Assembly (NCBI GenBank): GCA_030640025.1
Contig: DAOWKC010000002.1
Span: forward strand, 506,995-570,994
Length of the DNA stretch: 64,000 nucleotides
From: Candidatus Woesearchaeota archaeon
GTDB taxonomy: Archaea; Nanobdellota; Nanobdellia; Woesearchaeales; JAGLXL01
Reading direction: 5' to 3'
Of the stretch, positions 1 to 64,000 are shown one piece after another (within the stretch, counting starts at the first letter, position 1; the number at the start of each line of letters is the position of its first letter). The notes under the pieces were generated by a model. The model searched no databases. It was not told the origin of the DNA and worked only from the letters and a program-made list of their open reading frames with translations. The position numbers and the translations under genes were made by a program.

Positions 1-110
1 TTTTTGATATTCCTGAAGAAGCCAGAATTTTAGAAGATTTAACACAAATGGGCCAAACTAAGAATAATTCAATTATTTTCAAAGAGAGGTTGCAGCCGGT
101 GTTTACATGA
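1..110 (+). CDS. 3' end of upstream gene (partial)
   Basis: Open frame from nt 3 (FDIPEEARIL...LQPVFT*); TGA 108-110 overlaps ATG 107 (ATGA coupling). Confidence 0.7.
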   Translation, partial: FDIPEEARILEDLTQMGQTKNNSIIFKERLQPVFT

Positions 111-3100
111 GCAAAGAAAAAGTGTTGAGGATGCTGTCGATTTTTGTAGCTGTTTTAGTGATAGCCCTGCCATTTTATATTTCTGATGTTCATGCCCAGT
201 CTTTGACAATTGTAAAAAATTCAGGCCAAGGTAATGTTGAAGATGCAGACGGTTCTGGTTATGCTAATCTAAGGAATGATATCTGGACATTGATTGTCAG
301 GGCAACAACTGGTTCAACAGTAACAGCAAACGAAGTTGATGTAAATGGGCTGACCTTTTCCCAATATCAGGGGACCTGCGCCCCAAGTGGAGCAGGAGGT
401 TATGGGTGCACCTATATTTTTGATTATTCAACTGGAGCGATGAGTCCAGAATACAAATATCCTATAGTTGTTGATTTATACAGCACTGGCAGAGCGCAAT
501 TACTGGCAACTACTTCTTCTACTTTGACAGTTGATGGTTCGGCGCCAGATGTTGTTGATTTAGAGATGAGGCAGAATCAAAATATGGTCGGCGTGACAAT
601 GACAGTTGAAGACCAGCCATTTGACTGCGCTGGCATTGGCAGGATAGAGGTTTATGATGGAGATACAGACACTTTGTTAAAAACTTTGCAAGGAAGTGAA
701 TTAGACAACCAATTAGATGACCAATGCGGTGAAAATGATATTTCAACATCAACTGTTTTTCCTTCAGCCGGCAGTATTTCTAAAACCGGCAAGATTAAGG
801 TTTATGACAGAGTAGGAAATGTGGTGACAGCTACTGATGATTTTGTTTTTGATTATACAAGTCCGGTTGTTTTTACCCAGACATTGAAGTTAGGTGAGTT
901 CAGCCAGTATATTCCTTCGGGCAATGCTTTTTTAGATATTTCAATCAATATTTCAGAAGACTGCGATGATTGTTTAACTGCTGAGGCAACTTCAACTGAT
1001 TGGGGATGGCTGGATGAGCCTGGTGTTTGTACTAAAGTAGATTATGATACTGGCATGTTTACCTGTGTCTGGGCCAATAAGAATATTCCTTTGGATGAAG
1101 ATGTTGAGTTGGATTTGGTGGTTTCAGACGGCGCTAATATTGTGAATCAGCATGTTTCTAAGAGCTTTACTTATGATTCAACTGATCCGGTAATTGCTTT
1201 TTTTGGTGCTGGTGAGCATGACGGCAAGATTTATGTTAATCCTGGATATAATGTAATTACGGCTATTTTTGATGAGCGCGAGAGCGGCATGGATGTTGAT
1301 TCTATTGAAGCTGACTTGCATGCGCTGGATCCGTTTAAAGGTGTAAGATTTCCTCCTGATAACTGCACTCTGTCAGGACATTTATGGACTTGTTATTGGT
1401 ATAATGTGGAGAATGTTGCAGATAGTTCAGTGGCCAAGATTCATTTAGTTCAAGCTAAGGATATGGTGGGCAATGCAGTTGATACAACTGCCGGCATTGC
1501 AACTGTGAATGCTGAATTAGATGATGTTGACCCAGTGATTCCTGAAGATGAAATACAGATATTTGCTTTAGGTCCTGAGGGAGCAGTGAGTTTTTATCAA
1601 AGCCAGGATATTTTAAAGATTGATTTTGTGGTTGAAGAAGACCAGGGGGTGGTGGCTAAGGTTGATTTGAATGATATTGTCAATCCAAATGAATTTATTG
1701 GTGTGATTCATGACAATGGTATAGTTGAGGCCAGCTGTACAGGAGGCAATGGGACTTATTCCTGCACTGCTTTAACACCTCGGATAAAAAGTTCTGATTC
1801 AAATGCTGAAATAGAAATTATTGTTACAGATACTGCTGGGAATATTGGCAGGAGGGTTTATGGCGGCATTGAAATTTTGGGGCAGTTGAGTGAAGCAAAT
1901 CCTAATCATTGGAAGGTCAAGGATATTGGAATTTCTATGTCTCCAAGCGGAGTGGATACAACAACAACTGATTTAGTTGCCCAGAGAGTTTTTGTCAGGA
2001 TTCCTTTGGAAAAAACAACACCTGAAGTTTCGATGCTGGGAAGCACTTTTGACAGCTGCACTAATGACGGCAATTTAGATAAAGGATTAATGGTCAATAA
2101 TATGTTTGCCTCAACAAATCCTTATTTAGTTTTAGAACTGAAAACATTTGATTCTTCTTCAATAGATGCTTTACGCATGAATTGCACAATCAATATTTTC
2201 AGTGAATTAAACGGCGATGCGATTATCAATGCTGAGAAAGAAACTTTTGAAGTAGAAATTCCATTTTATATGACTGAATTTGATTCTGAGCGGGCAAGTT
2301 TAGATGCCAAAATCGAAAAAGCTCGTGACAGAGCTGAAACTGGTTATTATAAGACAATTGGAGTTTTAACAGATATTATTATTTATGCCAAGTATGGCTG
2401 TATTGCAGTAAGTATTATCGATAGTCTCAGGCAATTGGTTGATATTGTAACAGCTGGGTTGGAAGTATTGAAACTAACTCCAGCTTCAGATAAAGCAAGA
2501 GCTGCGCAATGTAAAACAATGAAAGACGCAACAGCAAGTTTCGAAGACACAGCTTTAGAGGCGTTGGATAAATTATGTAAAATTGTTTCTTGTGAATTGG
2601 GATTAGTCAATGCTTTGCAAGAGGCGTTTTCAATTAAGGATGAAGATACTGGAAAGGTAAAACATGACCTTGATGGTTGGTGGAAAGACCATGTTTCAAC
2701 TCCAGCGCAAACTAATTACATGATGGCAACTGAAAAAGACGGCAAAAAACCAGCCAGTGCACGGATTGCAGAGTTTAGAGAAGAAGCAGGAGTTAATACA
2801 GACCCTTATTCAAATATTATCATGGCAGTAGTGCATCTTTGTGTACCGGCAATTATTTTCAATCTTGATAAATTAAGGCAGATAGAATGCCGTTATATTG
2901 ATTGTCTGGAAAATGATGTTAAAAATGGAGTGACAACTATAGATGCCTGCAAGGATTTGAAAAGATACCAGACATGCAAATATTGGATTGGCGGAGTTTT
3001 TTCATTAATACCTTATGTTGGATTGGTTGATGGGATTGTGGCAAAATTAAAAGGCATGTTAAAGGATCCAGTTGGATTGCTGGAATTTGTTTTGGTTTAT

Positions 3101-3262
3101 GGCTGCAATAAGCTTTGTGATGCTTCTAGTGTATCAGCTGTTATTTGCAGTTTTGTTTATGCTTTGAGCACTGTGTTGGATATTGCTAATGATATTGCAG
3201 CAATGGCAAGCCAATATAAAACTTTGAATGCAGATTATTGCTCGCAGGTTGGAATTAGCTAA
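107..3262 (+). CDS. Large secreted/membrane protein, Ig-like beta repeats plus Cys-rich helical C-terminal domain
   Basis: Signal peptide; repeated D-x-T/S-x-P-V and D-x-x-G-N Ig-like motifs; Cys-rich hydrophobic C-terminus. Confidence 0.75.
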   Translation: MSKEKVLRMLSIFVAVLVIALPFYISDVHAQSLTIVKNSGQGNVEDADGSGYANLRNDIWTLIVRATTGSTVTANEVDVNGLTFSQYQGTCAPSGAGGYGCTYIFDYSTGAMSPEYKYPIVVDLYSTGRAQLLATTSSTLTVDGSAPDVVDLEMRQNQNMVGVTMTVEDQPFDCAGIGRIEVYDGDTDTLLKTLQGSELDNQLDDQCGENDISTSTVFPSAGSISKTGKIKVYDRVGNVVTATDDFVFDYTSPVVFTQTLKLGEFSQYIPSGNAFLDISINISEDCDDCLTAEATSTDWGWLDEPGVCTKVDYDTGMFTCVWANKNIPLDEDVELDLVVSDGANIVNQHVSKSFTYDSTDPVIAFFGAGEHDGKIYVNPGYNVITAIFDERESGMDVDSIEADLHALDPFKGVRFPPDNCTLSGHLWTCYWYNVENVADSSVAKIHLVQAKDMVGNAVDTTAGIATVNAELDDVDPVIPEDEIQIFALGPEGAVSFYQSQDILKIDFVVEEDQGVVAKVDLNDIVNPNEFIGVIHDNGIVEASCTGGNGTYSCTALTPRIKSSDSNAEIEIIVTDTAGNIGRRVYGGIEILGQLSEANPNHWKVKDIGISMSPSGVDTTTTDLVAQRVFVRIPLEKTTPEVSMLGSTFDSCTNDGNLDKGLMVNNMFASTNPYLVLELKTFDSSSIDALRMNCTINIFSELNGDAIINAEKETFEVEIPFYMTEFDSERASLDAKIEKARDRAETGYYKTIGVLTDIIIYAKYGCIAVSIIDSLRQLVDIVTAGLEVLKLTPASDKARAAQCKTMKDATASFEDTALEALDKLCKIVSCELGLVNALQEAFSIKDEDTGKVKHDLDGWWKDHVSTPAQTNYMMATEKDGKKPASARIAEFREEAGVNTDPYSNIIMAVVHLCVPAIIFNLDKLRQIECRYIDCLENDVKNGVTTIDACKDLKRYQTCKYWIGGVFSLIPYVGLVDGIVAKLKGMLKDPVGLLEFVLVYGCNKLCDASSVSAVICSFVYALSTVLDIANDIAAMASQYKTLNADYCSQVGIS

Positions 3263-3263
3263 A

Positions 3264-4697
3264 ATGGAAAGAAAACATTATGTTTTAGTGTGGGTTTTGC
3301 TAGTTGTGGGGCTATTGGTTTTGACGATTTATTTTGAAGGCGGTATTAGCGGGGCAGCTGTTAGTGGGGAGGAATATTCAGCAACATTTACTCCGGCAGG
3401 AGCAGAAAGAGACCCTTATCATCCTATTTATAAGACAAATGACGGACAAACTTGGCGTGTGTTTGTAGGTGGTCGAATGGGAGGAACATTGACGACTCAG
3501 CAATTGCAAAGTCAATATAATCATCCGACTGATAGGAGTAATATTGAAACAGCGATTGCTGCTAGTTCTGGTGGAGGAGCTGCAGGAGGAGGACAACCAG
3601 CACCACAACCAGCTGCAGCACCACAACCAGCTGCAGGTGGTGGTGGAGTTGTAGGAACTGGTCATGGATGGGCTTCTGAGATTGGAGGGAAGATTTATGA
3701 AACAGATGATGGGCAAACTTGGTATGAAGTTCAAAATAACCAGAGAACTGTAAACACCCAGACAACTAAGCAATTAGATGGTTTAGCATCAGAGGATGAA
3801 AAAGGCGATCTATGGCTGACTTCTGCTAGGGCAGCTGCTGCAAGCAGCAGCCAGGCACGAAGACAGGCACAAGAACCATTTGTAACACAGTTTGCAAATG
3901 AATTAGGAGAAGCTTTGGGAACTTATGATTCAAAACATGACCTGTCTAATTTATTTTTTGACAGTAATGACAAAGCTGATTACCGCGATGAGGTTGATAG
4001 TTTTTTTGCCACTAATTATTTAGGATTAGAATACTATGAATCAGCTTTGTGCGCTCAGTGGTATCCGATTGAGGATGATACTATAGCCCGGACAGAAACT
4101 CCAGATGGTTATTACCAGTTTTTAGGAAAGGTTCAAGGAGACCGTTCAGAACCTCTGCCAGTGATTTGTTCAACTCGGCAAGATTGCATTGACCAAATTC
4201 ATTTATCAGAAGCAGTTTGTAGTAACGGCCTTTGTAAAGTTAACAACCAAGTAAGACAAATGTATTTTTACAAGCTGACTGGTTCAGTCAGAGCTCCGAG
4301 TGATATAGAATTGACTCCTCATTTAGATGAAGATGGAGCAATATCATTCAATATTATTTTAAAAAGTAATGAAGGTCTAATGGTCCCTTTATTTTTACAA
4401 TATATTGAGTTAAAAAATGGAGAATTATGGCAATTAAACTTAGCTCCTTTTTATTCCAGCAAAAGATATGATGAAGTCTGCCTTTGGTTTGGAAAAAGGC
4501 CAAAGACTGTTAAAAGAAATCCAGTGGGACAGTCTTTTGTTCCTTTGCTTAATCTCAGGGGAGGAGGAGATGAAATAGTGGATGAATTCTGCAGTCCTTT
4601 GCCTGGAACCCAAAGAAGCTATAATAACGCCAACAATAATCCTGCTCCAAGTGGAGCAGTAGTTTCAGGAAGTAATTTAAACACAGGGATTTATTGA
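3264..4697 (+). CDS. Membrane-anchored exported protein with internal repeat (IYxTxDGQTW x2) and Gly/Pro/Ala linker
   Basis: ATG 3264 right after upstream stop; N-terminal TM followed by ISGAAV; PQPAAA tandem repeat. Confidence 0.7.
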   Translation: MERKHYVLVWVLLVVGLLVLTIYFEGGISGAAVSGEEYSATFTPAGAERDPYHPIYKTNDGQTWRVFVGGRMGGTLTTQQLQSQYNHPTDRSNIETAIAASSGGGAAGGGQPAPQPAAAPQPAAGGGGVVGTGHGWASEIGGKIYETDDGQTWYEVQNNQRTVNTQTTKQLDGLASEDEKGDLWLTSARAAAASSSQARRQAQEPFVTQFANELGEALGTYDSKHDLSNLFFDSNDKADYRDEVDSFFATNYLGLEYYESALCAQWYPIEDDTIARTETPDGYYQFLGKVQGDRSEPLPVICSTRQDCIDQIHLSEAVCSNGLCKVNNQVRQMYFYKLTGSVRAPSDIELTPHLDEDGAISFNIILKSNEGLMVPLFLQYIELKNGELWQLNLAPFYSSKRYDEVCLWFGKRPKTVKRNPVGQSFVPLLNLRGGGDEIVDEFCSPLPGTQRSYNNANNNPAPSGAVVSGSNLNTGIY

Positions 4698-4698
4698 A

Positions 4699-5502
4699 AT
4701 GGCACATTGGAATAATTTTATCAAAAGTTTCAGGAAACTCAAGAAGAATTTTATTTATATTTTCTTAAGCAACGGCCTTTATGTATTTTTAGTTGTTTTA
4801 TTTTATGAGCTAATCCAAAAACTTTTGTCTTGGCAAGGCAGTAATTTTACCCAAGGCAAGTCAGCAGAAGAGATTAATTCATTTCTTTTATCAGCAACTT
4901 CTGAGCAACTGGAGGGAATGCTGGCTGAATTGAAAATATATCTAGCAACAATTTTTAGCTCTTATTTACTTTATTTGATTTTGATTATTGTTTTATTTTC
5001 TTTAAGCCAGGCTTTGATCTGGCATCTTTTGATGGGCAAGAAATTAAGTAAAAAACATTTTTGGAAATGGAATGTGTTTACTTTGATTATGGCGCCTGTT
5101 TTTTTGATCAGTCTGTTTTTGTTTTTGGGAGTAAAATTTCTAATCTTGTTTTTGATTAAGGGAATAAACGTCAATGTTTTTATGACCATCAACCAGATTT
5201 TTAATTTGGTTTATTTGCTGGCGTTTGTTTATTTCTTTTTTATACTTTGCAGCCGGTTGACTTTAACTAATGAGATTTTTATTTCATTTAAGAGGACTTT
5301 TGGAGTTATTAAACAGAAATTTAAGGAGTTAAGTATTTCCTTTTTATTTGCTTTTTTAGTGGCAGTTGTGCTGTCGGTAATTTCAATTTTAATCTTTACT
5401 GGCATACCATCCCTTTTGCCTTATTTGCTTTATGTTAACCTTGCAGTTGTACTTATTTTCTTGGCTTGGTTGAGCATTTATTTAGCTGATTTTGTTAACT
5501 AA
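4699..5502 (+). CDS. Polytopic membrane protein (similar layout to 17348-18127)
   Basis: About 6 hydrophobic segments. Confidence 0.7.
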   Translation: MAHWNNFIKSFRKLKKNFIYIFLSNGLYVFLVVLFYELIQKLLSWQGSNFTQGKSAEEINSFLLSATSEQLEGMLAELKIYLATIFSSYLLYLILIIVLFSLSQALIWHLLMGKKLSKKHFWKWNVFTLIMAPVFLISLFLFLGVKFLILFLIKGINVNVFMTINQIFNLVYLLAFVYFFFILCSRLTLTNEIFISFKRTFGVIKQKFKELSISFLFAFLVAVVLSVISILIFTGIPSLLPYLLYVNLAVVLIFLAWLSIYLADFVN

Positions 5503-5529
5503 AGTAAACAAGTGTTTACAAAAGTGAAC

Positions 5530-5577
5530 AAATCCAGCGAAAATAAAGATTTTCTGGGTTTTACTTTAAAAAATCCA
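5530..5577. repeat. X-hairpin-X'-hairpin-X element (X=AAATCCA)
   Basis: AAATCCA 5530-36, GAAAAT-AAAG-ATTTTC, TGGGTTT 5555-61, TTA-CTT-TAA, AAATCCA 5571-77. Confidence 0.55.
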
Positions 5578-5619
5578 AACTTTTATAAATAGAAAAACAA
5601 TCTTAAAGTGGGTATTAGA

Positions 5620-5699
5620 ATGAAAAAGAGGTAGCGGGTAAACCAGTTTACCCTGACCATCTTTTTCATAATTTAGGGAATCAGAATATGAAAAAGAGG
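5620..5699. repeat. X-hairpin-X'-spacer-X element duplicating the start of the downstream gene
   Basis: ATGAAAAAGAGG at 5620 and 5688; inverted copy CCATCTTTTTCAT 5657-69; hairpin GGGTAAAC-CA-GTTTACCC between. Confidence 0.7.
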
Positions 5700-7583
5700 G
5701 GACAGATTACAATATTCATAATCCTAGGTATACTTCTATTAATTGCCATTGCGTTGATAGTTATTTTTAGAAGGGAAATAACTGTTTTTCAACCAGAAAG
5801 AGTATTGCCGCCAGAATTAGCACCAGTAGCAAGTTATGGTGACAATTGTTTAGAGGCAGTGGTGATGGATGGTTTACATTTAATGGGGGCGCAAGGCGGT
5901 TATATTTATTTTCCGTCAGAGATAGAAAATAATCCTTTGTCTTATATTGATACAGGCCTTAAAATTCCTTATTGGCAGTATATTACAGACAATAGAATTC
6001 CTTCTTTAGGTTTAATGGAGGCTCATCTAAGCAGATATATTGAAGAACATATCAATGATTGTTTAGAGGGTTTTGAGCCTTTTCAGGATCAATATGATTT
6101 TATCCAAAAGGGAGCTGTAGAAGCAGAGACAACAATTGGGGATGTTAATGTGGTTGTTGAGATGGAATATCCTTTTGAGGTGGTCAATAAAGAAGGAACA
6201 AAAATTACTGATTTGGATTCTTTTAAAGTGATTCTGCCAGTTAAACTGAAAAGAGTTTATGAAGTGGCCAAACAAATCATGGAGACAGAGTCTGAAGACA
6301 ATAAACTAGAAAAAGTTACTATTGATTTGATTTCACTTGACCCTGAAATTCCAATTTCTGGTTTTGAATTAAGCTGCTCCCAGAAGATCTGGCAGGTAAA
6401 TGAAGTTGAAAGCAAATTAAAAACTTTGCTGAGGACAAACCTGCCTTTAATCAGAGTTGATAAAACTAGTTATGCAGCTGTACCTGATGACCAGCCTTAT
6501 ATCCTGAATCATTTTGTCTGGGATGTGACTGAGTCAACTTATCGGGATATCAAAGCATCAATTCAATTTAATGAAATCAATCCTTTGATGATGGCGGTAA
6601 CACCTCGAGACGGCAATTTGCTGAAAAGCGGAATGCAGCAAGGGCAGGATATAGCTTCTTTTGTCTGCATGCAGATGTGGAAATTTACTTATGATGTGCA
6701 ATATACTGTGGTGGTTGCTGTTGAAGACGTGGAAAATAATTTTGCACTTAATTTTGGTTTTAATGTTCAAGTCAAGGACAACAGGCCGAGCAGGGATATC
6801 TTGGGTGCGGCCACCCAAACCTTTGTCCAGTATGATGCAACTGCTGAGGCTTATTGTGCAGAAGAGAATAAGTATGGAAATTATAATATGAAAATCTATA
6901 CTTATGACAATGTTTCTGACCCAACTTTGGGAGAAAGCAGTTTCCCAATCCATAATGTTGACATTACTTTTACTTGTTTGAAATTTAAATGTGAGATGGG
7001 CAAGACAAAGTTTGAACAAGGCGGTGCTATTTCAGTTTTGGAAGCACGATTTCCATATTGTGTCAATGGTATTTTACGAGCCAATAAAGAAGGTTATCAA
7101 GAGACCTTTGAATTTGTAACAACTGTGCCGGGCAAAGAAGTGAGTTTGTATTTGAAACCACTGCATATAATTGATAAATATTCTGTTGTCAAACACGAAC
7201 TAGTTAATGGTGTATTGTCAGCTGCCCAGCCTTTGGCAGAAGGGGAAAGCGCCTTTATTACTATCAAATATGTTGAAAATGAAACGATTAAGCATTCAAC
7301 CAGTGGAGCATATCCAGCAATATTAGACGGTGAATTGCAGCCAATTGAATTATTGGCAGAAGCTGATTTTACTTATGACCTTGAAGTTTATTTAATGGAT
7401 GACGAAGATTTGATTGGCGGTTTTAACAGTGCCTGGACACCGCTTTGGACTGATTTAGGCGGCTCAGATGAGATTGTTTTCCATGTGGTTGAGGTGGGAG
7501 CGCCAGTGTCAGAGCAACAAACTTTGAGTTTTTTAAATAATATCAAAACCTATTCAAGTCAAATAATTCCTGAATTAAAATGA
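5688..7583 (+). CDS. Large protein with archaeal class III (type IV pilin-like) signal peptide
   Basis: MKKRG/QITIFIILGILLL prepilin-peptidase motif followed by hydrophobic helix. Confidence 0.75.
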   Translation: MKKRGQITIFIILGILLLIAIALIVIFRREITVFQPERVLPPELAPVASYGDNCLEAVVMDGLHLMGAQGGYIYFPSEIENNPLSYIDTGLKIPYWQYITDNRIPSLGLMEAHLSRYIEEHINDCLEGFEPFQDQYDFIQKGAVEAETTIGDVNVVVEMEYPFEVVNKEGTKITDLDSFKVILPVKLKRVYEVAKQIMETESEDNKLEKVTIDLISLDPEIPISGFELSCSQKIWQVNEVESKLKTLLRTNLPLIRVDKTSYAAVPDDQPYILNHFVWDVTESTYRDIKASIQFNEINPLMMAVTPRDGNLLKSGMQQGQDIASFVCMQMWKFTYDVQYTVVVAVEDVENNFALNFGFNVQVKDNRPSRDILGAATQTFVQYDATAEAYCAEENKYGNYNMKIYTYDNVSDPTLGESSFPIHNVDITFTCLKFKCEMGKTKFEQGGAISVLEARFPYCVNGILRANKEGYQETFEFVTTVPGKEVSLYLKPLHIIDKYSVVKHELVNGVLSAAQPLAEGESAFITIKYVENETIKHSTSGAYPAILDGELQPIELLAEADFTYDLEVYLMDDEDLIGGFNSAWTPLWTDLGGSDEIVFHVVEVGAPVSEQQTLSFLNNIKTYSSQIIPELK

Positions 7584-10500
7584 TGGTGAAAAAATTGGCG
7601 ACAGTGTTTTGTCTGATTTTACTAGTTTTGATGCCCATGGTTTATGCTCAAGGTACTGGAACAACTTTGTCGCCAGTGATTGAGGTCCTTTTGCCTAATT
7701 TTTACAACCAAGCCAGGATTGATATCACTGGAACAACTGAAGCTGGAACAGATATCAGACTTTTTGTCAATGACCAGTTAATAAGGACGACAATCACATC
7801 AACTGAAAGTTTTACTTTTAATTCAGTAACACTAAATCCAAATGCCAATAATATTATTAGAATTGATGGCTATCTGAACAATAACTTTAATTCCAGGACG
7901 TATAATGTTTTTGTGGATTTGGTTGACCCAGAAATTCATCTGGCAAATCCACTGCCAGCTGTTTTAGATGTAACGAGTTTGACAATTGACGGCCTGATGA
8001 CAGAAGCAGTTGATTTTGAGATTTTATTGAATGATGAGGATGTTTATAATCTGTCGCAGGCAACTTCTTTTAATTATTTAGCTAATTTTCCAGAGGGAGC
8101 TAATAATCTAAAGTTTATTGCAGTGGATCCAGCCGGCAATCAAGTTACTGATGAGTATACTATTAATATTGATACTCAGCCGCCTACTCTGACTGATGTT
8201 TCACCTCTTGAAGATTCTCCATTTTATTATGAGGGCAGGGCAATTGATGATGTGACTGGCAAGACAGAGCCAGGAGCCAGGGTGTATATGTTTGTTGTTT
8301 CAAGTTCTGTCAGAGACCTAGGGGATTTAACTGCAGCCAGGATAGAGGAGTTAGCCCAGTACAGAGTGACAGCTGATTCAAACGGTGATTTTAGATTTGA
8401 TGATGTTGATTTTGAACATCCTTTGCCAACTGTTGAAAGTTTAGCTCCGCAGCAAGTTTCACCTTCTCAGCAAGGGGTGGCGGTTCAAGGCCTGCAGACA
8501 GATGACAGGGCAGTCAAGATTTACATGGTAGTTAAAGACCAAGTGGGATTGACAGCACAGCAGATGTATACTGTGAATTTAGGGTCTTGTTTTTCAGGCA
8601 GTTTTGATTTTACAATCACTGCGCCGATTGAATACCAAACTCCGGCATTATTAAGCCCATCTCGTTTAGAGGAAGGCACTGAAATCATTACTTTTGTTTT
8701 GGGTTTGGAGTATCGGGGAAGAGCTGCTAGAAATAGAGCAAATTATACTGACCCTAATCCTGATAATTACTGGGAGATTGACAGTGTCAGGGTTGAACCA
8801 GCCTGCCGAAGTGATTTGTTTTTGGACAGGGAGCCTTCTTACAAATATGCCTGCCAAATCATGGGCAGGACTCCAAATATCCAGCAACAGATTGATTTAG
8901 CCAAGTCTAATTGGTATTTTAGATATAATCTAGGGGCAACTTCCCAGTTTACAAATGCGAGCGAAGAGTTTTGGGAATCATTTAAAGATAATGAGATGAA
9001 ATTTCCTCTGCAAGTGATTGTGACTTATAATGAAAAACTGCCTGGCAAGGATTTGGTTTCCAAAACACAGACAGTCTGCCGGGAAGTTGCTTATTTTGTT
9101 GATATTCCAGTTGATCCAAAAAAGGTTTTGCCTGATTGGATGCTGCTGCAAGGCCGGAGAGATATAAACAATACAATCCACGCAATTGACAAGGTGATTG
9201 AGCCTTTGGACAAGGCGATTCGATATATTGGCTTGACTTGTCTAGGGGGGGCTGCTTTAAGGTTTGCTTTACAGGTTGTGAGACGGTTCCAACAGACCTG
9301 GGCAATTCAGAGCTGTAAGTTAGAAGCAGCTCAATCTACTGGATCATCAAAACCATATATTTGTTATATTGAAAATAAAGAAATTCTTGAGAAGTGTTAT
9401 TATATTACTAAAAGCGGCAAGAAACCAATTCCTACTGATGACGTTAGCAAGGAAGCTTTAAGTTGTCCTGTGGAAGCACCTCTTCAGGAAGGTGTTACAG
9501 TAGATGCTGAAGCAGCAGATCCAAGTAAACCAGCTAATCTAGCGAATTCACAAAACGCCAAGCATTTTTCAGGTGTGAGCGGTACTTGGAATTCAGAAGG
9601 AACTCTTTATACATTATATCGTTATGTTTGTGACAGGACTTTCTGTCATGCAGCACCTGCTAAATGGACGCAGAAGGAATCTGTGGCTTTAATCAGACAA
9701 CAAAAGTATAAGGAAAGGATGTGTTCGCCAGATTCTTCAACTGCAAGATTTTTGACGCCAATTGATAATTGTTATGAAACACACAGTAAACAAGGCAATC
9801 TGGCACTAGATGTGACTAAAGCCCAGATACCACAGAATCGCTGTTATGCTTTAGGCAATGAACTTTATGTTGTCAATAAAGATAACAAAAATGAATTATT
9901 AAGGGTTGATAAGCAGGCAGGCGGTTTAACAAGACGTAAAAAAATATCTGCGGTTCAGAAAGGCAATACTTTCTATACTTCAGATGACAGAACATGTTCA
10001 CAAGCCTGTAATGAAAAAGGAGGAGAAGGTTGGGATGCTCAATGTTTTACAGGTCCAAAAGCAATTCCTAAGGCTCAGCAAGGTTTGTGGTATCATTATG
10101 GTCCGACTACGGATTGTTTTTTGATAACAGGAGAATGCTACTGCAAGCAAGCTCAAGAGAAAAAATGGGATGAAGAAAAAAAACAGTATAAAACTTGGGT
10201 GGCTGGGTTGGAAGAAGGCGGTGAGGTAAAATATTATGCTCCACCATTAGAAGGAGGAATATTATCAGATCAACCACAGCCTTTAGAGCCTTTAGAAGAA
10301 GCAGGTGAATGGCCATGGTCATACAGGCAGTGGCAGATTTACAGGACTTCTAATGGGCAACGAGGAGTTTATTATCCGCCAGAAAGATATTATTCTGGCA
10401 GAGACCAATCAGCTGCTTTTGGCATGAATTATCTGCCGGATTTGATTTTTGGCACTAGGACAACAGAAGTAAATCCGTTTACACAACATATTGGTGCAAT

Positions 10501-12601
10501 ACAAACAGCCTGCTTGACTGGAATTGTAGAGAGGTTAAGGTTAGTCAAGAGTATTTTAGTTGGAATGGATAATTGTTTAATGCAGATACAGACAACTGGC
10601 AAGGCTGATTCAGGAGTCTGCAAGGAATTGTTTACGCAGTATGTCTGTAATTTAGTTTATGAAGTTTTTGTCTTGTTCCAGGATAAATGCACGCCAACTG
10701 ATATTTCCAAGAAAAGTGAAAAGGATGTTTTAGGAATAAAAAGATTTTTCAAAACCGGGTCTGGTGCAATTACTGAGAGCCTGGATGATATGGGTTCAGA
10801 GCTTTCTGAAGACTATGGCAATGCCCAGTTAAATGTTTTTTTAGAAGGCGGCAGCAGAACTTTGATGAAAAAAGTTTGTCTGGCATCATTTGGCTATGAT
10901 GTTGGATTTGATATCAATGCCTTTCTTGATTCAGCTTATTCAGTGCCTTTCAAAACTTCAGCTTCAGTATTTTCCAATTTAGGGCCTAAAGGCCGGAGAG
11001 AATATTTAGGATTTGATCCAACTAATTTGAATTCAATGTATGAATACAGAGCTGCCTGGGCGATTTTCCCTGGCTGTGACTTAGAAAGCTATTCAGTTGA
11101 TTTGGTGGCAGTGACTGAGGCTGAGAGGAGAAAATATAATTTAGACTGCTCAGCTGTCAATAACCAAGAGCCTGGTTCAGGAGGCTGTGATAATTTAAGA
11201 GGAAGTTCAGAAAAAATCAGGCCGTTCTTTGTGGGCGGCAGTATATCTCAGGGACAGTATATTGATGATAATGATGCTGAAGTTGTTTCAGATATTTACC
11301 GTTATGACCATATGAAGATTACTTTGAATTTAAATCCTGATTGGGATGCAGAAAAATGCTTTGAGTCTACAAATAGAGAAGGCAATCAAGGAGTGTTTTA
11401 TTTCCCAATCCATGATTCAACAAACAGAGATATTCTCCAATGTTCTGTTTCATTGGCAGACGGTAGGTTTATGTGCCTTGGTTTTGGGCTGGACACTGCT
11501 TTGAAAGCCTGGATAGAAGATGTTGATTGTGAAGATCCTTTGACAGGAGACTGGAAGAATTGCGACAGGGTTGTCTATGCAGCCACACCAACTGATAATA
11601 AGGATGACAAATTAAAGGTTCGGGCAAAAATCTTTAGTTCTGGCGAGAAATTATGTTTGAAAAGTTATGTGCAGACTGCTTATGCTGGGGATTATCCAGT
11701 TGGTCAGAGCTGGTGGTGGGAAATAATTGGTTTGAATATGCCGAGAACAGTGCCAGTTGAGATGGAATTAATCTCCAGGATTGACAGTGCTAAATTTGGA
11801 GGGACTTCTGTCCAGTTTAGTTTGAAGCCAAGCGGTTCTTTGTCAATGAATGTTGACAGTGCGCCAGCAGCAGCTGTTCAGCCCTTTGAAATTGAATTTG
11901 GAACAAAAACAAGGAAAGGGGTGAAGGTTGATACAAATATTGAATATTATCGGGTTAGGGGGACAGCAGGTTTTAGGGACTGGACAGCAGTTGGAATAGA
12001 CGAGATATTAACTGACCCAACTGGTAATTTTAAATTTACAGTAAACCGGGTTTCATTGAATTATTCAAAAATTAAGTTTGGAGATTATTACAATACTACT
12101 GCAGTGGTGATTTCTCCAGTGACCACTGGAAGTTATGCTGACCAGACCTGGAAATTGTTTTTGGAACTTTACAGGCCGGATAATACTGGACAGTGTGTAA
12201 CTAGCGGCGTGAGCAAGATATCAACAGCACCTGGCCTGGCCTTTAAGACTGAAACACAAATACAAATTAAAGTTGTTCGGGAAAGATTTTTGTCAATTGA
12301 ACAGTCTTCATTTACTCAAGGCAAGGCAAATTTTAATGCTAAGAATTATAAAGTGGCAGCAGACCATTTTGAAAATGTGATGAGTCAGCCATCCCAGACT
12401 CGAGAAGGTGCTTTGTCTTTTTACTGGTATGCGGCAGCCAAGATATTGGATGGAAAACCTGGCTATGGGCGGGATGTTTTGGCCTGGATACAGATTTACA
12501 AGCACAAAAAAAGCCAGGGATTTTACACCAGTATTGAACATCTGCCGGAATATAAAATGGCTGATGCTTATCTCTTGAAAATAGAAGAAAAGTTGAAATG
12601 A
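7580..12601 (+). CDS. Giant secreted protein (1673 aa): Ig-like repeats, Cys-rich domains, C-terminal TPR-like helices
   Basis: Signal peptide; ITGTTEAG/DPAGN/GKTEPGA Ig-like motifs; many Cys; AADHFENV TPR-like end. Confidence 0.75.
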   Translation: MMVKKLATVFCLILLVLMPMVYAQGTGTTLSPVIEVLLPNFYNQARIDITGTTEAGTDIRLFVNDQLIRTTITSTESFTFNSVTLNPNANNIIRIDGYLNNNFNSRTYNVFVDLVDPEIHLANPLPAVLDVTSLTIDGLMTEAVDFEILLNDEDVYNLSQATSFNYLANFPEGANNLKFIAVDPAGNQVTDEYTINIDTQPPTLTDVSPLEDSPFYYEGRAIDDVTGKTEPGARVYMFVVSSSVRDLGDLTAARIEELAQYRVTADSNGDFRFDDVDFEHPLPTVESLAPQQVSPSQQGVAVQGLQTDDRAVKIYMVVKDQVGLTAQQMYTVNLGSCFSGSFDFTITAPIEYQTPALLSPSRLEEGTEIITFVLGLEYRGRAARNRANYTDPNPDNYWEIDSVRVEPACRSDLFLDREPSYKYACQIMGRTPNIQQQIDLAKSNWYFRYNLGATSQFTNASEEFWESFKDNEMKFPLQVIVTYNEKLPGKDLVSKTQTVCREVAYFVDIPVDPKKVLPDWMLLQGRRDINNTIHAIDKVIEPLDKAIRYIGLTCLGGAALRFALQVVRRFQQTWAIQSCKLEAAQSTGSSKPYICYIENKEILEKCYYITKSGKKPIPTDDVSKEALSCPVEAPLQEGVTVDAEAADPSKPANLANSQNAKHFSGVSGTWNSEGTLYTLYRYVCDRTFCHAAPAKWTQKESVALIRQQKYKERMCSPDSSTARFLTPIDNCYETHSKQGNLALDVTKAQIPQNRCYALGNELYVVNKDNKNELLRVDKQAGGLTRRKKISAVQKGNTFYTSDDRTCSQACNEKGGEGWDAQCFTGPKAIPKAQQGLWYHYGPTTDCFLITGECYCKQAQEKKWDEEKKQYKTWVAGLEEGGEVKYYAPPLEGGILSDQPQPLEPLEEAGEWPWSYRQWQIYRTSNGQRGVYYPPERYYSGRDQSAAFGMNYLPDLIFGTRTTEVNPFTQHIGAIQTACLTGIVERLRLVKSILVGMDNCLMQIQTTGKADSGVCKELFTQYVCNLVYEVFVLFQDKCTPTDISKKSEKDVLGIKRFFKTGSGAITESLDDMGSELSEDYGNAQLNVFLEGGSRTLMKKVCLASFGYDVGFDINAFLDSAYSVPFKTSASVFSNLGPKGRREYLGFDPTNLNSMYEYRAAWAIFPGCDLESYSVDLVAVTEAERRKYNLDCSAVNNQEPGSGGCDNLRGSSEKIRPFFVGGSISQGQYIDDNDAEVVSDIYRYDHMKITLNLNPDWDAEKCFESTNREGNQGVFYFPIHDSTNRDILQCSVSLADGRFMCLGFGLDTALKAWIEDVDCEDPLTGDWKNCDRVVYAATPTDNKDDKLKVRAKIFSSGEKLCLKSYVQTAYAGDYPVGQSWWWEIIGLNMPRTVPVEMELISRIDSAKFGGTSVQFSLKPSGSLSMNVDSAPAAAVQPFEIEFGTKTRKGVKVDTNIEYYRVRGTAGFRDWTAVGIDEILTDPTGNFKFTVNRVSLNYSKIKFGDYYNTTAVVISPVTTGSYADQTWKLFLELYRPDNTGQCVTSGVSKISTAPGLAFKTETQIQIKVVRERFLSIEQSSFTQGKANFNAKNYKVAADHFENVMSQPSQTREGALSFYWYAAAKILDGKPGYGRDVLAWIQIYKHKKSQGFYTSIEHLPEYKMADAYLLKIEEKLK

Positions 12602-12659
12602 AGAAGAAGATAATGATTGGACTGTGGATGACTTTGGTGTTAAAATCAAAAAGTTTATA

Positions 12660-12704
12660 TAGTAAAAATACACCAGTTGTAGTAAAAATACAACATCTGG
12701 TGTA
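12660..12704. promoter_or_regulatory. Candidate autoregulatory operator of MNT-HEPN module
   Basis: Direct repeat TAGTAAAAATACA (12660, 12680) and inverted repeat TACACCAG...CTGGTGTA just downstream of TTTATAT box. Confidence 0.45.
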
Positions 12705-12707
12705 AAA

Positions 12708-13232
12708 ATGATACAGTTAATTGAGCGATGCAGTTTGTTGAGGGTTTTGGATGTTTTTTTCCAAGATCCTCATAAAAACTACCAGGTCAGAGAAATAGGC
12801 AGAATTATCAAGTTAGATCACAAATCAGTGCTGATATATTTAAAAAAATTAAAACAAATGAAACTGGTCAAAATCGATACCACTACTTTGTATAAAAGCT
12901 ACAGGGCTGATATCAATGAGGATTTTAAAAAAATAAAGATGGCCTTTAATGTTATAAAATTACAAGAATCCGGACTGCTCGATTATTTGTTTGAAAGGGC
13001 ACTGCCTAAAGCAGTTGTTCTTTATGGCAGCTATGCAAAAGGGATTGATGGGTCAAAGAGTGATATAGATTTATATATTGACTCGCCGGAGAAAAAACTC
13101 GAATTGGTTAAATTCGAAAAAAAAATGGGCAGGAAAATACACCTTCTTTTTGAAGGGAAAATGAGCAAAGAGCTAAAAAATAATTTAATTAATGGGATTG
13201 TACTTAAGGGGAATTTGAGGTTGCTGGCATGA
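12708..13232 (+). CDS. wHTH plus minimal nucleotidyltransferase (MNT antitoxin)
   Basis: N-terminal HTH; GSYAKG..SDIDL pol-beta motif. Confidence 0.85.
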   Translation: MIQLIERCSLLRVLDVFFQDPHKNYQVREIGRIIKLDHKSVLIYLKKLKQMKLVKIDTTTLYKSYRADINEDFKKIKMAFNVIKLQESGLLDYLFERALPKAVVLYGSYAKGIDGSKSDIDLYIDSPEKKLELVKFEKKMGRKIHLLFEGKMSKELKNNLINGIVLKGNLRLLA

Positions 13233-13241
13233 AAGATACTG

Positions 13242-13729
13242 GTGATGATTTTGAAAGATTTTGAGAGCTGTAAAAAAGAGGGAATTGTGATTGAAGATGA
13301 AAGAGATATAGACAGAGCTAAGAATCTTTTGGAAAAAGCAATGCTAAGGAAGGAATTTTGGTCAAAGTCGTATAATAAAAAATATGATTTTTTAATTGTT
13401 GAAGGGTATTATGAAGTTATTAAAGAATTATTAACTGCTTTAGTTAATTTGAAGGGGTTTAAATCCTCTAATCATGAATGTTTGGTTGCCTTTTTCAATG
13501 AAACATTTGAAAAATATGCTTATGAAGCAGAAATAATAGATACTCTAAGAAGAGTAAGGAATGCGATTGATTATCGGGGAGTTTACAGCGATGAAAATTA
13601 TTTGAAAAACAATAAATTAGAATTTGAACACACGAAAAAATGAAAGACATTTTTTGTGTCCTGAAAATCTTTGATTTTCATGATATCATTGACTTGTTAA
13701 TAAAATTAGTTAAAAAAGAATTAAAATGA
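13242..13729 (+). pseudogene. HEPN-domain protein, C-terminus cut off by a 53-nt hairpin insertion (ORF now stops at 13643)
   Basis: HEPN-like YYE.., NHEC, RRVRNAIDY; removing 13632-13684 restores ...LEFEH-IIDLLIKLVKKELK* ending in ATGA overlap with 13726. Confidence 0.75.
13628..13686. mobile_element. Double-hairpin insertion inside HEPN gene
   Basis: ACAC-AAAAAATG..CATTTTTT-GTGTC-TGAAAATC TTT GATTTTCA-GATAT. Confidence 0.7.
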
Positions 13730-15153
13730 AAAGAAAATTAATGATTGGACTGTGGATGATTTTATTATTTTCATTAGCTGTTATGGCCCAGTCTGAGTGC
13801 AGTGAATGCGTGGCGATTGACAATGCCTGGGATAAGGTTAAAGTTAAGTTAAAATTACCACCCGGCCAGAATTTTTATGATCCGATATTAGGAAAATGGG
13901 TTCCAGCAAGCAGATATTTGACTGGTGTAATCCAAGGAGAGTTTGTGCTTCGAGAAGCTGGCGTGAAAAGGTTTTTGGATGGGATTTTACCTGGAGCTCA
14001 AACACTTCAACAAAAAGGTTGTATACTTGGAGGAATTGAACAAAGAACTTGGGAGAGACGAAGTGTTGGTGGACTTGAGTGGTCTCCAACTCCGGCTTGG
14101 ACATTTTTTGATTCGGAAGGTTTGGCAGCTGTGATTGTTGATAGAATAACCAATAAAGGTCAAAAATTAATTTTACCTGGTGAAAAAAAGGATTATGATA
14201 ATAACGATGTTTATCGAGAAGGCTGTATCTATTCAGTTTTACAGGCTATGGAGCCGGGCATGAAGGTTATTGTGAACGGCGTTACTTTTGAAAAAAGCCA
14301 AGAAGTAAAAGACGGGAATGTGACATCAATATTTATTTCTCTTAATCAAGCCAGGAATTTAAATGAAATGACAACTGATATTATAAACTTGGGCAGGGAT
14401 GTAGAAATCAATCCTGAGTATATTGAACCTGAAAAACTTGAGTTAATAATCTTTTCTCCAAGAGATGGAGAGGTAACTGGTTTGGCAGTTGAATTTAGAG
14501 CAGATGCAAGAGGCGGTAAGCCGCCATACGAATTTAAATGGGTGGGTCCTGCTATTGGTTCAGGAGTTATTGGTCCAGGAGTTGTGACAAATATTGAAGG
14601 CAGGTGGTCCCAAACTTTTGGCACTCAACCAAAGTTTAATGAATCAGATGGAGTGCAGTTTACTTTAACTGTAACAGATAGTAATATGGACACAGCATCA
14701 GATTCATTGACTTTTTCTCCAAGGACAAGGAATTCTTATGAGCTAATTTTGTATGATGGATCTTCTTTACCTGTGACAATGTGGGATAAGAAATTTAAGT
14801 TTATTGATGGCAAGTGGAAATGGACTTACACAGACTCAGATGATTTTAAGCCATTGATCAATAAGAGTGTGACTGGAAGGATTAATCTAGCTGATTTAAG
14901 GGAGGTTCTGTCTGATAAACAGAGAATGATTGCTGGTATAAGGTGGTGGGATGGGATTTTTAATTTAATGGAACAATTGGAGACTAGTTATGTTGATGGA
15001 ATTGAAGTTTTAGTTTTGGCTGCAAATGACAACAAGAATAATCCAGGTGTTTCTGACCCAGAATTGCTTCTCAAAAGACCTGATAGAGACTATACTTATG
15101 AATGCTGTGAGATAGATTTAGCGACAATAGAGCGGGCAGCAAGAAAAGATTGA
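13726..15153 (+). CDS. Secreted protein with PKD/Ig-like domain
   Basis: Signal peptide; GGKPPYEFKW...TLTVTDS PKD-like motif. Confidence 0.7.
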   Translation: MKRKLMIGLWMILLFSLAVMAQSECSECVAIDNAWDKVKVKLKLPPGQNFYDPILGKWVPASRYLTGVIQGEFVLREAGVKRFLDGILPGAQTLQQKGCILGGIEQRTWERRSVGGLEWSPTPAWTFFDSEGLAAVIVDRITNKGQKLILPGEKKDYDNNDVYREGCIYSVLQAMEPGMKVIVNGVTFEKSQEVKDGNVTSIFISLNQARNLNEMTTDIINLGRDVEINPEYIEPEKLELIIFSPRDGEVTGLAVEFRADARGGKPPYEFKWVGPAIGSGVIGPGVVTNIEGRWSQTFGTQPKFNESDGVQFTLTVTDSNMDTASDSLTFSPRTRNSYELILYDGSSLPVTMWDKKFKFIDGKWKWTYTDSDDFKPLINKSVTGRINLADLREVLSDKQRMIAGIRWWDGIFNLMEQLETSYVDGIEVLVLAANDNKNNPGVSDPELLLKRPDRDYTYECCEIDLATIERAARKD

Positions 15154-15243
15154 TTCTTTATTTTTTTTCGAATTTTTGATATTTGAACAAGGCGCGTTTT
15201 CCTGGGTGAAATATAGAAAAATCTTGGTCTATTTTAAATCTTA

Positions 15244-16953
15244 TCAATTCATCTTCTGAACTTTTAGAATTGGATTGTATTCCCATTCAGAAGGGTTAGT
15301 GTCTTTGAATCCTGAAAAAGTGACTTTATATTTATTCCCTTGGTTGGTTTTGACGCCAACAGATTCGTTTAAATGTAGAAAGATGGATCTAAGTCCATGT
15401 GGGCTTCGATAGTTTATTAGTTCAACCTGTTCTGAAGACAGTTTTTCTCCTTTTGGAAGAAAAAATTTTGAACCTGATTTTGCGTTATCTATCCAGAGTT
15501 GTTTTCTGCTTCCATCATCGTACCACCCACCGTGACATAATACATCTGCGCCTTGACTGGTAGCATTTTCTTCTCCACAACCAACTATTGTCTGTTCTTT
15601 TTCGAAGTCAATGTAAAGAGTTTGCGACCCCGTATAAGTGACTGTAGTATCTAAAACTGGTTTAGAGGTTCTTTGGGGCTCGGTTTGAGCTTGTGGTCGA
15701 CTTCTTTTCCTTCTATCATAATCATCATTAATTGTTTGTAAAAGAGATTTCTTTGTAGGTAATAATTTAGGGGCAATTAAAATTCCGCCTGCAGTAAAGA
15801 CAGCAGTGACCAGAGCAACTATTCCAATATATTTGAGTGTTTTTGGTATGCTTGGTTTTTCTGGTGGTTGGTAATTATTTTTTTGTTTTTCTTTATAGTG
15901 AGCTTCTTTGACAGTTTCATCGCCATCAGCAACAATCCTGATCCAATTTGAGTCAACAGCTTTTTTTAAATAAGTTGAACTTTCATAATCTTCCAGCGAA
16001 ATCTTTACTTTTTCCTTTGGTTGAACAGTCAAATTTAAATTTGGGATTTTGAACGGATTAGGCGTATCATTAATAAGGTAAACTTCTTTTTTAATAGAAG
16101 TTTTTTCTAATTCTCCATCTAAAAAAGTATTTTTTTTAGAAACATCAAAAATACCCTGTAAATTCTGCTCTTTTTTTTCTGTAACATTTGGTTTGGCTTC
16201 AACTGCTAATGAAACAGCAGAACCTTTGACAGCTTTTTCTAAATCTAATTTAAAATCACTAAATGACTGATAACGTTCTTCTGGCTTGGTTTCAGTGGCT
16301 TTGAATAAAACTTTATCTAATTCTTTGTTGCCAGTTGATTTGTGAGAGCCAGATCTTAATTTTTGGCCAATAAATATTTCATAAAGAACAGCACCAAAAG
16401 AAAAAATATCAGATTGGTGAGTGGCTTCCTGGCCATCCATGACTTCTGGAGCCATGTAAAAGAATGAACCTTCGATGCCATTTCTTTGGCTTTTTTCGAA
16501 AGATAAATCCAGATCTTCTTTATTTTGAGCCAAACCAAAATCAATTAATTTAACTTGATTGTCAGAGGTAAGCATGATATTTGAAGGTTTGATATCTTTA
16601 TGGACAACACCTCTTTCTTGAGCATGGACTAAAGCTTCTAAAGCTTGGTGAGCAACTTGGACTTTTTGTTTCTGGTCAAGCTGAGGCAGTTTTATTTTAA
16701 GGTTGCTTTCAACAGCTTCGAGAATAATGTAAGGGATTTGGAAATCAGGGTCGCCGCCTTTGAGTTCAGCAATATGAGGATGTTTTCCTAATTTTTTATA
16801 AATCTCAAATTCGTCTTTAATTTTGCCTTCAAAACCTTCTAAAGCAGTCTTGACAGCAACTGATTCATCATTAAATTTTTGTATAGCTTTATTAACTCTA
16901 GAGAATCCTCCATGGCCGATTTCTTCTCCTACTTCATAACCTGGAATTTGCAT
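15244..16953 (-). CDS. Hanks-type Ser/Thr protein kinase with TM helix and C-terminal extracellular domain
   Basis: IGHGGFSRV, VAVK, HKDIKPSN, DFG, YMAPE, DIFSFG; central TM. Confidence 0.92.
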   Translation of the reverse strand: MQIPGYEVGEEIGHGGFSRVNKAIQKFNDESVAVKTALEGFEGKIKDEFEIYKKLGKHPHIAELKGGDPDFQIPYIILEAVESNLKIKLPQLDQKQKVQVAHQALEALVHAQERGVVHKDIKPSNIMLTSDNQVKLIDFGLAQNKEDLDLSFEKSQRNGIEGSFFYMAPEVMDGQEATHQSDIFSFGAVLYEIFIGQKLRSGSHKSTGNKELDKVLFKATETKPEERYQSFSDFKLDLEKAVKGSAVSLAVEAKPNVTEKKEQNLQGIFDVSKKNTFLDGELEKTSIKKEVYLINDTPNPFKIPNLNLTVQPKEKVKISLEDYESSTYLKKAVDSNWIRIVADGDETVKEAHYKEKQKNNYQPPEKPSIPKTLKYIGIVALVTAVFTAGGILIAPKLLPTKKSLLQTINDDYDRRKRSRPQAQTEPQRTSKPVLDTTVTYTGSQTLYIDFEKEQTIVGCGEENATSQGADVLCHGGWYDDGSRKQLWIDNAKSGSKFFLPKGEKLSSEQVELINYRSPHGLRSIFLHLNESVGVKTNQGNKYKVTFSGFKDTNPSEWEYNPILKVQKMN

Positions 16954-16966
16954 TTTAAGATTAAAC

Positions 16967-17236
16967 TTATTTTATATTGGCTGTTTGTTCTAATTTGGTG
17001 AGTCGAACTTGTCTAGCCTGATCTCTTTGATCAAGTCTGTGTTCTTGTAAAAGGTTACCTGTATATTCTCCAACAGCTCCTGTGAGAGTTATAGCACCAG
17101 CAAGAAATAAAGGCCAATAATCTTCAAAAAGATCTTTAATAATTCCACTAATTTTTTTAAAACTTTCTGCAATCTGTTCTCCAGTTACTTCTCTTTCTGG
17201 ATCATAAATTGTTCCGTTTTTATCTTCTTTATACAT
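16967..17236 (-). CDS. Small membrane protein upstream of kinase
   Basis: 89-aa ORF with one hydrophobic segment; TATA upstream. Confidence 0.6.
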   Translation of the reverse strand: MYKEDKNGTIYDPEREVTGEQIAESFKKISGIIKDLFEDYWPLFLAGAITLTGAVGEYTGNLLQEHRLDQRDQARQVRLTKLEQTANIK

Positions 17237-17250
17237 TTTAACTTAAAAAA

Positions 17251-17277
17251 GATTTACTCATTTATAAATGTTTCGGT
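17251..17277 (-). promoter_or_regulatory. BRE-TATA promoter, near-leaderless; 18 bp identical to 37205-37222
   Basis: Minus strand ACCGAAACA-TTTATAAA-TGAGTAAATC; TATA about 25 nt before ATG 17236. Confidence 0.65.
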
Positions 17278-17347
17278 ATTAACCACTTGGAAGTGACAAT
17301 TAAATCAAAGCAAAATGTTTATTAATAAAGCTTGATTTTAATCAGGT

Positions 17348-18127
17348 ATGTTTAATGCTTTTAAAAAGAGTTGGTTGGTGGTCAAGAAAAACAAGTGGTT
17401 ATTTGGCTTGATTTTCCTAATCCAGATTGTTTTTATTATTGCTTTTTTTATGGTGCAGTTGAAATATCAAGTGGCGATGGTGGAGAACCTGAACAATATT
17501 TTACAGCCTTTGGAAGAAGCTAATTATAACGAAGAGGAATTAAAGCAAGGGGTGCCTTTTTTAGAAGATTTGACCGGTGTGCTTAACAGTTGGGAGGATT
17601 TGAAAAAGAATCTGATGTATTTGATGGTGTTTTCTTTTTTAGTGGTGGCTGTTTTTAGCGGCTGGGGCTGGAGTTTGACTCACTATATGGTCAAGAAAAA
17701 TAATATTTTGAAATTATGGGGCAAATTTGTCTTGTTAGCGGCTGGGTTTTTTATTCCTTTTTTGATTGTTATTTCTTTACTGCTGGGAACAATGTTTTTC
17801 CAAGACAATCCAATAGCTGCTGCACAGGCGGCGATTGTGTTAGGAGCTGTTTTTAGTTATTTTGCTTTGGCAAGTTTTGGATTAATGGATTTGAAATGGA
17901 AGAAATTATTTAAGAAGGTTTTTTGGGAAATCGGCATTAAAAAATTTTATTGGGTCTTGCTGGTTTATTTGATTATTGGAGTGGTTTTGTTTTTGTTGGG
18001 TTATTTGATGTATTATGCTGTTAATTTTTGGCCAATGGGTTTAGTGGTTTTGTTTATTATCTTGTTTGTTTTGGCAATGGTTTTTGGGAGAATATTGTTG
18101 ATAAATTCTTTAAGAGAAATCGCCTAG
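17348..18127 (+). CDS. Polytopic membrane protein
   Basis: About 6 TM segments. Confidence 0.7.
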   Translation: MFNAFKKSWLVVKKNKWLFGLIFLIQIVFIIAFFMVQLKYQVAMVENLNNILQPLEEANYNEEELKQGVPFLEDLTGVLNSWEDLKKNLMYLMVFSFLVVAVFSGWGWSLTHYMVKKNNILKLWGKFVLLAAGFFIPFLIVISLLLGTMFFQDNPIAAAQAAIVLGAVFSYFALASFGLMDLKWKKLFKKVFWEIGIKKFYWVLLVYLIIGVVLFLLGYLMYYAVNFWPMGLVVLFIILFVLAMVFGRILLINSLREIA

Positions 18128-19333
18128 TCTTTTTTGCAACTGTGCTTTGTCTAATTGGGGTTCGCCGTATTCGCCGTCATAGCCTGGTTTGATTTTAATT
18201 TGACCTAGTCTGTTTTTGATGATATTTTCGGCTAGTTTGGGATGGATGATGGTTTTTAATTTTTCCAGAGGGACATTTAAGAGAATATTGTATTCGTCTT
18301 TGAAGGCTTTGATAAGTTTCCAGTATTCTGTCCAGCAGGTTTTGGTGTTTAAGCCGAAACTGAAAGTGTTGGCGATGAGTTCTGTGAGAGGAAGGAGTCT
18401 TTTGAAAGGAATGGCATTTTGTGGTTTATATCCTTCTGGCCGGTCAGCAAGTTCTTCAATTCTGTTGAGAACACCGATAGTGAGTTCTTTTTTGCATTTA
18501 GGGCAAATCTTGTTGAGTTTGTTTGATTCTTTGGGTTCTAAGCAGACATGGCAGTTGCGGTGGCCGTCGAGATGATATTTTCCGTAGTTAGGATCGACTT
18601 CAATGGTTTCTTTGAAAGTTTTTTCCCGAATGTTTTTGATAATTTGCTCATAACTTAATTCATTTAAATCAAAGACAGTTGCTTCTCTGCCTAATCTCCA
18701 GGGCCAGTAAGAATGAAGGTCTGAGAATGACAAGAGAGCGAATTTGTCCATTTTGCTGTAGCGCCAGTTCATTTCTGGGTCAGATGAGAGACCGGTTTCA
18801 ATGGCGTGGATGTGTTTGACCTGGTCTTGAAAAGCTTGTTCTAAAGTATTGAAGCCGCCTTTGCTGCCTAAGACTCCAAACCAAGGAGTCCAGGCATGAG
18901 CCGGGATGATTTCAATGTCTTTTGAGATTGATTTGAGTTTTTCTGTGAAATCAATGCAGCTGATTCCAAAGATTGGACGGCCATCATAGTCTATTCTGCC
19001 TTTGGATTTGAGGTAATCAGTGATTTGGCTGACAACTTCATAATTTGGTGCGAAGACAAGGAGGTGAATTCTTCGACCTTTGTTGTCTTGAGTGTAGATT
19101 AATGATATTTCTGTCTGCCAAATAAATGGGAAGCCGGTTTTTGTTTTTAATATTCCATTTTGCTCTTCTAAGACTTTTAATTCTTTAATCCAGATAGGAT
19201 GGGTGAAGTCGCCTGTGCCAAGTAAGTGGACGCCTTTTAGTTTAGCCCATTTTTCTAAGTTTTGAAGATCTAAAGTAGGAGAAGTGGCTCTGGAGTATTT
19301 GGAATGGATATGGAGATCTGTTATTAGTTGCAT
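18110..19333 (-). CDS. Endonuclease Q family (PHP domain plus Zn finger)
   Basis: DLHIHSKYSRATS, GTGDFTHP, PAHAWTPW, ETGLSSDP, SDLHS, CxxC...CPKC, PGYDGEYG. Confidence 0.88.
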   Translation of the reverse strand: MQLITDLHIHSKYSRATSPTLDLQNLEKWAKLKGVHLLGTGDFTHPIWIKELKVLEEQNGILKTKTGFPFIWQTEISLIYTQDNKGRRIHLLVFAPNYEVVSQITDYLKSKGRIDYDGRPIFGISCIDFTEKLKSISKDIEIIPAHAWTPWFGVLGSKGGFNTLEQAFQDQVKHIHAIETGLSSDPEMNWRYSKMDKFALLSFSDLHSYWPWRLGREATVFDLNELSYEQIIKNIREKTFKETIEVDPNYGKYHLDGHRNCHVCLEPKESNKLNKICPKCKKELTIGVLNRIEELADRPEGYKPQNAIPFKRLLPLTELIANTFSFGLNTKTCWTEYWKLIKAFKDEYNILLNVPLEKLKTIIHPKLAENIIKNRLGQIKIKPGYDGEYGEPQLDKAQLQKRLGDFS

Positions 19334-19408
19334 TATTTTGTAGTTTGGGTCTGGATTATATTAAATTTACGATAAAGTTTAAAAAAGCAAGTGGTTTTTC
19401 AGTTAGAT

Positions 19409-20980
19409 ATGGAAAAGAGAAAACTGGAATTTTATCATTGGGCTGATAAGGCGGCTGATGATGTCATCAAAGTTAAAGGTGATAAAAAGAAATATGTAAT
19501 GGCAGCTGGGATTACGCCAAGCGGTACAATTCATATGGGGAACTTTAGGGAGATTATTACCCAGGAATTAGTTAAGAGAGCTCTTGAGGCTCGGGGGAAA
19601 CAAGTATGTTTTATTTATTCTTGGGATGATTATGATGTTTTTAGAAAGGTTCCTAAAAATATGCCAAAGCAGGAGATGTTGAAAAAGAATCTTAGAAAAT
19701 CAATTTCAGATATTCCAGATCCTTTTGGCTGCCATGACAGTTATGCCCAGCATAATGAAGCAGAGATTGAAGAAGATGCGCCTAAAGTCGGCATTGAAAC
19801 TGAATTCATGAGACAGAGTCTGGTTTACAGGGCAGGAACTTATGATAAAGAGATTAAGCAGGCTTTGGAGCATACTCAAGAGATTAAAGATGTTTTGAAT
19901 GAATATCGGAAGGAGCCTTTGGAAGATAATTGGCTGCCGATTGCTATGTTTTGTCCTAAATGCGGTAAAGACACAATTAAGTCTTTGAAATGGCTTGGCG
20001 GTTATGAAATTGAATATGAATGTGAATGCGGTGAGCATGAAAAAGTTGATTTCAAAGGCAAAGGATTTGTGAAATTATTATGGCGGATAGACTGGCCAAT
20101 GAGATGGCATTATTATAATGAAGATTTTGAGTCAGCTGGCAAGGATCATTTTGCAGCTGGCGGTTCTGTGGTGACAGCTAGGGGAATACAAAAAGCAGTT
20201 TGGAAAACAGAGCCGCCATTGGGATTTCCTTATGAATGGATTTCAATTAAAGGCGGAAAGCAATTTGCTTCATCAGCTGGTGTAGTGATAACTTTAAAAG
20301 AGATGTTAGAAGTTTATCAGCCTGAAGTTGTTCGTTATTTATTTGCTTCGACCCGGCCAAATGCCGGCTTTTCAATTTCTTTTGATGTTGATGTGATCAA
20401 GATTTATGAGGATTTTGACAAATGTGAGAGAATATATTATGGTTTGGAAAAGGTTTCTGATAAGGAAAAAGAAAAGCAGAAAAGGATTTATGAATTGAGT
20501 TCTGTGGCTGGCGTTTCAGAAAAAGTTCCTTTGCAGTGGTCTTTTAGGCATTTGACAACTATTTTACAGATTCATCAGTTGGATATTGAGAGGACAATTG
20601 GTTTTTATGAGAAGGAAATCAAGGATAAGTTGGATAAGGAAAGATTGCAGGCCCGGACTGTTTGCGTCAAGAATTGGCTGGAAAAACATGCGCCTGATGA
20701 TTTTAAGTTTACTGTGCAGGATAAGGTTCAGGTTAAGTTAGGGAAAAAAGAGAAGGAAGCAATGAAAGAATTAGCAAAGAAATTATCTGAGAGAGACTGG
20801 ACAGATGTGGAGCTGCATAATGAAATTTATATTATTACCAAGAACTTTGATATTGAGCCTAAAGATTTCTTTAAAGCTGCTTATCAAGTTTTGATTAATA
20901 AGGAAAGAGGGCCGAGATTGGCTTCTTTTATTTTACAGATTGGAAAGGACAAAGTTATTGAGTTATTGGAGGGGATTTAA
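19409..20980 (+). CDS. lysS: Lysine--tRNA ligase, class I
   Basis: HWAD, GITPSGTIHMGN (HIGH-like), WRIDWPMRW, GKDH, GPRLA. Confidence 0.95.
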   Translation: MEKRKLEFYHWADKAADDVIKVKGDKKKYVMAAGITPSGTIHMGNFREIITQELVKRALEARGKQVCFIYSWDDYDVFRKVPKNMPKQEMLKKNLRKSISDIPDPFGCHDSYAQHNEAEIEEDAPKVGIETEFMRQSLVYRAGTYDKEIKQALEHTQEIKDVLNEYRKEPLEDNWLPIAMFCPKCGKDTIKSLKWLGGYEIEYECECGEHEKVDFKGKGFVKLLWRIDWPMRWHYYNEDFESAGKDHFAAGGSVVTARGIQKAVWKTEPPLGFPYEWISIKGGKQFASSAGVVITLKEMLEVYQPEVVRYLFASTRPNAGFSISFDVDVIKIYEDFDKCERIYYGLEKVSDKEKEKQKRIYELSSVAGVSEKVPLQWSFRHLTTILQIHQLDIERTIGFYEKEIKDKLDKERLQARTVCVKNWLEKHAPDDFKFTVQDKVQVKLGKKEKEAMKELAKKLSERDWTDVELHNEIYIITKNFDIEPKDFFKAAYQVLINKERGPRLASFILQIGKDKVIELLEGI

Positions 20981-20981
20981 A

Positions 20982-21722
20982 ATGAAGAAAAATGTTAAGG
21001 TTGCGATTTTTTTATTAATAGTGGTTTTGATTGCATTTTTTTATCTTTTGTATGGTTATTATTCTGAAAAGGAGAAAGTTGATACTCGGACACCTCAGCA
21101 GAAAATTGATGATTGGGTCAAAGCTGGCGGTAGAGTGACAGATGGTGTTTATGATTTAGAGATTGGAAATTTTGTTATAAATGATGACGGGAAAACAGTG
21201 ATTTTATATGATAAAGACGGAAATCCGATTTTTTTTACCCCGATTGATGACCTAGTTGAAGCAATTGAAATTGGTAAGTTAACTTTAATGGTTGAAGGTT
21301 CTTTGCAAGTTCCTGATACTAGTGCGCCACCACCTGCTCCAGCGCCTGTTCCTGTTCCCATTCCTGTGCCAATACCACCAGTTACAGAGGATAATGAGAC
21401 AAATGTAACTGTTCCTTCACCTACTCCTGTACCAACTCCACCAAATGCAACTCCAAGTCCTGGGCCTTATCTACCTGCTTGTTCAAACGGGCAATGGGAT
21501 GGAGATGAAAGTGATTTAGACTGCGGTGGCAGCTGTGCTCCTTGTTTGAGTTCTGGATTGTTTACTGCCTGTTGGGAGAACAGTGATTGTGCTACTGGGA
21601 ATTGCGGTGGAATAATGCCTCTGCCAATTGATTATAAAGGGACAACTTATAGTGATTATAGTCTGATTAGAATCTTGGCTGGAGATACTGGGATTATTCA
21701 GTTTCAGGGAAGATGTCAATAG
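20982..21722 (+). CDS. Membrane-anchored protein with Pro-rich linker and Cys-rich surface module
   Basis: N-terminal TM; PAPAPVP; CSNGQWDGDESDLDCGGSC. Confidence 0.7.
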   Translation: MKKNVKVAIFLLIVVLIAFFYLLYGYYSEKEKVDTRTPQQKIDDWVKAGGRVTDGVYDLEIGNFVINDDGKTVILYDKDGNPIFFTPIDDLVEAIEIGKLTLMVEGSLQVPDTSAPPPAPAPVPVPIPVPIPPVTEDNETNVTVPSPTPVPTPPNATPSPGPYLPACSNGQWDGDESDLDCGGSCAPCLSSGLFTACWENSDCATGNCGGIMPLPIDYKGTTYSDYSLIRILAGDTGIIQFQGRCQ

Positions 21723-21864
21723 AATTAATTTTTTAATTTTTGATTAACCAATAAAAGCAATATTTAGACACGAGAAATTTGCAAACAAAAAACCAACATA
21801 CTTTCATTGAAGAAGGCTTTCTGTGCAGTGTTTACAATTAAAAAATAAAAAAAAATAAAAAGAA

Positions 21865-21996
21865 CTAATTTTTAAAAGGATCATCTCCTGGTCCAACCCA
21901 AAGATAATTTTCTGGTTGTCTTTTATTCACTTTCAACAAGTATAGCCCCATACCTATTGAAGCAAATCCAAAGATTAAAAAGATTTGGGCTAGCAT
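21865..21996 (-). CDS. Small membrane protein (43 aa), not in ORF track
   Basis: GGTGA RBS right after alba stop; MLAQIFLIFGFASIGMGLYLLKVNKRQ... Confidence 0.55.
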   Translation of the reverse strand: MLAQIFLIFGFASIGMGLYLLKVNKRQPENYLWVGPGDDPFKN

Positions 21997-22006
21997 TTGA
22001 ATCACC

Positions 22007-22288
22007 TTACTTTTTTCCTAGTGTTATTTCAATTGAACTCACTCGAACTTCTCGTCCTTCCTTGTTTTCAAAGTCTTCACTGTCAATTTTGATGCCCTTA
22101 ACTTGTACTTGCTCAGCCAAGAATCTCTTGGCAGAAACTTCAGCAACGTCAACAGCTCGAGAGATAAATTTGCCCCTGGCCTTGACAATTACTTCTTCTG
22201 CACCCTTAGTGGTAAACTGCATAACTACGCCGGTAACATAGTTCATGAATGGCTTGCCACCGATAAAAATACTGTTTTCATCTGCCAT
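22007..22288 (-). CDS. albA: DNA/RNA-binding protein Alba
   Basis: IFIGGKPFMNYV, KARGKFISRAVDVAE, VSSIEI. Confidence 0.96.
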   Translation of the reverse strand: MADENSIFIGGKPFMNYVTGVVMQFTTKGAEEVIVKARGKFISRAVDVAEVSAKRFLAEQVQVKGIKIDSEDFENKEGREVRVSSIEITLGKK

Positions 22289-22303
22289 TTACTTCACCCC
22301 CAC

Positions 22304-22498
22304 TTAAACAATATCTGGTTTTTTCTTTAGTCTGGTTACATAACCAGCTATGATGTTTCTTAATTTCTTGCTAGGAACATGAGCGAATTTACTAACTAAT
22401 TCTTTGTTTTTTTCGAAATCTTCGGTGAACTCTTTTTCGTGTTCAGCCATGATTTCTCTTGTTTTACGTTTGATAAGCATGGTTTTAATTCTTCCCAT
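22304..22498 (-). CDS. rps17e: 30S ribosomal protein S17e
   Basis: MGRIKT..IKR, FTEDFEKNK, SKKLRNIIAGYVT. Confidence 0.95.
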   Translation of the reverse strand: MGRIKTMLIKRKTREIMAEHEKEFTEDFEKNKELVSKFAHVPSKKLRNIIAGYVTRLKKKPDIV

Positions 22499-22544
22499 TA
22501 TGTTATCCCCCAGATAGCTTAAAACTTTGTGGCGATTTATAAAG

Positions 22545-22611
22545 ATTGCGAAAATTCTTCGAATTTCTGAAACCCCCAAAATCTTTTAGGCTTTTGGTGG
22601 TTGCGAAAATT
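22545..22611. repeat. Double-hairpin element with 11-bp direct repeat (55-nt period)
   Basis: TTGCGAAAATT at 22546 and 22601; AAATTC-TTC-GAATTT and CCAAAA..TTTTGG hairpins. Confidence 0.55.
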
Positions 22612-23273
22612 TACATAAGTTCCCTTAAAATTTTGGCCATGAGCTTAAAATCCTTGAATTCAGCCAAGTCAGCTGCTTTAAAATTCTTTAATTTCTTTAA
22701 TCTTTGAAGGAAATAGAGGAGCTGTCTTACGGTCAAGCCTCCGGTGTTTTGGTCTAAAACATCGTTGTCAATGGAGATGTATAAGGCATTGAAGTCTTTG
22801 GCAGCAGCCATGATAGCATCGCAGACAGCTTCTTGGCCTTCAAAAGAGATTTCTTTCATAGTGTATGTTTTGATGTTATTATTTTTGATGAAGAAATACT
22901 CATCTTTGCTCCATTCTCGGCAGCCGACAATTATTATATTGTTTTTGGGGATGATATTGGTTAGGAATGGGACTAGATCTTCATTATTTAAAGCGTCTAA
23001 ATGAGCATCGAAGATGATAATACTTGGGTTTTGATGGTTCTGAGAAATCAAAGATTTCTGGAATCCCAAAACCGCTTTGCGGTTTTGATGGGTTTGTGTG
23101 AATTTTTGGAAAGATTCTCTGGTTTTGAGATGGTTGTCATGGATTATGGCGGTGAAGTTTGAGGAGAAATCAAGATTTTGGTCTATATTAATGACTGGGA
23201 AAGTGCCTGATTCATTTAATTGCGGTTTTTGGAGTTCTTTTTTTAATTCTTCTGGCGGGTTGATAAGGTTCAT
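22611..23273 (-). CDS. Divergent arginase/agmatinase-family protein with 18-aa in-frame insertion
   Basis: IFDAHLD, VGCR, SIDNDVLD, GGLT motifs. Confidence 0.8.
   Translation of the reverse strand: MNLINPPEELKKELQKPQLNESGTFPVINIDQNLDFSSNFTAIIHDNHLKTRESFQKFTQTHQNRKAVLGFQKSLISQNHQNPSIIIFDAHLDALNNEDLVPFLTNIIPKNNIIIVGCREWSKDEYFFIKNNNIKTYTMKEISFEGQEAVCDAIMAAAKDFNALYISIDNDVLDQNTGGLTVRQLLYFLQRLKKLKNFKAADLAEFKDFKLMAKILRELM
23027..23091. mobile_element. In-frame 54-nt X-hairpin-X'-hairpin-X insertion
   Basis: GGTTTTGATGG at 23027 and 23081; cap CTGAGAAATCAAAGATTTCTGG; inverted GAATCCCAAAACC; GC-TTT-GC. Confidence 0.8.
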
Positions 23274-23317
23274 ATCTTACATAATTTTTATTAAGGTAAA
23301 TAAATTTTTCTAATAAA

Positions 23318-23605
23318 ATGCCAACTGAATTTGAAAAAAAAGTTTATTCTATCTGCAAAAGAGTTCCTAAGGGCAAAGTGACAACTTACAAAGCAATTGC
23401 CAAGAAATTAAAGTGTAAGGGTTATCAGGCTGTGGGCAATGCTTTGAATAAGAATAGGGATAAGAAGGTGCCGTGCCATCGGGTTGTGAAAAGTAGTGGG
23501 GAGGTCGGTGGTTTTGCACGCGGTACGAAAAAGAAAATTGAAATGTTAAAAAAAGAAGGCGTTGGGATTAAAGATGGGGAAGTTTTGAAGAAATATTTAA
23601 TTTAA
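23318..23605 (+). CDS. MGMT family (O6-alkylguanine alkyltransferase C-terminal domain)
   Basis: VPKGKVTTY, AVGNAL, VPCHRVV. Confidence 0.9.
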   Translation: MPTEFEKKVYSICKRVPKGKVTTYKAIAKKLKCKGYQAVGNALNKNRDKKVPCHRVVKSSGEVGGFARGTKKKIEMLKKEGVGIKDGEVLKKYLI

Positions 23606-24319
23606 TTTACAAGAAGTTACTATTTTTTTCTCCTTATCAAAAACAACATAACCTGGTTTTAAATCCCGCGGCTTGCCAATAGAGCCAACATCAACACCAT
23701 AGAAATATTCTAGATCTAAGACCAGGGGCTGAGCAGGGAATGTTTCTATTTGTTCAAAATTGGTTGGAATGATGTTATTCTTCTTTAATTTAAAAGCTTC
23801 GGTTAAATGATAGTGGCCAAAAAAACCAATATCAACCCCTAAACTTTCTATTCCAACCATAGCTGCGACAATATTGTACCTTTTTGTTGAATAAGTGAGT
23901 AAGGCTGCTCTTTCTTCATGAGGTAATAATTCTTTTTCCCCAATGGGACAGCCATGAACATAAACAGTACCATCTTCAACAATTTGTATTGGCAGATTCT
24001 TTAAAAATTCTTTTTGTTCTACACTTAACAATCTTTTTGCTTGGTCTACAGTACTTTGAGCCCAGGGATTGAACTCCCAATATAAGTCTGGATATTTTCC
24101 AGAAACAACAGCACCGTGATTGCCCAGCACATTTCTCATGATGCCATCTTGTTCCAAGTCCATGGCCATCTTAACACATTTTTCTGGATGATCTCCATAA
24201 CCAATTATATCACCCAAACTGATAATTTCTGTTATACCCTGTTTTTTAATCCCAGCTAAAGCTTTTAAAAAATTATCCAAATGTGCATGGACATCCGATA
24301 AGATTGCTACAAGTGTCAT
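23597..24319 (-). CDS. Calcineurin-like metallophosphoesterase
   Basis: SDVH, LGDIIGYG, GNH, VHG, GHYH, GSIGKPRD. Confidence 0.88.
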   Translation of the reverse strand: MTLVAILSDVHAHLDNFLKALAGIKKQGITEIISLGDIIGYGDHPEKCVKMAMDLEQDGIMRNVLGNHGAVVSGKYPDLYWEFNPWAQSTVDQAKRLLSVEQKEFLKNLPIQIVEDGTVYVHGCPIGEKELLPHEERAALLTYSTKRYNIVAAMVGIESLGVDIGFFGHYHLTEAFKLKKNNIIPTNFEQIETFPAQPLVLDLEYFYGVDVGSIGKPRDLKPGYVVFDKEKKIVTSCKLN

Positions 24320-24342
24320 TTCTGCAAAAAAAGAAAAATAAA

Positions 24343-25263
24343 TTATTTTTTCTTGGTTTTTTCGATTTGCTTTTCAAGCTTTAATTTCTTGATAAGCTCT
24401 TTGTAACGGTTTCTGATAGTTACTTCGGTGACACCAGCAACATCAGCTACTTCTCTTTGAGTTCTTTTTTCGCCATGGATCAAAGAACTGACATATAAAG
24501 CAGCAGCAGCAATACCAGTTGGACCTCGTCCAGAAGTTAATTCAGCTTCTCGAGCATCCTCAAGAATTTCAACAGCTTTGCTCTGTGTTTCTGCTGACAA
24601 GCTTAAAGCAGAAGCAAATCTTGGGATATAATCTGCTGGATTGCTTGGCAGGATATTAATGCTTAATTCTCTGGTGACAAATCGATAGGTTCGGCCAATT
24701 TCTTTCTTTTCGATTCCACTAGCTTCGCTCATTTCATCCAGTGTTCTTGGGACTTCATGCCGTCTACAAGCTGCATATAAAGCGCCGGCAACAACTGATT
24801 CCATTGAACGTCCTCTAACTAGCCCTCTTTGGACAGCTAAAGTGTAGATTCGAGCTGCTTCTTCTTCAACTGATTTTGGCAGTTTTAAGAAAGAACTGAC
24901 TCTTTTAAGCTCAGCTAAGGCAACTTTAAGGTTTCTTTCAATGGCTGTACTGATTCTATACTGCCATTTTCTTAATCTGAAGAACTTGTTTTTTTCCTTT
25001 TTAGTGCCTAATTTGTATAAGTCTGATTTTTGGCCAACTTCTGTGCCTAAACCTTGATCAAATTGAGTATAAGTTGATGGAGCACCGGCTCTTCGCCTTT
25101 TATCGGCGTCATCAGAATCAAATTCTCGCCATTCCTGCTCAAAATCAACCATCTTTTCTTCAATAACTAGACCACAATCTTTACAAATCATTTCTCCTCG
25201 TTCCTTATTTCGGAAAAGGTTGATTCCACCACATTCAGGGCATTGCTTGATAAATTTTCTCAT
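24343..25263 (-). CDS. tfb: Transcription initiation factor IIB
   Basis: CPECG Zn ribbon, EWREF, two cyclin folds, VTEVTIRNRYKEL. Confidence 0.97.
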   Translation of the reverse strand: MRKFIKQCPECGGINLFRNKERGEMICKDCGLVIEEKMVDFEQEWREFDSDDADKRRRAGAPSTYTQFDQGLGTEVGQKSDLYKLGTKKEKNKFFRLRKWQYRISTAIERNLKVALAELKRVSSFLKLPKSVEEEAARIYTLAVQRGLVRGRSMESVVAGALYAACRRHEVPRTLDEMSEASGIEKKEIGRTYRFVTRELSINILPSNPADYIPRFASALSLSAETQSKAVEILEDAREAELTSGRGPTGIAAAALYVSSLIHGEKRTQREVADVAGVTEVTIRNRYKELIKKLKLEKQIEKTKKK

Positions 25264-25278
25264 TTTAGTTCACCTTAA

Positions 25279-25689
25279 TTAGGATTTTTTTTGATCATTA
25301 CAATATGCTATAAACCTTAAGCTTGGAATTGCATATGTTTTTCCTTCGTGTTCTGTTTTGAACACAAAACCTGTTTTTGCAATCATATCAATTGTATCAC
25401 TTTCTTCTTGAACTCCTACCCACTCACCAATTTGAGCAGCAGCGTACAACATTCTATTTAATACTCGTTCCTGATGAACACTTTTAAAAGGTCCTGATTC
25501 CATAGTAAAATGAGCCAATGCTTCATGATCTCCAGCTGTAATTTCTTTCGTATATGGACCAAGCACTTCATCAACAGTGCATAATTGTTTTAATTTATCT
25601 GTGTAATCATCAGTATACCAAACTAGTGGATTTTCATCCAGTTTGTGGATTTTGCTATTAACTCCTACGGATTCCTTTTGAGGTATCAT
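25279..25689 (-). CDS. Hypothetical protein upstream of tfb
   Basis: ORF with plausible RBS; no recognised motif. Confidence 0.55.
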   Translation of the reverse strand: MIPQKESVGVNSKIHKLDENPLVWYTDDYTDKLKQLCTVDEVLGPYTKEITAGDHEALAHFTMESGPFKSVHQERVLNRMLYAAAQIGEWVGVQEESDTIDMIAKTGFVFKTEHEGKTYAIPSLRFIAYCNDQKKS

Positions 25690-25765
25690 TTTTATCACTA
25701 CACAACCATTAAACACCAATCACTATAAGAACCCCTCTTTCACAGTTAAGTTTAAATATCATTGT

Positions 25766-26814
25766 AAGAACTAGTATATAAATGTTTCGGTGTTTTTGGT
25801 CAGTGACGAAAGAAAATTAAGGTTTTTTCTCAGAATTACCATTTCCAAAGCGCTTTAAATTAGACCTTTCCTGCCAAGAACTGTAAGGAATGGCTGTAGT
25901 TTTTAATGTATCTTGATTTAATTTTAAGACATCAGCTATTTTTTGGTAATTTGGGTTGCCGTTTAAAGTTTGACCCATATGATCTCTTGTGGCTTGGTTG
26001 CTATAACCTTCTGGATGTTCAGATAGATGAGCGCCGCTTAAATTCATTAAAACATTGGTTTTTTCTGAGTCAATCATTTTTACTTCTTCATCTGTAATTT
26101 GAACTATTTTTGGCCTGCCGCCAACACCCTGGTTAATATTGGAAAAAGAGTAAGCATTAATAGCAAAGAAAGCTAAATCTTTTGATTCTAGTTTTTTAGA
26201 GTCAATTCCCTGTAATTTAGTTGAGAAATATGAATCAGCACCATCTGTTCCTGAGCCAGTTTCAATATGGTCCTGAAATAATTCGTTGTAACCTTGGGCA
26301 GAAATTGCAAAATGCCTGATTTTCTTACTTTCTTTATCAAAAGCAGTCAGAATAAAACTAGTTGTATATTGAGGGTCTTTTTTAGATTGTTCGAAATTTT
26401 GAATTAATCTGGCAGTTTCCTGTTTAATATATTCTTTTTTTTCGTCTGGATTAGTAATGAGTTTGGCTTTTTTTTGGATTTCTGTTTTCTGTCTTTTCAA
26501 ATAATCTTCTTCAAATTTATTTTCCCTTCTTTTTTCTCTTTGATGGATGTCTTCGACAAACTCTTCTAGATCTCTTCCCTGGACTTTGTCTAGATTTTCA
26601 ATAACTCCTCTAATGATATTGCCTCCGCCAGAACCATAAATTACACCGTGGTATTTCTCATGTTCAAATTTACCAACTTTTTCAACAGAATCACTTTTTC
26701 TTCCATAACTAGAGACTCTGCTATCTGTAACAACGATTGCTTCTAAACTATTTGTAAAAGATATGCCTACTGTCATTTTAATTGTATTCTGAAGAACTAG
26801 TATATAAATCTTTC
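25766..26814. repeat. 23-bp direct repeat (1 mismatch) containing TATA box, flanking Ntn-hydrolase gene
   Basis: AAGAACTAGTATATAAAT(G/C)TTTC at 25766-25788 and 26792-26814. Confidence 0.7.
25817..26776 (-). CDS. Proteasome-beta/Anbu-like Ntn hydrolase with charged helical insertion
   Basis: M-T(1)VGISF..AIVVTDSRVS..K, TGSG, S.INQGVGG. Confidence 0.7.
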   Translation of the reverse strand: MTVGISFTNSLEAIVVTDSRVSSYGRKSDSVEKVGKFEHEKYHGVIYGSGGGNIIRGVIENLDKVQGRDLEEFVEDIHQREKRRENKFEEDYLKRQKTEIQKKAKLITNPDEKKEYIKQETARLIQNFEQSKKDPQYTTSFILTAFDKESKKIRHFAISAQGYNELFQDHIETGSGTDGADSYFSTKLQGIDSKKLESKDLAFFAINAYSFSNINQGVGGRPKIVQITDEEVKMIDSEKTNVLMNLSGAHLSEHPEGYSNQATRDHMGQTLNGNPNYQKIADVLKLNQDTLKTTAIPYSSWQERSNLKRFGNGNSEKKP

Positions 26815-26835
26815 TGTTTTGTTACTACTATTCAG

Positions 26836-27442
26836 TTACACTTTTTGGCAGAGAAATTCAATCCAAAGTTTGGTCATGATGGGCATGTTGGGGCCTGATA
26901 TAGAATCTTAAGACTTTGAAATTGCTGTTTTCAAGCAAATTTTTAAGCTCATCTTGCTGGTAATAAGCATAAAATCTTTTAGTATTGTATCTTTTATAGA
27001 ATTCCCAACCTTCAGTTGTTCCTTCCTTAGCATTGATAAAGAGGATTCCTTTGGGTTTGAGAATTTTAAAGATTTTACTTATGACTTCTTGCGCAAATTT
27101 CTTTTCAACAGTCAAGATTCCAGCATTAAACCAAACTCCATCAAAAAAATTGTCTGGAAAATCTAGTTTGGTCATGTCCATGACTTTAAATTCAGCTTTG
27201 GGAGCAATTGTTTTGGCAATTTTGATCATGTTTTCTGAGAAATCTACTCCACTAACTTGGTAGCCCTGTTCTGAGATTATTTTTGCATCTCTGCCTGGGC
27301 CGCAAGCAAGGTCAAGTATTTTTCCGTTTTTTGGAATCAAGTTGAGAAATTCATTTCTTTGTTCATCTGTGAATTTAGCCATGTCTTTTGTTTTTTCATA
27401 GAAATCTTGGGCTGTTTTATCATAAGTGTCGATGTTTTTCAT
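26836..27442 (-). CDS. Class I SAM-dependent methyltransferase (probable 1-nt frameshift near 3' end)
   Basis: ILDLACGPG, GVDFS, LKPKG; typical C-terminal strand WIEFLCQK in the shifted frame. Confidence 0.8.
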
Positions 27443-27485
27443 TTTTGGTAAAATTTTATATATTGGCAGTTAAATTTTATTTTTT

Positions 27486-27854
27486 ATGGCAGTGTTAGAA
27501 GCAGATATTGAGGAATTATATAAAAAACTACCTGTTGAATCTAGATGCAGGGAAGCTACTAATCCTGACCGTTTTCTAAAAGCCTTTAATGATAAGGGTT
27601 ATATGGAGCCTTGGCCTTTTATTGGTCTTTTTCAAAACTTAGAAGATGAATCTCTTCGCTGGCTGATGATCTGTGATGAATTTTACAGTTATTCTACTTT
27701 TCTTGGGAGTCGTGGTCTTGATAAAGTAGTTCAATGGAAATTAAGCCGGGCAAATTCAACAGAAAAACCGATGTTATGTTTAGAAGTTTACAGCAGAAAT
27801 TGTTTTGATGAAGAAGCAAAATGGAAAACAAGCTATATCTTTCCAACTCAATAA
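27486..27854 (+). CDS. Hypothetical protein
   Basis: 122-aa ORF filling the gap. Confidence 0.55.
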   Translation: MAVLEADIEELYKKLPVESRCREATNPDRFLKAFNDKGYMEPWPFIGLFQNLEDESLRWLMICDEFYSYSTFLGSRGLDKVVQWKLSRANSTEKPMLCLEVYSRNCFDEEAKWKTSYIFPTQ

Positions 27855-28978
27855 CTCATATTTTTATTTTGCAAGAATTTGTTATCTAAAAATCCTCTTA
27901 ATCTTCTCATGGCATCTTTGATGATTTCCTGGTTGATGGCGTAGCTTAAACGGATGTGGTTTTTATCGCCAAATGGTTCTCCGGGAATGACGGCTAGTTT
28001 TGATTCTTCTAATAATCTACTGCAAAATGTTAGCGAGTCATCATTAATCTTAGCCCAGCAGTAGAAAGCACCTTGAGGTCTTGGGCAGTCTAAACCCATT
28101 GATTTTAATTCATCGGTCATTAAATCTCTTCTTTGTTTATATTCACTGATGATGTTTGGATCTGGTATTAGTTCTAAGGCTTTAACTGCTGCTTTTTGAG
28201 CAATTGAATTTGGATTTGAAGTTACTTGTCCTTGAATTGCTGCCATTTCTTTGATTAAATCACTGGAGCCAGCTCCATAACCAATTCTCCAGCCAGGGAC
28301 ACCATATGATTTTGAGATAGCATTGACTGTTAAAGTTAAATTTTTAATTTCATTATTTAGGGAGGCGATGCTGATATGCTCCTGGTCGTAAGTGAAATAT
28401 TCATAAACTTCATCTGAGATGATTATTAGTTTATGATTGACAGCTAAGTCAGCGATTCTTTGGAGCTCTGTTCTGGGGATGACAGCTCCGGTTGGATTAT
28501 TTGGTGAGTTGAGGATGATGGCTTTTGTATTTGGAGTTATTTTTTCTGCAATGAGATCTGCTTTGATTTGGTTATTGTCTGTCTGACAGAAAACTGGCTG
28601 GCCACTGGCCATTTTGACTTGTTCTGGATAGGTCAGCCAATAAGGTGTGGGGATAATGATTTCTCCACCTAAATAGAAGAGAGCGTTGAAAAGAACTTGT
28701 TTGCCGCCATTAGAGATGATGATATTTTCTGGTGTGTAATCTATATGATTGTCTCTTTTGAGTTTTTTAACTACAGCTTGTTTTAATTCTGGAATGCCTG
28801 ATGCTTGAGTGTATTTTGAGAAGTTATCGTCTACTGCTTGCTTTGCTGCTTGCTTGACTTCTTCTGGCGGTGTGAAGTCTGGCTCACCAGCTGCTAAGCT
28901 GATGACGTTTAAACCTTGGGCCTTCATCTGCTTGGCTTTGGCAGTGATTTGAAGAGTTAAGGATGGGTTTATTTTCAT
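27848..28978 (-). CDS. PLP-dependent aminotransferase class I/II (aspartate aminotransferase-like)
   Basis: GEPDF, NSPNNPTG, SDEVY, SKSYGVPGWRIGY. Confidence 0.93.
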   Translation of the reverse strand: MKINPSLTLQITAKAKQMKAQGLNVISLAAGEPDFTPPEEVKQAAKQAVDDNFSKYTQASGIPELKQAVVKKLKRDNHIDYTPENIIISNGGKQVLFNALFYLGGEIIIPTPYWLTYPEQVKMASGQPVFCQTDNNQIKADLIAEKITPNTKAIILNSPNNPTGAVIPRTELQRIADLAVNHKLIIISDEVYEYFTYDQEHISIASLNNEIKNLTLTVNAISKSYGVPGWRIGYGAGSSDLIKEMAAIQGQVTSNPNSIAQKAAVKALELIPDPNIISEYKQRRDLMTDELKSMGLDCPRPQGAFYCWAKINDDSLTFCSRLLEESKLAVIPGEPFGDKNHIRLSYAINQEIIKDAMRRLRGFLDNKFLQNKNMSY

Positions 28979-29271
28979 TTAGTATTAGGGCAAAGTTCTA
29001 TTTCTTCTGGATCTGATGGAAAGCTTTTGCAGACGTCTGGCCTGAATTCATAGATGCTACAACAAAATTTTTCTTTTTCTTGGAGAAAAATACAATAACC
29101 AGTGTCCCTATACTTCAACTTAAATAGATCATCATCTTCAAGGGAACTGAATTCTTCAGGCTTTTTTCCTGTCATTCTAGCTATTAATCCTATTTCTTTT
29201 TCTGTTGCAAAAACTGTTGTTCTCCAGCAACAAGAGCCGCATTGCTGACAATTATCTGTTTTTGTTTCCAT
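28975..29271 (-). CDS. YkgJ-family Cys-cluster protein
   Basis: CQQCGSCC, CIFL, CSIYEFRPDVCKSFP. Confidence 0.85.
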   Translation of the reverse strand: METKTDNCQQCGSCCWRTTVFATEKEIGLIARMTGKKPEEFSSLEDDDLFKLKYRDTGYCIFLQEKEKFCCSIYEFRPDVCKSFPSDPEEIELCPNTK

Positions 29272-29375
29272 GAGAAGAACTGATGTTAGCTTATTTATTA
29301 AATTTGTTAAAGAGCACTGGACACTGGACAAGTGCTGACGAGCGGTTTAAAAATCTTGTTGATATGACTATTTTT

Positions 29376-29570
29376 ATGAAACAAATTAAAAAACACCCAA
29401 CTAAAAAATGGGAAGTTTCAATCATGGAATTTGAGGATGAAGAAGGTCAAAAATTTAAAGTTACAAGAAGATTGCCAGACGCTTCAGTGGCAGAGACAAA
29501 AGTTTTTAAGAATAAAGAAGAGGCAAAGAAGTTATTTGATAATTGGCTTAATTATTTGATTAAATTTTGA
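29376..29570 (+). CDS. Small hypothetical protein
   Basis: KFKVTRR..ETKVF..AKKLFDNWL; start uncertain. Confidence 0.55.
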   Translation: MKQIKKHPTKKWEVSIMEFEDEEGQKFKVTRRLPDASVAETKVFKNKEEAKKLFDNWLNYLIKF

Positions 29571-29852
29571 TTTGAGAGTTTTGACTAATTGGGGCTGATT
29601 GAATTGGTAAATATCTGGGATGTCTAAAGAAAGGATACGTTTCTGTAGGTATTGTTTTGGGAATCTTTTGGAAATCTCTTGTCTTTGATCTTCGTCCATG
29701 ACAATGATGGCATCTGCCCACTCCATTTGAGAGTTGGTTAGGGATTTGGAACTAAAAAGACCGGCTGATTTGGTTTGAAATTTATCTTTAAGCAATTCCT
29801 CAGCTGTTTTACTTCGGTTTTGATTTTGATTGCAGACAAATAAGAGTTTCAT
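29532..29852 (-). CDS. Low-molecular-weight phosphotyrosine phosphatase family
   Basis: FVCNQNQNRS P-loop, SAG, WAD.IIVM, LDIPD. Confidence 0.88.
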   Translation of the reverse strand: MKLLFVCNQNQNRSKTAEELLKDKFQTKSAGLFSSKSLTNSQMEWADAIIVMDEDQRQEISKRFPKQYLQKRILSLDIPDIYQFNQPQLVKTLKSKFNQIIKPIIK

Positions 29853-29976
29853 GGCATTGGTTAAGATTTTGAATGATTTAAACTTTGTGGTTGAAAATGA
29901 ATCTTCTTGAGAAGGCTAAGGTATTGAATGAGTTTTAACCTTCTAAACAATTGAAATTTCCTGGTTTAGTCCTGGA

Positions 29977-30651
29977 TTATTTTGATTGCTCAATAATTTT
30001 AATTATCTGTGTTAGATTGGTAATCAAATGATCAGGCTGAGCTTTTTTTAATCTCCAGGTAGCATAATAACCATCAGTAATGGCAATCGTGATTAAACCA
30101 AGTTTCTTGCCGATTTCAATCTCTTCAGGAGAATCACCAACAATAAAAACTTCTTCTGGTTGATAATCAAGATCTGATATATATTTTCTTAATCTTTTTA
30201 ATTTATTTCTGCCTTTCATAGAACTGTCTTTAGCAGAGTTAGCTAGTAAGTCAATAAAATAATCAGTAATTTTAAATCTTTGCAGTTGGAATTCAATACC
30301 TTCAACTGTATGGTTGCTTAAGATAGTTGAATCAATGGAATTTTGTTTGAGCCAATTTAATACTTTTTTGGCCCCTCTTCTGGTTCTACATCTTTCAGCT
30401 CTTGGCTCATAAAAATCATGAAAAACTTCACCTAATCTTTTACTCTCTCTTTGCAATTCTTTTCTGTCACAACCATGTTGCGTGTAAAAATCAATGGCCG
30501 GGATAATAATAGTATCTCGATATGTTTTGAAGTCAACTGGAGTACCACCAAAAGTTCTGAGAACATGATTATCAGCATCCATGCAAGCTTGTGTATCAGA
30601 AATGATACAAGCATTCCAATCCCAAACTGCTAGTTTATAATTTTTTTTCAT
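29977..30651 (-). CDS. HAD-superfamily hydrolase
   Basis: WDWNAC (DxN variant), LSN, VGDS..EIEIG. Confidence 0.85.
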   Translation of the reverse strand: MKKNYKLAVWDWNACIISDTQACMDADNHVLRTFGGTPVDFKTYRDTIIIPAIDFYTQHGCDRKELQRESKRLGEVFHDFYEPRAERCRTRRGAKKVLNWLKQNSIDSTILSNHTVEGIEFQLQRFKITDYFIDLLANSAKDSSMKGRNKLKRLRKYISDLDYQPEEVFIVGDSPEEIEIGKKLGLITIAITDGYYATWRLKKAQPDHLITNLTQIIKIIEQSK

Positions 30652-31450
30652 TTAAAAACTACAATATTCCCTCTGCCTTTTTTACTATTTCCTAAAATCA
30701 TTTTTCAAGATTTTTTAGTTGCAACCAAAACCGCATGCATCTTATTTCTATAAATAATTTTTATGTTTTCAAAACCAACCTGCTCCATCTCTCTAATGGA
30801 TTCCCCTTCTTCCATAAGTATCTTTGACTGATGATCATATTCTTCGTGATCAATCCAGCGCTCTATCAGGTCTGGTTTTCCTTCTCTTAAAAAAATTTTT
30901 ATATATTGGTTGACTTGCCAATCCAAGAGTTTTCTGTGTTCATTAGGGTCGTCTAAAGCGTATTTGTCTGCATTGACAAAAAGACTGCCTGGAACAAGTG
31001 CACCAAATATCAACTTTAATATTCTATGCCTTGAGTTCCTTTCAAAGTTGTGTAAGGTAATGCCAGATGCAAAAGAGTCAAAACTGGTTTTCAATCCTTC
31101 TAAATAATCCAATGCATCTGATTCGATAAATTCCACTCGTCCCACATAACCTTCAAGATTTTTCCGGGCTTGGTCTAACATAGATTGTTCTTTGTCAACT
31201 GTAGTTACAACTGCTCTTGGCTCGTTTTCAAGAATGGCTTTAGCAGTAAACCCTGTCCCAGTTCCAACTTCAAGAACTCTAATTATATCCTTAGAACAAT
31301 TTTGATAATGGTGAACAATGGCTAGTCCTACTTGTTGCTGGAGCTCATCATAGTAAGGCATGGCTTTTGTCAAGAGACTGTATTCTGTACTGGTTTTTCC
31401 AGTAAACCTATTATCTTTCATTTAAAAACTACAATATTCCCTCTGCCTTT
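30646..31450. repeat. 35-bp perfect direct repeat flanking methyltransferase gene
   Basis: TTTCATTTAAAAACTACAATATTCCCTCTGCCTTT at 30646-30680 and 31416-31450. Confidence 0.85.
30705..31421 (-). CDS. Class I SAM-dependent methyltransferase
   Basis: VLEVGTGTG, VDKE..ML, LHN, LVPG. Confidence 0.87.
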   Translation of the reverse strand: MKDNRFTGKTSTEYSLLTKAMPYYDELQQQVGLAIVHHYQNCSKDIIRVLEVGTGTGFTAKAILENEPRAVVTTVDKEQSMLDQARKNLEGYVGRVEFIESDALDYLEGLKTSFDSFASGITLHNFERNSRHRILKLIFGALVPGSLFVNADKYALDDPNEHRKLLDWQVNQYIKIFLREGKPDLIERWIDHEEYDHQSKILMEEGESIREMEQVGFENIKIIYRNKMHAVLVATKKS

Positions 31451-32092
31451 CTTGATCTTTTTGACTAAACCTTTTTCTTCCAGTTCAGAAATCATCAAGG
31501 AAATCTTGCCTTCTGATAAAGGGAATTCTTTGCGAATTTCTTTTTGGGTTGCTCGTTTGTGTTTTTTGATGTAATCAAGGACTTTTTGGAGTTCTTGGTC
31601 TAATTTCTTTTCTTCTTTTGGCAGAATAATTGGTTTTAAATTTTTTAATTTGAAATAAGCCAGGATCATCAATCCAGCCATAACTATCAAAGAACCAATT
31701 AAAGCAACATAAAAAGGCCATAAGTTAATTTGCTCTGGTTCTTGGAATAAGATTTCGCTTTCTTGTAAAATATTTTGAGATTCAAAATAAGGGAAAAGAA
31801 TCAAATCAATGTTGTAAGTACCGTCTTTGGAGACATGGAGGGTTTCTTTGGTGGCTGAGATTATTTTTCCATCATCTAATTGATAAGCAATTAGCTCATA
31901 TTCTCCTGCTTCAACTTCAAAGGAATAAGTGCCATCGGTGATGACTTGCTGTTGAATAGGTTCGGTTGAGATAGTGGCTTTGCCTTGAGTTACTTTGTTT
32001 AGGTAGAAATCATAGACTTCACCTTGGATTGTGGCTGCTTGCGCTATTGAGATTAAGACTAATATTAATAGTAAATGGACCACCCATTTCAT
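31418..32092 (-). CDS. Membrane-anchored regulator: extracellular beta domain, TM, C-terminal wHTH
   Basis: Signal peptide, TM, TQKEIRK..SEGKISLMISELE..KKGRGN. Confidence 0.8.
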   Translation of the reverse strand: MKWVVHLLLILVLISIAQAATIQGEVYDFYLNKVTQGKATISTEPIQQQVITDGTYSFEVEAGEYELIAYQLDDGKIISATKETLHVSKDGTYNIDLILFPYFESQNILQESEILFQEPEQINLWPFYVALIGSLIVMAGLMILAYFKLKNLKPIILPKEEKKLDQELQKVLDYIKKHKRATQKEIRKEFPLSEGKISLMISELEEKGLVKKIKKGRGNIVVFK

Positions 32093-32159
32093 GTTAAATG
32101 TTTGGGATATGGGTAGTATTTATACTTTTTGCTTAAAACTGAGAAAATAAGGGTTATTT

Positions 32160-32220
32160 TGAGTTCTATAAAGCTTTAAATCTTTGAAATGAGTTCTATG
32201 AAGTTAATGAAGTTTAAATA
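32160..32220 (+). promoter_or_regulatory. Direct-repeat operator candidate plus TATA
   Basis: TGAGTTCTAT(A/G)AAG at 32160 and 32190; TTTAAATA at 32213. Confidence 0.5.
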
Positions 32221-32302
32221 AAGTATTGGATTTTGGGATAAATAAGTTTGTTTATAAATAAAATACCCCCTATAGGTAGATAATGATAGACAATAGACAA
32301 GG

Positions 32303-32335
32303 AAGCTGAACTTCGGTTTGGCTTTTTTGTTTTTT
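32303..32335 (+). terminator. cUUCGg-capped hairpin followed by U-tract
   Basis: AAGCTGAAC-TTCG-GTTTGGCTT (9 bp, 2 G-U) then T-rich run. Confidence 0.5.
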
Positions 32336-32393
32336 ACACTGAAAAAACTTGGTTTTTTTGGTGTCCTAAAAATCCGTTTGGATTTTTATGATA
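32336..32393. repeat. Double-hairpin element similar to the HEPN insertion
   Basis: ACAC-GAAAAAAC TTG GTTTTTT-GTGTC-TAAAAATCC GTTT GGATTTTTA-GATA. Confidence 0.65.
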
Positions 32394-32412
32394 ATTGTGG
32401 AGGCGAAAAAAA

Positions 32413-33837
32413 ATGAAAAAAATATTAGTATTGCTGGTTTTGGCTGTTTTCATGATTGGCATGATGCCGATAGTAATGGCTGAAAGAGGAGTAAAAATAG
32501 AAAAACCAAAAGCTTCTGCTGCGGTAGTAGCAGATGAAGGTACAGACGATGTAGATGATACATCAGAAGATACAGAGACAGACGAAGAAGACGAAGCAGA
32601 AGACGAGCCTGAAACCAAAAGAGAAAAGGTTCGGGATAAAGTCAAAGAAAGAATTAAAAAAGTTAGTGAAGAAAGAGTCAAGCAATTTGAAAGGTTAAAG
32701 AAAGACAAATTCTTTGCTAAATTTGAAGAAGCAAGAGAATTCAAAGCTAGAGATTTAACTAAAGCTCAATCTGACAAAGCTCGAGAAAAACTTGAACTAA
32801 AAAAGCAAGAATTTGATGCTGTTCAAGAAAGTTATCGCGCTAATAAAGCAAAGTTCTTTGAAGCCAGGGAAAGACTTCAAGCCTGCACTGAGAATTGTGA
32901 AAAAGAAGAAGCTGTTGTTGTAGAAGAAGCTCAAGAAGTCTTAGGAGATTCTTTGGAACTAATGGGACTTCAACTAGATAAGGCAGAAGCTGTTGTTGAT
33001 ATTTCAGAAGATATAACAGACGCAGAAGCTAAACTACTTCTTGATGAAATCAACGCAGCTCAGGAAAGTGTTGCTGAACTTCAAGACGAAGTTGAAGCTA
33101 TCGAGGTTGCAGAAGTGGTTTCAGAAGAAACTTCAGAAGAAGAAACAACTGAAGATGTTGTTGTTGAAGACACAGCTGACGAAGAAACAACTGAAGAAGA
33201 TGAAGAAGTAGTTGAAGAAGTAGTTGAAGAAGAAACAACTGAAGGAACTTCTGCTGAAGATGTTCAAGCACTAGCTGAAGAAATCTCAGAAGAATGGACT
33301 GAAAACGTCAAGCCTGTTGTTGAAGAAACTGCCGGTCGTGTCATGACAAGTAAAATTGGTGGAATCATTGTTAGAAGCAAACACCTGGAAATCAATTTGA
33401 ACAGACTTTTGGAAAGAGGGGCTGCCAAAGGCGCTGACACCAGTGCAGTTGAAGGATTGGTAAGCGAATTCAACGCCAAACTTGAAGAAGCTAAAGTCTC
33501 TTATGAAGAAGCCCAAGCTGGTTATGAGGCTGATAAAAAAGCCGCTAAAACCAATATGAGGGCAGCTCATAAATCTTTGAAGGATACTCACGGAATTTTA
33601 AAGCAGATCTTTAAAGAATTGAAGAGCCAAGGTTTTGACAAGGCATTAGAAGAAGACGAAGCTGAAGAAGAAGTTGAGGAAGAGGAAGAAACTGAAGTAG
33701 AGGACGAAGCTGAAGAAGAAACTGAGGAAGAAGATGAAGAAGAAGAAACCTCAGACGAAGAAACTTCAGACGAAGAAACTACTGACGAAGAAACCTCAGA
33801 TGACGACACTTCAGACGACACTTCAACTGAAGAATAA
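32413..33837 (+). CDS. Secreted, highly acidic coiled-coil protein
   Basis: Signal peptide; E/D-rich tracts; SDEET repeats. Confidence 0.75.
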   Translation: MKKILVLLVLAVFMIGMMPIVMAERGVKIEKPKASAAVVADEGTDDVDDTSEDTETDEEDEAEDEPETKREKVRDKVKERIKKVSEERVKQFERLKKDKFFAKFEEAREFKARDLTKAQSDKAREKLELKKQEFDAVQESYRANKAKFFEARERLQACTENCEKEEAVVVEEAQEVLGDSLELMGLQLDKAEAVVDISEDITDAEAKLLLDEINAAQESVAELQDEVEAIEVAEVVSEETSEEETTEDVVVEDTADEETTEEDEEVVEEVVEEETTEGTSAEDVQALAEEISEEWTENVKPVVEETAGRVMTSKIGGIIVRSKHLEINLNRLLERGAAKGADTSAVEGLVSEFNAKLEEAKVSYEEAQAGYEADKKAAKTNMRAAHKSLKDTHGILKQIFKELKSQGFDKALEEDEAEEEVEEEEETEVEDEAEEETEEEDEEEETSDEETSDEETTDEETSDDDTSDDTSTEE

Positions 33838-33896
33838 ACATTTTTTTTTATTTTTTCCATAATGTTTATAAACTTCAGAGAATGAATTGAGTTAAA

Positions 33897-34112
33897 ATGA
33901 AGAAACTATTCGCTGTTTTATTGATCTTGGTTTTAGTTGGGTTAGTAGCCTGTATGCCACCAGCAGAAATGTTGGATCAGGAGGAAACAGGAACTGAAGC
34001 TGCTGCTGATGAAGTAAGCGAGGATTTGGATGCAGTTTTAACTGTTGAAGAAGACTTAGACACTTCAAGCATGGATACTTTGGACCAGGATTTAGCAGAA
34101 ATTACTTGGTAA
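33897..34112 (+). CDS. Small acidic lipoprotein-like protein
   Basis: MKK-hydrophobic-LVAC lipobox-like. Confidence 0.65.
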   Translation: MKKLFAVLLILVLVGLVACMPPAEMLDQEETGTEAAADEVSEDLDAVLTVEEDLDTSSMDTLDQDLAEITW

Positions 34113-34155
34113 CTTATTTTTTTATTTTTTTTCTTAGGATTCTAGAGATAACACA

Positions 34156-34722
34156 ATGGTAATGGCAAAAGTTGCATCATATCGGCCGGAAGTTATGATT
34201 TCTACTAAAGAGGAATTTATACTGAGGCACCCTCATGAGTTCTTTTTGATTAAATCAAGTTTAGATTATCCGGATTTAGAAAGCCGGCTTAGTGGCGGGG
34301 AAACTTTAACAGGCCCGATAATTCCTAGAAAGAAGTTTTTAATGGATGGAGACAGTGATGTTTATTCCTTTCCTTTGAAAAAAGCAGGATCCTGGATTTT
34401 GATTGGCCGTAGTGATGATTGTTATGTCATAGTTGACAGTGACAAGGTTTCTAGAGTCCATGCTAAGATTTATCTTGGACCAGATGGAAAAGAAGTAAAT
34501 ATTTTTGATGTTTCAAGCAATGGAACCTTTGTCAATAAGGAACTGATTGACAGAAGAACGCCTATTACAGACGGTGATTTTATTGGTTTTTCACAATCTC
34601 ACTTGTTTAATTTTTATTCAAATGATAGATTTTATGATGTCCTTAAGGAGTTCTACAGGCCGAAAGGATTAAAAAGAAATAGACCTTCTTTTGGTTTTAA
34701 TGGAGAAAGAACTTTTAGCTAA
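34156..34722 (+). CDS. FHA-domain protein
   Basis: IGR..C, VSRVHA, SSNGTFVN, DGDFI. Confidence 0.88.
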   Translation: MVMAKVASYRPEVMISTKEEFILRHPHEFFLIKSSLDYPDLESRLSGGETLTGPIIPRKKFLMDGDSDVYSFPLKKAGSWILIGRSDDCYVIVDSDKVSRVHAKIYLGPDGKEVNIFDVSSNGTFVNKELIDRRTPITDGDFIGFSQSHLFNFYSNDRFYDVLKEFYRPKGLKRNRPSFGFNGERTFS

Positions 34723-34894
34723 GATTGTAGGTGTGGTGTTGTTAGTTTTGATAGTAGCTAATTTTCTGGCTTTTATTTTTGTTAAGAATCCGCCGTGGCT
34801 GTTCTGGACAATTATTGTAGTGGTGGCGTTGTTAGCTTATTTTGTAGTGCCAAGAATAAGAAGTAATGAAAAAACTAAAATAAAAAAGAATTAA
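34700..34894 (+). CDS. Small 2-TM membrane protein
   Basis: Two hydrophobic helices. Confidence 0.6.
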   Translation: MEKELLAKIVGVVLLVLIVANFLAFIFVKNPPWLFWTIIVVVALLAYFVVPRIRSNEKTKIKKN

Positions 34895-36090
34895 GCAGCA
34901 CGAAGCAATTCCCTGACTCTTTTATCCTTACCCGCTCTTTTCCATGCTTTAATTGCTAGTTCTCGATTACCAACTTTTTCATAACATTCACCAGCTTTTT
35001 CCCAATATTTAGTTATGTCAAGCCTGGACCAGACATTTCCTGCTAGTTTCCATTCACCAGCTTTTTCAAAACATTCAGCTGCTAAAACAAGATATTTCCT
35101 CATTTCTCTACCAAGGCTTTGTGCTTCCTTAGTTTCAAGAATAGCACCTCCACGTTCATATCTCTTCTCCTTATAATATTCATCCTCTTTAACCCTACTT
35201 ACTTTAAACCACGCATTTCCTGCTAATTTCCATGCTTTGGCTTTTTCAAAACATTTAGCTGATTCAAAGTATTTTTTTTTACCTTCGAAATAAGTTTCTC
35301 CTGCTAATTTATACAACTTTGCTTTCTCATAAGCCTCACCAGCTTTCTCGTATTCAGTCCAATTCTGCCAACCAGTCCCTACTCTCCTGAGATAAGTATC
35401 GCCCACTAATTTCCATGCACCAGCGCCTTCATAAACCTTGATGGCCTCATCAAAACATTTGAACTGGATAAGAATACCAGCAATTTGGAATAAGGTATTT
35501 TTAGCCAGCAAACCTTTGTGCCTCATTATTTCTTTAAGATATGCTATTTTCTCTTCCCTGCTTTTTAATCTCTTTAACTTCTTCATTAGCTGCCCTTTAC
35601 TCATTCCAGGACCATATTCTCTTTCTAATTTTAATAAAGCAGGATGTAGTTCATTCTTAAAGATTGCTTCAGTGCTTTTGATGGTTTTTTCTATTTCGAC
35701 CATTTCTTTATCAAGAGCCTTCCAGTTCTTAGCATCTAGATGTTTTTTGACTAAACCAGCCCTTCTGCTTAATTCACTGGCTAACTTTTTCTCATTGATT
35801 TCAAGCTTGGTTTCTACATTATCTATAAACTCTTTTTCACCTTCTGGAAGATCTTTTCTTAATTTATGTAATCTAGAAATAAGTCTGTTATGGGATCTCC
35901 ACTCCCTTCTTTCAAATCGCCCTTCCCAACTCTGTAATTTTTCTGCTTTCTTTGCATCTTTTTTTGCAACTGCTACTTTGAGATCCTTAAAAGTATTATA
36001 CATTCTTAAAAGAAATTCTTCAGCTCTTTTTTCTGATTTAACAGTGCGTTCAAGAGTTTTTTTTCTTTTACCAAACCATAAAAATGCCAT
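34891..36090 (-). CDS. Helical-repeat (TPR/SNAP-like) protein
   Basis: Repeated A(G/A)ECFEKA..WKLAG; GGTGA RBS. Confidence 0.7.
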   Translation of the reverse strand: MAFLWFGKRKKTLERTVKSEKRAEEFLLRMYNTFKDLKVAVAKKDAKKAEKLQSWEGRFERREWRSHNRLISRLHKLRKDLPEGEKEFIDNVETKLEINEKKLASELSRRAGLVKKHLDAKNWKALDKEMVEIEKTIKSTEAIFKNELHPALLKLEREYGPGMSKGQLMKKLKRLKSREEKIAYLKEIMRHKGLLAKNTLFQIAGILIQFKCFDEAIKVYEGAGAWKLVGDTYLRRVGTGWQNWTEYEKAGEAYEKAKLYKLAGETYFEGKKKYFESAKCFEKAKAWKLAGNAWFKVSRVKEDEYYKEKRYERGGAILETKEAQSLGREMRKYLVLAAECFEKAGEWKLAGNVWSRLDITKYWEKAGECYEKVGNRELAIKAWKRAGKDKRVRELLRAA

Positions 36091-36167
36091 ATTAATCACC
36101 TTTTTTATATAATGAATTAATTAAATCATCAATATATATAAACTTTATTGATAAATTGATAATAAAT

Positions 36168-36425
36168 TTATTCTTCACTGACCTTGAAGATTTCGTCATT
36201 GCCCCGGCATTTTTCAGGGACTTTGATGCCGATCTCATCGCCTGATTTGGCTGTTTCAACATCTTCCCGATTGATTTGCATGCTGTCAACCTGAGTTGTG
36301 AAGTCTGTGGTGGCTCCTTTGATGTGGATTTTGTCTCCAACTTTTAAGTCGCCTTCTAGGACGATGGCAGCAACACTAACTTTGTCAAAAAAATGAGAAA
36401 CTTTTCCGATTTTTTCTTCTGGCAT
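36168..36425 (-). CDS. Translation-elongation-factor-like beta-barrel protein
   Basis: IGKVSHFF, LKVGDKIHIKG.TTDF, SMQI, GDEIGIKV. Confidence 0.8.
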   Translation of the reverse strand: MPEEKIGKVSHFFDKVSVAAIVLEGDLKVGDKIHIKGATTDFTTQVDSMQINREDVETAKSGDEIGIKVPEKCRGNDEIFKVSEE

Positions 36426-36483
36426 GTTTAAAAACCCCCCGGAGTTTTTGACATCCCAGAAATCTTTGATTTCTCAGGATGTT
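36424..36483. mobile_element. 55-nt X-hairpin-X'-hairpin-X insertion between RBS and start codon
   Basis: ATGTT 36424 / GACAT 36450 / ATGTT 36479; 22-bp cap identical (inverted) to 23040-23061. Confidence 0.8.
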
Positions 36484-36532
36484 AATTCACCCCGTTAAAA
36501 GTTAAAAGAAGTTAAAGTATAAATAATTTACT

Positions 36533-37189
36533 TTATCTATTAAGAATTGTTTGAGCATACTCTTGTTTTTTTTGACTGCCGTTGTATCTTTGTAAAGCTG
36601 TTGGCCAGGGTCTGAAACCGATTGATTGGCCTTGTTTGTTGAATCTTTGGGCCTTGTGGATTAACCATCTGATGCCATATTTGATGCTTAGTTCTGGAGT
36701 CATTTTTGAACCGGTGTAATCCCATCTGTTATTTTTTCTTGGGGTTTCTCTAATTCCCTGTAAATCTGGATAACCTGGAATGCCTGATTCACTGCCGTCT
36801 CTGAGGATTTTTAAGGCAAAATCTCCTTGATTAGCAATCTGCATAGGGTCGTGACTGAAGGCGTCCTGATGGCTGCCTGATTCCTGGCAGATCATTGATT
36901 TGATTAAATTAACATCTAAAGTTTGATAACCCTGAAATCTTGAGAATTTTTGATTCCATTCGTTGGTGTATTTATTGATTAAAGAATCATATTGGTCAAC
37001 ATGTTCGAAACCTTGGAAGCTCTTGAGTTTTTGTTCTAAAGGTGACTCTTGTTTTTGTTTTTGAACAATCTTGGGCTGAGTTTTTTGGGGTTGAGTAATA
37101 AGATTATAAACAGCTGGAATCACATGGTAACCATAAATGCCCAACATGCTTAAAGTAGCTATAGTAAGGACTAGATTGTGTTTTTTCAT
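36533..37189 (-). CDS. Lysozyme-fold/SLT-like lytic transglycosylase, N-terminally anchored
   Basis: LIKSMICQESG (catalytic E), DPMQI, SIKYGIRWL, ALQRYNG. Confidence 0.75.
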   Translation of the reverse strand: MKKHNLVLTIATLSMLGIYGYHVIPAVYNLITQPQKTQPKIVQKQKQESPLEQKLKSFQGFEHVDQYDSLINKYTNEWNQKFSRFQGYQTLDVNLIKSMICQESGSHQDAFSHDPMQIANQGDFALKILRDGSESGIPGYPDLQGIRETPRKNNRWDYTGSKMTPELSIKYGIRWLIHKAQRFNKQGQSIGFRPWPTALQRYNGSQKKQEYAQTILNR

Positions 37190-37302
37190 TTTTAATTATA
37201 ACCTGATTTACTCATTTATAAACTTTTCTATAATTTTATTACTCTTGAGTGATAAATGGGATAAACATAAAATTTAAATAAAAAATTAGATTGTTTAAGG
37301 TT

Positions 37303-37656
37303 ATGGCTAAAAAAAAGAGGAAGAAGAGTTCTAAAAAGGTTAGGAGAAAGAGCAAAAAACAAAAGAAAGAGCCTAAGATCCTGGCTTATGCAAGCATTGT
37401 TTTGGGTGTAGTTGGTTCTATAGTGGTTGTAGCTGACGCTTTGGCCTTGATAATGACTCAGTATATCAATGGTCCTTTGTTGATATTTACTTATTTAGCA
37501 AGCATGGTAGTTTTTACAATTGGTTTATTAGGAGTTGCCCTGGCAACTGCTGATTTAATGGTTTTTCCTAAAAGTGAATTGGCCAGAAAAGCTATGTATT
37601 TTAATCTGGTGGTGATGTCAATAACTTTTGTGCTGATTTTATTTGGGATTTTCTAG
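37303..37656 (+). CDS. Membrane protein with basic N-terminus
   Basis: K-rich N-terminus, 3 TM. Confidence 0.65.
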   Translation: MAKKKRKKSSKKVRRKSKKQKKEPKILAYASIVLGVVGSIVVVADALALIMTQYINGPLLIFTYLASMVVFTIGLLGVALATADLMVFPKSELARKAMYFNLVVMSITFVLILFGIF

Positions 37657-37658
37657 AG

Positions 37659-37703
37659 AACGAGAAAATTTAGAATTTTCTGGTGTTTAAAAATTTTTCA
37701 AAC
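37659..37703. repeat. Degenerate double-hairpin element between convergent genes
   Basis: AGAAAATT-TAG-AATTTTCT then GTTT-AAAAA/TTTTT-CAAAC. Confidence 0.45.
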
Positions 37704-38148
37704 TTTTCAAACAATTTAATGTTTTGAAGGCTATTAACGCAATATTTTGGACGTCTTTAGGAATATGATCTTGGTTGAGTTCTTCTTTAGAGAGCCATTT
37801 GAAATCTTTGATTTCATCTTTGTTGATTTTGATATTTTTGGGATTGTTTGTTTTGCAAAGATAGAAAAGGCAATAGTGGTCGTGGTCGCCAGCTTCATGG
37901 ATGTTGACATAAAAAGGAACAGCCATGTGTTTTCTGATGTTTCCTCCATGATCAACTGGCTTTTGATTGAGAACTTCAATATCTAAATTGACTTCTTCTT
38001 TATATTCCCTGATTAAGGCTTGGTCTGGTGTTTCGTTTTGGTCGAGATGTCCACCAGGGGCAAGCCATAAATCTAATTTTTTGTGATGGATTAAAAGTAG
38101 TTTATGGTCATGGATTAAAAAGCCATTGACAGTAAGGTCTGTTTTCAT
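37687..38148 (-). CDS. NUDIX hydrolase
   Basis: PGGHLDQNE..ALIREYKEEVNL. Confidence 0.9.
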   Translation of the reverse strand: MKTDLTVNGFLIHDHKLLLIHHKKLDLWLAPGGHLDQNETPDQALIREYKEEVNLDIEVLNQKPVDHGGNIRKHMAVPFYVNIHEAGDHDHYCLFYLCKTNNPKNIKINKDEIKDFKWLSKEELNQDHIPKDVQNIALIAFKTLNCLKSLKNF

Positions 38149-38226
38149 ATCAATTCTGGATTGAGGGGTTGTTTATATAATTTGTTTTGAAAACATTTAA
38201 ATATCTCTTAAATTTAATAATCATTG

Positions 38227-38691
38227 ATGAAACAAACTATCTCTAAAGATTTGCCTTTATCTGAGATAACCTTACGAAGATATGAAAAGCCAAAGTTTTC
38301 TGAAAGGGAATTGGTACGTAAGTTATGTTTAAGTATTGGGTTATTGCAGCCTGGTGATTCCCGGGATGTGGTGGTTGATGTTCTGCATGTTCTTTTGAAA
38401 GCTAAAAAAGAGAAAAAAGAATTACATTCTGAGGAAATTAAAAACCAAGTGATTGAAGAAAGGAAGAATTTGAAGCTGCCTATTTTAGGCGTGGCTGGTT
38501 CTAATATTCGACGGCAGTTGAAACGGCTGAAAGATTTGTTTTTAATTGAGTCTGTTTCTAATGCTTATCGGGTAACTGAGTTTAGCGAGACTTCTGAAAT
38601 CTTTAAAGAGAAAATAAAAGATTTTTACTTGAATTCGATTGTAAATCGGGTGGGTGAATATTTTTCTAAGGTAGACGAAGAGTTTAAATGA
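38227..38691 (+). CDS. Conserved archaeal wHTH-like protein
   Basis: ITLRRYEKP, SIGLLQPGDSR, SNIRRQLKRLK. Confidence 0.65.
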   Translation: MKQTISKDLPLSEITLRRYEKPKFSERELVRKLCLSIGLLQPGDSRDVVVDVLHVLLKAKKEKKELHSEEIKNQVIEERKNLKLPILGVAGSNIRRQLKRLKDLFLIESVSNAYRVTEFSETSEIFKEKIKDFYLNSIVNRVGEYFSKVDEEFK

Positions 38692-39146
38692 ATTTGAGGG
38701 AAAAATTAAGAATTCTTGAAAAGGAAGGTGAGCTTCATGATTTTGCTTATAATACTTTGTTTGGAACCGATACCTACAAAGATATTTCTGATAAAGTAGA
38801 TGAAAAGTTTAGAATATGTTTAAGGGAATGGAGAGAAAGGAAATCTTTGAGTGGTAAAATGGGGGCTAATATTTTAATTTATATGATGGCAATAAGGGAT
38901 ACGAGAGAGTATAAAAAACAAAGGATTGATTTAGATAAATTAGCAGAAGAAATAGATTGTGAGTACACTCCTGGAGAGCTGCTTCAATATTTAGAACCAG
39001 ATCTTATTCCGAATAGATTGAGAAATGATAGAATGAAAACCCGGGTAAGGAGGGGGATATTGGATGTGGAGTATAGAAAAGACGAACGTCTGACTCCTTT
39101 CGCCCATTATTTAAAAAATTTCATTGCCCTTATATCAAAGGAATAA
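38688..39146 (+). CDS. Hypothetical protein
   Basis: ATGA-coupled ORF. Confidence 0.55.
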   Translation: MNLREKLRILEKEGELHDFAYNTLFGTDTYKDISDKVDEKFRICLREWRERKSLSGKMGANILIYMMAIRDTREYKKQRIDLDKLAEEIDCEYTPGELLQYLEPDLIPNRLRNDRMKTRVRRGILDVEYRKDERLTPFAHYLKNFIALISKE

Positions 39147-39178
39147 TCTTTTAAACTGTAAAATATTACTTCTTATTG

Positions 39179-40294
39179 ATGGATGTATATGAGCCTAGGG
39201 AGGATTCTGAATTACTGCGAAAGTATGTAAGAAAGTATGCTAAAGGCGCTGTTTTAGATATGGGTACTGGTTCTGGTATTCAAGCTGAAGAAGCTGTTAA
39301 GAAAACAAATGTTAAGAAAGTGGTGGCAGTTGACATTAATCCTGAAGTTAAGAAATATATTACTAATCAAAAGATTAAGGTTGTGATTTCTGATTTGTTT
39401 TCTAGAGTAAAGGGGAAGTATGATCTGATTATTTTTAATCCGCCTTATTTGCCTGAGGATAGTGGGATTGAGGATGCTGCTCTTTATGGCGGGAAGCAAG
39501 GTTATGAGATTTTGGTCAGGTTTTTGGAATCTGTGAATGATTATTTAGAAGATGATGGTAAGGTGTTGGTGGTTTTTTCCAACCTGACACAGAAAGATAT
39601 GGTGGATATGTCAATTGAAAGGAATTTATTAGATTTTAAACTGCTTGATTCCATGAAACTTCCTTTGTTTGAGGTTTTGTATTGTTATTTGATTACTAAG
39701 TCTGAGGTTTTGAAGCATTTGAATAAGAAAAAAGTTACTGATATAGAGTATTTGGCGCATGGAAAGCGAGGCATGGTTTTTACTGGTGATTATCGCGGAA
39801 AGAAAATTGCTGTCAAGGTCAAGAAGAAATCTTCTGAAGCTGTTGACAGGATTAAGAATGAATCTCTTTGGTTGGAGCGTTTGAATAAAGTTGGAATTGG
39901 TCCTAAGTTATTGTTCCATAATGAGAATTTCCTGGCTTATGAGTTTGTTTCTGGTGAGTTTATTATGGATTTTTTTTCTAGGGCGAGCAAGGCGCGGCAG
40001 AAAAAGGTTTTGAAAGATGTTTTTATGCAGTGTTTTATGATGGATGAGCTGCGTATCAATAAAGAAGAGATGCATCATCCTTTGAAACATGTTTTAGTTG
40101 ATTATCCTAGGGTTACTTTATTGGACTTTGAAAGAGTTTATTATACTAAAAACCCCCATAATGTGACGCAGTTTGTACAGTTTGTTTCTAATGTTTTGAA
40201 ATTAGATAAGAGGAAGATGCGAATTCTGGCTAAACGGTACAAAGATGAAATGACGCTGAAGAATTTGAAAGCGATTTTGAAGGAGATTAAATAA
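39179..40294 (+). CDS. HemK2/Mtq2-type methyltransferase fused to RIO/Bud32-like kinase domain
   Basis: VYEPREDS, LDMGTGSG, FNPPY; then HGKRG.V, AVK, GPKL, HPLKHV, LLDFE. Confidence 0.85.
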   Translation: MDVYEPREDSELLRKYVRKYAKGAVLDMGTGSGIQAEEAVKKTNVKKVVAVDINPEVKKYITNQKIKVVISDLFSRVKGKYDLIIFNPPYLPEDSGIEDAALYGGKQGYEILVRFLESVNDYLEDDGKVLVVFSNLTQKDMVDMSIERNLLDFKLLDSMKLPLFEVLYCYLITKSEVLKHLNKKKVTDIEYLAHGKRGMVFTGDYRGKKIAVKVKKKSSEAVDRIKNESLWLERLNKVGIGPKLLFHNENFLAYEFVSGEFIMDFFSRASKARQKKVLKDVFMQCFMMDELRINKEEMHHPLKHVLVDYPRVTLLDFERVYYTKNPHNVTQFVQFVSNVLKLDKRKMRILAKRYKDEMTLKNLKAILKEIK

Positions 40295-41209
40295 TCACCA
40301 TTCAACTGTCCTGGCCATATTCTTCAAGCAAGAATTCAAGTTTTTCAAGTGGTAGCTGAGGTTATGGTCAAGGTTTAAGTCATCAATTTGTTTCATTCTG
40401 TCCTGGTGTTCTAAGTTAATCTTTCTGGCTGTTGGGATGTTGTTTTTGTGGTAAGCTTTCATAAGCTGGAAGTATTTGTCACCTAACATTGAATTGATTT
40501 CCTTGACTTTATTTTTATTTTTATTGAGTTTTCCGTACAATCTTGAAATTCTTTTGACTTCATCGCCGATTGATTCTAATAACGAGATTATATTCCAGTC
40601 TTTGAGGAGTTCTTTGTTTTTTCTTTTGAGTTTTTCTGCGACATGAGGCTCTTCTAGAGCAAGTTTGATAACTCTTTTTAACAACAAAGTCAATTTGTTG
40701 ATTTCATTGTCTCTTTGGAAGATGCTTTCATAGTAATCCTCATGCAGATTAGAGGTGGAATCCTTAATCATAGAACGGATAATGATGTCAATTCTCCTAA
40801 TCAAGGATTCAATGGAAACTTCTTTGAGGTTGATTAAGTCCCTGGCAAGAATTCTGTTAGTCTCTTGTTCAATCAATTCCATACCAATAAGATTTTTGAA
40901 AGTGGTTTTAATGTCGAGAACAAAGTCTTGTAAGTTTCTGCCTTTGATGTCAATGATGTCATAATTGGCTAGGTAAGCAGCAACAATTTCTGCTTGGATT
41001 TCTTTGAGTTCTTTGGTTTCTGTTAAAATGGTTGTTCTTAAAGGTTCATGAATATCTTTTTTTTCTTTGGGACAGACAATCAGATTGTCTTTATCTTCTA
41101 AGAGATTGATCGTATCTCCCTTTTTGAGGTTGTTTCTTCTGACCCAGTATTTAGGCAAAGAAATGACAAAAGAAGTTTTGCCGAATTCGATTATTTTACG
41201 GTATTCCAT
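40295..41209 (-). CDS. AbrB-PhoU phosphate uptake regulator
   Basis: RKIIEFGKTSFVISLPK.W; LESIGDE. Confidence 0.85.
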   Translation of the reverse strand: MEYRKIIEFGKTSFVISLPKYWVRRNNLKKGDTINLLEDKDNLIVCPKEKKDIHEPLRTTILTETKELKEIQAEIVAAYLANYDIIDIKGRNLQDFVLDIKTTFKNLIGMELIEQETNRILARDLINLKEVSIESLIRRIDIIIRSMIKDSTSNLHEDYYESIFQRDNEINKLTLLLKRVIKLALEEPHVAEKLKRKNKELLKDWNIISLLESIGDEVKRISRLYGKLNKNKNKVKEINSMLGDKYFQLMKAYHKNNIPTARKINLEHQDRMKQIDDLNLDHNLSYHLKNLNSCLKNMARTVEW

Positions 41210-41409
41210 AAAGCACCTCATTTATTCTATGTATAATATATAGCATAGAACTATAAAATTGTTTTACCAACAATATTCACATTACGTGTACTTTTTAAAG
41301 GGTGCTGAGTATCCTCCAAATGTCATTACCAGTATCCTTTTATTTCTTTAATAAGATTTATAAATGGCTTGGAATCTGAGTATTAAAGATAAGTTTTGGG
41401 GGGAATAAT

Positions 41410-42258
41410 ATGACAGAAAGAAATTTTGAGATACCAAATTTAGAGGCGATAGATGCCAGCAGTCCAGATTATGCTGCAAACTTAGAAGCTGCTTGGTTAT
41501 CTATTGGAAAAGAAATGCAAGCAATTCAAGATGATGCTGATGCTTTTTCAGAAGGTACTGATGAAGGCTTAGTAGCGCGTTTAAAAAAAGCAGGCCTTAA
41601 TCCACAGGTACAGAGAAGCAATATACTAATAGTTAGCGGTTCTGGAATTGGTGTTAGTTCTAGTAGTACTGTCGGTGTTCCTCCGGAACAAGTAGAAAAA
41701 GCTGAACCCATAAGAAACGCGTATAGAGATGAAACAGATCTTAGAGAAGAAGGTTATGAGGTAAGATTAGAATCTTTAAGTGAAGCAAGGGGTGGTTTTA
41801 AATCAGCTGTTCTAGACTTGACTAAAGTAGAACCTTTGAATACAATCAATCCTGAAAATGCTGAAACTTTACTTTACCTTGTAAGATCTGGAAATAGTGA
41901 GGGTGCTGGTGTTTATTTAGGAACAGTTGCATTAGATTGTAAAACAAACCCTGACGAAGAAAAAGAAGACAGGAATTATGGTTTTGGTTTGTTAGATATA
42001 TTAAGACAGGTGGTCAGTATTCCTACAGCAACTTTGGAGCGAAAAGAAGATCTGAAACCAGAAGCTTTTGTAGATTCAGGTTACATGGATGACTTTAGAG
42101 CACAGCAAAAGGAAGTCACAGGCCAAAATGTTTATTTGGTAACCAACCCAACGACGATAGTTACCTCAAATGTACTTCTTGAGCAGGGTTTTGAAGCAGC
42201 AAAAAAAGACATCTGTGTGGGCTGTGAGAAATATAAAACTCATGCCAAAGAAGATTAA
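41410..42258 (+). CDS. Hypothetical protein, N-terminus paralogous to 43736-44620
   Basis: NFEIPNL...Y...L...GLVARLKKAGLN. Confidence 0.65.
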   Translation: MTERNFEIPNLEAIDASSPDYAANLEAAWLSIGKEMQAIQDDADAFSEGTDEGLVARLKKAGLNPQVQRSNILIVSGSGIGVSSSSTVGVPPEQVEKAEPIRNAYRDETDLREEGYEVRLESLSEARGGFKSAVLDLTKVEPLNTINPENAETLLYLVRSGNSEGAGVYLGTVALDCKTNPDEEKEDRNYGFGLLDILRQVVSIPTATLERKEDLKPEAFVDSGYMDDFRAQQKEVTGQNVYLVTNPTTIVTSNVLLEQGFEAAKKDICVGCEKYKTHAKED

Positions 42259-42279
42259 TTTCTTTTTTTATTTTCTTTT

Positions 42280-42609
42280 TTAAATATCAAATTTAAAATT
42301 ATCTACTTCTTCTGAAGTCATATCCAAAGTTCCGACAGGGATAGAAACATAGAAGTCTCGATAAATGTCGCTTTTTTCAGGAAATTCTTTTTCCTGGTAT
42401 TCAAAAGTGATTAATCTTCTTTTATCTTCAATTATCAATTCAATATTAAATTGGTAGCCAAGAAAAGGCTCTTTTTGCATTGCTTCATTTAAATCTAAGG
42501 GAGAAATTTTTCCTTGTTTAATACCTTGAGTTATGATTGCTTTTAATCCACTGGGTGTGAAATCATTGCCAATTTCAAAAGTTTCTGAAAAATTTCTTTC
42601 TGGATTCAT
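42280..42609 (-). CDS. Hypothetical protein
   Basis: 109-aa ORF with TATA upstream. Confidence 0.55.
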   Translation of the reverse strand: MNPERNFSETFEIGNDFTPSGLKAIITQGIKQGKISPLDLNEAMQKEPFLGYQFNIELIIEDKRRLITFEYQEKEFPEKSDIYRDFYVSIPVGTLDMTSEEVDNFKFDI

Positions 42610-42699
42610 TTTGGTGATGGATAAATCTACGATTTATATATGTTTCTTATAAATTAAATGGCTCGAATTAAAATTCTCAAGGCTGTTTTTTGTTTGACC

Positions 42700-42984
42700 A
42701 TGAGCTTGGAAAAATTTATTTTGGAAGTTTTGCGGGAATTTGATGTGGTTCACAAAAAAAAATTGAGCAAGAAAGACAGCTGTGTCGAAGTTGATTTCCA
42801 GCGGAAAAAAATCTATCTGCGGAAAGACCAGCCAGGTTACGGCCTGGATACTTTTCTTTTGACTGGTATTGCTCGTGTTTATTATCGGTTTTATCATCGC
42901 CAAGAAGCTGATATGGGGGATGCCTTGGATTTGGCTAAGAAATGGTACAGCGAGATATACTCAGACCTGAAGCCCGAGGATTAG
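42700..42984 (+). CDS. Degenerate paralog of downstream HExxH protein (no zinc motif)
   Basis: ILEVLREFD..HKK..DF.RKKIY..KDQ..G.DT aligns with 42942 ORF. Confidence 0.65.
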   Translation: MSLEKFILEVLREFDVVHKKKLSKKDSCVEVDFQRKKIYLRKDQPGYGLDTFLLTGIARVYYRFYHRQEADMGDALDLAKKWYSEIYSDLKPED

Positions 42985-43259
42985 TTAAGGTAATTCTTGA
43001 AGTTTTGAGAGAATTTGATTTGATACATAAGAAAATGAAATGCCGCGGTGAAGCTGATTTTGGCAAGAGGAAAATTTACTATAAGAAAGACCAGGAATAT
43101 TATGAAGGTATGGATACTTTGCTGCATGAATTTATCCATGTTTACCGCGATTGTTATTTAGGGAATGAAAAACCGCCTGGAGATGAGGATGAAGCAGAAA
43201 CTGTTTTGAATGCTGATTATTGGGGGAGATTGGTTTTTGGGGATTTAGAGGATATATAA
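42942..43259 (+). CDS. Small zincin-like metallopeptidase
   Basis: DTLLHEFIHVY with downstream Glu residues; start uncertain. Confidence 0.7.
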   Translation: MVQRDILRPEARGLVKVILEVLREFDLIHKKMKCRGEADFGKRKIYYKKDQEYYEGMDTLLHEFIHVYRDCYLGNEKPPGDEDEAETVLNADYWGRLVFGDLEDI

Positions 43260-43311
43260 CCTATAAATTACATAGCCAGAATTAAACTAGTTTTTTTGCG
43301 TTATTTTATTT

Positions 43312-43345
43312 GAAAGAGCAGACTTCCAACATCTAGCTCTTTCTG
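43312..43345 (+). ncRNA. Conserved-loop hairpin copy 1 (GCAGACTTCCAACA 43318-43331)
   Basis: GAAAGAGC-AGA-[CTTCCAACA]-TCT-A-GCTCTTTC, ending 7 nt before ATG 43351. Confidence 0.7.
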
Positions 43346-43350
43346 CCTAA

Positions 43351-43668
43351 ATGGATAAGCATGAAAGTTTAAAAAAGAGGATAAAAGAAAATCCAGGGCT
43401 GATTGGTCTGGAAAACATTTTGGGTGTGGAAGAAGAGGTGCCTTGCTACAATGAAGATGGAAATCTGGTCTGCCAGCCGGATCTTATTTTTGAGCTGGAA
43501 AATGGCAAGGTCTTGGTTGAAGTCAAGAGCAGCAATCATAGGAGGGCGTTAGCAAAATTAGACGAGCAGTTGAGACGAGGATATAATTATTTCAAAAAAC
43601 AAGGAGAATTTTACGATTGTATTGGTGTTTATCTGGAAAATGACGAAGTAATGTGGTATAAAAGATAA
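43351..43668 (+). CDS. Small PD-(D/E)XK nuclease-fold protein
   Basis: QPDLIF...VLVEVKSS...QL. Confidence 0.7.
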   Translation: MDKHESLKKRIKENPGLIGLENILGVEEEVPCYNEDGNLVCQPDLIFELENGKVLVEVKSSNHRRALAKLDEQLRRGYNYFKKQGEFYDCIGVYLENDEVMWYKR

Positions 43669-43735
43669 TTTGTCTAAAATCAGTGACAAAAAACATACCA
43701 TAAACTATATAAGATATCTTTATTTTGGGTTTATT

Positions 43736-44620
43736 ATGGTAGATAATTTTGAAGTTCCGAGTTTGGATAACTTAAATCATTCTGATTCAGGTTATGTTTC
43801 TCAATTAAATCAAGATTTATTGAATATGGATTCAAGGTATCATTGGATTGATGAACAAGCTGAAGTTCTGTTTAGTGGTTTAGTAGCACGTTTGAAAGAA
43901 AAAGGAATTAATGAAGACAATTATTCAACAATTAAAGGGAGTAAACATTGTGCTGATTATCCAGGGTATAGCAGGAAATCTTTTGAGATAAAAATTAAAA
44001 CAGAAGACGAAAAGGAAAGAAAGAAAATTGAAGATATTATTGATGCTCATAAGAGGGAAGTAGCACCTCAATTATTTGAATTATTGGAACAAGAAAAAAA
44101 ATTAGACAAAGCTTATGCTGAATTTCGAACAGCAGCTGCAGAAGTTTCTGATATTAATCCCTTAAGGCCAGTTGATTTGGAATATAATGGTTTTGTTATT
44201 TATCTTCAGGGAGATGAAGATATTCTTGAAATGTATTTTGATATTAATGATTTAAAAAAATCAGAATTATTGTCAGTCAAGGAAGATCATACAAAAATTT
44301 GTGAAACTCATAAACTTCCAAATCCAACTCCAAATTTTCCTAAATTAACTGACCCAAAATTCTTAGATGAATTAAGAGAAGAAACAAAAAATATTCCCTT
44401 CAACATTTATATTGTGACTAATTCTATTGAAAGAGTAGTATATAATGAAGTTTTCTTTTATGCTAGGCATCGGATTATAAAAGAAGTTTCTGAATTAAGA
44501 GAAAGACAACCGGAATTAAAAGAAAAACAACCTTGGCCTTATGCTCAACAGTTTGCTAAGGATTTAATGGAAAAATTTATGAAAAAATCAACACAGTCCA
44601 CACAAGAACACGAAGAATAA
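43736..44620 (+). CDS. Hypothetical protein, N-terminus paralogous to 41410-42258
   Basis: NFEVPSL...GLVARLKEKGIN. Confidence 0.65.
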   Translation: MVDNFEVPSLDNLNHSDSGYVSQLNQDLLNMDSRYHWIDEQAEVLFSGLVARLKEKGINEDNYSTIKGSKHCADYPGYSRKSFEIKIKTEDEKERKKIEDIIDAHKREVAPQLFELLEQEKKLDKAYAEFRTAAAEVSDINPLRPVDLEYNGFVIYLQGDEDILEMYFDINDLKKSELLSVKEDHTKICETHKLPNPTPNFPKLTDPKFLDELREETKNIPFNIYIVTNSIERVVYNEVFFYARHRIIKEVSELRERQPELKEKQPWPYAQQFAKDLMEKFMKKSTQSTQEHEE

Positions 44621-44695
44621 CTATTTCTTGTTTAGAATATGTTCTATATTTTAGATATAGGTCGATTATATAGCCCTAGAAATCTAAGTAATACT

Positions 44696-44734
44696 TAGAA
44701 AGAAGCAGACTTCCAACAACTGTTTTTCTTTCTG
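44696..44734 (+). ncRNA. Conserved-loop hairpin copy 2 (motif 44705-44718)
   Basis: TAGAAAGAAGCAG-[ACTTCCAACAA]-CTGTTTTTCTTTCTG abutting RBS GGGGTG. Confidence 0.7.
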
Positions 44735-44743
44735 GGGTGCTGA

Positions 44744-45493
44744 ATGAGATTAAACACTGCTAAGTTCGACCTAGATAAGTTAGTCTTATTTTACATTACA
44801 GACATTCATTTGGGTTCTAAGTATTGTGATGAAGATTTACTCAAAGAATTTCTTGATTCAGCAATGGAAGATCCAAATGCTTTTGTGATTGACGGCGGTG
44901 ATTTGCTGGAAACAGCAACTAAAGATTCTGTAGGAGCAGGTATTTTTGAACAAGATGAGATTGTGCAGGAGCAGATAGAGCATGCAGTTAAATTGTACAG
45001 GCCTTTGGCTGATGAGGGTAAATTACTGGGATTGCATCGGGGTAATCATGAATATCGTGTTTTTAAACATTCTGGGACAAATCTAACAAAAATTATGGCA
45101 CAAATGCTGGGTGTCAAGTATTTTGGTGATGGGGTGCTGCATTATTTCAAAGTTGGCAATGAGAATTACAGTTTGTATTCCTGCCATGGTTCTTCTGGGG
45201 CGAGACTGCCCCACACCAAAATCAAATCGGCCATTGATTTAGCCAACATGGTGGATGTGGAAGTTTATCTGATGGGGCATCTGCATCAGTTGTCGCATCA
45301 CACCAGGGTTTTCTATTCAATTGACAAGAGAAAAAGAACTGTGGTTGAAGGCCAAAAGCACTTTGTTCTGGGTGGATCATATCTGAATCATTGGGGAAGC
45401 TACGGCCAGATGAAAGGCTATGAGATGATGAGAAAAGGTTCTCCCAAAATCAAGCTGCATGGCGACAAGCACATAATCCGGGTGAGTTTGTAA
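44744..45493 (+). CDS. Calcineurin-like metallophosphoesterase
   Basis: TDIHLG, GGDL, GNHE, CHG, GHLH. Confidence 0.88.
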   Translation: MRLNTAKFDLDKLVLFYITDIHLGSKYCDEDLLKEFLDSAMEDPNAFVIDGGDLLETATKDSVGAGIFEQDEIVQEQIEHAVKLYRPLADEGKLLGLHRGNHEYRVFKHSGTNLTKIMAQMLGVKYFGDGVLHYFKVGNENYSLYSCHGSSGARLPHTKIKSAIDLANMVDVEVYLMGHLHQLSHHTRVFYSIDKRKRTVVEGQKHFVLGGSYLNHWGSYGQMKGYEMMRKGSPKIKLHGDKHIIRVSL

Positions 45494-45494
45494 A

Positions 45495-45716
45495 ATGGAA
45501 TACACAACTTTGATAGAAAAAGAATGCGGACATTTTGGTTTGATACAAAATAAACTGCCGAATGAGATGGTGCAGTGCAGCCAATGTGAATTAAACGGCG
45601 GTAAAGGCAGGGTTAAGGTAATACAAAGCAAATTAATCGACAGCGGAGAAGTACCTGAGCTGGATTTTTCTGAGTTAGACAAGTGGATTGGTTCTCAGCT
45701 GATAGACAGGACGTGA
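45495..45716 (+). CDS. Small Zn-ribbon-like protein
   Basis: CGH...CSQC. Confidence 0.55.
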   Translation: MEYTTLIEKECGHFGLIQNKLPNEMVQCSQCELNGGKGRVKVIQSKLIDSGEVPELDFSELDKWIGSQLIDRT

Positions 45717-45721
45717 TAAAG

Positions 45722-46021
45722 ATGAATCTAGAAGAAAAAGGAAGGAAGATGTACAATTCATTGACAGAATTTTATGAAAGATACGAAAGAATGGAATTTT
45801 TGGAATATGTGATCAAGTATGCAGAACTAGAGGCAGAATTTCTGGGAATTGATTTTGAGATGATTGTTTCTTTTAGAGGCTACATAATGCTGGAAGATGT
45901 TTACAAGAGAAACATTGAGCATCTGCAGAGCGGTGGTGAGGGAGCAGTGCCTTTGGAAATTCTAACTGAAGGAGAAATCAAACATGAATTAAAACAAAAA
46001 TATGGTGGTGTAAAAAAATAA
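45722..46021 (+). CDS. Hypothetical protein
   Basis: ORF in operon; ATG 45722. Confidence 0.55.
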   Translation: MNLEEKGRKMYNSLTEFYERYERMEFLEYVIKYAELEAEFLGIDFEMIVSFRGYIMLEDVYKRNIEHLQSGGEGAVPLEILTEGEIKHELKQKYGGVKK

Positions 46022-46056
46022 GATGCGGGCAGACTTCCAACAGCTGAAAGCATCTG
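46021..46056 (+). ncRNA. Conserved-loop hairpin copy 3 (motif 46029-46042)
   Basis: AGATGC-GGG-CAG-[ACTTCCAACAG]-CTG-AAA-GCATCT abutting RBS GGAGG. Confidence 0.7.
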
Positions 46057-46066
46057 GAGGATGAGA

Positions 46067-47227
46067 ATGAGTCAATTATTGGAAATATTAAGGAAAACTG
46101 CTAGGACAACTGCATTGACAGGTGCTTTTCTAGCAACAGCTGCTTTTACACATCTTTACACAAAGATTGATGTAGAAAACAATATGAGGCAAAATGATAA
46201 TGAAATTATTGTTCATCACAATGATTTAGTTGATGCAGTTAATAGTTGGGCAGAATGTTCAAGCGAGAACAGAGAATCAATTGAAAATATTCACGAAGGC
46301 CTGACAGAAGTAATTGAATGGTTTACCAAAGAGGGGATTAAGTATCGGATTGCAATCTATGGTTTGGCCAAGGGTTTGCAAGGAGTTGGCCAGCAAGTTG
46401 GCAAGAATAAGAATGCATTGGATTCAATTGCAGAAAAGGGAAAAGCTCTGTTTGACGGCAAATATGATTTCAATAATTCTTTAGTTGATCATAGTAAAAA
46501 AGGTCTTGAGGGAATTGCTGAATCATTGTATTTTATTGAAACAGAAACTGTTTTTGAGAGGAAGAAGGGCGCGGAAGTAGAAACTGCCAAGCCAACAATT
46601 AGAGGCGGAGCAACTGCAATTCTTAATGGCCAATACTTAATTACCTGTAATCATGTTGTTAACAGAGAGAAATTAAGTATTGGTTTTGGGCCGTGGCAGA
46701 TGGAGATGCCTGGTTATGAAAAGAAATCAGAAGTGACTTATTTGTTATTGGGTGAGGAGAAAGTTGCTTTAGAAACTGTTCTTAAAGATAAGGCAAATGA
46801 TGTGGCTATCTTTAAGGTGCCTGAAGGTTATAACTTGCACAGTCTGCCTTGTGCCTTGGGAAATTCAGATGAATTGCAGAAAGGCAATTTCCTCTATGTA
46901 GTTGGTGTGCCAGGAGCTTTTGGTGTTAATGTGCGTGAAGGGATTTATTCTACAGGACAAGTTCCAGAAGCTCTGAATGGTAGATTCAATACTGAAAATG
47001 CCTTTATGGTTTCCTGCGGTTTGAATCCAGGTGATTCCGGGACAATGATTATTGGGGTTCGTGACGGCCAGTATGAATTTGTGGGTCTGCCTCAGGGCAA
47101 GTTTATGGGTCCTGAGAAAATGGGCTGGGCAATTGGCATGACACCAATCAAAAAACTGGTTCGTTCATATTTGGAGCAGAATGATTTGGTCAAGAAGCAT
47201 AAAGACTTGTATGACGGACTAAAATGA
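46067..47227 (+). CDS. Trypsin-like (S1/HtrA-type) serine protease with N-terminal anchor and coiled coil
   Basis: ITCNHVV, NDVAIFK, LNPGDSG triad; start 46061 or 46067. Confidence 0.85.
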   Translation: MSQLLEILRKTARTTALTGAFLATAAFTHLYTKIDVENNMRQNDNEIIVHHNDLVDAVNSWAECSSENRESIENIHEGLTEVIEWFTKEGIKYRIAIYGLAKGLQGVGQQVGKNKNALDSIAEKGKALFDGKYDFNNSLVDHSKKGLEGIAESLYFIETETVFERKKGAEVETAKPTIRGGATAILNGQYLITCNHVVNREKLSIGFGPWQMEMPGYEKKSEVTYLLLGEEKVALETVLKDKANDVAIFKVPEGYNLHSLPCALGNSDELQKGNFLYVVGVPGAFGVNVREGIYSTGQVPEALNGRFNTENAFMVSCGLNPGDSGTMIIGVRDGQYEFVGLPQGKFMGPEKMGWAIGMTPIKKLVRSYLEQNDLVKKHKDLYDGLK

Positions 47228-47553
47228 AGGTTTATGTCTCTAAAGACGTGCAGTGTATTTGGAATAGATTATGCGAGCTTTACACCAAAGAGCAACGCCA
47301 AGTGATTTACTCTGATCTAGAGATGGTGATTGAACAAACAGCTCTGGCTCAAGGAATTTCTTTGGATGAAGATGACCAGGAACACAAGGATTTGAATCAG
47401 AAAATTACTGACAGGTATATTGTTGGTGTTTATGCAATTGGTGTCCGGTATTTGCATGAAGTGCCTGAAGCCAAGGAAATTCCTGTTGTTAACTTTACTT
47501 ATGAAGAACTATTCAAAGAAAAACCGACTGACCCAGAGGACCAGCCGGGTTAA
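47224..47553 (+). CDS. Hypothetical protein
   Basis: ATGA-like overlap with protease gene. Confidence 0.55.
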   Translation: MKVYVSKDVQCIWNRLCELYTKEQRQVIYSDLEMVIEQTALAQGISLDEDDQEHKDLNQKITDRYIVGVYAIGVRYLHEVPEAKEIPVVNFTYEELFKEKPTDPEDQPG

Positions 47554-47597
47554 AGACTGCAGAGCAGACTTCCAACATTTGTTTTGTGGTCTTTCTG
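47552..47597 (+). ncRNA. Conserved-loop hairpin copy 4 (motif 47564-47577)
   Basis: 17-bp stem AAAGACTGCAGAGCAGA/TTTGTTTTGTGGTCTTT with 5 G-U pairs, loop CTTCCAACA. Confidence 0.75.
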
Positions 47598-47617
47598 GTA
47601 TTTAAAACTTGTTGAAA

Positions 47618-48007
47618 ATGGACTGGATAATTTTTGGCCAAATGCTTTTGTCTTTGGTTTTAGGAGGTTTGATTGGTTTTGAGAGAGAAAAAAGCAGCCA
47701 TCCGGCCGGCCTTAGGACCCATATATTAGTTTGCGTGACCTCTGCTTTTTTAATGATTGCTTTTGATAATCTATTTTTTGGAGATTCAGTAGCACGCATG
47801 GGCGCAGGTATCATTACAGGCATTGGTTTTTTGGGTGCTGGAGCAATAATTGTTTATGGCAGAGAAGTTTTTGGCCTGACGACTGCTGCTTCTATTTGGG
47901 CTACAGCTGGTTTGGGAATAATAATTGGTTTAGGTTTATATTGGGAGGCAGTGGTTGCTGCAATTTTTTTCTTTATAGTTTTGAGATTAAAAACAAAAAG
48001 GGGGTGA
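47618..48007 (+). CDS. MgtC/SapB family membrane protein
   Basis: GLIGFERE..PAGLRTH, GIGFLGAG, GLTTAASIW. Confidence 0.92.
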   Translation: MDWIIFGQMLLSLVLGGLIGFEREKSSHPAGLRTHILVCVTSAFLMIAFDNLFFGDSVARMGAGIITGIGFLGAGAIIVYGREVFGLTTAASIWATAGLGIIIGLGLYWEAVVAAIFFFIVLRLKTKRG

Positions 48008-48011
48008 GAGC

Positions 48012-48194
48012 ATGAGTCTTGAAGAAAAAACCAAGGAAGAAATTGATTTGTTAATGTGTCCGAAGTCAACAGCTAAGTTTGCTGAAGTCAATCCAGAAGG
48101 AATGACCTTTTGCAAGTATGAGAGAGAAAAAGGTCCGTGCCCATTTAGGTATGAGGAAAAGGGCAAATATCATTGCTCTAGGTGGTACTTGTGA
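48012..48194 (+). CDS. Small Cys-rich protein
   Basis: GGGGTG RBS; CP..FCKY..CPF..CSRW. Confidence 0.55.
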   Translation: MSLEEKTKEEIDLLMCPKSTAKFAEVNPEGMTFCKYEREKGPCPFRYEEKGKYHCSRWYL

Positions 48195-48388
48195 GATTCT
48201 GTGATTACATGTACATGATTGAAGGCGGGCAGTACTGCAAGTATTCGGGATTTACATGTTCTTACCAAGGGGAAAAGGTGATGATAGAGCTCATGGGAGA
48301 AAAAGATGTAGTGACTCTTTGTGATTTGAACAACGTCAGATTCCTTGGCCTGGAAGATAAATTGGAAGACCAGGAAAAACAAGAATAA
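48182..48388 (+). CDS. Small Cys-containing protein
   Basis: FCDY..YCKY..TCSY; start may be GTG 48191. Confidence 0.5.
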   Translation: MVLVRFCDYMYMIEGGQYCKYSGFTCSYQGEKVMIELMGEKDVVTLCDLNNVRFLGLEDKLEDQEKQE

Positions 48389-48607
48389 AAAAAGAGGCTG
48401 ATTCAAATAAAAGAGGACAAGAGAGTTTATGATCCTCAGGTTGTCAGGAACTGCAAAGAAGGCTTTGGTCCAAATTATACTTTAATTTGCCCCTTAGGAA
48501 CATATTGCCTGATTTCTGACAGATACTAGTGTGTTCACCAAAAAGATGACGGCAAACATTTGAAGAAATGTGAGAGATGGTAAAATAATTTTTTCTTTTT
48601 AAATCCG

Positions 48608-48647
48608 AAGTACACATATGTGTACTTTCTTGCGAAAAGTATTTATA
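48608..48647 (+). promoter_or_regulatory. Perfect 20-bp palindrome plus BRE-TATA upstream of AbrB-PhoU gene
   Basis: AAGTACACATATGTGTACTT 48608-48627; CGAAAAGTATTTATA. Confidence 0.6.
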
Positions 48648-48687
48648 GTAGTTTTGACATATATACTCTGGGGTTAATGTTCTTAAA

Positions 48688-49632
48688 ATGAAAAGAAAAG
48701 TCGTTAAACACGGGAGTGCCACTCTAACTATTTCTCTGCCGGCAAAGTGGGCTAGGAAATATAATGTTAAATCTGGTGATGAACTGGAAATTAAAGAAGA
48801 GAATAAGAAATTAGTTGTTTCTTGTCCTGGTCATTTTGAGCCTATTAAAATAACTAATCTGAATTTGGATGAGTATGGTTTAATTGGCGGGAGATGTATT
48901 GGAGCTTTGTTTAAGGGTGGCTGTGATGCGATTAGGGTTTTTTATGAGAGCCCGGCTCAATTTTCTGTGGTGGAGAAGAATCTATCTGAATTAATTGGTT
49001 TTGAGATTATGCAGCAAAGTGATAAAAGCTGTTTGTTAAAGGAAGTTTCTGGTCTGACTGACAATGGCGAGTTAAACAGCATGGTCAAAAGGACTTTTTT
49101 ATTATTGATTTCTGTTTCAGATGATTTTGCAGATTGTATTGGCAAGGGCAATAAAGAAGTTTTGATGAATTTAGTTAGTAGAGATACAGCAATCAATAGA
49201 TTTGCTAATTTTAGCCGGAGATTGTTGAATAAAAAAGGCACGGCCAAGTCAACAGATGTGCCAATGATTTACTATATTATTGAAGAATTAGAGAATTTAG
49301 GCGATGAATACAAATATGCTTCCAGGTATTTGGCTGACAATAACCTGAAAATAACTAATGCAGATATTTTAAAGACAGCTAAAGACATTAATGTTTTGAT
49401 AAGGGATTTTTTCAGCCTTTATTTTAAATTTTCAAGCAAAGGGGCAAAAAAATTAATGGAAGACAGAGAAAAAATAATGAGGGTTATTAACAAGCAGTTT
49501 AAAAATGCTGGCTGCAAAGAAGTCAAGGTTTTGGATTATTTGTCAAGGATGGTTCATATTATTGTCAATATGCAGGGGCCGTTGTTAACTATGAAGCTGC
49601 CTGAGGTTTGCTCTGAGAAGGCCTTTGAATAG
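48688..49632 (+). CDS. AbrB-PhoU phosphate uptake regulator (second copy)
   Basis: RKVVKHGSATLTISLPAKW; LENLGDE. Confidence 0.85.
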   Translation: MKRKVVKHGSATLTISLPAKWARKYNVKSGDELEIKEENKKLVVSCPGHFEPIKITNLNLDEYGLIGGRCIGALFKGGCDAIRVFYESPAQFSVVEKNLSELIGFEIMQQSDKSCLLKEVSGLTDNGELNSMVKRTFLLLISVSDDFADCIGKGNKEVLMNLVSRDTAINRFANFSRRLLNKKGTAKSTDVPMIYYIIEELENLGDEYKYASRYLADNNLKITNADILKTAKDINVLIRDFFSLYFKFSSKGAKKLMEDREKIMRVINKQFKNAGCKEVKVLDYLSRMVHIIVNMQGPLLTMKLPEVCSEKAFE

Positions 49633-52600
49633 GCCTGGCGATTTCCATGTCTTTGACTGTCTGATAAAGTTCTTTGAAGTGGGCTCTGGTTTTTTTAGTA
49701 TGATATTTACTTCTGGCTGCAGAGTGGGCAATTTCTTTGATGTAATTGAGGTAAAGGTGCTGTCTTTGGGTGAGAAGATTTTTCCAATAGGTTTTCTTAG
49801 GTTCTTCTATTTCGCTGAGACGTTGATTAAGTTTTTCCTGTTCGTTGCCAATTAAAGTGAAGAGACGGAAGACTGAGATGTAATCAAAGTCACGGTGGTA
49901 GCGCTTTCTTTTGTTTTTAGAAATGGTTTGGTAGCTGGTTTGAGGGTTGACAGCTTTTTCTCTTTCAGTAATGACGTAACGGAAAAGTTTTCTGATGTCT
50001 TTGAGATTGAAATCAGGGCCTTCGTGATATAAAAGAATGGCCGCATCAAAAAGGTAAGCCATTTCCTTGATGTTTTCTTTGTCAATGATAAATTGAGAGA
50101 AGTTACAAGGATTGCAGTCGCTATAGATGAAATGGGGCATTTTAGCGATTTGGCCTGAGAATTTGCTCATGATGTTTTCAAGGTCTCTTTCATTCGTAGT
50201 GCGGTATTGGAAAGGCTGATTATTGATGACAACTTTTTTGAATCTCTGGATATAGTCTTGTTTTTCTTTGAGGCATTCAATTTCCCTTGGTTCTTCTGGC
50301 GCTTCTCTGATCAATTGTTCTCTGATTTCCGGCCTGAGTTCATGCAAAGCCATGTCTATTCTGATAAGCTGCTGGATAGCAGGTTTGTAAATTTCAGTTC
50401 TTTCTCTTCTGAGTTCAGTTCGTCTTTTTTCGTATTTTTCTGGGTCTTCTCCCTGGGCCTTGGTTTTTTTGATATTGTTGGCAGTAATTTTAAGGCTTTG
50501 AGCAAGAATTTTTGCTTTTTCATAAAGAGTTTGCTGGCCATGAGGCAGAGCCATAATGTTAAGGCGGGGCAGGCTGTGGATTATCTCAGGCAGCTGCAAA
50601 AATTCTCCCCTGAGCTTCAGATCTGATTTTTTCTTTTCATTATACTGATGGAGTTTTTCGAAAACTATTCTTTCCAGATTATTTGAACGCTTTAAGGCCA
50701 TACTTTCTCTAATTAAACCGTGCTTGTCAACAACAACACCAACTTGGCTTCGTGTCATTTCCCATTTTAGATGCCTGGGGGTATCCATAATTAAATCATA
50801 AAATTCTTCCCAAGGTTGGTCTGGGTTTTGAAAGAGCTTGTTTTCTAGATTGAAGGGCGCGTCTTTGAATTCAGAGGCAATCAGACATTTGAAATAAAGC
50901 GGAATAAGGAAATCAGGATCTTGTTTTGAAGTTAGATTATACCAATCCAAGGCATGGTTGAGGTCCTGGTTAATTTCTTTTTCTAGTTGTTTTGGCGGAT
51001 GAGGAATGTTCTTTAAAATATTAAGGGGAATTTTTCTGTCTTGTAAAAATTGCCAGCGCTTGAATTTTAATTTGGCTAAGGCAAAATAGCAAGAGCCGGA
51101 TTTGCTTTTGGATTCAACTGCAGTGTCGCCATATTGCCTGGCTTTTTTGAGGAAAGTGCCGGCAGTGTTATAGCAATGCAGGGCAAAATTAAAAGGAGAA
51201 TGAAGATTGGTCTTGAGGCGATCCTGGAGTAAATTATGGAGGGGGTTTTTGATGGATTTAATTCCTGATATTTTTTGACCGATCTTGAAATAAGTCCAGC
51301 CGATTTTAGCATAACATCTTCTTAACTTATCTTTGTCTTTTTTTCCCGGTGGATCATGGTTGAGGAATTGTTCATAGCTGTTAAGGGCATTTTGAAATGA
51401 AGAGAGGGCATTGAGATAACCCCGGAGATCTTTGTCATGAAGGTCAGCTCTTCTTAATTGGGCTTCTCCATGGAGGAATTGATAGCGGCTGAGATCATAG
51501 AATTCTGCTGGCTCTAATTTTTCTTCTAATTCTGAGAAAATTCTGGCAGCCTGCCTGAATAATTTATTGGGGTCAGCTAGATTGACAAGGGCGGTTGCAG
51601 CTTTGCCTCTTTCAATAAGGCATTTGCCAATTTTTTCCTTGAGGTGGGGAGATTTTAAAGAGCGGTTAGCTTTGGTAAAATCCTTATGGGCTTTGCCAAA
51701 AAGAATGTAAAGGAAATAATTCTTGTTTTCAATGAAGTAATTATTGGGGTCGAGCAAGGGGCCGGGCTTGATTTTTTCATAATTGGGATCTTGTTCAAAT
51801 TGGCTGAGATCAACATTCTGGACTTCTTGTCTTAAGGCACCAAGTTCTTCAGGTGTTTTGTGCTGGATTTTCTTGCCGAATTCCAGGAAAAGATTGCCCA
51901 GGCGTTCGTTGTGTCCTGGTTGTTTTCCACCCGAGACTAAATTAGCAATTTCATAATTAATGATGGCTTCGATGCCAGATGAGAACTGGCCTTGTTTTGT
52001 TTTGTGGATTTCCAAAGAGACCTCACCGAGTTTGCTGTAATTTTGTTGAGAGTAATTGCCGTGTTGTTTTGATTTGAGATAAGCTTGTTTAGCTTTTTTG
52101 AAATGATGGATTTTTACAGCTGGGTTTTTTCCCATGAGAGCCATTTGAAATGAGGCTCTGGCAGAAGCCACCCACAGCCAAGAATCACCTGGAAGGATTG
52201 TTAATCCTTCTTCTGCTACTTTTTTTGATTTTAGTATATAGGTGCGTTTTTTACTTTTATCTTTTTCGGTTTTGGCAAGGCGGTACCAATTGTGGGCCAG
52301 ATTATTGTAGCGGTAGCGGGTAGAGGGAGTTGGGGCGCAGAGAGTTAATAAGTCGTGTTCGTCCCGCAATCTTCGATGGCATTTTCCACTATCTTGATTA
52401 GCTTGGTGGTATTGGGCAAAATCGCTGTTGAGACTTGCTAGGTCCATACCCAACCTGATTAATCGAGTTGGTCTTTTTTTAGAATTGAGAAGTTCTTTAA
52501 GATTCTGGCTTCTTTGGCCAAGTTCCTGATCAAACCAGCCATCCAGCCAGCTTAAATCGAATTTGAATCTATTGTAAAGTATTAAAAGAGAGTTGGCTTC

Positions 52601-52636
52601 TTTGATTTCTTCTTCTAAGTTAATTTTTTTGGACAT
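49589..52636 (-). CDS. Large TPR-like protein with C-terminal APH/choline-kinase-like phosphotransferase domain
   Basis: Helical repeats (KLG/KIG); MALK, YSDCNPCNF, IIDKE, FDAAILL. Confidence 0.6.
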   Translation of the reverse strand: MSKKINLEEEIKEANSLLILYNRFKFDLSWLDGWFDQELGQRSQNLKELLNSKKRPTRLIRLGMDLASLNSDFAQYHQANQDSGKCHRRLRDEHDLLTLCAPTPSTRYRYNNLAHNWYRLAKTEKDKSKKRTYILKSKKVAEEGLTILPGDSWLWVASARASFQMALMGKNPAVKIHHFKKAKQAYLKSKQHGNYSQQNYSKLGEVSLEIHKTKQGQFSSGIEAIINYEIANLVSGGKQPGHNERLGNLFLEFGKKIQHKTPEELGALRQEVQNVDLSQFEQDPNYEKIKPGPLLDPNNYFIENKNYFLYILFGKAHKDFTKANRSLKSPHLKEKIGKCLIERGKAATALVNLADPNKLFRQAARIFSELEEKLEPAEFYDLSRYQFLHGEAQLRRADLHDKDLRGYLNALSSFQNALNSYEQFLNHDPPGKKDKDKLRRCYAKIGWTYFKIGQKISGIKSIKNPLHNLLQDRLKTNLHSPFNFALHCYNTAGTFLKKARQYGDTAVESKSKSGSCYFALAKLKFKRWQFLQDRKIPLNILKNIPHPPKQLEKEINQDLNHALDWYNLTSKQDPDFLIPLYFKCLIASEFKDAPFNLENKLFQNPDQPWEEFYDLIMDTPRHLKWEMTRSQVGVVVDKHGLIRESMALKRSNNLERIVFEKLHQYNEKKKSDLKLRGEFLQLPEIIHSLPRLNIMALPHGQQTLYEKAKILAQSLKITANNIKKTKAQGEDPEKYEKRRTELRRERTEIYKPAIQQLIRIDMALHELRPEIREQLIREAPEEPREIECLKEKQDYIQRFKKVVINNQPFQYRTTNERDLENIMSKFSGQIAKMPHFIYSDCNPCNFSQFIIDKENIKEMAYLFDAAILLYHEGPDFNLKDIRKLFRYVITEREKAVNPQTSYQTISKNKRKRYHRDFDYISVFRLFTLIGNEQEKLNQRLSEIEEPKKTYWKNLLTQRQHLYLNYIKEIAHSAARSKYHTKKTRAHFKELYQTVKDMEIARPIQRPSQSKPQAAS

Positions 52637-53583
52637 GGCAAGGTGTTGGGAAGGAAAGTATGATTTTGAAAGCAGCAGAGTTTTTTTCCATTGCCATGGT
52701 AATCTGAGCCAGCGGTGGCTGTTTTGAAATTGAATTTGTCAGTAAGGTAATTGTAGTAGTTAATGTCGTCCTGAGAATGGATGCTGGCATAGACTTCTAT
52801 CCCAGTAATATATACGGCAAACTGTCTTATTAATCTTTCGACTCCTGGACGGGTAAAAATGTTTTCAATTCTTTTGGGGTGGGCAAGGATTACTTCTGAA
52901 GAGAATTGTTTTAAGATGGGAAGGCCTTCTCCCATGGGTATTTTTTTGAATTGAGCGTCATTAGGGCCAAGGTAAAAAGGGCCGCCTCTTTCAAACATCT
53001 CTGTTTTTCTGGGTTGGCCTGTTTTTTTGGCAATAGCTGAGGCAATGTGGGTGTGGTTAAAGCCTTTTTTGCCGTCTGAGCATTCATAATAATATTCTCC
53101 TGATTCCTCGATGACTTCTTGCGTAGAGATAAGTTCTTTTTCTAAGTCAGGGTGCTGTTCTCTGGCTAAAACAAGTTCCTGGTGATAGCGTTCTCTTTGG
53201 CCGTCATTGATTTTTCTGAGTAAAAGGATGTCAATATGGCTAAAATAAGAAAAACGGTTTAAAGGGCTAGATTCATTTGATTCTGGGAAAGAATAAGCTA
53301 AAATATGGACAGGCAAGCCAGAATATTCTAAAGTGACTTCAACTCCAAAGATGCCTTCCTGGATATGTTTTTCTAATGGTTGGGTTTTATTGTAATTTTT
53401 TAAAGCAATCTGGAATTCAACCTGGCCTTTTAAGGAATTATGGTCTGTTAAAGCTGCAGCAGCAATGTGTTTATTTTTGTTTATTTGACTGAGGCTTTCA
53501 ACTATTTGTTCTGGAGAGTCTTCTGCATCAGAGTAAAGACTATGAAAGTGAAGGTCAATGGTTTCATCTTTTTGGTTTAACAT
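52615..53583 (-). CDS. PHP-domain phosphoesterase (TrpH/YciV-like)
   Basis: DLHFHSLYSD, LTDHN, GVE, HILAY, LAHP, GSDYHG. Confidence 0.88.
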   Translation of the reverse strand: MLNQKDETIDLHFHSLYSDAEDSPEQIVESLSQINKNKHIAAAALTDHNSLKGQVEFQIALKNYNKTQPLEKHIQEGIFGVEVTLEYSGLPVHILAYSFPESNESSPLNRFSYFSHIDILLLRKINDGQRERYHQELVLAREQHPDLEKELISTQEVIEESGEYYYECSDGKKGFNHTHIASAIAKKTGQPRKTEMFERGGPFYLGPNDAQFKKIPMGEGLPILKQFSSEVILAHPKRIENIFTRPGVERLIRQFAVYITGIEVYASIHSQDDINYYNYLTDKFNFKTATAGSDYHGNGKKLCCFQNHTFLPNTLPCPKKLT

Positions 53584-54016
53584 AGGTATACCTAGGTCGT
53601 GTTTTGATAGAGAACTTTCTGGGTCAAGAGTATATATGGCGGGAAAGACTAAATATGTTTTCCACACAAAATATGTTCTGTGTGTATGTGTTTACTAATG
53701 TCAACATTGTTGTCAGAAAGTATATATCATTTGAACCCTATAGAATATGTATGGCAGCTTCCAACTTTTTTATCAAAAACCACCAATTAATATGTCGTTG
53801 GTTTGTTAAAGTGAATTACAACAAAAAAGTGGTTTTTGATGCTCAAAATATCACGACTGGTGGTTTTTGGAACACAAAATATCATTCTAGTTTAATCAAC
53901 AAAGGAGTGATATTTTGTTGTTTAAAACAGTATTATCCCAAGGTTGAAGGGGTGGTTCTTGCTTGTTTACGGAGAAATGGGTTTAATTTGACTGATAATA
54001 GTCTGAGTGGGGAGAA

Positions 54017-54974
54017 AGAGATTGACCTAAGAATTGGGTTTGGGTATTAAGCTAGTTCTTTTGTTTTTTTAACACTTAAATGATTCTTTTTGCTGACTAC
54101 TCTTTTTCCAATCTCCTTTTCTGTTTCTACCCTTGCTTTTTTGGCAACATTGCCACCACGTTTGGCAGCGACTTTACATTCTTTAAGTCCCTGAGAATCA
54201 TCTTTTTTTGTGATTTCAGTCGTAACTTTTTCACCGAGCATGGAGAAAATCATCTCTAAATCAGTTAGGTGATCTCTTAAATTTTGATTTTTTAACTTGG
54301 GGTCTAAGCTTTTAATCTTTTTATGGTCTTTAATGGAGACTCCAAAGGTTGCCTGGCTGATTTCATTAGTAAGAATAGCATATTCTTTTTTCTTTTCAAT
54401 ACTTCTCTTATCCCATTCTTCTGTTAATTCTTGCCTGATGGCAATTCCTCTTAATCGTTTATCAATCCATTCTTGAGGATAGCCTTTGACTTTGTAATAT
54501 TCTTTGGCCCTATTTTGAGCTAATTCAGGGTTTTCTATTTCTTGGACACGTTCATAACCAACTTGAGCCAGCCATTTTTTGAAAGGTTCTGCTTTTTTAG
54601 ATGGAATTGATTGGATTAACCTAAAAGCTCCTTTTGTAGAGATACAATTTAACTTTTGTTTGCCACCAGGTGTGTCTATTAAAAGGGGGGTGGCAATTTG
54701 AACCCACCCTTGAGCAAATCCCTCATCACGTCTTCTCATATCTTTGAGATAGCCCTTAGGGTCTTTTGAGTTTGTTAAAATTTCAACAATATCAACTGCT
54801 ACAAACCACCACTCATCATTAAACCAAGTTCTTCTGATTTTTTTCCCTTGAAAAATAACTAAGGTTTTTGGATTCATGATTTAACTAAAAATAAAATAAT
54901 TTATAAATCTTATGTGCGGTTGTCCAGTGGTCTGTGCTTAGAGATTGACCTAAGAATAGAATTTGGGTATTAAG
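54017..54974. repeat. 35-bp direct repeat (32/35) flanking Bro-N gene
   Basis: AGAGATTGACCTAAGAAT-NGNN-TTTGGGTATTAAG at 54017-54051 and 54940-54974. Confidence 0.8.
54047..54877 (-). CDS. Bro-N domain (antirepressor-like) protein
   Basis: KIRRTW..EWWF.AVDIV, RLIQSIPS.KAEPFK.WLA, NLRDH. Confidence 0.85.
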   Translation of the reverse strand: MNPKTLVIFQGKKIRRTWFNDEWWFVAVDIVEILTNSKDPKGYLKDMRRRDEGFAQGWVQIATPLLIDTPGGKQKLNCISTKGAFRLIQSIPSKKAEPFKKWLAQVGYERVQEIENPELAQNRAKEYYKVKGYPQEWIDKRLRGIAIRQELTEEWDKRSIEKKKEYAILTNEISQATFGVSIKDHKKIKSLDPKLKNQNLRDHLTDLEMIFSMLGEKVTTEITKKDDSQGLKECKVAAKRGGNVAKKARVETEKEIGKRVVSKKNHLSVKKTKELA

Positions 54975-55542
54975 ATTTTCTGGCTACTTCTAATCTTGTT
55001 TTGCCAGGGTAACCTTTTAATTTTTCTTTAGCGTCAAAAACTTTTTCAATTTGTTTGTCACTGATGTTGACTCTGATAGTGTATTTAGGCGGGAAAAGAT
55101 AAGCACCAACAAGGCCGAGATAACTAACAACTTCTTGAAAGAGTGTTTTTTTAGGTTCAACTGAGACTCTAATTTCATAGAAGGGTGGTTTTTCTTCTTC
55201 TTTAATACCAAGTTCTTTTTCTATTTTTCTGATAGTTTCTTCAACTTGTTTTTGATTTTCATTCATTTCAAAATACAAACTGGCTGAAGTTGCCTGGCAA
55301 AAAGTATTGGCCCATTGTCGATATTCGCTTAGTTTAAAGGTATCTCTAGGAAGGTCAAAATTCTTTGTATTTGTTTTAATGACTACATCTAAAGTGATCA
55401 TGGGACCATCATCATCTTTAGATATAAAAACTTCTTTATCCATGGCTCCTAAGAAACTGCTGCCCAGAACTTCATCTAAAGCCTTTTCTACTTGTTCTCT
55501 GCTGTTGGGGCTGTAAGAACGCCTTAAGCTGTAATAAACCAT
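54970..55542 (-). CDS. Hypothetical protein
   Basis: 190-aa ORF with TATA upstream. Confidence 0.55.
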   Translation of the reverse strand: MVYYSLRRSYSPNSREQVEKALDEVLGSSFLGAMDKEVFISKDDDGPMITLDVVIKTNTKNFDLPRDTFKLSEYRQWANTFCQATSASLYFEMNENQKQVEETIRKIEKELGIKEEEKPPFYEIRVSVEPKKTLFQEVVSYLGLVGAYLFPPKYTIRVNISDKQIEKVFDAKEKLKGYPGKTRLEVARKS

Positions 55543-55649
55543 TGCAGAGAATATTTTTGATTATTGGTTTATAAGTTTTGTTGTGTTGGATTATTATTAT
55601 TCTTTTATTTCAATAATCTTTATAAGTTAGTTTTTCCTTGAATATTTTT

Positions 55650-56039
55650 ATGGCTTTGGACGATGGAATTGTTTGGCCGGAATATGACGGATTCTACAAA
55701 GTAATCCAGGTTAGAGTGAAGGGGAGGGAATATCTGAGGATTGCTGCTGACAGTGCTATGTTTCATTGCGAGCTGCTGAAATCTTTTTTAGACAAGATAG
55801 GAGTAGATTACAGGACAAGAGAATTCGGGGGCGGAAAAAGAAAAGGTCCTGAAGTTCATGGTGATGGATACGAGCTGTTTGGGGCAGGTTTAGTAAAGAG
55901 TTTAGCCGAAGAAAAAGAAGCTACATTTGGTGAAAGAAGCAGTGATTATGACTGTGGAATTGATATCAGTCATATAAAGAAGATTAAGGACTCAGATACA
56001 AGCAGGAAGATTAGGGTTGCTTTTGGAAGATTAAGATAA
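55650..56039 (+). CDS. Janus/Ocnus (PHPT1 phosphohistidine phosphatase)-like protein
   Basis: DGFYKVIQVRV..EYLR..FHCELL..GAG..SSDY follows the PHPT1 motif order as recalled. Confidence 0.55.
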   Translation: MALDDGIVWPEYDGFYKVIQVRVKGREYLRIAADSAMFHCELLKSFLDKIGVDYRTREFGGGKRKGPEVHGDGYELFGAGLVKSLAEEKEATFGERSSDYDCGIDISHIKKIKDSDTSRKIRVAFGRLR

Positions 56040-56071
56040 ACTTTAAATACTCGAAATTTATTCTTTAGGTT

Positions 56072-56123
56072 GAGGTATCAAAAATCAAAGATTTTTGGAA
56101 CCTCCTCGTATATACTCGGAGGT
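56072..56123. mobile_element. X-hairpin-X'-hairpin-X insertion with X = RBS GAGGT
   Basis: GAGGT 56072, CAAAAATC-AAA-GATTTTTG, ACCTC 56100, GAGGT 56119. Confidence 0.75.
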
Positions 56124-56130
56124 GATTCAT

Positions 56131-56517
56131 ATGAATTATTTAGCTGTTCTTGTTGCTGGAATTGTTGGATTAGTTGTAGCCATGATTTGGTATGCTCCGT
56201 TTTTGTTTGGCAAAGCCTGGATAAAGTTAGCTAAAGTTAAGATGGATAAAAAAGGCAGGCCAGCCAGGTATTTTATGGCCTTGATTAAGACTTTAGTGAT
56301 GGCTTGGTTTATAGCTTTGTTTTTAGAATGGTTAGGTATAGCATCAGTGGCCGGAGGATTAGTCATTGGCTTTTGGTTATGGCTAGGTTTTGTCGGCACC
56401 ACAACTTTTAGCGGAGTTATCTGGGGAAAGAAACCGTTTAAGTTATGGCTGTTAGATAACGGCGCTAATTTGTTATCAATTTTAATTATGGCTGCTATTT
56501 TAGGTGTTTGGATTTAA
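56131..56517 (+). CDS. DUF1761-family membrane protein
   Basis: NYLAVLVA..WY.P.LFGK.W; WLGF. Confidence 0.8.
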   Translation: MNYLAVLVAGIVGLVVAMIWYAPFLFGKAWIKLAKVKMDKKGRPARYFMALIKTLVMAWFIALFLEWLGIASVAGGLVIGFWLWLGFVGTTTFSGVIWGKKPFKLWLLDNGANLLSILIMAAILGVWI

Positions 56518-56597
56518 TTTTATTTTTTTTATTTTTTTCTATTTCTTAGTGGTGACAAGGGGAAAGGTTTAAATATAGGTTTTTAATTTTTTTTAAT

Positions 56598-57413
56598 ATG
56601 GTTGAATACAACATTCAAAAATTAGAAAAATTATCTGCACGTATTGATAACTTGCTTGATAAAAGTGCTATGCAAATCTATCGGGCAAATAAGAGGCGAA
56701 ATAAACCAAAAGTTATAAGAGAAATGGAAGGTTTGTTTGGTGAGGATCAAGTCACTATAGATTGCAGAAGTGGAGATTCTGAGATAGATGATTTATTATC
56801 TCATATTATTGATCCCAAAAATATAACTGGAACAATAAATCGTGGCGGGAAAAAATATGAAGCTAATTTGATTTGGAGTGATATTTTGAGAAATGGATTG
56901 GGACCAAATCAATATGAAAGAATTGCTGGAGAAGCTCGTAGACTTGCCTTAAGGCAGTTAGAAAAAGAAGATGGAACTGGTGAAAAAGCACTTTCTTATT
57001 TGGAAAGCAAAGCAATGGACCCAACTCAAAGGTTGAGAGCAAGAAGAGACTGGGTAGGATTCCTAAATTCATATGCGCATGCTGAAAGACTTGTAAGAGA
57101 CCTAGATTATGTTGAATGCCAAGAACTTTTGAGGATGGAAAGCATTGATGTTAAAGCTGTGAGAAATAAATTACCTAGTTCTGTTACAACATATAGAATT
57201 TATTGCTCAGCAGAAAAAATCTTAGATTATGAAGTGAAAAAAGCAATTAAATCTGGAGATTTCTCTGATTATCAGGTTAGGTTAGATTTAATAAATGTTT
57301 TTGAAACGATAGGAGTTCCTGAAGTTCTGAAAAAAATAAGAGAAAGAGCTCATGATGAACGAGAGCATCCGACTGTTAGGAAGGAAGCTAAAAGAATTTT
57401 ATCAAAGAGTTAG
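56598..57413 (+). CDS. Hypothetical helical protein
   Basis: ORF with TATA upstream; HEAT-like end. Confidence 0.55.
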   Translation: MVEYNIQKLEKLSARIDNLLDKSAMQIYRANKRRNKPKVIREMEGLFGEDQVTIDCRSGDSEIDDLLSHIIDPKNITGTINRGGKKYEANLIWSDILRNGLGPNQYERIAGEARRLALRQLEKEDGTGEKALSYLESKAMDPTQRLRARRDWVGFLNSYAHAERLVRDLDYVECQELLRMESIDVKAVRNKLPSSVTTYRIYCSAEKILDYEVKKAIKSGDFSDYQVRLDLINVFETIGVPEVLKKIRERAHDEREHPTVRKEAKRILSKS

Positions 57414-57430
57414 ATGAATCCGAGAGAAAA

Positions 57431-57772
57431 ATGATAAATCAACTTGAAATTACAGACACCTTCTCTGTTGATGAGAAGAAAGCTAAGGTTGAAGAATTAA
57501 GCAGAACCAGAGGTTTTGGTCGCAAGGGAGTTCTACATACTCTTGCTATGGTTCTTGTTCCAGGGTATGTTTTCAAGGAGTTAGGTGAGCAGGAATTAAT
57601 TGATGACCTTAAAGAACAAGTAGGATTACAACCAGAACGTTCTGGACTAGCCAGAATTGAAGACAGTGTAGTTCGACATACCATGGCTTTTGTTTATACT
57701 GGAACTCAATTAGCTGCCTATTTTTCTACACCTTATATTGCAGGTTTAATTAGTGAAGTCTTGAACAAGTGA
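57431..57772 (+). CDS. Hypothetical protein
   Basis: 113-aa ORF. Confidence 0.55.
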   Translation: MINQLEITDTFSVDEKKAKVEELSRTRGFGRKGVLHTLAMVLVPGYVFKELGEQELIDDLKEQVGLQPERSGLARIEDSVVRHTMAFVYTGTQLAAYFSTPYIAGLISEVLNK

Positions 57773-57814
57773 ATTTTCTAAACATTTAATAATTAGTTGT
57801 TGTTTTTTCTTTTT

Positions 57815-58216
57815 ATGAAAGACCATCCTTGGATTGGAATTGATGCGATTATTCTGGATAAGGATAAGATTCTTTTGATTAAGAGAGGTTCTAAAACGTT
57901 TTATGGTATGTGGGGGTTTGTTTCTGGCAAAGTTGACTGGGGTGAAGAAATTAAAGAGACAGTTATTCGCGAAGCTAAGGAAGAAACTAATTTAGATGTT
58001 GAAGTGGTCAGGTTTGTGGGCAGATATTATGACAAGCGAGGGAGACATCCAACCAAGACCATGATTTGCCTGCCGCATATTTGCCGCGTGGTTGGTGGTG
58101 AGTTAAAAGCCGGTGATGATGCTTTAGAGGCCAAGTGGTTTTCTTTGTCAGAGGTTAAGGATATGGATTTAGCTTTTGATCACAAACAAATGTTGGTTGA
58201 TGAAGGGTTGATTTGA
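57815..58216 (+). CDS. NUDIX hydrolase (ADP-ribose pyrophosphatase-like)
   Basis: GKVDWGE...REAKEETNL; AGDDA; AFDH. Confidence 0.9.
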   Translation: MKDHPWIGIDAIILDKDKILLIKRGSKTFYGMWGFVSGKVDWGEEIKETVIREAKEETNLDVEVVRFVGRYYDKRGRHPTKTMICLPHICRVVGGELKAGDDALEAKWFSLSEVKDMDLAFDHKQMLVDEGLI

Positions 58217-58369
58217 GGAAAAACGCCAGCGCCCTTCTTTTAGACTGGTGGTTTAACGCCGACCAAGATTTCTTGATTTAGTGAATAGAAAACCATAGTT
58301 CTTTTATAACTACTGAATAGTGGTTAAAATAGAAAGATTTATAAAGAGAAAGCATTAATTAATATTAAA

Positions 58370-59272
58370 ATGATAACGGGAATGATTATTGGGTTGGCAA
58401 TTGGAATTTTGGCCACATTAGGAATTGTTTATTTAGTCAAAAGAACATACAAATCAGACGACACTTCTAGTTCAGATGTTCTCAAAGGTATTGGCGAGCT
58501 TAAAGAATCAGTTAATCAAGCGTCAACTCAAATGAGGCATTCTCACGATTTCATGACAGGTATTTTTGCAAGTTCAGCTAAACGAGGAGCGGTTGGAGAG
58601 GTTAAACTATCTTCTGTTTTATCAGATATCCTCCCAAAAAAATCTTTTTGCAAGCACACATTCAAGGACGGCAGCCAAATTGACCAAGCAGTTAAGTTCA
58701 ATGGAAAAATTGTTGCTGTAGATTCAAAATTCCCTTTGTCATCTTTCCAAAAATTTAAGGAAGCTAAAGAAGAAAATGAAAAAGAAAGATTATGGAAATT
58801 ATTCCAAAAAGATGTTAAAAATCATATTAAAAGTATTACAAGAAAATATATCAGGCCAAATGAAGGTACTTTGCCTTACGCCTTGATGTTCATACCTTCT
58901 GTTGCTATCAGAGATTCAGTAATTGATGATGATGAACTTCAGGCTTATGCTAGAGAAAATAGCGTTGTCTTTTCTTGCCCAAATGATTTGGGTTATCAAC
59001 TAGCCATGGCTTGTCATTATATTGATGTTGAAGAATTTAGTAAAAACGCTGAAAAAATCATGGGGAACATAAGAGGTTTAGAAGGCTCATTTAATGACCT
59101 ACATGAAGACTATAAAGTTTTGAGAAGTCACGTCAAAAATGCTTTCAATAAAACAAGTGATACAGACAATAGTTTTGGTGAATTTCAAAGAAACATAACT
59201 GAATTAACAAATACTGACGAAAAACCCAAATTAAATGTTGATGGTGAACAAAATGCTATTCAAGAAGCATAA
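58370..59272 (+). CDS. rmuC: RmuC-family protein
   Basis: N-terminal TM, RGAVGE, VDSKFPL, KYI, ALMFIPS. Confidence 0.85.
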   Translation: MITGMIIGLAIGILATLGIVYLVKRTYKSDDTSSSDVLKGIGELKESVNQASTQMRHSHDFMTGIFASSAKRGAVGEVKLSSVLSDILPKKSFCKHTFKDGSQIDQAVKFNGKIVAVDSKFPLSSFQKFKEAKEENEKERLWKLFQKDVKNHIKSITRKYIRPNEGTLPYALMFIPSVAIRDSVIDDDELQAYARENSVVFSCPNDLGYQLAMACHYIDVEEFSKNAEKIMGNIRGLEGSFNDLHEDYKVLRSHVKNAFNKTSDTDNSFGEFQRNITELTNTDEKPKLNVDGEQNAIQEA

Positions 59273-59921
59273 TAATGAAGGCGATTTAGAAAGATTAAAA
59301 GGAGAAATTGAAGATTATCTAAAAAAGAATAATTTTGTTGTTTTTGATGGTAAGATCCCTGAAAGAAATACAATCATCTGGAATGAAAATTGGCAAAAAT
59401 TCTTGGAAACGGCAAAGAGTTTGGAAATTAATTTAATTTCTTTCTCAACTCAAGAGTTTGACGAGGAAGAACCAGGTGAATTTGCAAAATACATTGGGAA
59501 AATATGTATTTTGGAACTGGCTTGGTTTAAAGAAGGTATTATTCATAATCTTGTCAAAGTTCCAAATTGGTTTGAAGATTTCTTAGAGAGTAAAAAGTTA
59601 TTAGAAGTAGATTCAAGATTTGAAGAGAGGTTCAATTGTCAAGATTGTGATAAAAAATTAGGAGAAAACGAATATGGTCGTTGCAGTTCTTGTGAAACCA
59701 AGAAAAAACAAAAAGATCATAAAGTGATCAAGGAATTGGCAGAAAAAATTACTGATGAAGAAGAATTCCAGAATCTTTCTAATAATAAACAAAGAGAATT
59801 TTATCTTGCAGAAAATCACTCAGAAGTTCTAGAAAGATTAAAAGAAGAAGATATCATGATTAATACTTTCTTTTCATTCGCGGGTCCAATGGCGAAGGAG
59901 AAGAAAAAGGCCAATAAATAA
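59253..59921 (+). CDS. Hypothetical protein with CxxC..CxxC
   Basis: CQDC...CSSC. Confidence 0.55.
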   Translation: MLFKKHNNEGDLERLKGEIEDYLKKNNFVVFDGKIPERNTIIWNENWQKFLETAKSLEINLISFSTQEFDEEEPGEFAKYIGKICILELAWFKEGIIHNLVKVPNWFEDFLESKKLLEVDSRFEERFNCQDCDKKLGENEYGRCSSCETKKKQKDHKVIKELAEKITDEEEFQNLSNNKQREFYLAENHSEVLERLKEEDIMINTFFSFAGPMAKEKKKANK

Positions 59922-59987
59922 AATCAAATAGGAATCAAAAGACAAAGGAATTGTGGTGATTAACTTTGCTTTTACAAGTTTAATGGC

Positions 59988-61043
59988 TTAAACAATGATT
60001 AGATATGATCTTTGAGTGGGATAATTTGGGTCTAGTTCAATTACTTTTTCAAATGCTTTTTTTGCTTCTTCTTCTCTTCCCAAATACTTTAATGCGCTTC
60101 CTTTATTATTCCATGCATCTGGGTCATCCGAGTTAATACTTATGGCTTTCTCAGAAGCTTCTAATGCCTCCTCATACCTACCTAAACTTAATAAGGAAAA
60201 TGCTTTGTTAACCCAGGCATTCAAATACACTGGAACTATTTCAATTGCTTTGTCGTAGGCTTCTATTGCTTCTTCGTATCTACCTAGATGATTAAGAGCG
60301 TTCCCTTTATCATACCAAGCTAACGCAAATTCGGGATTTATTTTAATAACTTCATCATAAGCTTCTATTGCTTCTTCATATCTGCCTAGATGAGTAAGTG
60401 TGACTCCTTTATTTTCCCAAGCCATAGGATTAATCTTGATTGCTTCATCATAAGCTTCTATTGCCTCTTCATATCTTCCTAAAAGATCTAATGCAGCCCC
60501 TTTATTGTGCAAAGCCCCTGCATGCGCAGGATTCGTTTCAATAGCTCTGTTGTAAGCTTCTATTGCTTCATCATACTTTCCTAAATCAAAAAGGACATTT
60601 CCTTTAAAAAATAAAGCATCTGTAAAATTGGGATTTTTTTCTATCGCCTTGTCATAATTTTCTATCGCCTTGTCATAATTACCTAAAGCCTCATAAGCGA
60701 GTCCAATATCAAAATAGTCTTTAGATAAATCCTTTACTTGGTTAGCAATCTCCGTAATCTCATCAGGAGTTAATCCTGTTTTCTGATACAACTCATCCGA
60801 ATAGTTGCTGTCAATTGTGCTGATTTGACCAACACCAATTAAATTTGCTTCTTTTAAAGCAGCTATGCATCCCTCATAGCTTTCCGTTTCGCAATCTCCT
60901 TTAGTTATTTCTTGATATACTACCACTGAACATGTGATTACAAGTGTTATAATCGAACTAAGTATAAAAAATCTGGTAGCCCATCTAAACATAAAAGAAT
61001 CTCTGTACAGCCTCTTTAAAGACCATTCTTTTTTCCCTGCCAT
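59988..61043 (-). CDS. Membrane-anchored TPR protein
   Basis: N-terminal TM; about 7 KG..LGRYEEAIEAYD repeats. Confidence 0.9.
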   Translation of the reverse strand: MAGKKEWSLKRLYRDSFMFRWATRFFILSSIITLVITCSVVVYQEITKGDCETESYEGCIAALKEANLIGVGQISTIDSNYSDELYQKTGLTPDEITEIANQVKDLSKDYFDIGLAYEALGNYDKAIENYDKAIEKNPNFTDALFFKGNVLFDLGKYDEAIEAYNRAIETNPAHAGALHNKGAALDLLGRYEEAIEAYDEAIKINPMAWENKGVTLTHLGRYEEAIEAYDEVIKINPEFALAWYDKGNALNHLGRYEEAIEAYDKAIEIVPVYLNAWVNKAFSLLSLGRYEEALEASEKAISINSDDPDAWNNKGSALKYLGREEEAKKAFEKVIELDPNYPTQRSYLIIV

Positions 61044-61124
61044 GTTAAATAAAATTTAGTCTGCTCCTATAAATATTTTGCCCAAAACCATTTGAATTCT
61101 TTTGGTTAAAATATAGCTAAACTG

Positions 61125-61259
61125 TCACCTAGTAAAATAAAACACAAAGAACATAATCAAACCTAAAATAATAAAAACATTAACAAGAATCATACCATAA
61201 CGGTAAAACAAAAGCATCTTCTCAGCGCGTTCCGGTGTCTTGGCAATGTCTTTAAGCAT
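61125..61259 (-). CDS. Small membrane protein (44 aa) at end of ATPase operon, not in ORF track
   Basis: Start overlaps atpD stop; [22 protein letters not shown] plus TM. Confidence 0.6.
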   Translation of the reverse strand: MLKDIAKTPERAEKMLLFYRYGMILVNVFIILGLIMFFVFYFTR

Positions 61260-61878
61260 TTTCTGAGGCTTCCATTCTAGCCTTAATGGATTTTAGTCTA
61301 GAAAAGTTTTCTCTTTCCATTTCTTCGAGACGCATCCTGATGTAAGTACTGTCTTTCTTAATTCTAGGCATGACGATTTTCTCAAGAGCATTAACTTTTC
61401 TTTTAGTTTTCTTAATATCTTCTGCCAAGTTAACAGCAGAGGCTTCGACTTGCGCCAACTGAACAATAGCCTTTAAAGCTTCCCTGAAGTTTTTAGTGGC
61501 CTGGTCTAATTCCAAGGAAGTGCTGACAGAATAAGACATCTCATCAGCAGGAAACTGGCATTCAAATTTAGGGACTGGTACGCCCATAATATTCCTCTGA
61601 GAACTTTCTATTTTAATCTGTGAAGCAACTGAATCAGCGGCTCTTTTAGTCTCTAAGTAACCCATTAAAGCCTGGGCATAGATCAAAGACTGGTAAGCAA
61701 CAGCTAATTTTTCCTCAGTCTCTTTACGAAGCTTCTTTAAATCATCAACTAGCTTAAAAAACTCTGAAATCAAAGCATCCCGCTTTTCTTTCAATAGTTT
61801 ATGTCCTTTTTCTGCCAGTTTGAACTTCTTCTTCAAACGAAGAAGCTCCATCATAGTAGTTTTAACTGTTTTAGTCAT
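61252..61878 (-). CDS. atpD: A/V-type ATP synthase subunit D
   Basis: [36 protein letters not shown]. Confidence 0.95.
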
Positions 61879-63253
61879 TTTTCTTAGGCAGGAATTTCTC
61901 AATGAATTCCAACTTAATTTTCTTTAATTCTTCTTTTGGCAGGACAGACAACAAATCCCAGCCAATGTTAAGTGAAGTATCAATGGCCCTGTTTTCATTC
62001 TTGCTTTGGGTGATGAATTTGTCTTCAAAGGATTTGGCAAAAATCAAAAACTTCTTGTCTAAATCACTTAAAGCTTCTTCACCAACAACTGCAACCAAGT
62101 CTCTTAAACTTCGACCTTGAGCATAAGCACTGTACATCTGGTTAGCAACACCGCTGTGATCCTCCCGAGTCTTGCCAGCGCCAATACCTTCATTCATTAA
62201 TCTACTTAAAGAAGGCAAGACATCAATTGGCGGAAAGATGTTATTTCGGTGCAATTCCTTGCTAACGACAATTTGCCCTTCAGTAATATAACCAGTTAGG
62301 TCTGGAATTGGGTGGGAGATATCTCCCTGCGGCATGGTCAAGATTGGAATCTGGGTAACAGAACCGGGTTTGCCTTTGATTTTTCCAGCTCTTTCATACA
62401 AGTTAGCCAAGTCTGTGTACATGTAACCTGGATATCCACGCCGACCTGGGATTTCATTACGAGCAGCAGCAATTTCACGCAAAGCTTCACAGTAATTAGT
62501 CATATCTGTCAAGATAACCAAAACGTGCATGCCTTTTTCAAAAGCTAAATATTCAGCAGCAGTCAAAGCAATACGTGGAGTAATAATTCTTTCAATAGCC
62601 GGGTCATCTGCCAAATTAATAAAAGCAACCATTCTTTCCATAGCGCCGGTTCTTTCAAAGTCATTCATAAAGAACTTGGCTTCTTCAAAAGTGATTCCCA
62701 TGGCGGCAAAAATAACAGCGAAGCTTTCTCCTTTGCCAAGAACTTTAGCCTGTCTGGCGATTTGAGCAGCAATTTCATTGTGAGGCAGGCCTGCTTCTGA
62801 AAATAAAGGCAGTTTCTGGCCACGAACAAGAGTATTCATGGTATCAATGGCAGAAACACCAGTCTGGATGAACTCTTCTGGGAATTCCCTGGCTGTTGGA
62901 TTGATAGCTAAACCATTGACATCCATTTTTTTTTCTGGAATGATGTCTGGATTGCCATCAATTGGCTTGCCAAGACCGCTGAAAACACGGCCGATCATTT
63001 CACCGGATAAAGCAACTTTCATGGTTTCACCAGTAAAGCGAACAGAAGTGTCTTTGGTGTCTAAATCACGAGTACCTTCAAAAACCTGAACAACAGCAAC
63101 TCCTTCACGAGCTTCAAGGACCTGGCCGTTTTTCTTCTGGCCATTGCTGTCAGTGATTTCAACCAGTTCACCATAAGTGACATCTTCAACATTTTCAACA
63201 ACTAAAAGAGGACCAGCAATTTCTTTGATTGTTTTATATTCTGTTTTTTTCAT
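61871..63253 (-). CDS. atpB: A/V-type ATP synthase subunit B
   Basis: [37 protein letters not shown]. Confidence 0.97.
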
Positions 63254-63254
63254 T

Positions 63255-64000
63255 TTACCTGCCTCCTCCTAATTTGTTAAAACTTTTGTCAATCTTTTCC
63301 ATGATCTTCTCCATGTGTTTTTCAAAAGTTTCATTAGGATGTTCCTTCATTCTGGCAATGTCATTTTTAACATCTAATTTGTTAATTTCATCAATAGGAA
63401 CTTTTCTTTTGATAGCATCCATGGCCTGGTCATAGAAATGCAGGATGATTTTCAACATGAAGTATTGTTTTCTTGGTGAACAAAAAGCATCAACTTCATG
63501 GTAAGCGTTCTGCTGCAAAAAGTCTTCCCTGAAAATCTTAGTTACTTCCAAGACAACTCTTTCAGCGACTGGCAGAGCATCCGGCCCTACTAACTGGACA
63601 ATTTCCTGCAATTCTTCTTCTTTTTGCAGTAATTCCATGGCCTTGTCTCTTAAAGCCCGCCAATCTTCTCCGGCATTTTCTTTGTACCATCCTTCGACTG
63701 TGTCTAAATACAATGAATAAGAGTCAAGCCAGTTAATAGCTGGAAAGTGCCGCATGGAAGCCAGGTTTTTGTCCAGGGCCCAAAAGGTTTTGTTAACTCT
63801 TAAGGTTCCCTGAGTAACTGGCTCTGAAAAGTCTCCACCAGGAGGACTGATAGCTCCAATAACAGAGACTGAACCTTCTTTACCGCTTAAAGCAATGACC
63901 CGGCCAGCTCTTTCGTAAAATTGTGAAAGTCTGGTTGAGAGATAGGCTGGATAACCTTCTTCACCAGGCATTTCCTCTAACCTGCCTGAGATTTCTCTCA
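63255..64000 (-). CDS. atpA: A/V-type ATP synthase subunit A (C-terminal part)
   Basis: [32 protein letters not shown]. Confidence 0.97.

Follow-up and report, generated by a model that had tools for sequence, protein, structure and literature searches.

Hairpin repeats with target-derived arms in a genome of the archaeal order Woesearchaeales

We have described here a family of short hairpin repeats in a 64-kb stretch of archaeal DNA (the window), in which a covariance model (R1), run with filters off, recognizes four strong copies of a two-hairpin module and roughly four weaker ones. The four strong window copies were among the 23 that made up the R1 seed, and their matches are therefore partly by construction. 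An earlier note on this DNA had listed about nine insertions, most of them with a recurring hairpin cap, and eight of these match R1 (four strongly and four more weakly), the one at 5620 having no R1 match. The recurrence of the cap is borne out: RAAATYNNNRATTTY occurs six times in the window where 1.56 occurrences are expected, a count reached in none of 100 shuffles, and the 22-bp identity between 23040-23061 and the reverse complement of 36456-36477 is confirmed by direct reading. A search of the whole genome found RAAATCTTTGATTTY 21 times, against 0 for a reversed control. At gathering thresholds, an Rfam scan of the window returned 0 families.

The T-variant of the module is seen at 13629-13686 (plus strand; R1 63 bits, E 5.3e-13; nhmmer E 3e-11; alignments A2/A3), a member of the R1 seed that sits between the ORFs at 13242-13643 and 13726-15153. 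Its first hairpin reads ACAC-G-AAAAAATG..CATTTTTT-GTGT and is joined by a CC linker to a second, TGAAAATC ttt GATTTTCA, after which comes TGATA. A second T-variant copy at 32335-32394 (plus strand; 53.5 bits; alignment A3) lies about 20 nt upstream of a start at 32414; the orthologous spacer in the congeneric genome G001 is too divergent for a call of presence or absence, and at the ribosome-binding site G001 has a separate insertion of 43 nt, where the genome of the window (G000) is empty. The module at 36423-36481 (plus strand; 62.8 bits) abuts, on the upstream side, the start codon (36425, minus strand) of the ORF at 36168-36425, and its cap is CCAGAAATCTTTGATTTCTCAG at 36456-36477.

The weaker copies are more varied. 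The minus-strand member at 37657-37714 (24.9 bits, E 6.6e-4) has the cap CGAGAAAATT tag AATTTTCTGG together with an A/T palindrome, between the ORFs at 37291-37656 and 37687-38148. At 56072-56123 (minus strand; R1 match 56073-56124, 23.7 bits, E 1.3e-3) one cap, CAAAAATC aaa GATTTTTG, sits between the clamp sequences GAGGT (56072-56076) and ACCTCC (56100-56105). Beyond the clamp, a loop leads to a Shine-Dalgarno-like GGAGGT (56118-56123) that is separated by 7 nt from the ATG at 56131; this copy yielded no empty site. A degenerate two-hairpin copy at 22546-22603 (plus strand) is weak (R1 18.5 bits, E 0.022; nhmmer E 0.15) and lies between an arginase-like gene and the S17e gene, and the single cap-like hairpin at 5531-5591 (minus strand; CCAGCGAAAAT aaa GATTTTCTGGG) is a doubtful member at 14.5 bits (E 0.21). 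The palindrome at 37801-37815 matches the cap core and is taken as a chance occurrence, as it has no flanking structure and is inside a NUDIX ORF. No G001 orthologues were found for the window sites at 5530, 5620, 13628, 22545, 36424, 37659, and 56072.

The remaining strong copy (R1 match 23036-23094, minus strand, 50.8 bits) is a 54-nt, 18-codon insertion in frame within an arginase-family ORF (22611-23273), occupying 23027-23091 with its flanking repeats. The direct repeat GGTTTTGATGG is present at 23027-23037 and 23081-23091 (11 nt, period 54), and between its two copies are the cap (23040-23061), an inverted copy (23062-23073), and a mini-hairpin, GCTTTGC (23074-23080). All eight of the closest homologues lack the 18 inserted residues, the closest reading QT-HQNPS, and their site holds one X, as we designate the repeated target sequence (with X' its inverted copy); deletion of the 18 residues gives a gap-free alignment with more distant homologues. 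This copy has one sibling in the genome (C4:608427-608489). The site at 5620-5699 (plus strand), around the start of the ORF at 5688-7583, is a true X/X'/X triple although it falls outside the R1 family: X is ATGAAAAAGAGG at 5620-5631 and 5688-5699 (a 12-nt direct repeat at period 68), X' is TCTTTTTCAT at 5660-5669 (a 10-nt inverted copy), and the hairpin is GCGGGTAAAC cag TTTACCCTGAC (5634-5657), with a spacer between X' and the second X. The duplication runs on imperfectly upstream (GGGTATTAGA vs GGGAATCAGAAT), and the first X opens a four-codon mini-ORF, MKKR*.

Alignment of 23-24 copies (A2/A3) gives a consensus of 58 positions in two hairpins, CAC-N-GAAAAA..tip..TTTTT-N-GTG followed by TCC-C-AGAAAT..tip..ATTTCT-CA-GGA. 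The conserved core is the cap hairpin C-[A/T]-GAAAT..ATTTC-[T/A]-G within a clamp of 3-5 bp, and the commonest unit is the pair CAC-H1-GTG and TCC-H2-GGA, of about 51-70 nt. Hairpin units (26-70 nt overall) also occur singly or chained in arrays, in which they abut with linkers of 3-7 nt; these arrays have neither cassettes nor unique spacers, and integron attC sites and CRISPR were set aside on these grounds. A C/D-box sRNA and an archaeal bulge-helix-bulge intron were likewise rejected on inspection of the sequence, the former for want of its boxes and the latter because its structure is at odds with the direct repeats. The cap contains an asymmetric base (C vs CA), and both cap and asymmetry are kept across families of the order, while the hairpin tips are hypervariable inside one genome. 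The consensus of the aligned copies contains no GTAG or CGTC tetranucleotide tag, having the CAC/GTG and TCC/GGA clamps instead. Because fixed-clamp units (CAC-H-GTG and TCC-H-GGA) adjoin, the main family shows an ACAC...GTGT(CC)...(GG)ACAC pattern.

The family extends well beyond the window. With nhmmer (E<0.02), 44 two-hairpin modules are found in G000, 36 of them outside crude ORF calls and eight within; the intergenic ones divide as 12 in the ++ arrangement relative to genes, 12 --, eight -+, and four +-. The modules thus have no orientation bias towards genes and are not strand-specific RNA, and a structured RNA gene or cis-regulatory RNA was rejected on these counts (++ 12 vs -- 12) and on the 0 Rfam matches at gathering thresholds. 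No clear replication-strand bias is seen relative to GC skew (about 25 vs 16); by contig, the modules of C3 are all on the plus strand (10 of 10) and those of C4 are mixed (12 vs 9). The genome has a G+C content of 35.5% with abundant A/T tracts, and of 468 hairpins with stems of at least 8 bp, 239 lie in the intergenic ~8.5% of the genome. Exact 8-mer X..X'..X triples form 37 clusters genome-wide, against 7, 16, and 3 in three Markov shuffles, with some of the 37 falling within hairpin arrays and one, at C2:212790, being unrelated and corresponding to the 16S rRNA gene at its 3' end. Across the same archaeal order (DPANN, Woesearchaeota-type), R1 matches are present in 32 of 41 genomes and absent from nine, with counts on both strands of 90 in G000, 84 in G009, 37 in G005, and 34 in G028. 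The same consensus turns up in other families of the order, and full-length matches among the 32 genomes reach E 6e-14. Searches of open-access literature brought to light no account of repeats of this kind from DPANN archaea.

Comparison with G001 shows that copies are gained lineage by lineage. We probed 67 G000 loci, 30 of which have both flanks on one G001 contig; reading of the alignments showed the element to be absent from G001 at 17 of these and shared at one, with no call at 12. In the reverse comparison, four G001 copies had both of their flanks represented in G000, and G000 lacks all four of these copies as well as the G001 insertion at the ribosome-binding site. These nucleotide-level empty sites all come from one relative, an unpublished genome that is 69% complete and whose intergenic DNA often cannot be aligned. 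Insertions within genes keep the frame and are open (54 nt in the arginase-like gene, 51 nt at C4:271119, and 54 nt at G001:C69), and the insertion in an IscS-like gene is also in frame, at 36 or 39 nt by two differing measures; such copies would be read through as extra peptide loops.

What surrounds the inserted hairpin depends on the kind of copy. Young single-cap insertions show the order X-cap-X'-loop-X, the direct repeats measuring 8-14 nt and the inverted copies 5-11 nt. A period-matched repeat of 8-14 nt with an internal inverted copy of 7-11 nt is present at C2:194736, C1:90046, the arginase-like gene, 5620 in the window, C1:57046, and C4:315467, and by reading also at G001:C53. Single-X empty sites are seen for five of these sites; overall, the expectation of the earlier note that empty sites should exist and hold one X is supported by the arginase-like gene and by five sites polymorphic between G000 and G001. 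Its proposal that X is host sequence is demonstrated at 23027, where eight of eight homologues are without the insert, and is supported, also by the period-matched repeats, in several young copies, but fails at 13628 and 32336, where ACAC/GTGT are conserved clamps of the element. Period-matched direct repeats measure 3, 5, 5, 5, 5, 6, 8, 8, 8, 9, 11, 12, and 14 nt in 13 cases, and those of 5-6 nt in the IscS-like gene, an AAA ATPase gene, and G001:C44 are each within chance in A/T-rich DNA. Whole consensus modules are inserted without clear duplication at C4:271119 and G001:C69; at the insertion period there is only AAAAA at C4:271119, nothing at G001:C69, and 5 nt at C4:133523. For 27 main-family modules the longest word common to both flanks is distributed as in permuted pairs, and we therefore dropped the idea of a duplication at every copy. 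With no flanking repeat in the main family beyond the permuted control, insertion either follows two distinct modes or precedes the formation of the triples.

The arms of the hairpins carry marks of template switching, a process that the earlier note had ruled out; that exclusion is not upheld given the concerted arm changes, the loop flip, and the flank-derived arms. Changes occur on both sides at 16 of 19 model pairs, two modules differ by the loop alone (TTT vs AAA), a pure loop flip, and host flanks have become hairpin arms at C2:3108, C4:308510, and G001:C63. We note that paired arm changes of this kind (16/19) are also expected from DNA template switching, and not from RNA selection only. 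Perfect stems, compensatory changes of several bases, and inverted loops are reported as products of template switching (PMC8794818). At breaks, insertions of 2-150 bp in inverted orientation are reported to arise by fold-back priming, and single-stranded DNA able to form hairpins to be captured (PMC11724301).

The explanation that we somewhat prefer, and hold to be slightly better than an even guess, is that of a mobile, non-coding hairpin repeat resembling REP and RPE elements whose integration and upkeep proceed through fold-back, template-switch DNA synthesis. As reconstructed from end products alone, a new copy would be installed by DNA synthesis rather than by a cut of fixed stagger. The folded cap would then prime fold-back copying of 2-14 nt of the adjacent host strand to give X', and synthesis would re-enter the original template upstream and copy X again, sometimes with more, leaving a duplicated target in which host sequence becomes the stem of the second hairpin. 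Later intrastrand template switching would keep the arms complementary as the tips change, and could also invert loops and lengthen stems at the expense of the flanks. The double hairpins so formed could be copied as whole modules, and copies may also pass between lineages with pieces of neighbouring genes. Spacers of 11-18 nt between X' and the second X at several sites are not covered by the fold-back scheme. Conservation of the cap across families speaks for a sequence-specific factor and counts against this explanation, since a pure host-repair process would not obviously keep the cap conserved. A bolder version, which we offer tentatively and regard as possible rather than probable, is movement of DNA with no transposase at all: a self-priming hairpin of about 20 nt, joined by ligation or copying to a 3' end that is broken or stalled, would prime fold-back synthesis on the host strand and so build a second hairpin from the target before synthesis resumes upstream, and the double hairpin would become the next mobile unit, moving between archaeal lineages with gene fragments and leaving relic gene ends.

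Several known systems share features with these repeats. Rickettsia palindromic elements (RPEs) are selfish palindromes of roughly 100-150 bp that insert in frame in the protein-coding genes of a bacterium with a small genome and are presumably translated, reportedly treated by Ogata and colleagues in 2002 and by Claverie and Ogata in 2003. The insertions here are likewise in-frame, open palindromes within genes, although they are 26-70 nt long, archaeal, and have a hairpin partly built from the target. Under the definitions tested, the element is not a simple MITE, as the earlier note had concluded, nor a simple REP, there being no fixed duplication, no GTAG/CGTC, and no matching Y1 transposase. 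A MITE has a target-site duplication of fixed length, whereas here it measures 3-14 nt in 13 cases and about 60 nt at C3:89727. Bacterial REP, BIME, and REPIN sequences are described as short imperfect palindromes of 20-40 nt per hairpin in many copies, mostly intergenic and also in genes, occurring singly, in inverted pairs, and in arrays, with subfamilies distinguished by paired stem changes (PMC3733652), and the repeats here are similar in these respects, being short, multi-copy, and mostly intergenic. They differ in having no GTAG/CGTC tag, in being A/T-rich rather than G+C-rich, in their hypervariable tips, in lacking an intact RAYT in G000 or any co-occurrence of RAYT with the element, and, relative to REPs as described in the same source, in that young copies bear a direct and inverted duplicate of the target. 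Some REP families are reported to be without a dedicated transposase, with no obvious correlation between transposase genes and repeats (PMC3733652).

The GC clusters of yeast mitochondria are also tiny non-coding mobile (double) hairpins with rapid substitution, whose units merge and shuffle into arrays and whose mobilizing enzyme is given as unknown, and their exchange between species by recombination in conserved flanks parallels the NFACT-like locus considered below (PMC4478555). However, GC clusters are G+C-rich and organellar, with fixed flanking repeats of 2-3 nt, AG or ACT, as described there (PMC4478555), whereas the duplication here is 0-14 nt or more and is accompanied by an inverted copy. 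Fungal and sponge mitochondria likewise have comparable elements, double-hairpin or repetitive and hairpin-forming (PMC4478555, PMC2800124). Like template-switch and fold-back insertions, which are described with adjacent inverted copies of 2-150 bp, perfect stems, compensatory changes, loop inversions, and captured hairpin single-stranded DNA (PMC8794818, PMC11724301), the sites here show an adjacent inverted copy, loop inversion, and concerted changes in both arms. Those processes are mutational and bring no conserved foreign hairpin, and the accounts of them concern bacteria and eukaryotes, not archaea (PMC8794818, PMC11724301).

The strongest rival, which we judge a good deal less probable than the preferred reading, is a classical non-autonomous transposon (REP/REPIN-, PATE-, or MITE-like) whose cap would be recognized by a dedicated enzyme or by one supplied from another location, for instance a viral or plasmid gene, with the X/X'/X triples as later replication errors at the palindrome. 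It would account for a cap and asymmetric base conserved across families, for a patchy distribution of 0 to 90 matches per genome, for whole modules whose clean insertion leaves no duplication, as with REP and IS200/IS605 elements, and for the many copies at contig ends in fragmented assemblies. G000 does have a Y1 transposase gene, although it is frameshifted and split with a stop between the halves, and there is no intact RAYT. The earlier note had pictured a closed dumbbell that is copied around and had implied an enzyme-driven process, both of which are possible; profiling of 41 genomes showed that none of the three families searched, Y1/HUH transposase, TnpB, and reverse transcriptase, tracks the element. 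Y1_Tnp (PF01797) is present in 11 of the 41 genomes with no relation to module counts: G028 (34 matches, 99% complete) and G024 (27 matches on a single contig) are without it, and G023 has two Y1 genes and just two weak matches. TnpB-like and reverse transcriptase genes are each found in five of 41 genomes and neither in G000. The lack of a GTAG or CGTC tag in the consensus and the variable length of the duplication, which is 0-14 nt and in the extreme about 60 nt, also argue against such a transposon.

An unlikely alternative is that a host function keeps the hairpins, as a switch at ribosome-binding sites or start codons, a signal for transcript ends or stability, or a protein-binding site, with X/X'/X a selected alternative-pairing device. 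By reading, at least eight fold-back cases are at translation starts with X over the start codon or Shine-Dalgarno (5620 and 56072 in the window, C2:194736, C1:90046, C1:57046, C2:3108, G001:C44, and G001:C53), the middle X' could pair with either X, and at C2:3108 the loop of the new hairpin gives AGGAGG 10 nt before a re-created ATG. Survivorship explains this bias, as an insertion there is tolerated only if the start region is duplicated; moreover, orientation relative to genes shows no preference, copies lie within coding regions, the same genes are without the device in the congeneric genome, and no Rfam family reaches threshold in the window. Still less credible is an origin of the hairpins locally by template switching with no mobile element, the likeness of the caps being convergence of A/T palindromes: template switching by itself can make perfect stems and insertions, as reported (PMC8794818), and A/T tracts are everywhere in a genome of 35.5% G+C, but a consensus of 58 positions, in which clamps and linker are fixed, is seen again and again across 32 of 41 genomes (E to 6e-14), two window sites share 22 identical bp, the modules at C4:66260 and C4:136325 are identical at 56 of 59 positions, and the empty sites have no cap. 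Palindromes are prone to artefacts of assembly or amplification, and the only run found may be the assembly source, yet fold-back chimeras or other artefacts of this kind are scarcely conceivable when a second assembler's contigs carry the elements unchanged at ~15x with no alternative joints, 32 separately deposited genomes have the family, and insertions in genes preserve the reading frame. These Logan contigs equal the window at 18001-38000 with 0 differences in long pieces, although they derive from the same sample, the likely assembly source, and are not independent support; they show no joint or alternative form at the elements, but as contigs cannot exclude population variants, and two further runs of the same study contain almost none of this DNA.

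On the preferred reading of a mobile repeat spread and maintained by fold-back synthesis, the NFACT-like locus at C3:89727-89947 is instructive. The working 5' end of the gene is identical to that of G001 at only 11 of 20 residues but contains LDVTKS, a motif known from distant lineages; upstream of the module, the relic copy agrees with G001 at 20 of 20, and the duplication is about 60 nt. This suggests that foreign gene fragments integrate at places marked by the elements, or with their help.

Few mobile elements are generally ascribed to DPANN archaea, whose genomes are tiny; here a repeat family has dozens of insertions per genome. As predicted from the sequence, its insertions add peptide loops to enzymes and tails to ribosomal proteins, part ribosome-binding sites from start codons, make mini-ORFs, and in one case supply a new Shine-Dalgarno; left unmasked, the family will mislead gene callers and alignments of these genomes. 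The target-derived hairpin arms connect selfish palindromic repeats with fold-back and template-switch repair, fields that are usually apart, and offer a testable route by which hairpin repeats may spread without a transposase.

The hairpin elements form a real, widespread, REP/RPE-like and mobile family, and their structure is unusual in being built in part from the target. Listing all occurrences of GTGTCC in the source genome (G000, contigs C1-C4; positions without a contig label are those of the window) revealed a conserved module of two hairpins, and an alignment of 24 copies gives the consensus nAACAC-n-GAAAAATC[tip]GATTTTTG-GTGTCC-CAGAAATC[tip]GATTTCTCAGGAT. In both hairpins the A-rich base is fixed, the clamp measures 3-5 bp (CAC/GTG in hairpin 1, TCC/GGA in hairpin 2) and a slight asymmetry is conserved. 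Tip sequences, of which GC-NNN-GC and TC-TTT-GA are common, vary among copies but still pair perfectly, and 16 of the 19 consensus pairs in the module alignment show changes on both sides. Units also abut in arrays, with a maximum of five hairpins.

Direct reading of all nine window sites confirms that 23040-23061 matches the reverse complement of 36456-36477 over 22 bp, and the cap (the conserved hairpin core) does recur as previously proposed, its pattern being found six times in the window against 1.56 expected and 21 times in the genome against none for the reversed control. Judged by R1, a covariance model of the module with 23 seed copies (four from the window), the four best copies (13629-13686, 32335-32394, 36423-36481, and 23036-23094) fit the consensus, membership is weaker for 37657-37714, 56073-56124, and 22546-22603 and questionable for 5531-5591, and site 5620 has a hairpin different from that of the family; there is one weak further match at 53838-53922 (-; 19.8 bits, E 0.011). 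Genome-wide, exact 8-mer triples of a sequence X, its inverted copy X' and X again form 37 clusters, compared with 7, 16, and 3 in Markov shuffles, and perfect hairpins with stems of at least 8 bp number 468, compared with 204 in one shuffle; 239 of the 468 lie outside ORFs, in 8.5% of the genome by crude ORF calls. We also note a T-variant subfamily (13664-13690, 32367-32395, and others) in which the second hairpin ends in GATTTTTATGATA. The ATGAT(A/T)AT part of this end is retained at the orthologous spot before the gene at 32414 in G001, a congeneric genome, and the T-variant end may also serve as a TATA-like promoter element.

The modules are insertions. The arginase-family ORF at 22611-23273 (-) has 18 extra residues that are absent from all eight of its closest homologues (55-79% identity), the closest of which reads QT-HQNPS where G000 has QTHQN[RKAVLGFQKSLISQNHQN]PS (extra residues bracketed), and without them the protein aligns gap-free to more distant homologues. 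The empty site therefore has one X, as the earlier note had predicted. That note had further claimed that X is always host DNA, which stands at this gene but not for the ACAC..GTGT(CC)..(GG)ACAC part of the X/X'/X pattern, since this represents the clamps of neighbouring units. As a separate observation, the protein and these homologues form a short clade (~200 aa) in which the GGDHS motif is HDNHL or similar and a stretch conserved as PSSAPGTGY in relatives is absent; the window protein may lack catalytic activity or have been re-purposed.

G001 is the sole congeneric genome, unpublished and 69% complete, of which 78 contigs were obtained, and every statement on insertion, fold-back or template switching that draws on it rests on that one genome. 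Both flanks fall on a single G001 contig for 30 of 67 G000 loci probed; by eye, G001 lacks the element at 17 of these and shares it at one, and at the other 12 the spacers are too diverged to call. In the reverse direction, G000 has none of the four G001 copies that could be mapped, and it also lacks a 43-nt G001 insertion at a ribosome-binding site. Two further arrangements can be noted. At G001:C10:880-1000 a cap-type hairpin (CAGCGGAAAT ... ATTTCCTGG) has a full module nested in its loop, the G000 counterpart being a 6-nt spacer, and the C-terminal Lys/Glu-rich tails of two proteins, encoded at C4:81311-82063 and C2:7693-8652, contain hairpin units amounting to 63 to ~250 nt that are absent in G001.

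The young insertions are of two kinds. Those of the first are entire consensus units with a small duplication or none, and include 51 nt inside a gene at C4:271119 (exactly TCC-H-GGA-CAC-H-GTG, flanked by AAAA and TTTT), a whole 54-nt unit inside a gene on G001:C69, and a single 26-nt unit on G001:C63. Those of the second have a single cap plus target-derived parts, with period-matched direct repeats of 8-14 nt enclosing an inverted copy of 7-11 nt. This pattern is seen at C2:194736 (54 nt, at the start of the rpl15e gene), C1:90046, the arginase-like gene (11-nt repeat), site 5620 (12 nt), C1:57046, C4:315467 (14 nt) and, read by eye, G001:C53. The shared layout, a-[uX]-cap-X'-[uX]-b, is a tandem duplication of the target whose junction holds the cap and the inverted copy. 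At C2:3108, C4:308510, and G001:C63, a new, perfectly paired hairpin next to the cap has host flank as one of its arms. Shorter repeats of 5-6 nt (at an IscS-like gene, an AAA ATPase gene, and G001:C44) are each within chance, and for the main-family modules as a class the flanking repeat is not above a permuted control.

The mechanism of insertion is one that we infer from sequences rather than demonstrate. Template switching during replication is shown to produce loop inversions and multi-base compensatory changes as well as new, perfectly matched stems (PMC8794818), and the modules at C4:66260 and C4:136325 are identical except for a 3-nt loop, whose two versions read TTT and AAA. Similarly, the arginase-like copy has one sibling, at C4:608427-608489, with which it has an unusual linker and ends in common, and both arms of hairpin 1 differ between the two in concert. 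Fold-back priming at breaks is shown to copy 2-150 bp of adjacent DNA in inverted orientation, and the same source reports capture of hairpin-forming single-stranded DNA at breaks (PMC11724301). As for a dedicated enzyme, the sole Y1 (IS200-like) transposase gene of G000 (C4:207303-207639) is split into frames of 64 and 100 aa with a stop between, and TnpB-like and reverse transcriptase genes were not found in this genome. Among 41 genomes of the order Woesearchaeales, 11 have Y1_Tnp, five TnpB-like and five reverse transcriptase genes, and module counts track none of the three; within this survey of three families, no enzyme matches the conserved cap. A strand-specific RNA function is disfavoured, as module orientation relative to flanking genes in G000 is even (++ 12, -- 12) and shows no clear bias relative to GC skew.

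G000 (1.30 Mb, four contigs, 35.5% G+C), of which the window is C4:506995-570994, contains 44 modules (nhmmer, E<0.02). It encodes ribosomal protein S17e and is therefore archaeal, and the names attached to homologous proteins put it with the Woesearchaeota-type DPANN archaea. R1 has matches in 32 of the 41 genomes, with counts, taken over both strands, of zero in nine genomes and up to 84-90 in the richest; many copies lie at contig ends, and copies from other families of the order have the same clamps and cap. An Rfam scan of the window gave nothing at gathering thresholds, and we found no published account of such repeats in DPANN archaea in the open-access literature. The GC skew of G000 is itself very strong and of a single sign across entire contigs (~+0.1 to +0.3 on C2-C4, negative on C1), mostly independent of local gene orientation. 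Other repeats are also present. One, approximately CTTTCGAACGCRAGTGAGAAAGG (C4:448100-448150 and C3:98650-98720), includes the 8-mer GCGAACGA, found 12 times in spacers and twice elsewhere, and reads in frame in one gene as LSNASEKG. Another, in a spacer ~5 kb ahead of the window (C4:501907-501998), contains ATGTTACA / TGTAACAT several times over, in direct as well as inverted orientation, and looks like an operator array, not a hairpin element.

Modules are also found with duplicated gene fragments. At C3:89727-89947 the first 20 codons of an NFACT-like gene are present twice, separated by a module. The upstream copy, a dead-end reading frame, is identical to G001 at 20 of 20 residues and 54 of 60 bases; the functional copy lies downstream, is identical at 11 of 20 residues, and has an LDVTKS motif present in distant lineages. 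Identity between G000 and G001 in this gene is 0.65-0.72 up to approximately codon 45 and for the most part 0.8-0.9 beyond, with a dip to 0.68 near codons 180-200. This arrangement suggests that the module was imported together with a foreign 5' gene segment. At C4:315440-315560, which includes C4:315467, a cap hairpin is flanked on both sides by the final 13 codons of a zinc-ribbon (TFS/RPB9-like) gene; the encoded peptide is CEKCKHTW(R/C)EYS* in each case, with eight nucleotide differences of which six are at third codon positions (counted by hand). Interspecies exchange by recombination in flanks is described for yeast GC clusters (PMC4478555).

Insertions within genes keep the reading frame. 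At gene starts, the duplication keeps the start codon but creates mini-ORFs (MKKR* at site 5620, 13 codons at the rpl15e gene), and at C2:3108 the loop of the new hairpin provides an AGGAGG 10 nt ahead of the re-created ATG. The bias of insertions towards start sites is most simply explained by survivorship.

Follow-up and report, generated by a model that had tools for sequence, protein, structure and literature searches.

A stem-loop family at predicted transcript starts and at the end of an accessory Woesearchaeal operon: a candidate cis-acting RNA signal

Why should one short sequence recur exactly, on one strand and only between genes, throughout an accessory island of an archaeal genome? 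The window analyzed here is a 64,000-nt stretch of DNA from a Candidatus Woesearchaeota archaeon. A preliminary description had noted four intergenic, sense-strand copies of a 14-mer in it, each thought to cap a hairpin, and had proposed either a structured RNA signal or an attC-like cassette array. In a scan of the window we found the 14-mer, GCAGACTTCCAACA, at 43318, 44705, 46029, and 47564, all four on the + strand and intergenic as described, with spacings of 1387, 1324, and 1535 nt of coding DNA. There is no further site in the window even when up to two mismatches are allowed, and no exact one elsewhere in the genome; shuffled sequence gave a mean of 0.63 14-mer sites and reached four in 1 of 100 shuffles. 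Across the whole 1,299,980-base genome, the 13-mer core has four exact sites, all in the island, and a single one-mismatch site, which lies on the opposite strand within a coding frame reading ...MDADFQHPPEKV.... The 9-mer CTTCCAACA has 18 genome sites and is placed in a hairpin loop only in these four copies. The stretch identical between window copies is only 14–17 nt long, and gene conversion instead of selection could explain why the four 14-mers of the genome are identical.

The operon and its four hairpins

The hairpins lie in a + strand operon that encodes a PD-(D/E)XK nuclease, a metallophosphoesterase, small proteins, and a trypsin-like protease. The operon is accessory and virus-related; tailed viruses share parts of its nuclease, phosphoesterase, and protease module. 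It sits between two AbrB-PhoU paralogs: an AbrB(MazE)-PhoU gene (40295–41221, − strand) forms the left flank of the island, and its paralog (48688–49632, + strand) the right flank, in all lineages that reach them. The first gene behind hairpin 1 (HP1) encodes the small nuclease (43351–43668; 105 aa), which has only a weak match to phrog_1706 but invariant PD...ExK residues (D44, E57, and K59). Its predicted structure (pLDDT 95.4) shows likenesses to Cas4 SSO0001, the R2 endonuclease domain, AddAB, and Hjc, and the protein is, by this model, a generic PD-(D/E)XK fold. ORF294 follows (43736–44620; 294 aa), a paralog of 41410–42258 that has no assigned function and is absent from relatives. Behind HP2 comes the metallophosphoesterase (44744–45493; 249 aa; phrog_7339, 8e-37), and then two small proteins present in all lineages: s73 (45495–45716), a putative zinc-binding protein with a conserved C-x-H ... 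C-x2-C pattern, and s99 (45722–46021), a four-helix protein whose structure model has no solved counterpart. The trypsin-like protease (46061–47227; 388 aa; Trypsin_2, 2.4e-11) and s109 (47224–47553), for which no counterpart was found in relatives, complete the operon ahead of HP4. The three gene blocks outlined earlier (nuclease and ORFan; phosphoesterase and two ORFans; protease and ORFan) agree with these domain matches.

HP1 (43312–43343, + strand) consists of GAAAGAGCAGA, a 9-nt loop, and UCU-A-GCUCUUUC, with 11 pairs, all Watson-Crick. Its core GCAGACTTCC (43318–43327, + strand) falls in the leader of the nuclease gene, and the hairpin ends 7 nt before the ATG at 43351, as had been reported. 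HP2 (44694–44736, + strand; core 44705–44714) has 15 pairs, three of them G-U, and its 3′ foot merges into GGGGTG, the ribosome-binding site that serves the phosphoesterase; a TATA-like box, TTATATA (44666–44672, + strand), lies 28 nt upstream of its first paired base and is a putative internal promoter. HP3 (46021–46055, + strand; core 46029–46038) reads AGAUGC-GGG-CAG / loop / CUG-AAA-GCAUCU; it begins in the s99 stop codon, and GGAGGA and then the start of the protease gene come after it. HP4 (47552–47595, + strand; core 47564–47573) is a 17-bp stem with five G-U pairs; it starts within the stop codon of the final ORF of the operon, and downstream of it lies TATTTAAAA, the TATA-like sequence that belongs to the following gene. 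The earlier observations that copies 3 and 4 start at stop codons (reading frames 45683–46021 and 47224–47553) and that copies 2 and 3 abut ribosome-binding sites located downstream both proved accurate.

All four copies do form hairpins on the + strand, with fold energies of −11.9, −14.3, −12.1, and −21.4 kcal/mol and z-scores of −3.15, −2.26, −1.72, and −3.89 for copies 1–4. The long stem of copy 4 had been said to fold on the + strand only, and its − strand fold is indeed lost (−8.2 kcal/mol, z 0.02); for copy 1, the slightly more stable fold is that of the − strand (−14.8 versus −11.9 kcal/mol).

A hairpin family in related lineages

We found the hairpin family in the same operon, at matching positions, in three further Woesearchaeal lineages, giving 15 copies in total (four in the window, four in L057, which is identical to L069, three in L056, and four in L059). 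All 15 lie on the coding strand in one orientation, and 14 contain GCWGRCTTCC, the fifteenth having one extra A. The CUUCCAACA loop, at first called invariant, is so within this genome, whereas across lineages GCWGRCTTCC is the conserved part; likewise, the TCTG at the 3′ foot holds for all four window copies but is not universal, the feet of the family including TCTG, TCTAG, TTTGTG, and TCTAT. The conserved strand, 5′-GCWGRCUUCC, is asymmetric and spans the upper 5′ arm and the first loop bases, leaving the 3′ half of the loop free to vary. The 5′ arm is purine-rich and the 3′ arm pyrimidine-rich, and the stems exist in at least four sequence versions with pairing retained, AGAAAGAGC/GCUCUUUCU being common to many copies.

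In every lineage whose contig reaches there, hairpins stand before the nuclease, before the phosphoesterase (HP2 has orthologous copies in L057, L056, and L059), in mid-operon, and after the last gene. The mid-operon (third) hairpin is upstream of s99 in the relatives and downstream of s99 in the window, a shift of one gene. Two whole genomes were checked, that of the window and G403, and neither has a copy of the family outside the operon; in G403, all three AGCWGRCTTCC sites fall inside the island and a control pattern gave none. Phosphoesterase DNA identity is 74–75% between the window and its relatives, and 81% between L057 or L056 and L059. Because the same family occupies matching operon positions in lineages that have diverged to 74–81% identity in this gene, the hairpin is, judging from these comparisons, under selection; a position conserved relative to genes across species is characteristic of a cis-acting RNA hairpin. 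The matching-position family, which extends across lineages beyond the single window, appears to be new.

The folded strand is the coding strand in most copies. The + strand gives the better fold in 13 of 15 copies from the four lineages (W1 and A1 fold better on the − strand), and G-U pairs make up 30 of 291 pairs on the + strand versus 18 of 282 on the − strand. When 5′ and 3′ arms were exchanged among 11 copies, the native mean was −13.8 versus −8.2 kcal/mol for the chimeras, and for W2, W3, W4, A3, and C4 none of the 10 chimeras beat or equaled the native fold. RNAalifold on eight copies returned 10 pairs, three with changes on both sides, and a small covariation term (−0.22) from a small sample of four lineages. 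Pairing is thus kept through sequence change, with strand-specific G-U pairs, in four lineages, another property expected of a cis-acting RNA hairpin.

Conserved TATA-like boxes lie 28–35 nt upstream of the first paired base in five of the six copies at the first two positions (W2, A2, C2, A1, and C1), and in W1 the box is at 50 nt; the HP2 copies of L057 and L059 have TATATAT boxes 28–31 nt upstream that align with the TTATATA of the window. In archaeal promoters the box lies around −26, and we infer that these boxes function as promoters. All six mid-operon copies have a G-rich ribosome-binding site 0–4 nt past the 3′ foot, then an ATG. The final copy lies directly past the last stop codon and ahead of the TATA-like box of the next gene in all lineages.

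A proposed cis-acting RNA and its alternatives

Our leading interpretation, which we hold tentatively, is that of a cis-acting RNA stem-loop marking the starts and the end of the operon transcripts. On present sequence evidence the element is most likely an undescribed RNA signal controlling the cluster, in preference to a gene-cassette system, and the structured RNA signal suggested at the outset remains the best reading of the fold, strand bias, and conservation. We infer transcription, the transcription start sites, and a binding factor in the following scheme. A single kind of stem-loop would be repeated in the transcripts of this accessory, virus-related operon. For the nuclease and phosphoesterase transcripts it would lie at the predicted 5′ end or a few bases from it; another copy stands before an internal cistron, against its ribosome-binding site, and the last at the operon 3′ end. 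The stem may cap or insulate the mRNA units, protecting their ends and keeping the ribosome-binding site free of upstream context, and the conserved strand may be the handle by which one factor recognizes all units for coordinated processing, stability, or translation. Such a factor might be host-encoded, or it might be a co-conserved operon protein such as the nuclease, s73, or s99.

Might the hairpins instead be a small palindromic DNA module that, like REP, Correia, or MITE elements, is copied or lost at operon gene junctions? We consider this rather unlikely, and give the same low weight to the accompanying idea that such a module has no partner of its own at the RNA level and survives as DNA that is tolerated or slightly useful. 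The question arises from a close strain (run X2) that joins 46016 to 46066, a precise 49-nt presence/absence difference in which the empty site rests on one 362-nt contig at depth 3.2. The stretch concerned (46017–46065, + strand) comprises HP3, the ribosome-binding site, and the first ATG, with AAT at each end; where a MITE would have terminal inverted repeats, a target-site duplication, and dispersed copies, this stretch shows no terminal repeats other than the stem itself and no copies elsewhere. The empty site has a tidy ATGA stop/start overlap, resembling the hairpin-free junction in L057, and the second protease ATG, at 46067, is probably the original start. Because HP3 shows precise gain or loss and the third hairpin has changed its side of s99, the element also behaves as movable DNA. 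In addition, the hairpin loops of relatives have been struck by a 97-nt dispersed repeat, a Y1 transposase remnant (PF01797) exists in the genome, and palindrome arms can stay complementary in DNA without RNA function. Against this, none of the four copies in the window genome or the three pattern sites in G403 is dispersed outside the island, all 15 copies share one orientation, and an intact core at matching positions across 74–81% coding identity is unexpected for a selfish repeat. The HP3 lower stem is unlike that of every other copy in the genome; therefore HP3 is not a recent copy of another. The Y1 gene, at a single locus (C4:207303–207639), is broken into two pieces with TAA between them and lies about 340 kb away.

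A more specific version of RNA recognition, which we judge unlikely, is that the hairpin and a protein form a private RNA–protein pair in a virus-derived, defense-like module of DPANN archaea. Here one of the three proteins that occur only alongside the hairpins (the nuclease, s73, and s99) would recognize GCWGRCUUCC, binding or cleaving the RNA there. The outcome would be either an operon RNA divided into units, each capped by a hairpin, or a nuclease and a protease restrained by the transcript that encodes them. Such a pair would resemble Cas6 and CRISPR repeats or ToxN and ToxI but would have its repeats separated by whole mRNAs.

A signal for termination or attenuation, in which a hairpin with a T-rich 3′ arm ends or pauses transcripts between blocks, would suit the final copy, which in all lineages lies between the last stop codon and the next TATA-like box and contains the T-runs TTTGTTTTG (window) or CTTTTTC (L057 and L059); HP2 of the window also has a T5 run. 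We nevertheless find this quite improbable. At the first two positions the hairpin comes after a promoter-like box and immediately ahead of a start codon, where termination would silence the genes, and no run of at least four T is present in HP3 of the window or in the L057 copies that precede the phosphoesterase and s99 genes. In archaea, termination depends on T-runs and requires no hairpin, and the conserved asymmetric core would be left unexplained.

Still less probable is a double-stranded DNA operator at the start sites, for example for the flanking AbrB-PhoU proteins. The first two copies do lie just downstream of a TATA box, the usual place for an archaeal repressor, AbrB-domain genes flank the island in all lineages, and the palindrome AGAAAGAGC...GCTCTTTCT is common to many copies. 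But the arms vary while the asymmetric center is constant, the opposite of what reading by a dimeric factor would give; the mid-operon and terminal copies have no upstream promoter; and the G-U pairs favor one folded strand. Moreover, arm spacing ranges from 9 to about 120 nt with pairing kept throughout: the stem and core survive the 97-nt loop insertion (L056:12–156, −49.7 kcal/mol; L059:2738–2884, −45.3 kcal/mol). An insertion of this kind is tolerated by a folded strand; a spaced double-stranded DNA site would not tolerate it.

The single-stranded recombination site of an attC-like cassette array has very little probability left: the sites are folded, with variable stems, one orientation, lineage-varying gene content between them, and one site gained or lost, but no tyrosine recombinase is present in the window (the search for a co-occurring one gave four PF00589 matches in the genome, on C2, C3, and C4:470–472 kb, at least 78 kb away, the nearest being C4:470589–472522, about 78 kb from the island), it is the top and loop that are conserved, with no GTTRRRY-type foot, and the blocks between hairpins are not exchanged as units, since the nuclease and phosphoesterase stay first behind HP1 and HP2 in all lineages and gains or losses of single genes (an ATPase, a 107-aa ORF, s109, and ORF294) fall at other, ordinary gene junctions.

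Relation to known RNA and DNA elements

A search of Rfam 15 gave no match at the gathering score for the window and none at E ≤ 1 for L056, L057, and L059, in keeping with the initial impression of an unfamiliar family. To our knowledge, post-transcriptional control in DPANN archaea is poorly understood, and the RNA motifs catalogued for them include none of this sort. Because it is small, sharply defined, conserved across species, tied to one operon, and placed at predicted transcript starts, one cistron start, and the transcript end, the element would offer a tractable handle on how mRNAs are marked, stabilized, or processed. It also bears on the role of the co-conserved nuclease, phosphoesterase, and protease module.

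Early and late transcripts of phage T7 contain intercistronic hairpins that are processed by RNase III. Like them, the present hairpins occur several times in the polycistronic RNA predicted for a virus-type gene set, on the sense strand, between cistrons and at the end, and share an internal sequence. The conserved part is here an asymmetric strand at the loop, however, whereas in T7 a long duplex has an internal loop in that role; our host is archaeal, and no RNase III or other enzyme that might process the hairpins was identified. The lambda nut/boxB hairpins, which are bound by N, are alike in conserving the loop and not the stem, in lying downstream of promoters, and in being repeated per transcription unit; unlike them, one copy here is at the operon end, without an obvious antitermination role, and we know of no N-like protein, boxA, or antitermination system in archaea.

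CRISPR repeats are processed by Cas6, and ToxI is a repeated antitoxin RNA. As in both, one hairpin is repeated along a transcript, is perhaps read by one protein, and delimits units, but the "spacers" are here coding genes of 1.3–1.5 kb, and the locus has no cas genes, tandem array, or regular short spacers. Integron attC sites are likewise imperfect hairpins with variable stems, in one orientation, between genes. Their consensus is a conserved foot, R″/R′ with GTTRRRY, and a variable top, whereas in our family the loop is conserved and the feet vary.

REP/BIME, ERIC, and Correia elements fold in mRNA and can affect its stability, and they are dispersed in tens to hundreds of copies in both orientations. 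They have been described as intergenic palindromes co-transcribed with operons (PMC3733652, PMC3184786, PMC12306157). The hairpins described here share with REP-type elements their small size, their position at junctions inside operons, and their gain or loss. They differ in lacking a GTAG or CGTC tag and a linked RAYT gene, and in forming a set of four copies in one operon, in one orientation, at matching positions across lineages, whereas REP and REPIN copies are often inverted pairs. A functional-looking hairpin that is gained or lost and is invaded by a dispersed repeat is relevant to the link between hairpin repeats and regulatory RNA.

Hairpin copies in the window and its genome

The 14-mer GCAGACTTCCAACA is found on the + strand of the window at 43318, 44705, 46029 and 47564, and a motif search allowing up to two mismatches revealed no additional site there. 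In the genome that contains the window (G000; 1.3 Mb in 4 contigs, 96.6% complete), the exact 13-mer core occurs at just these four sites, and the single site with one mismatch lies on the opposite strand within a coding frame. The 9-mer of the loop occurs 18 times genome-wide and caps a hairpin only in the four copies, which we refer to as HP1–HP4 in their order along the accessory operon. All four form + strand hairpins, as the preliminary description had proposed, with computed folding energies of −11.9, −14.3, −12.1 and −21.4 kcal/mol (z-scores −1.7 to −3.9). HP4 has 17 pairs including 5 G-U pairs, and its − strand does not fold. The positions noted at that stage relative to stop codons and ribosome-binding sites are confirmed, as are the gap of 7 nt and the TCTG foot, and the hairpin has no Rfam match in the window or in the related contigs L056, L057 and L059, in keeping with the earlier failure to recognise a known family.

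We found no further copy in G000 by a relaxed scan for GRCTTCC in a hairpin loop, in which 17 of 143 sites passed a loose test, a rate equal to that of the control motifs (14/205, 18/196 and 9/99). HP3 itself fails this loose test, and the passing sites below −13 kcal/mol are HP1, HP2, HP4 and one at position 37142 on the − strand of contig C3 (−15.5 kcal/mol). The exact 13-mer is absent outside G000 from 61 close genomes searched with up to one mismatch, where the lone one-mismatch sites are scattered on both strands in the same manner as a reversed control. In G403, a genome flagged as unpublished that carries a related island, all three sites of AGCWGRCTTCC fall within the island, compared with no site for the control pattern. 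The pattern GCAGACTTCCAACA N(8–30) TCTG matched 25 stretches of viral contigs once each; none had a stem and loop like those of the window, and we attribute these matches to chance or coding sequence.

The hairpin family in related islands

Scans with the phosphoesterase of the operon led to four metagenome contigs (L056–L059) and one Woesearchaeal genome contig (L069, from G403) whose proteins are 78–80% identical. L069 shows 0 differences from L057 over 16,747 bases, and the two count as one sequence. At the DNA level L056 shares 92% and L059 81% identity with L057; L058 is of the L059 type but shorter. Where the contigs reach, the operon sits between orthologs of the two AbrB-PhoU paralogs that flank the island in the window. 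These genes and the related Woesearchaeal records indicate that the window's organism, from a cold-seep sediment community, is a Woesearchaeote. The same hairpin family is present in these operons, for a total of 15 copies in four lineages, always on the coding strand; closer relatives are available as proteins only, comprising nuclease relatives of 76–85% identity (P0006–P0012), one of them on a 79-kb contig, and s99 relatives (P0024–P0028). The order in the relatives is hairpin, nuclease, two small ORFs, hairpin, phosphoesterase, AAA ATPase, s73, a 107-aa ORF, hairpin, s99, trypsin-like protease, hairpin, and in the window it is hairpin, nuclease, ORF294, hairpin, phosphoesterase, s73, s99, hairpin, protease, s109, hairpin. 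The third hairpin is thus 5′ of s99 in the relatives and 3′ of s99 in the window. In G001, a 69% complete genome of the same genus, another gene precedes the ortholog of the right-hand PhoU gene, and that contig has no hairpin. L057 also carries a core-like GCGACTTCCC 5′ of its left PhoU gene; the window has no counterpart, and we regard the occurrence as chance.

The constant part of the 15 copies is GCWGRCTTCC, which is exact in 14 and has an extra A in the other; most copies in the relatives carry GCATAGCWGRCTTCCA at the core. The remainder of the loop varies across lineages, so the invariant CUUCCAACA loop of the preliminary description holds inside the window's genome and does not extend to the other lineages, where GCWGRCTTCC alone is constant. 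Gene conversion or a genome-specific partner could explain the identity of CUUCCAACA within the genome.

The 5′ arm of the stem is purine-rich and the 3′ arm pyrimidine-rich, and many copies share the arms AGAAAGAGC/GCTCTTTCT. In HP3, HP4 and the relatives' terminal copies the arms are distinct, and the 5′ arm of a copy matches its own 3′ arm. MAFFT placed the 3′ arms of the copies in no single register; arm swaps and RNAalifold were used. When the arms of 11 copies were swapped, the native hairpins had a mean of −13.8 kcal/mol versus −8.2 kcal/mol for the chimeras, and in five copies the native fold was better than every chimera. RNAalifold on 8 copies returned a 10-pair consensus stem with changes on both sides at 3 pairs. 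The + strand gives the better fold in 13 of the 15 copies, the − strand folding better for HP1 and its L057 ortholog, and G-U pairs make up 30 of 291 pairs on the + strand versus 18 of 282 on the − strand. Taken over the four lineages, these sequence comparisons provide moderate evidence for stem pairing and strand bias.

The hairpin can also be gained or lost. Contigs from X2, a sequencing run with a close strain, are roughly 89–98% identical to the window over the listed pieces, and one low-depth contig among them (depth 3.2), the single source of the HP3 indel, joins 46016 to 46066, such that HP3, the ribosome-binding site and the first ATG are missing. The indel is 49 nt with AAT at each end, and in the joined form the s99 TGA overlaps the protease ATG. 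Because s99 and the protease of L057 are likewise hairpin-free at their junction and lie one base apart, outgroup parsimony favours a gain of HP3 in the window's lineage. The lower stem of HP3 is, however, unlike that of every other copy in the window, so HP3 has not been newly copied from any of them.

A second type of change affects the pre-phosphoesterase hairpin, which in L056 (38–135) and L059 (2764–2862) contains a structured 97-nt insert directly after CTTCCAA and in L057 has no insert; a shortened form is present in the third hairpin of L059 (5083–5112). The insert begins with the hairpin CTAACTTTT..AAAAGTTAG, followed by GGATC and a stem around two inner hairpins, which differ between L056 and L059 with pairing kept. 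The two inserts are 79% identical, a divergence similar to that of the flanking genes. The insert has no Rfam match and is a dispersed repeat with 8 matches in G403 and 7 in G079; its first hairpin has matches in 21 of 401 genomes of the order, and the instance in L072 is beside tRNA genes. All these counts derive partly from the unpublished genomes G403 and G374. The outer stem and the core are preserved around the insert, as would suit a folded strand but not a site in duplex DNA with fixed spacing. The only match in G000 to a Y1 transposase of the IS200/IS605 or RAYT type (C4:207303–207639) is in two pieces separated by a TAA, and is therefore probably a pseudogene.

Position of the hairpins and the genes between them

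A conserved TATA-like box is located 28–35 nt 5′ of the first paired base of HP2 and of the first two copies of both L057 and L059; the nearest TATA-like box of HP1 is 50 nt upstream. Since archaeal TATA boxes are centred near −26, the five hairpins with the closer box would have their first base at the predicted 5′ end of a transcript or only a few bases from it. All six mid-operon copies are followed by a G-rich ribosome-binding site 0–4 nt past the 3′ foot and then by an ATG, and the last copy, in lineages whose contig reaches it, lies after the final stop codon and before the TATA-like box of the next gene. Based on these positions, the hairpin appears to mark the end of the operon, the start of an internal cistron and the places where transcripts are predicted to start. 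Pairing of the loop with the ribosome-binding site is possible by eye at HP3 (CUUCCA with UGGAGG) and is rejected as a shared function because such a site is lacking at the first copy and at the last. Mimicry of the tRNA-Gly(UCC) anticodon loop was also considered; ARAGORN finds 16 tRNA genes in G000 and no tRNA-Gly among them, and a simple scan gave no candidate. None of the 16 is in the window and most have long or oddly placed introns; many tRNA genes of this genome are probably split or intron-rich and missed by ARAGORN.

Several features of the window adjoin the hairpins. Upstream of HP1 are two tandem paralogous ORFs (42658–42984 and 42942–43259; 41% identical) and, at 43252–43286, a third version of their promoter and start region, which is degenerate (ATG to ATA) and ends just upstream of HP1. 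ORF294 (43736–44620) has a paralog at 41410–42258, between the left PhoU gene and HP1 (24% identity, E 3.5e-9); both are absent from the relatives and match no family. Beyond HP4, the MgtC gene probably starts at ATG 47642 rather than TTG 47609, because only residues from 12 onward of the TTG form are covered by the Pfam match and the TATA-like TATTTAAAA precedes at 47600–47608. A search of the family's 8 other genomes did not find MgtC.

Seven + strand ORFs lie between the hairpins: a PD-(D/E)XK nuclease (105 aa), the function-unassigned ORF294 (294 aa), a metallophosphoesterase (phrog_7339, 8e-37), the small proteins s73, with conserved Cys/His residues, and s99, a trypsin-like protease, and the 109-aa s109. 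Searches of 300 other genomes of the order and of 60 relatives of G403 did not find the phosphoesterase, and its relatives of 56–61% identity occur in viral contigs, so the island is accessory and has genes in common with tailed viruses. In the tailed-virus contig L026, which encodes a terminase and a portal, the phosphoesterase adjoins a related protease, and the phosphoesterase loci of L026, L062, L064 and L070 have no repeated hairpin. In the viral contigs L027 and L028, a phosphoesterase homolog is split into two pieces (4918–5061 and 6001–6633, about 940 nt apart) that cover query residues 7–54 and 44–249, which could reflect an intervening sequence, a mobile insertion or a duplicated N-terminus.

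The nuclease, s99 and s73 are found solely with hairpins and are therefore candidate hairpin partners. A search of 5.8 billion clusters gave 17 members of the nuclease family, and the s99 family has 11. Of 401 genomes of the class, 5 contain distant nuclease homologs, none of them preceded by this hairpin; in L093 and L095, from two genomes of one family, a TTTAAATA box and then the palindrome CAGTATACATAA(G/T)GTATA are located about 40–70 nt upstream of such a homolog, and together they may form a promoter and its operator. The nuclease model (pLDDT 95) resembles generic PD-(D/E)XK enzymes (Cas4, the R2 endonuclease domain, AddAB and Hjc), the s99 model (pLDDT 93) has no match with E below 3 among solved structures, and when the alignments of the nuclease, s73 and s99 were used for profile searches of solved structures, no significant hit was returned; none of the three candidate partners could be linked to RNA. 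The only matches to defence profiles are those of the protease to RT-protease (1.4e-8) and LmuA (9.5e-7) and of the relatives' ATPase to IetA (2.6e-26), and on this basis the hairpin-operon module may be defence-related; the same search detected no complete known defence system in the operon.

Nature of the element

We tentatively favour a cis-acting RNA stem-loop, which fits more of the observations than any other reading and to which we give somewhat less than an even chance. The stem would cap or insulate mRNA units, and the conserved strand would be recognised by one factor. A selfish dispersed repeat would account for the gain and loss of hairpins, but it is at odds with their confinement to one operon in a single orientation and with their persistence at corresponding positions across 74–81% coding DNA identity. 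A terminator suits the last copy and none of the others. The arms vary in both spacing and sequence, contrary to what a duplex operator would require. The attC-like cassette array put forward at the outset fails, as there is no recombinase within 78 kb of the island, conservation sits in the loop rather than the foot, and whole blocks are not exchanged.

A full-text literature search, covering titles and the openings of abstracts, returned nothing matching this element. In kind, the hairpins would belong with cis-acting hairpin motifs of operon transcripts, with an apparent ability to come and go like that of REP and Correia elements.
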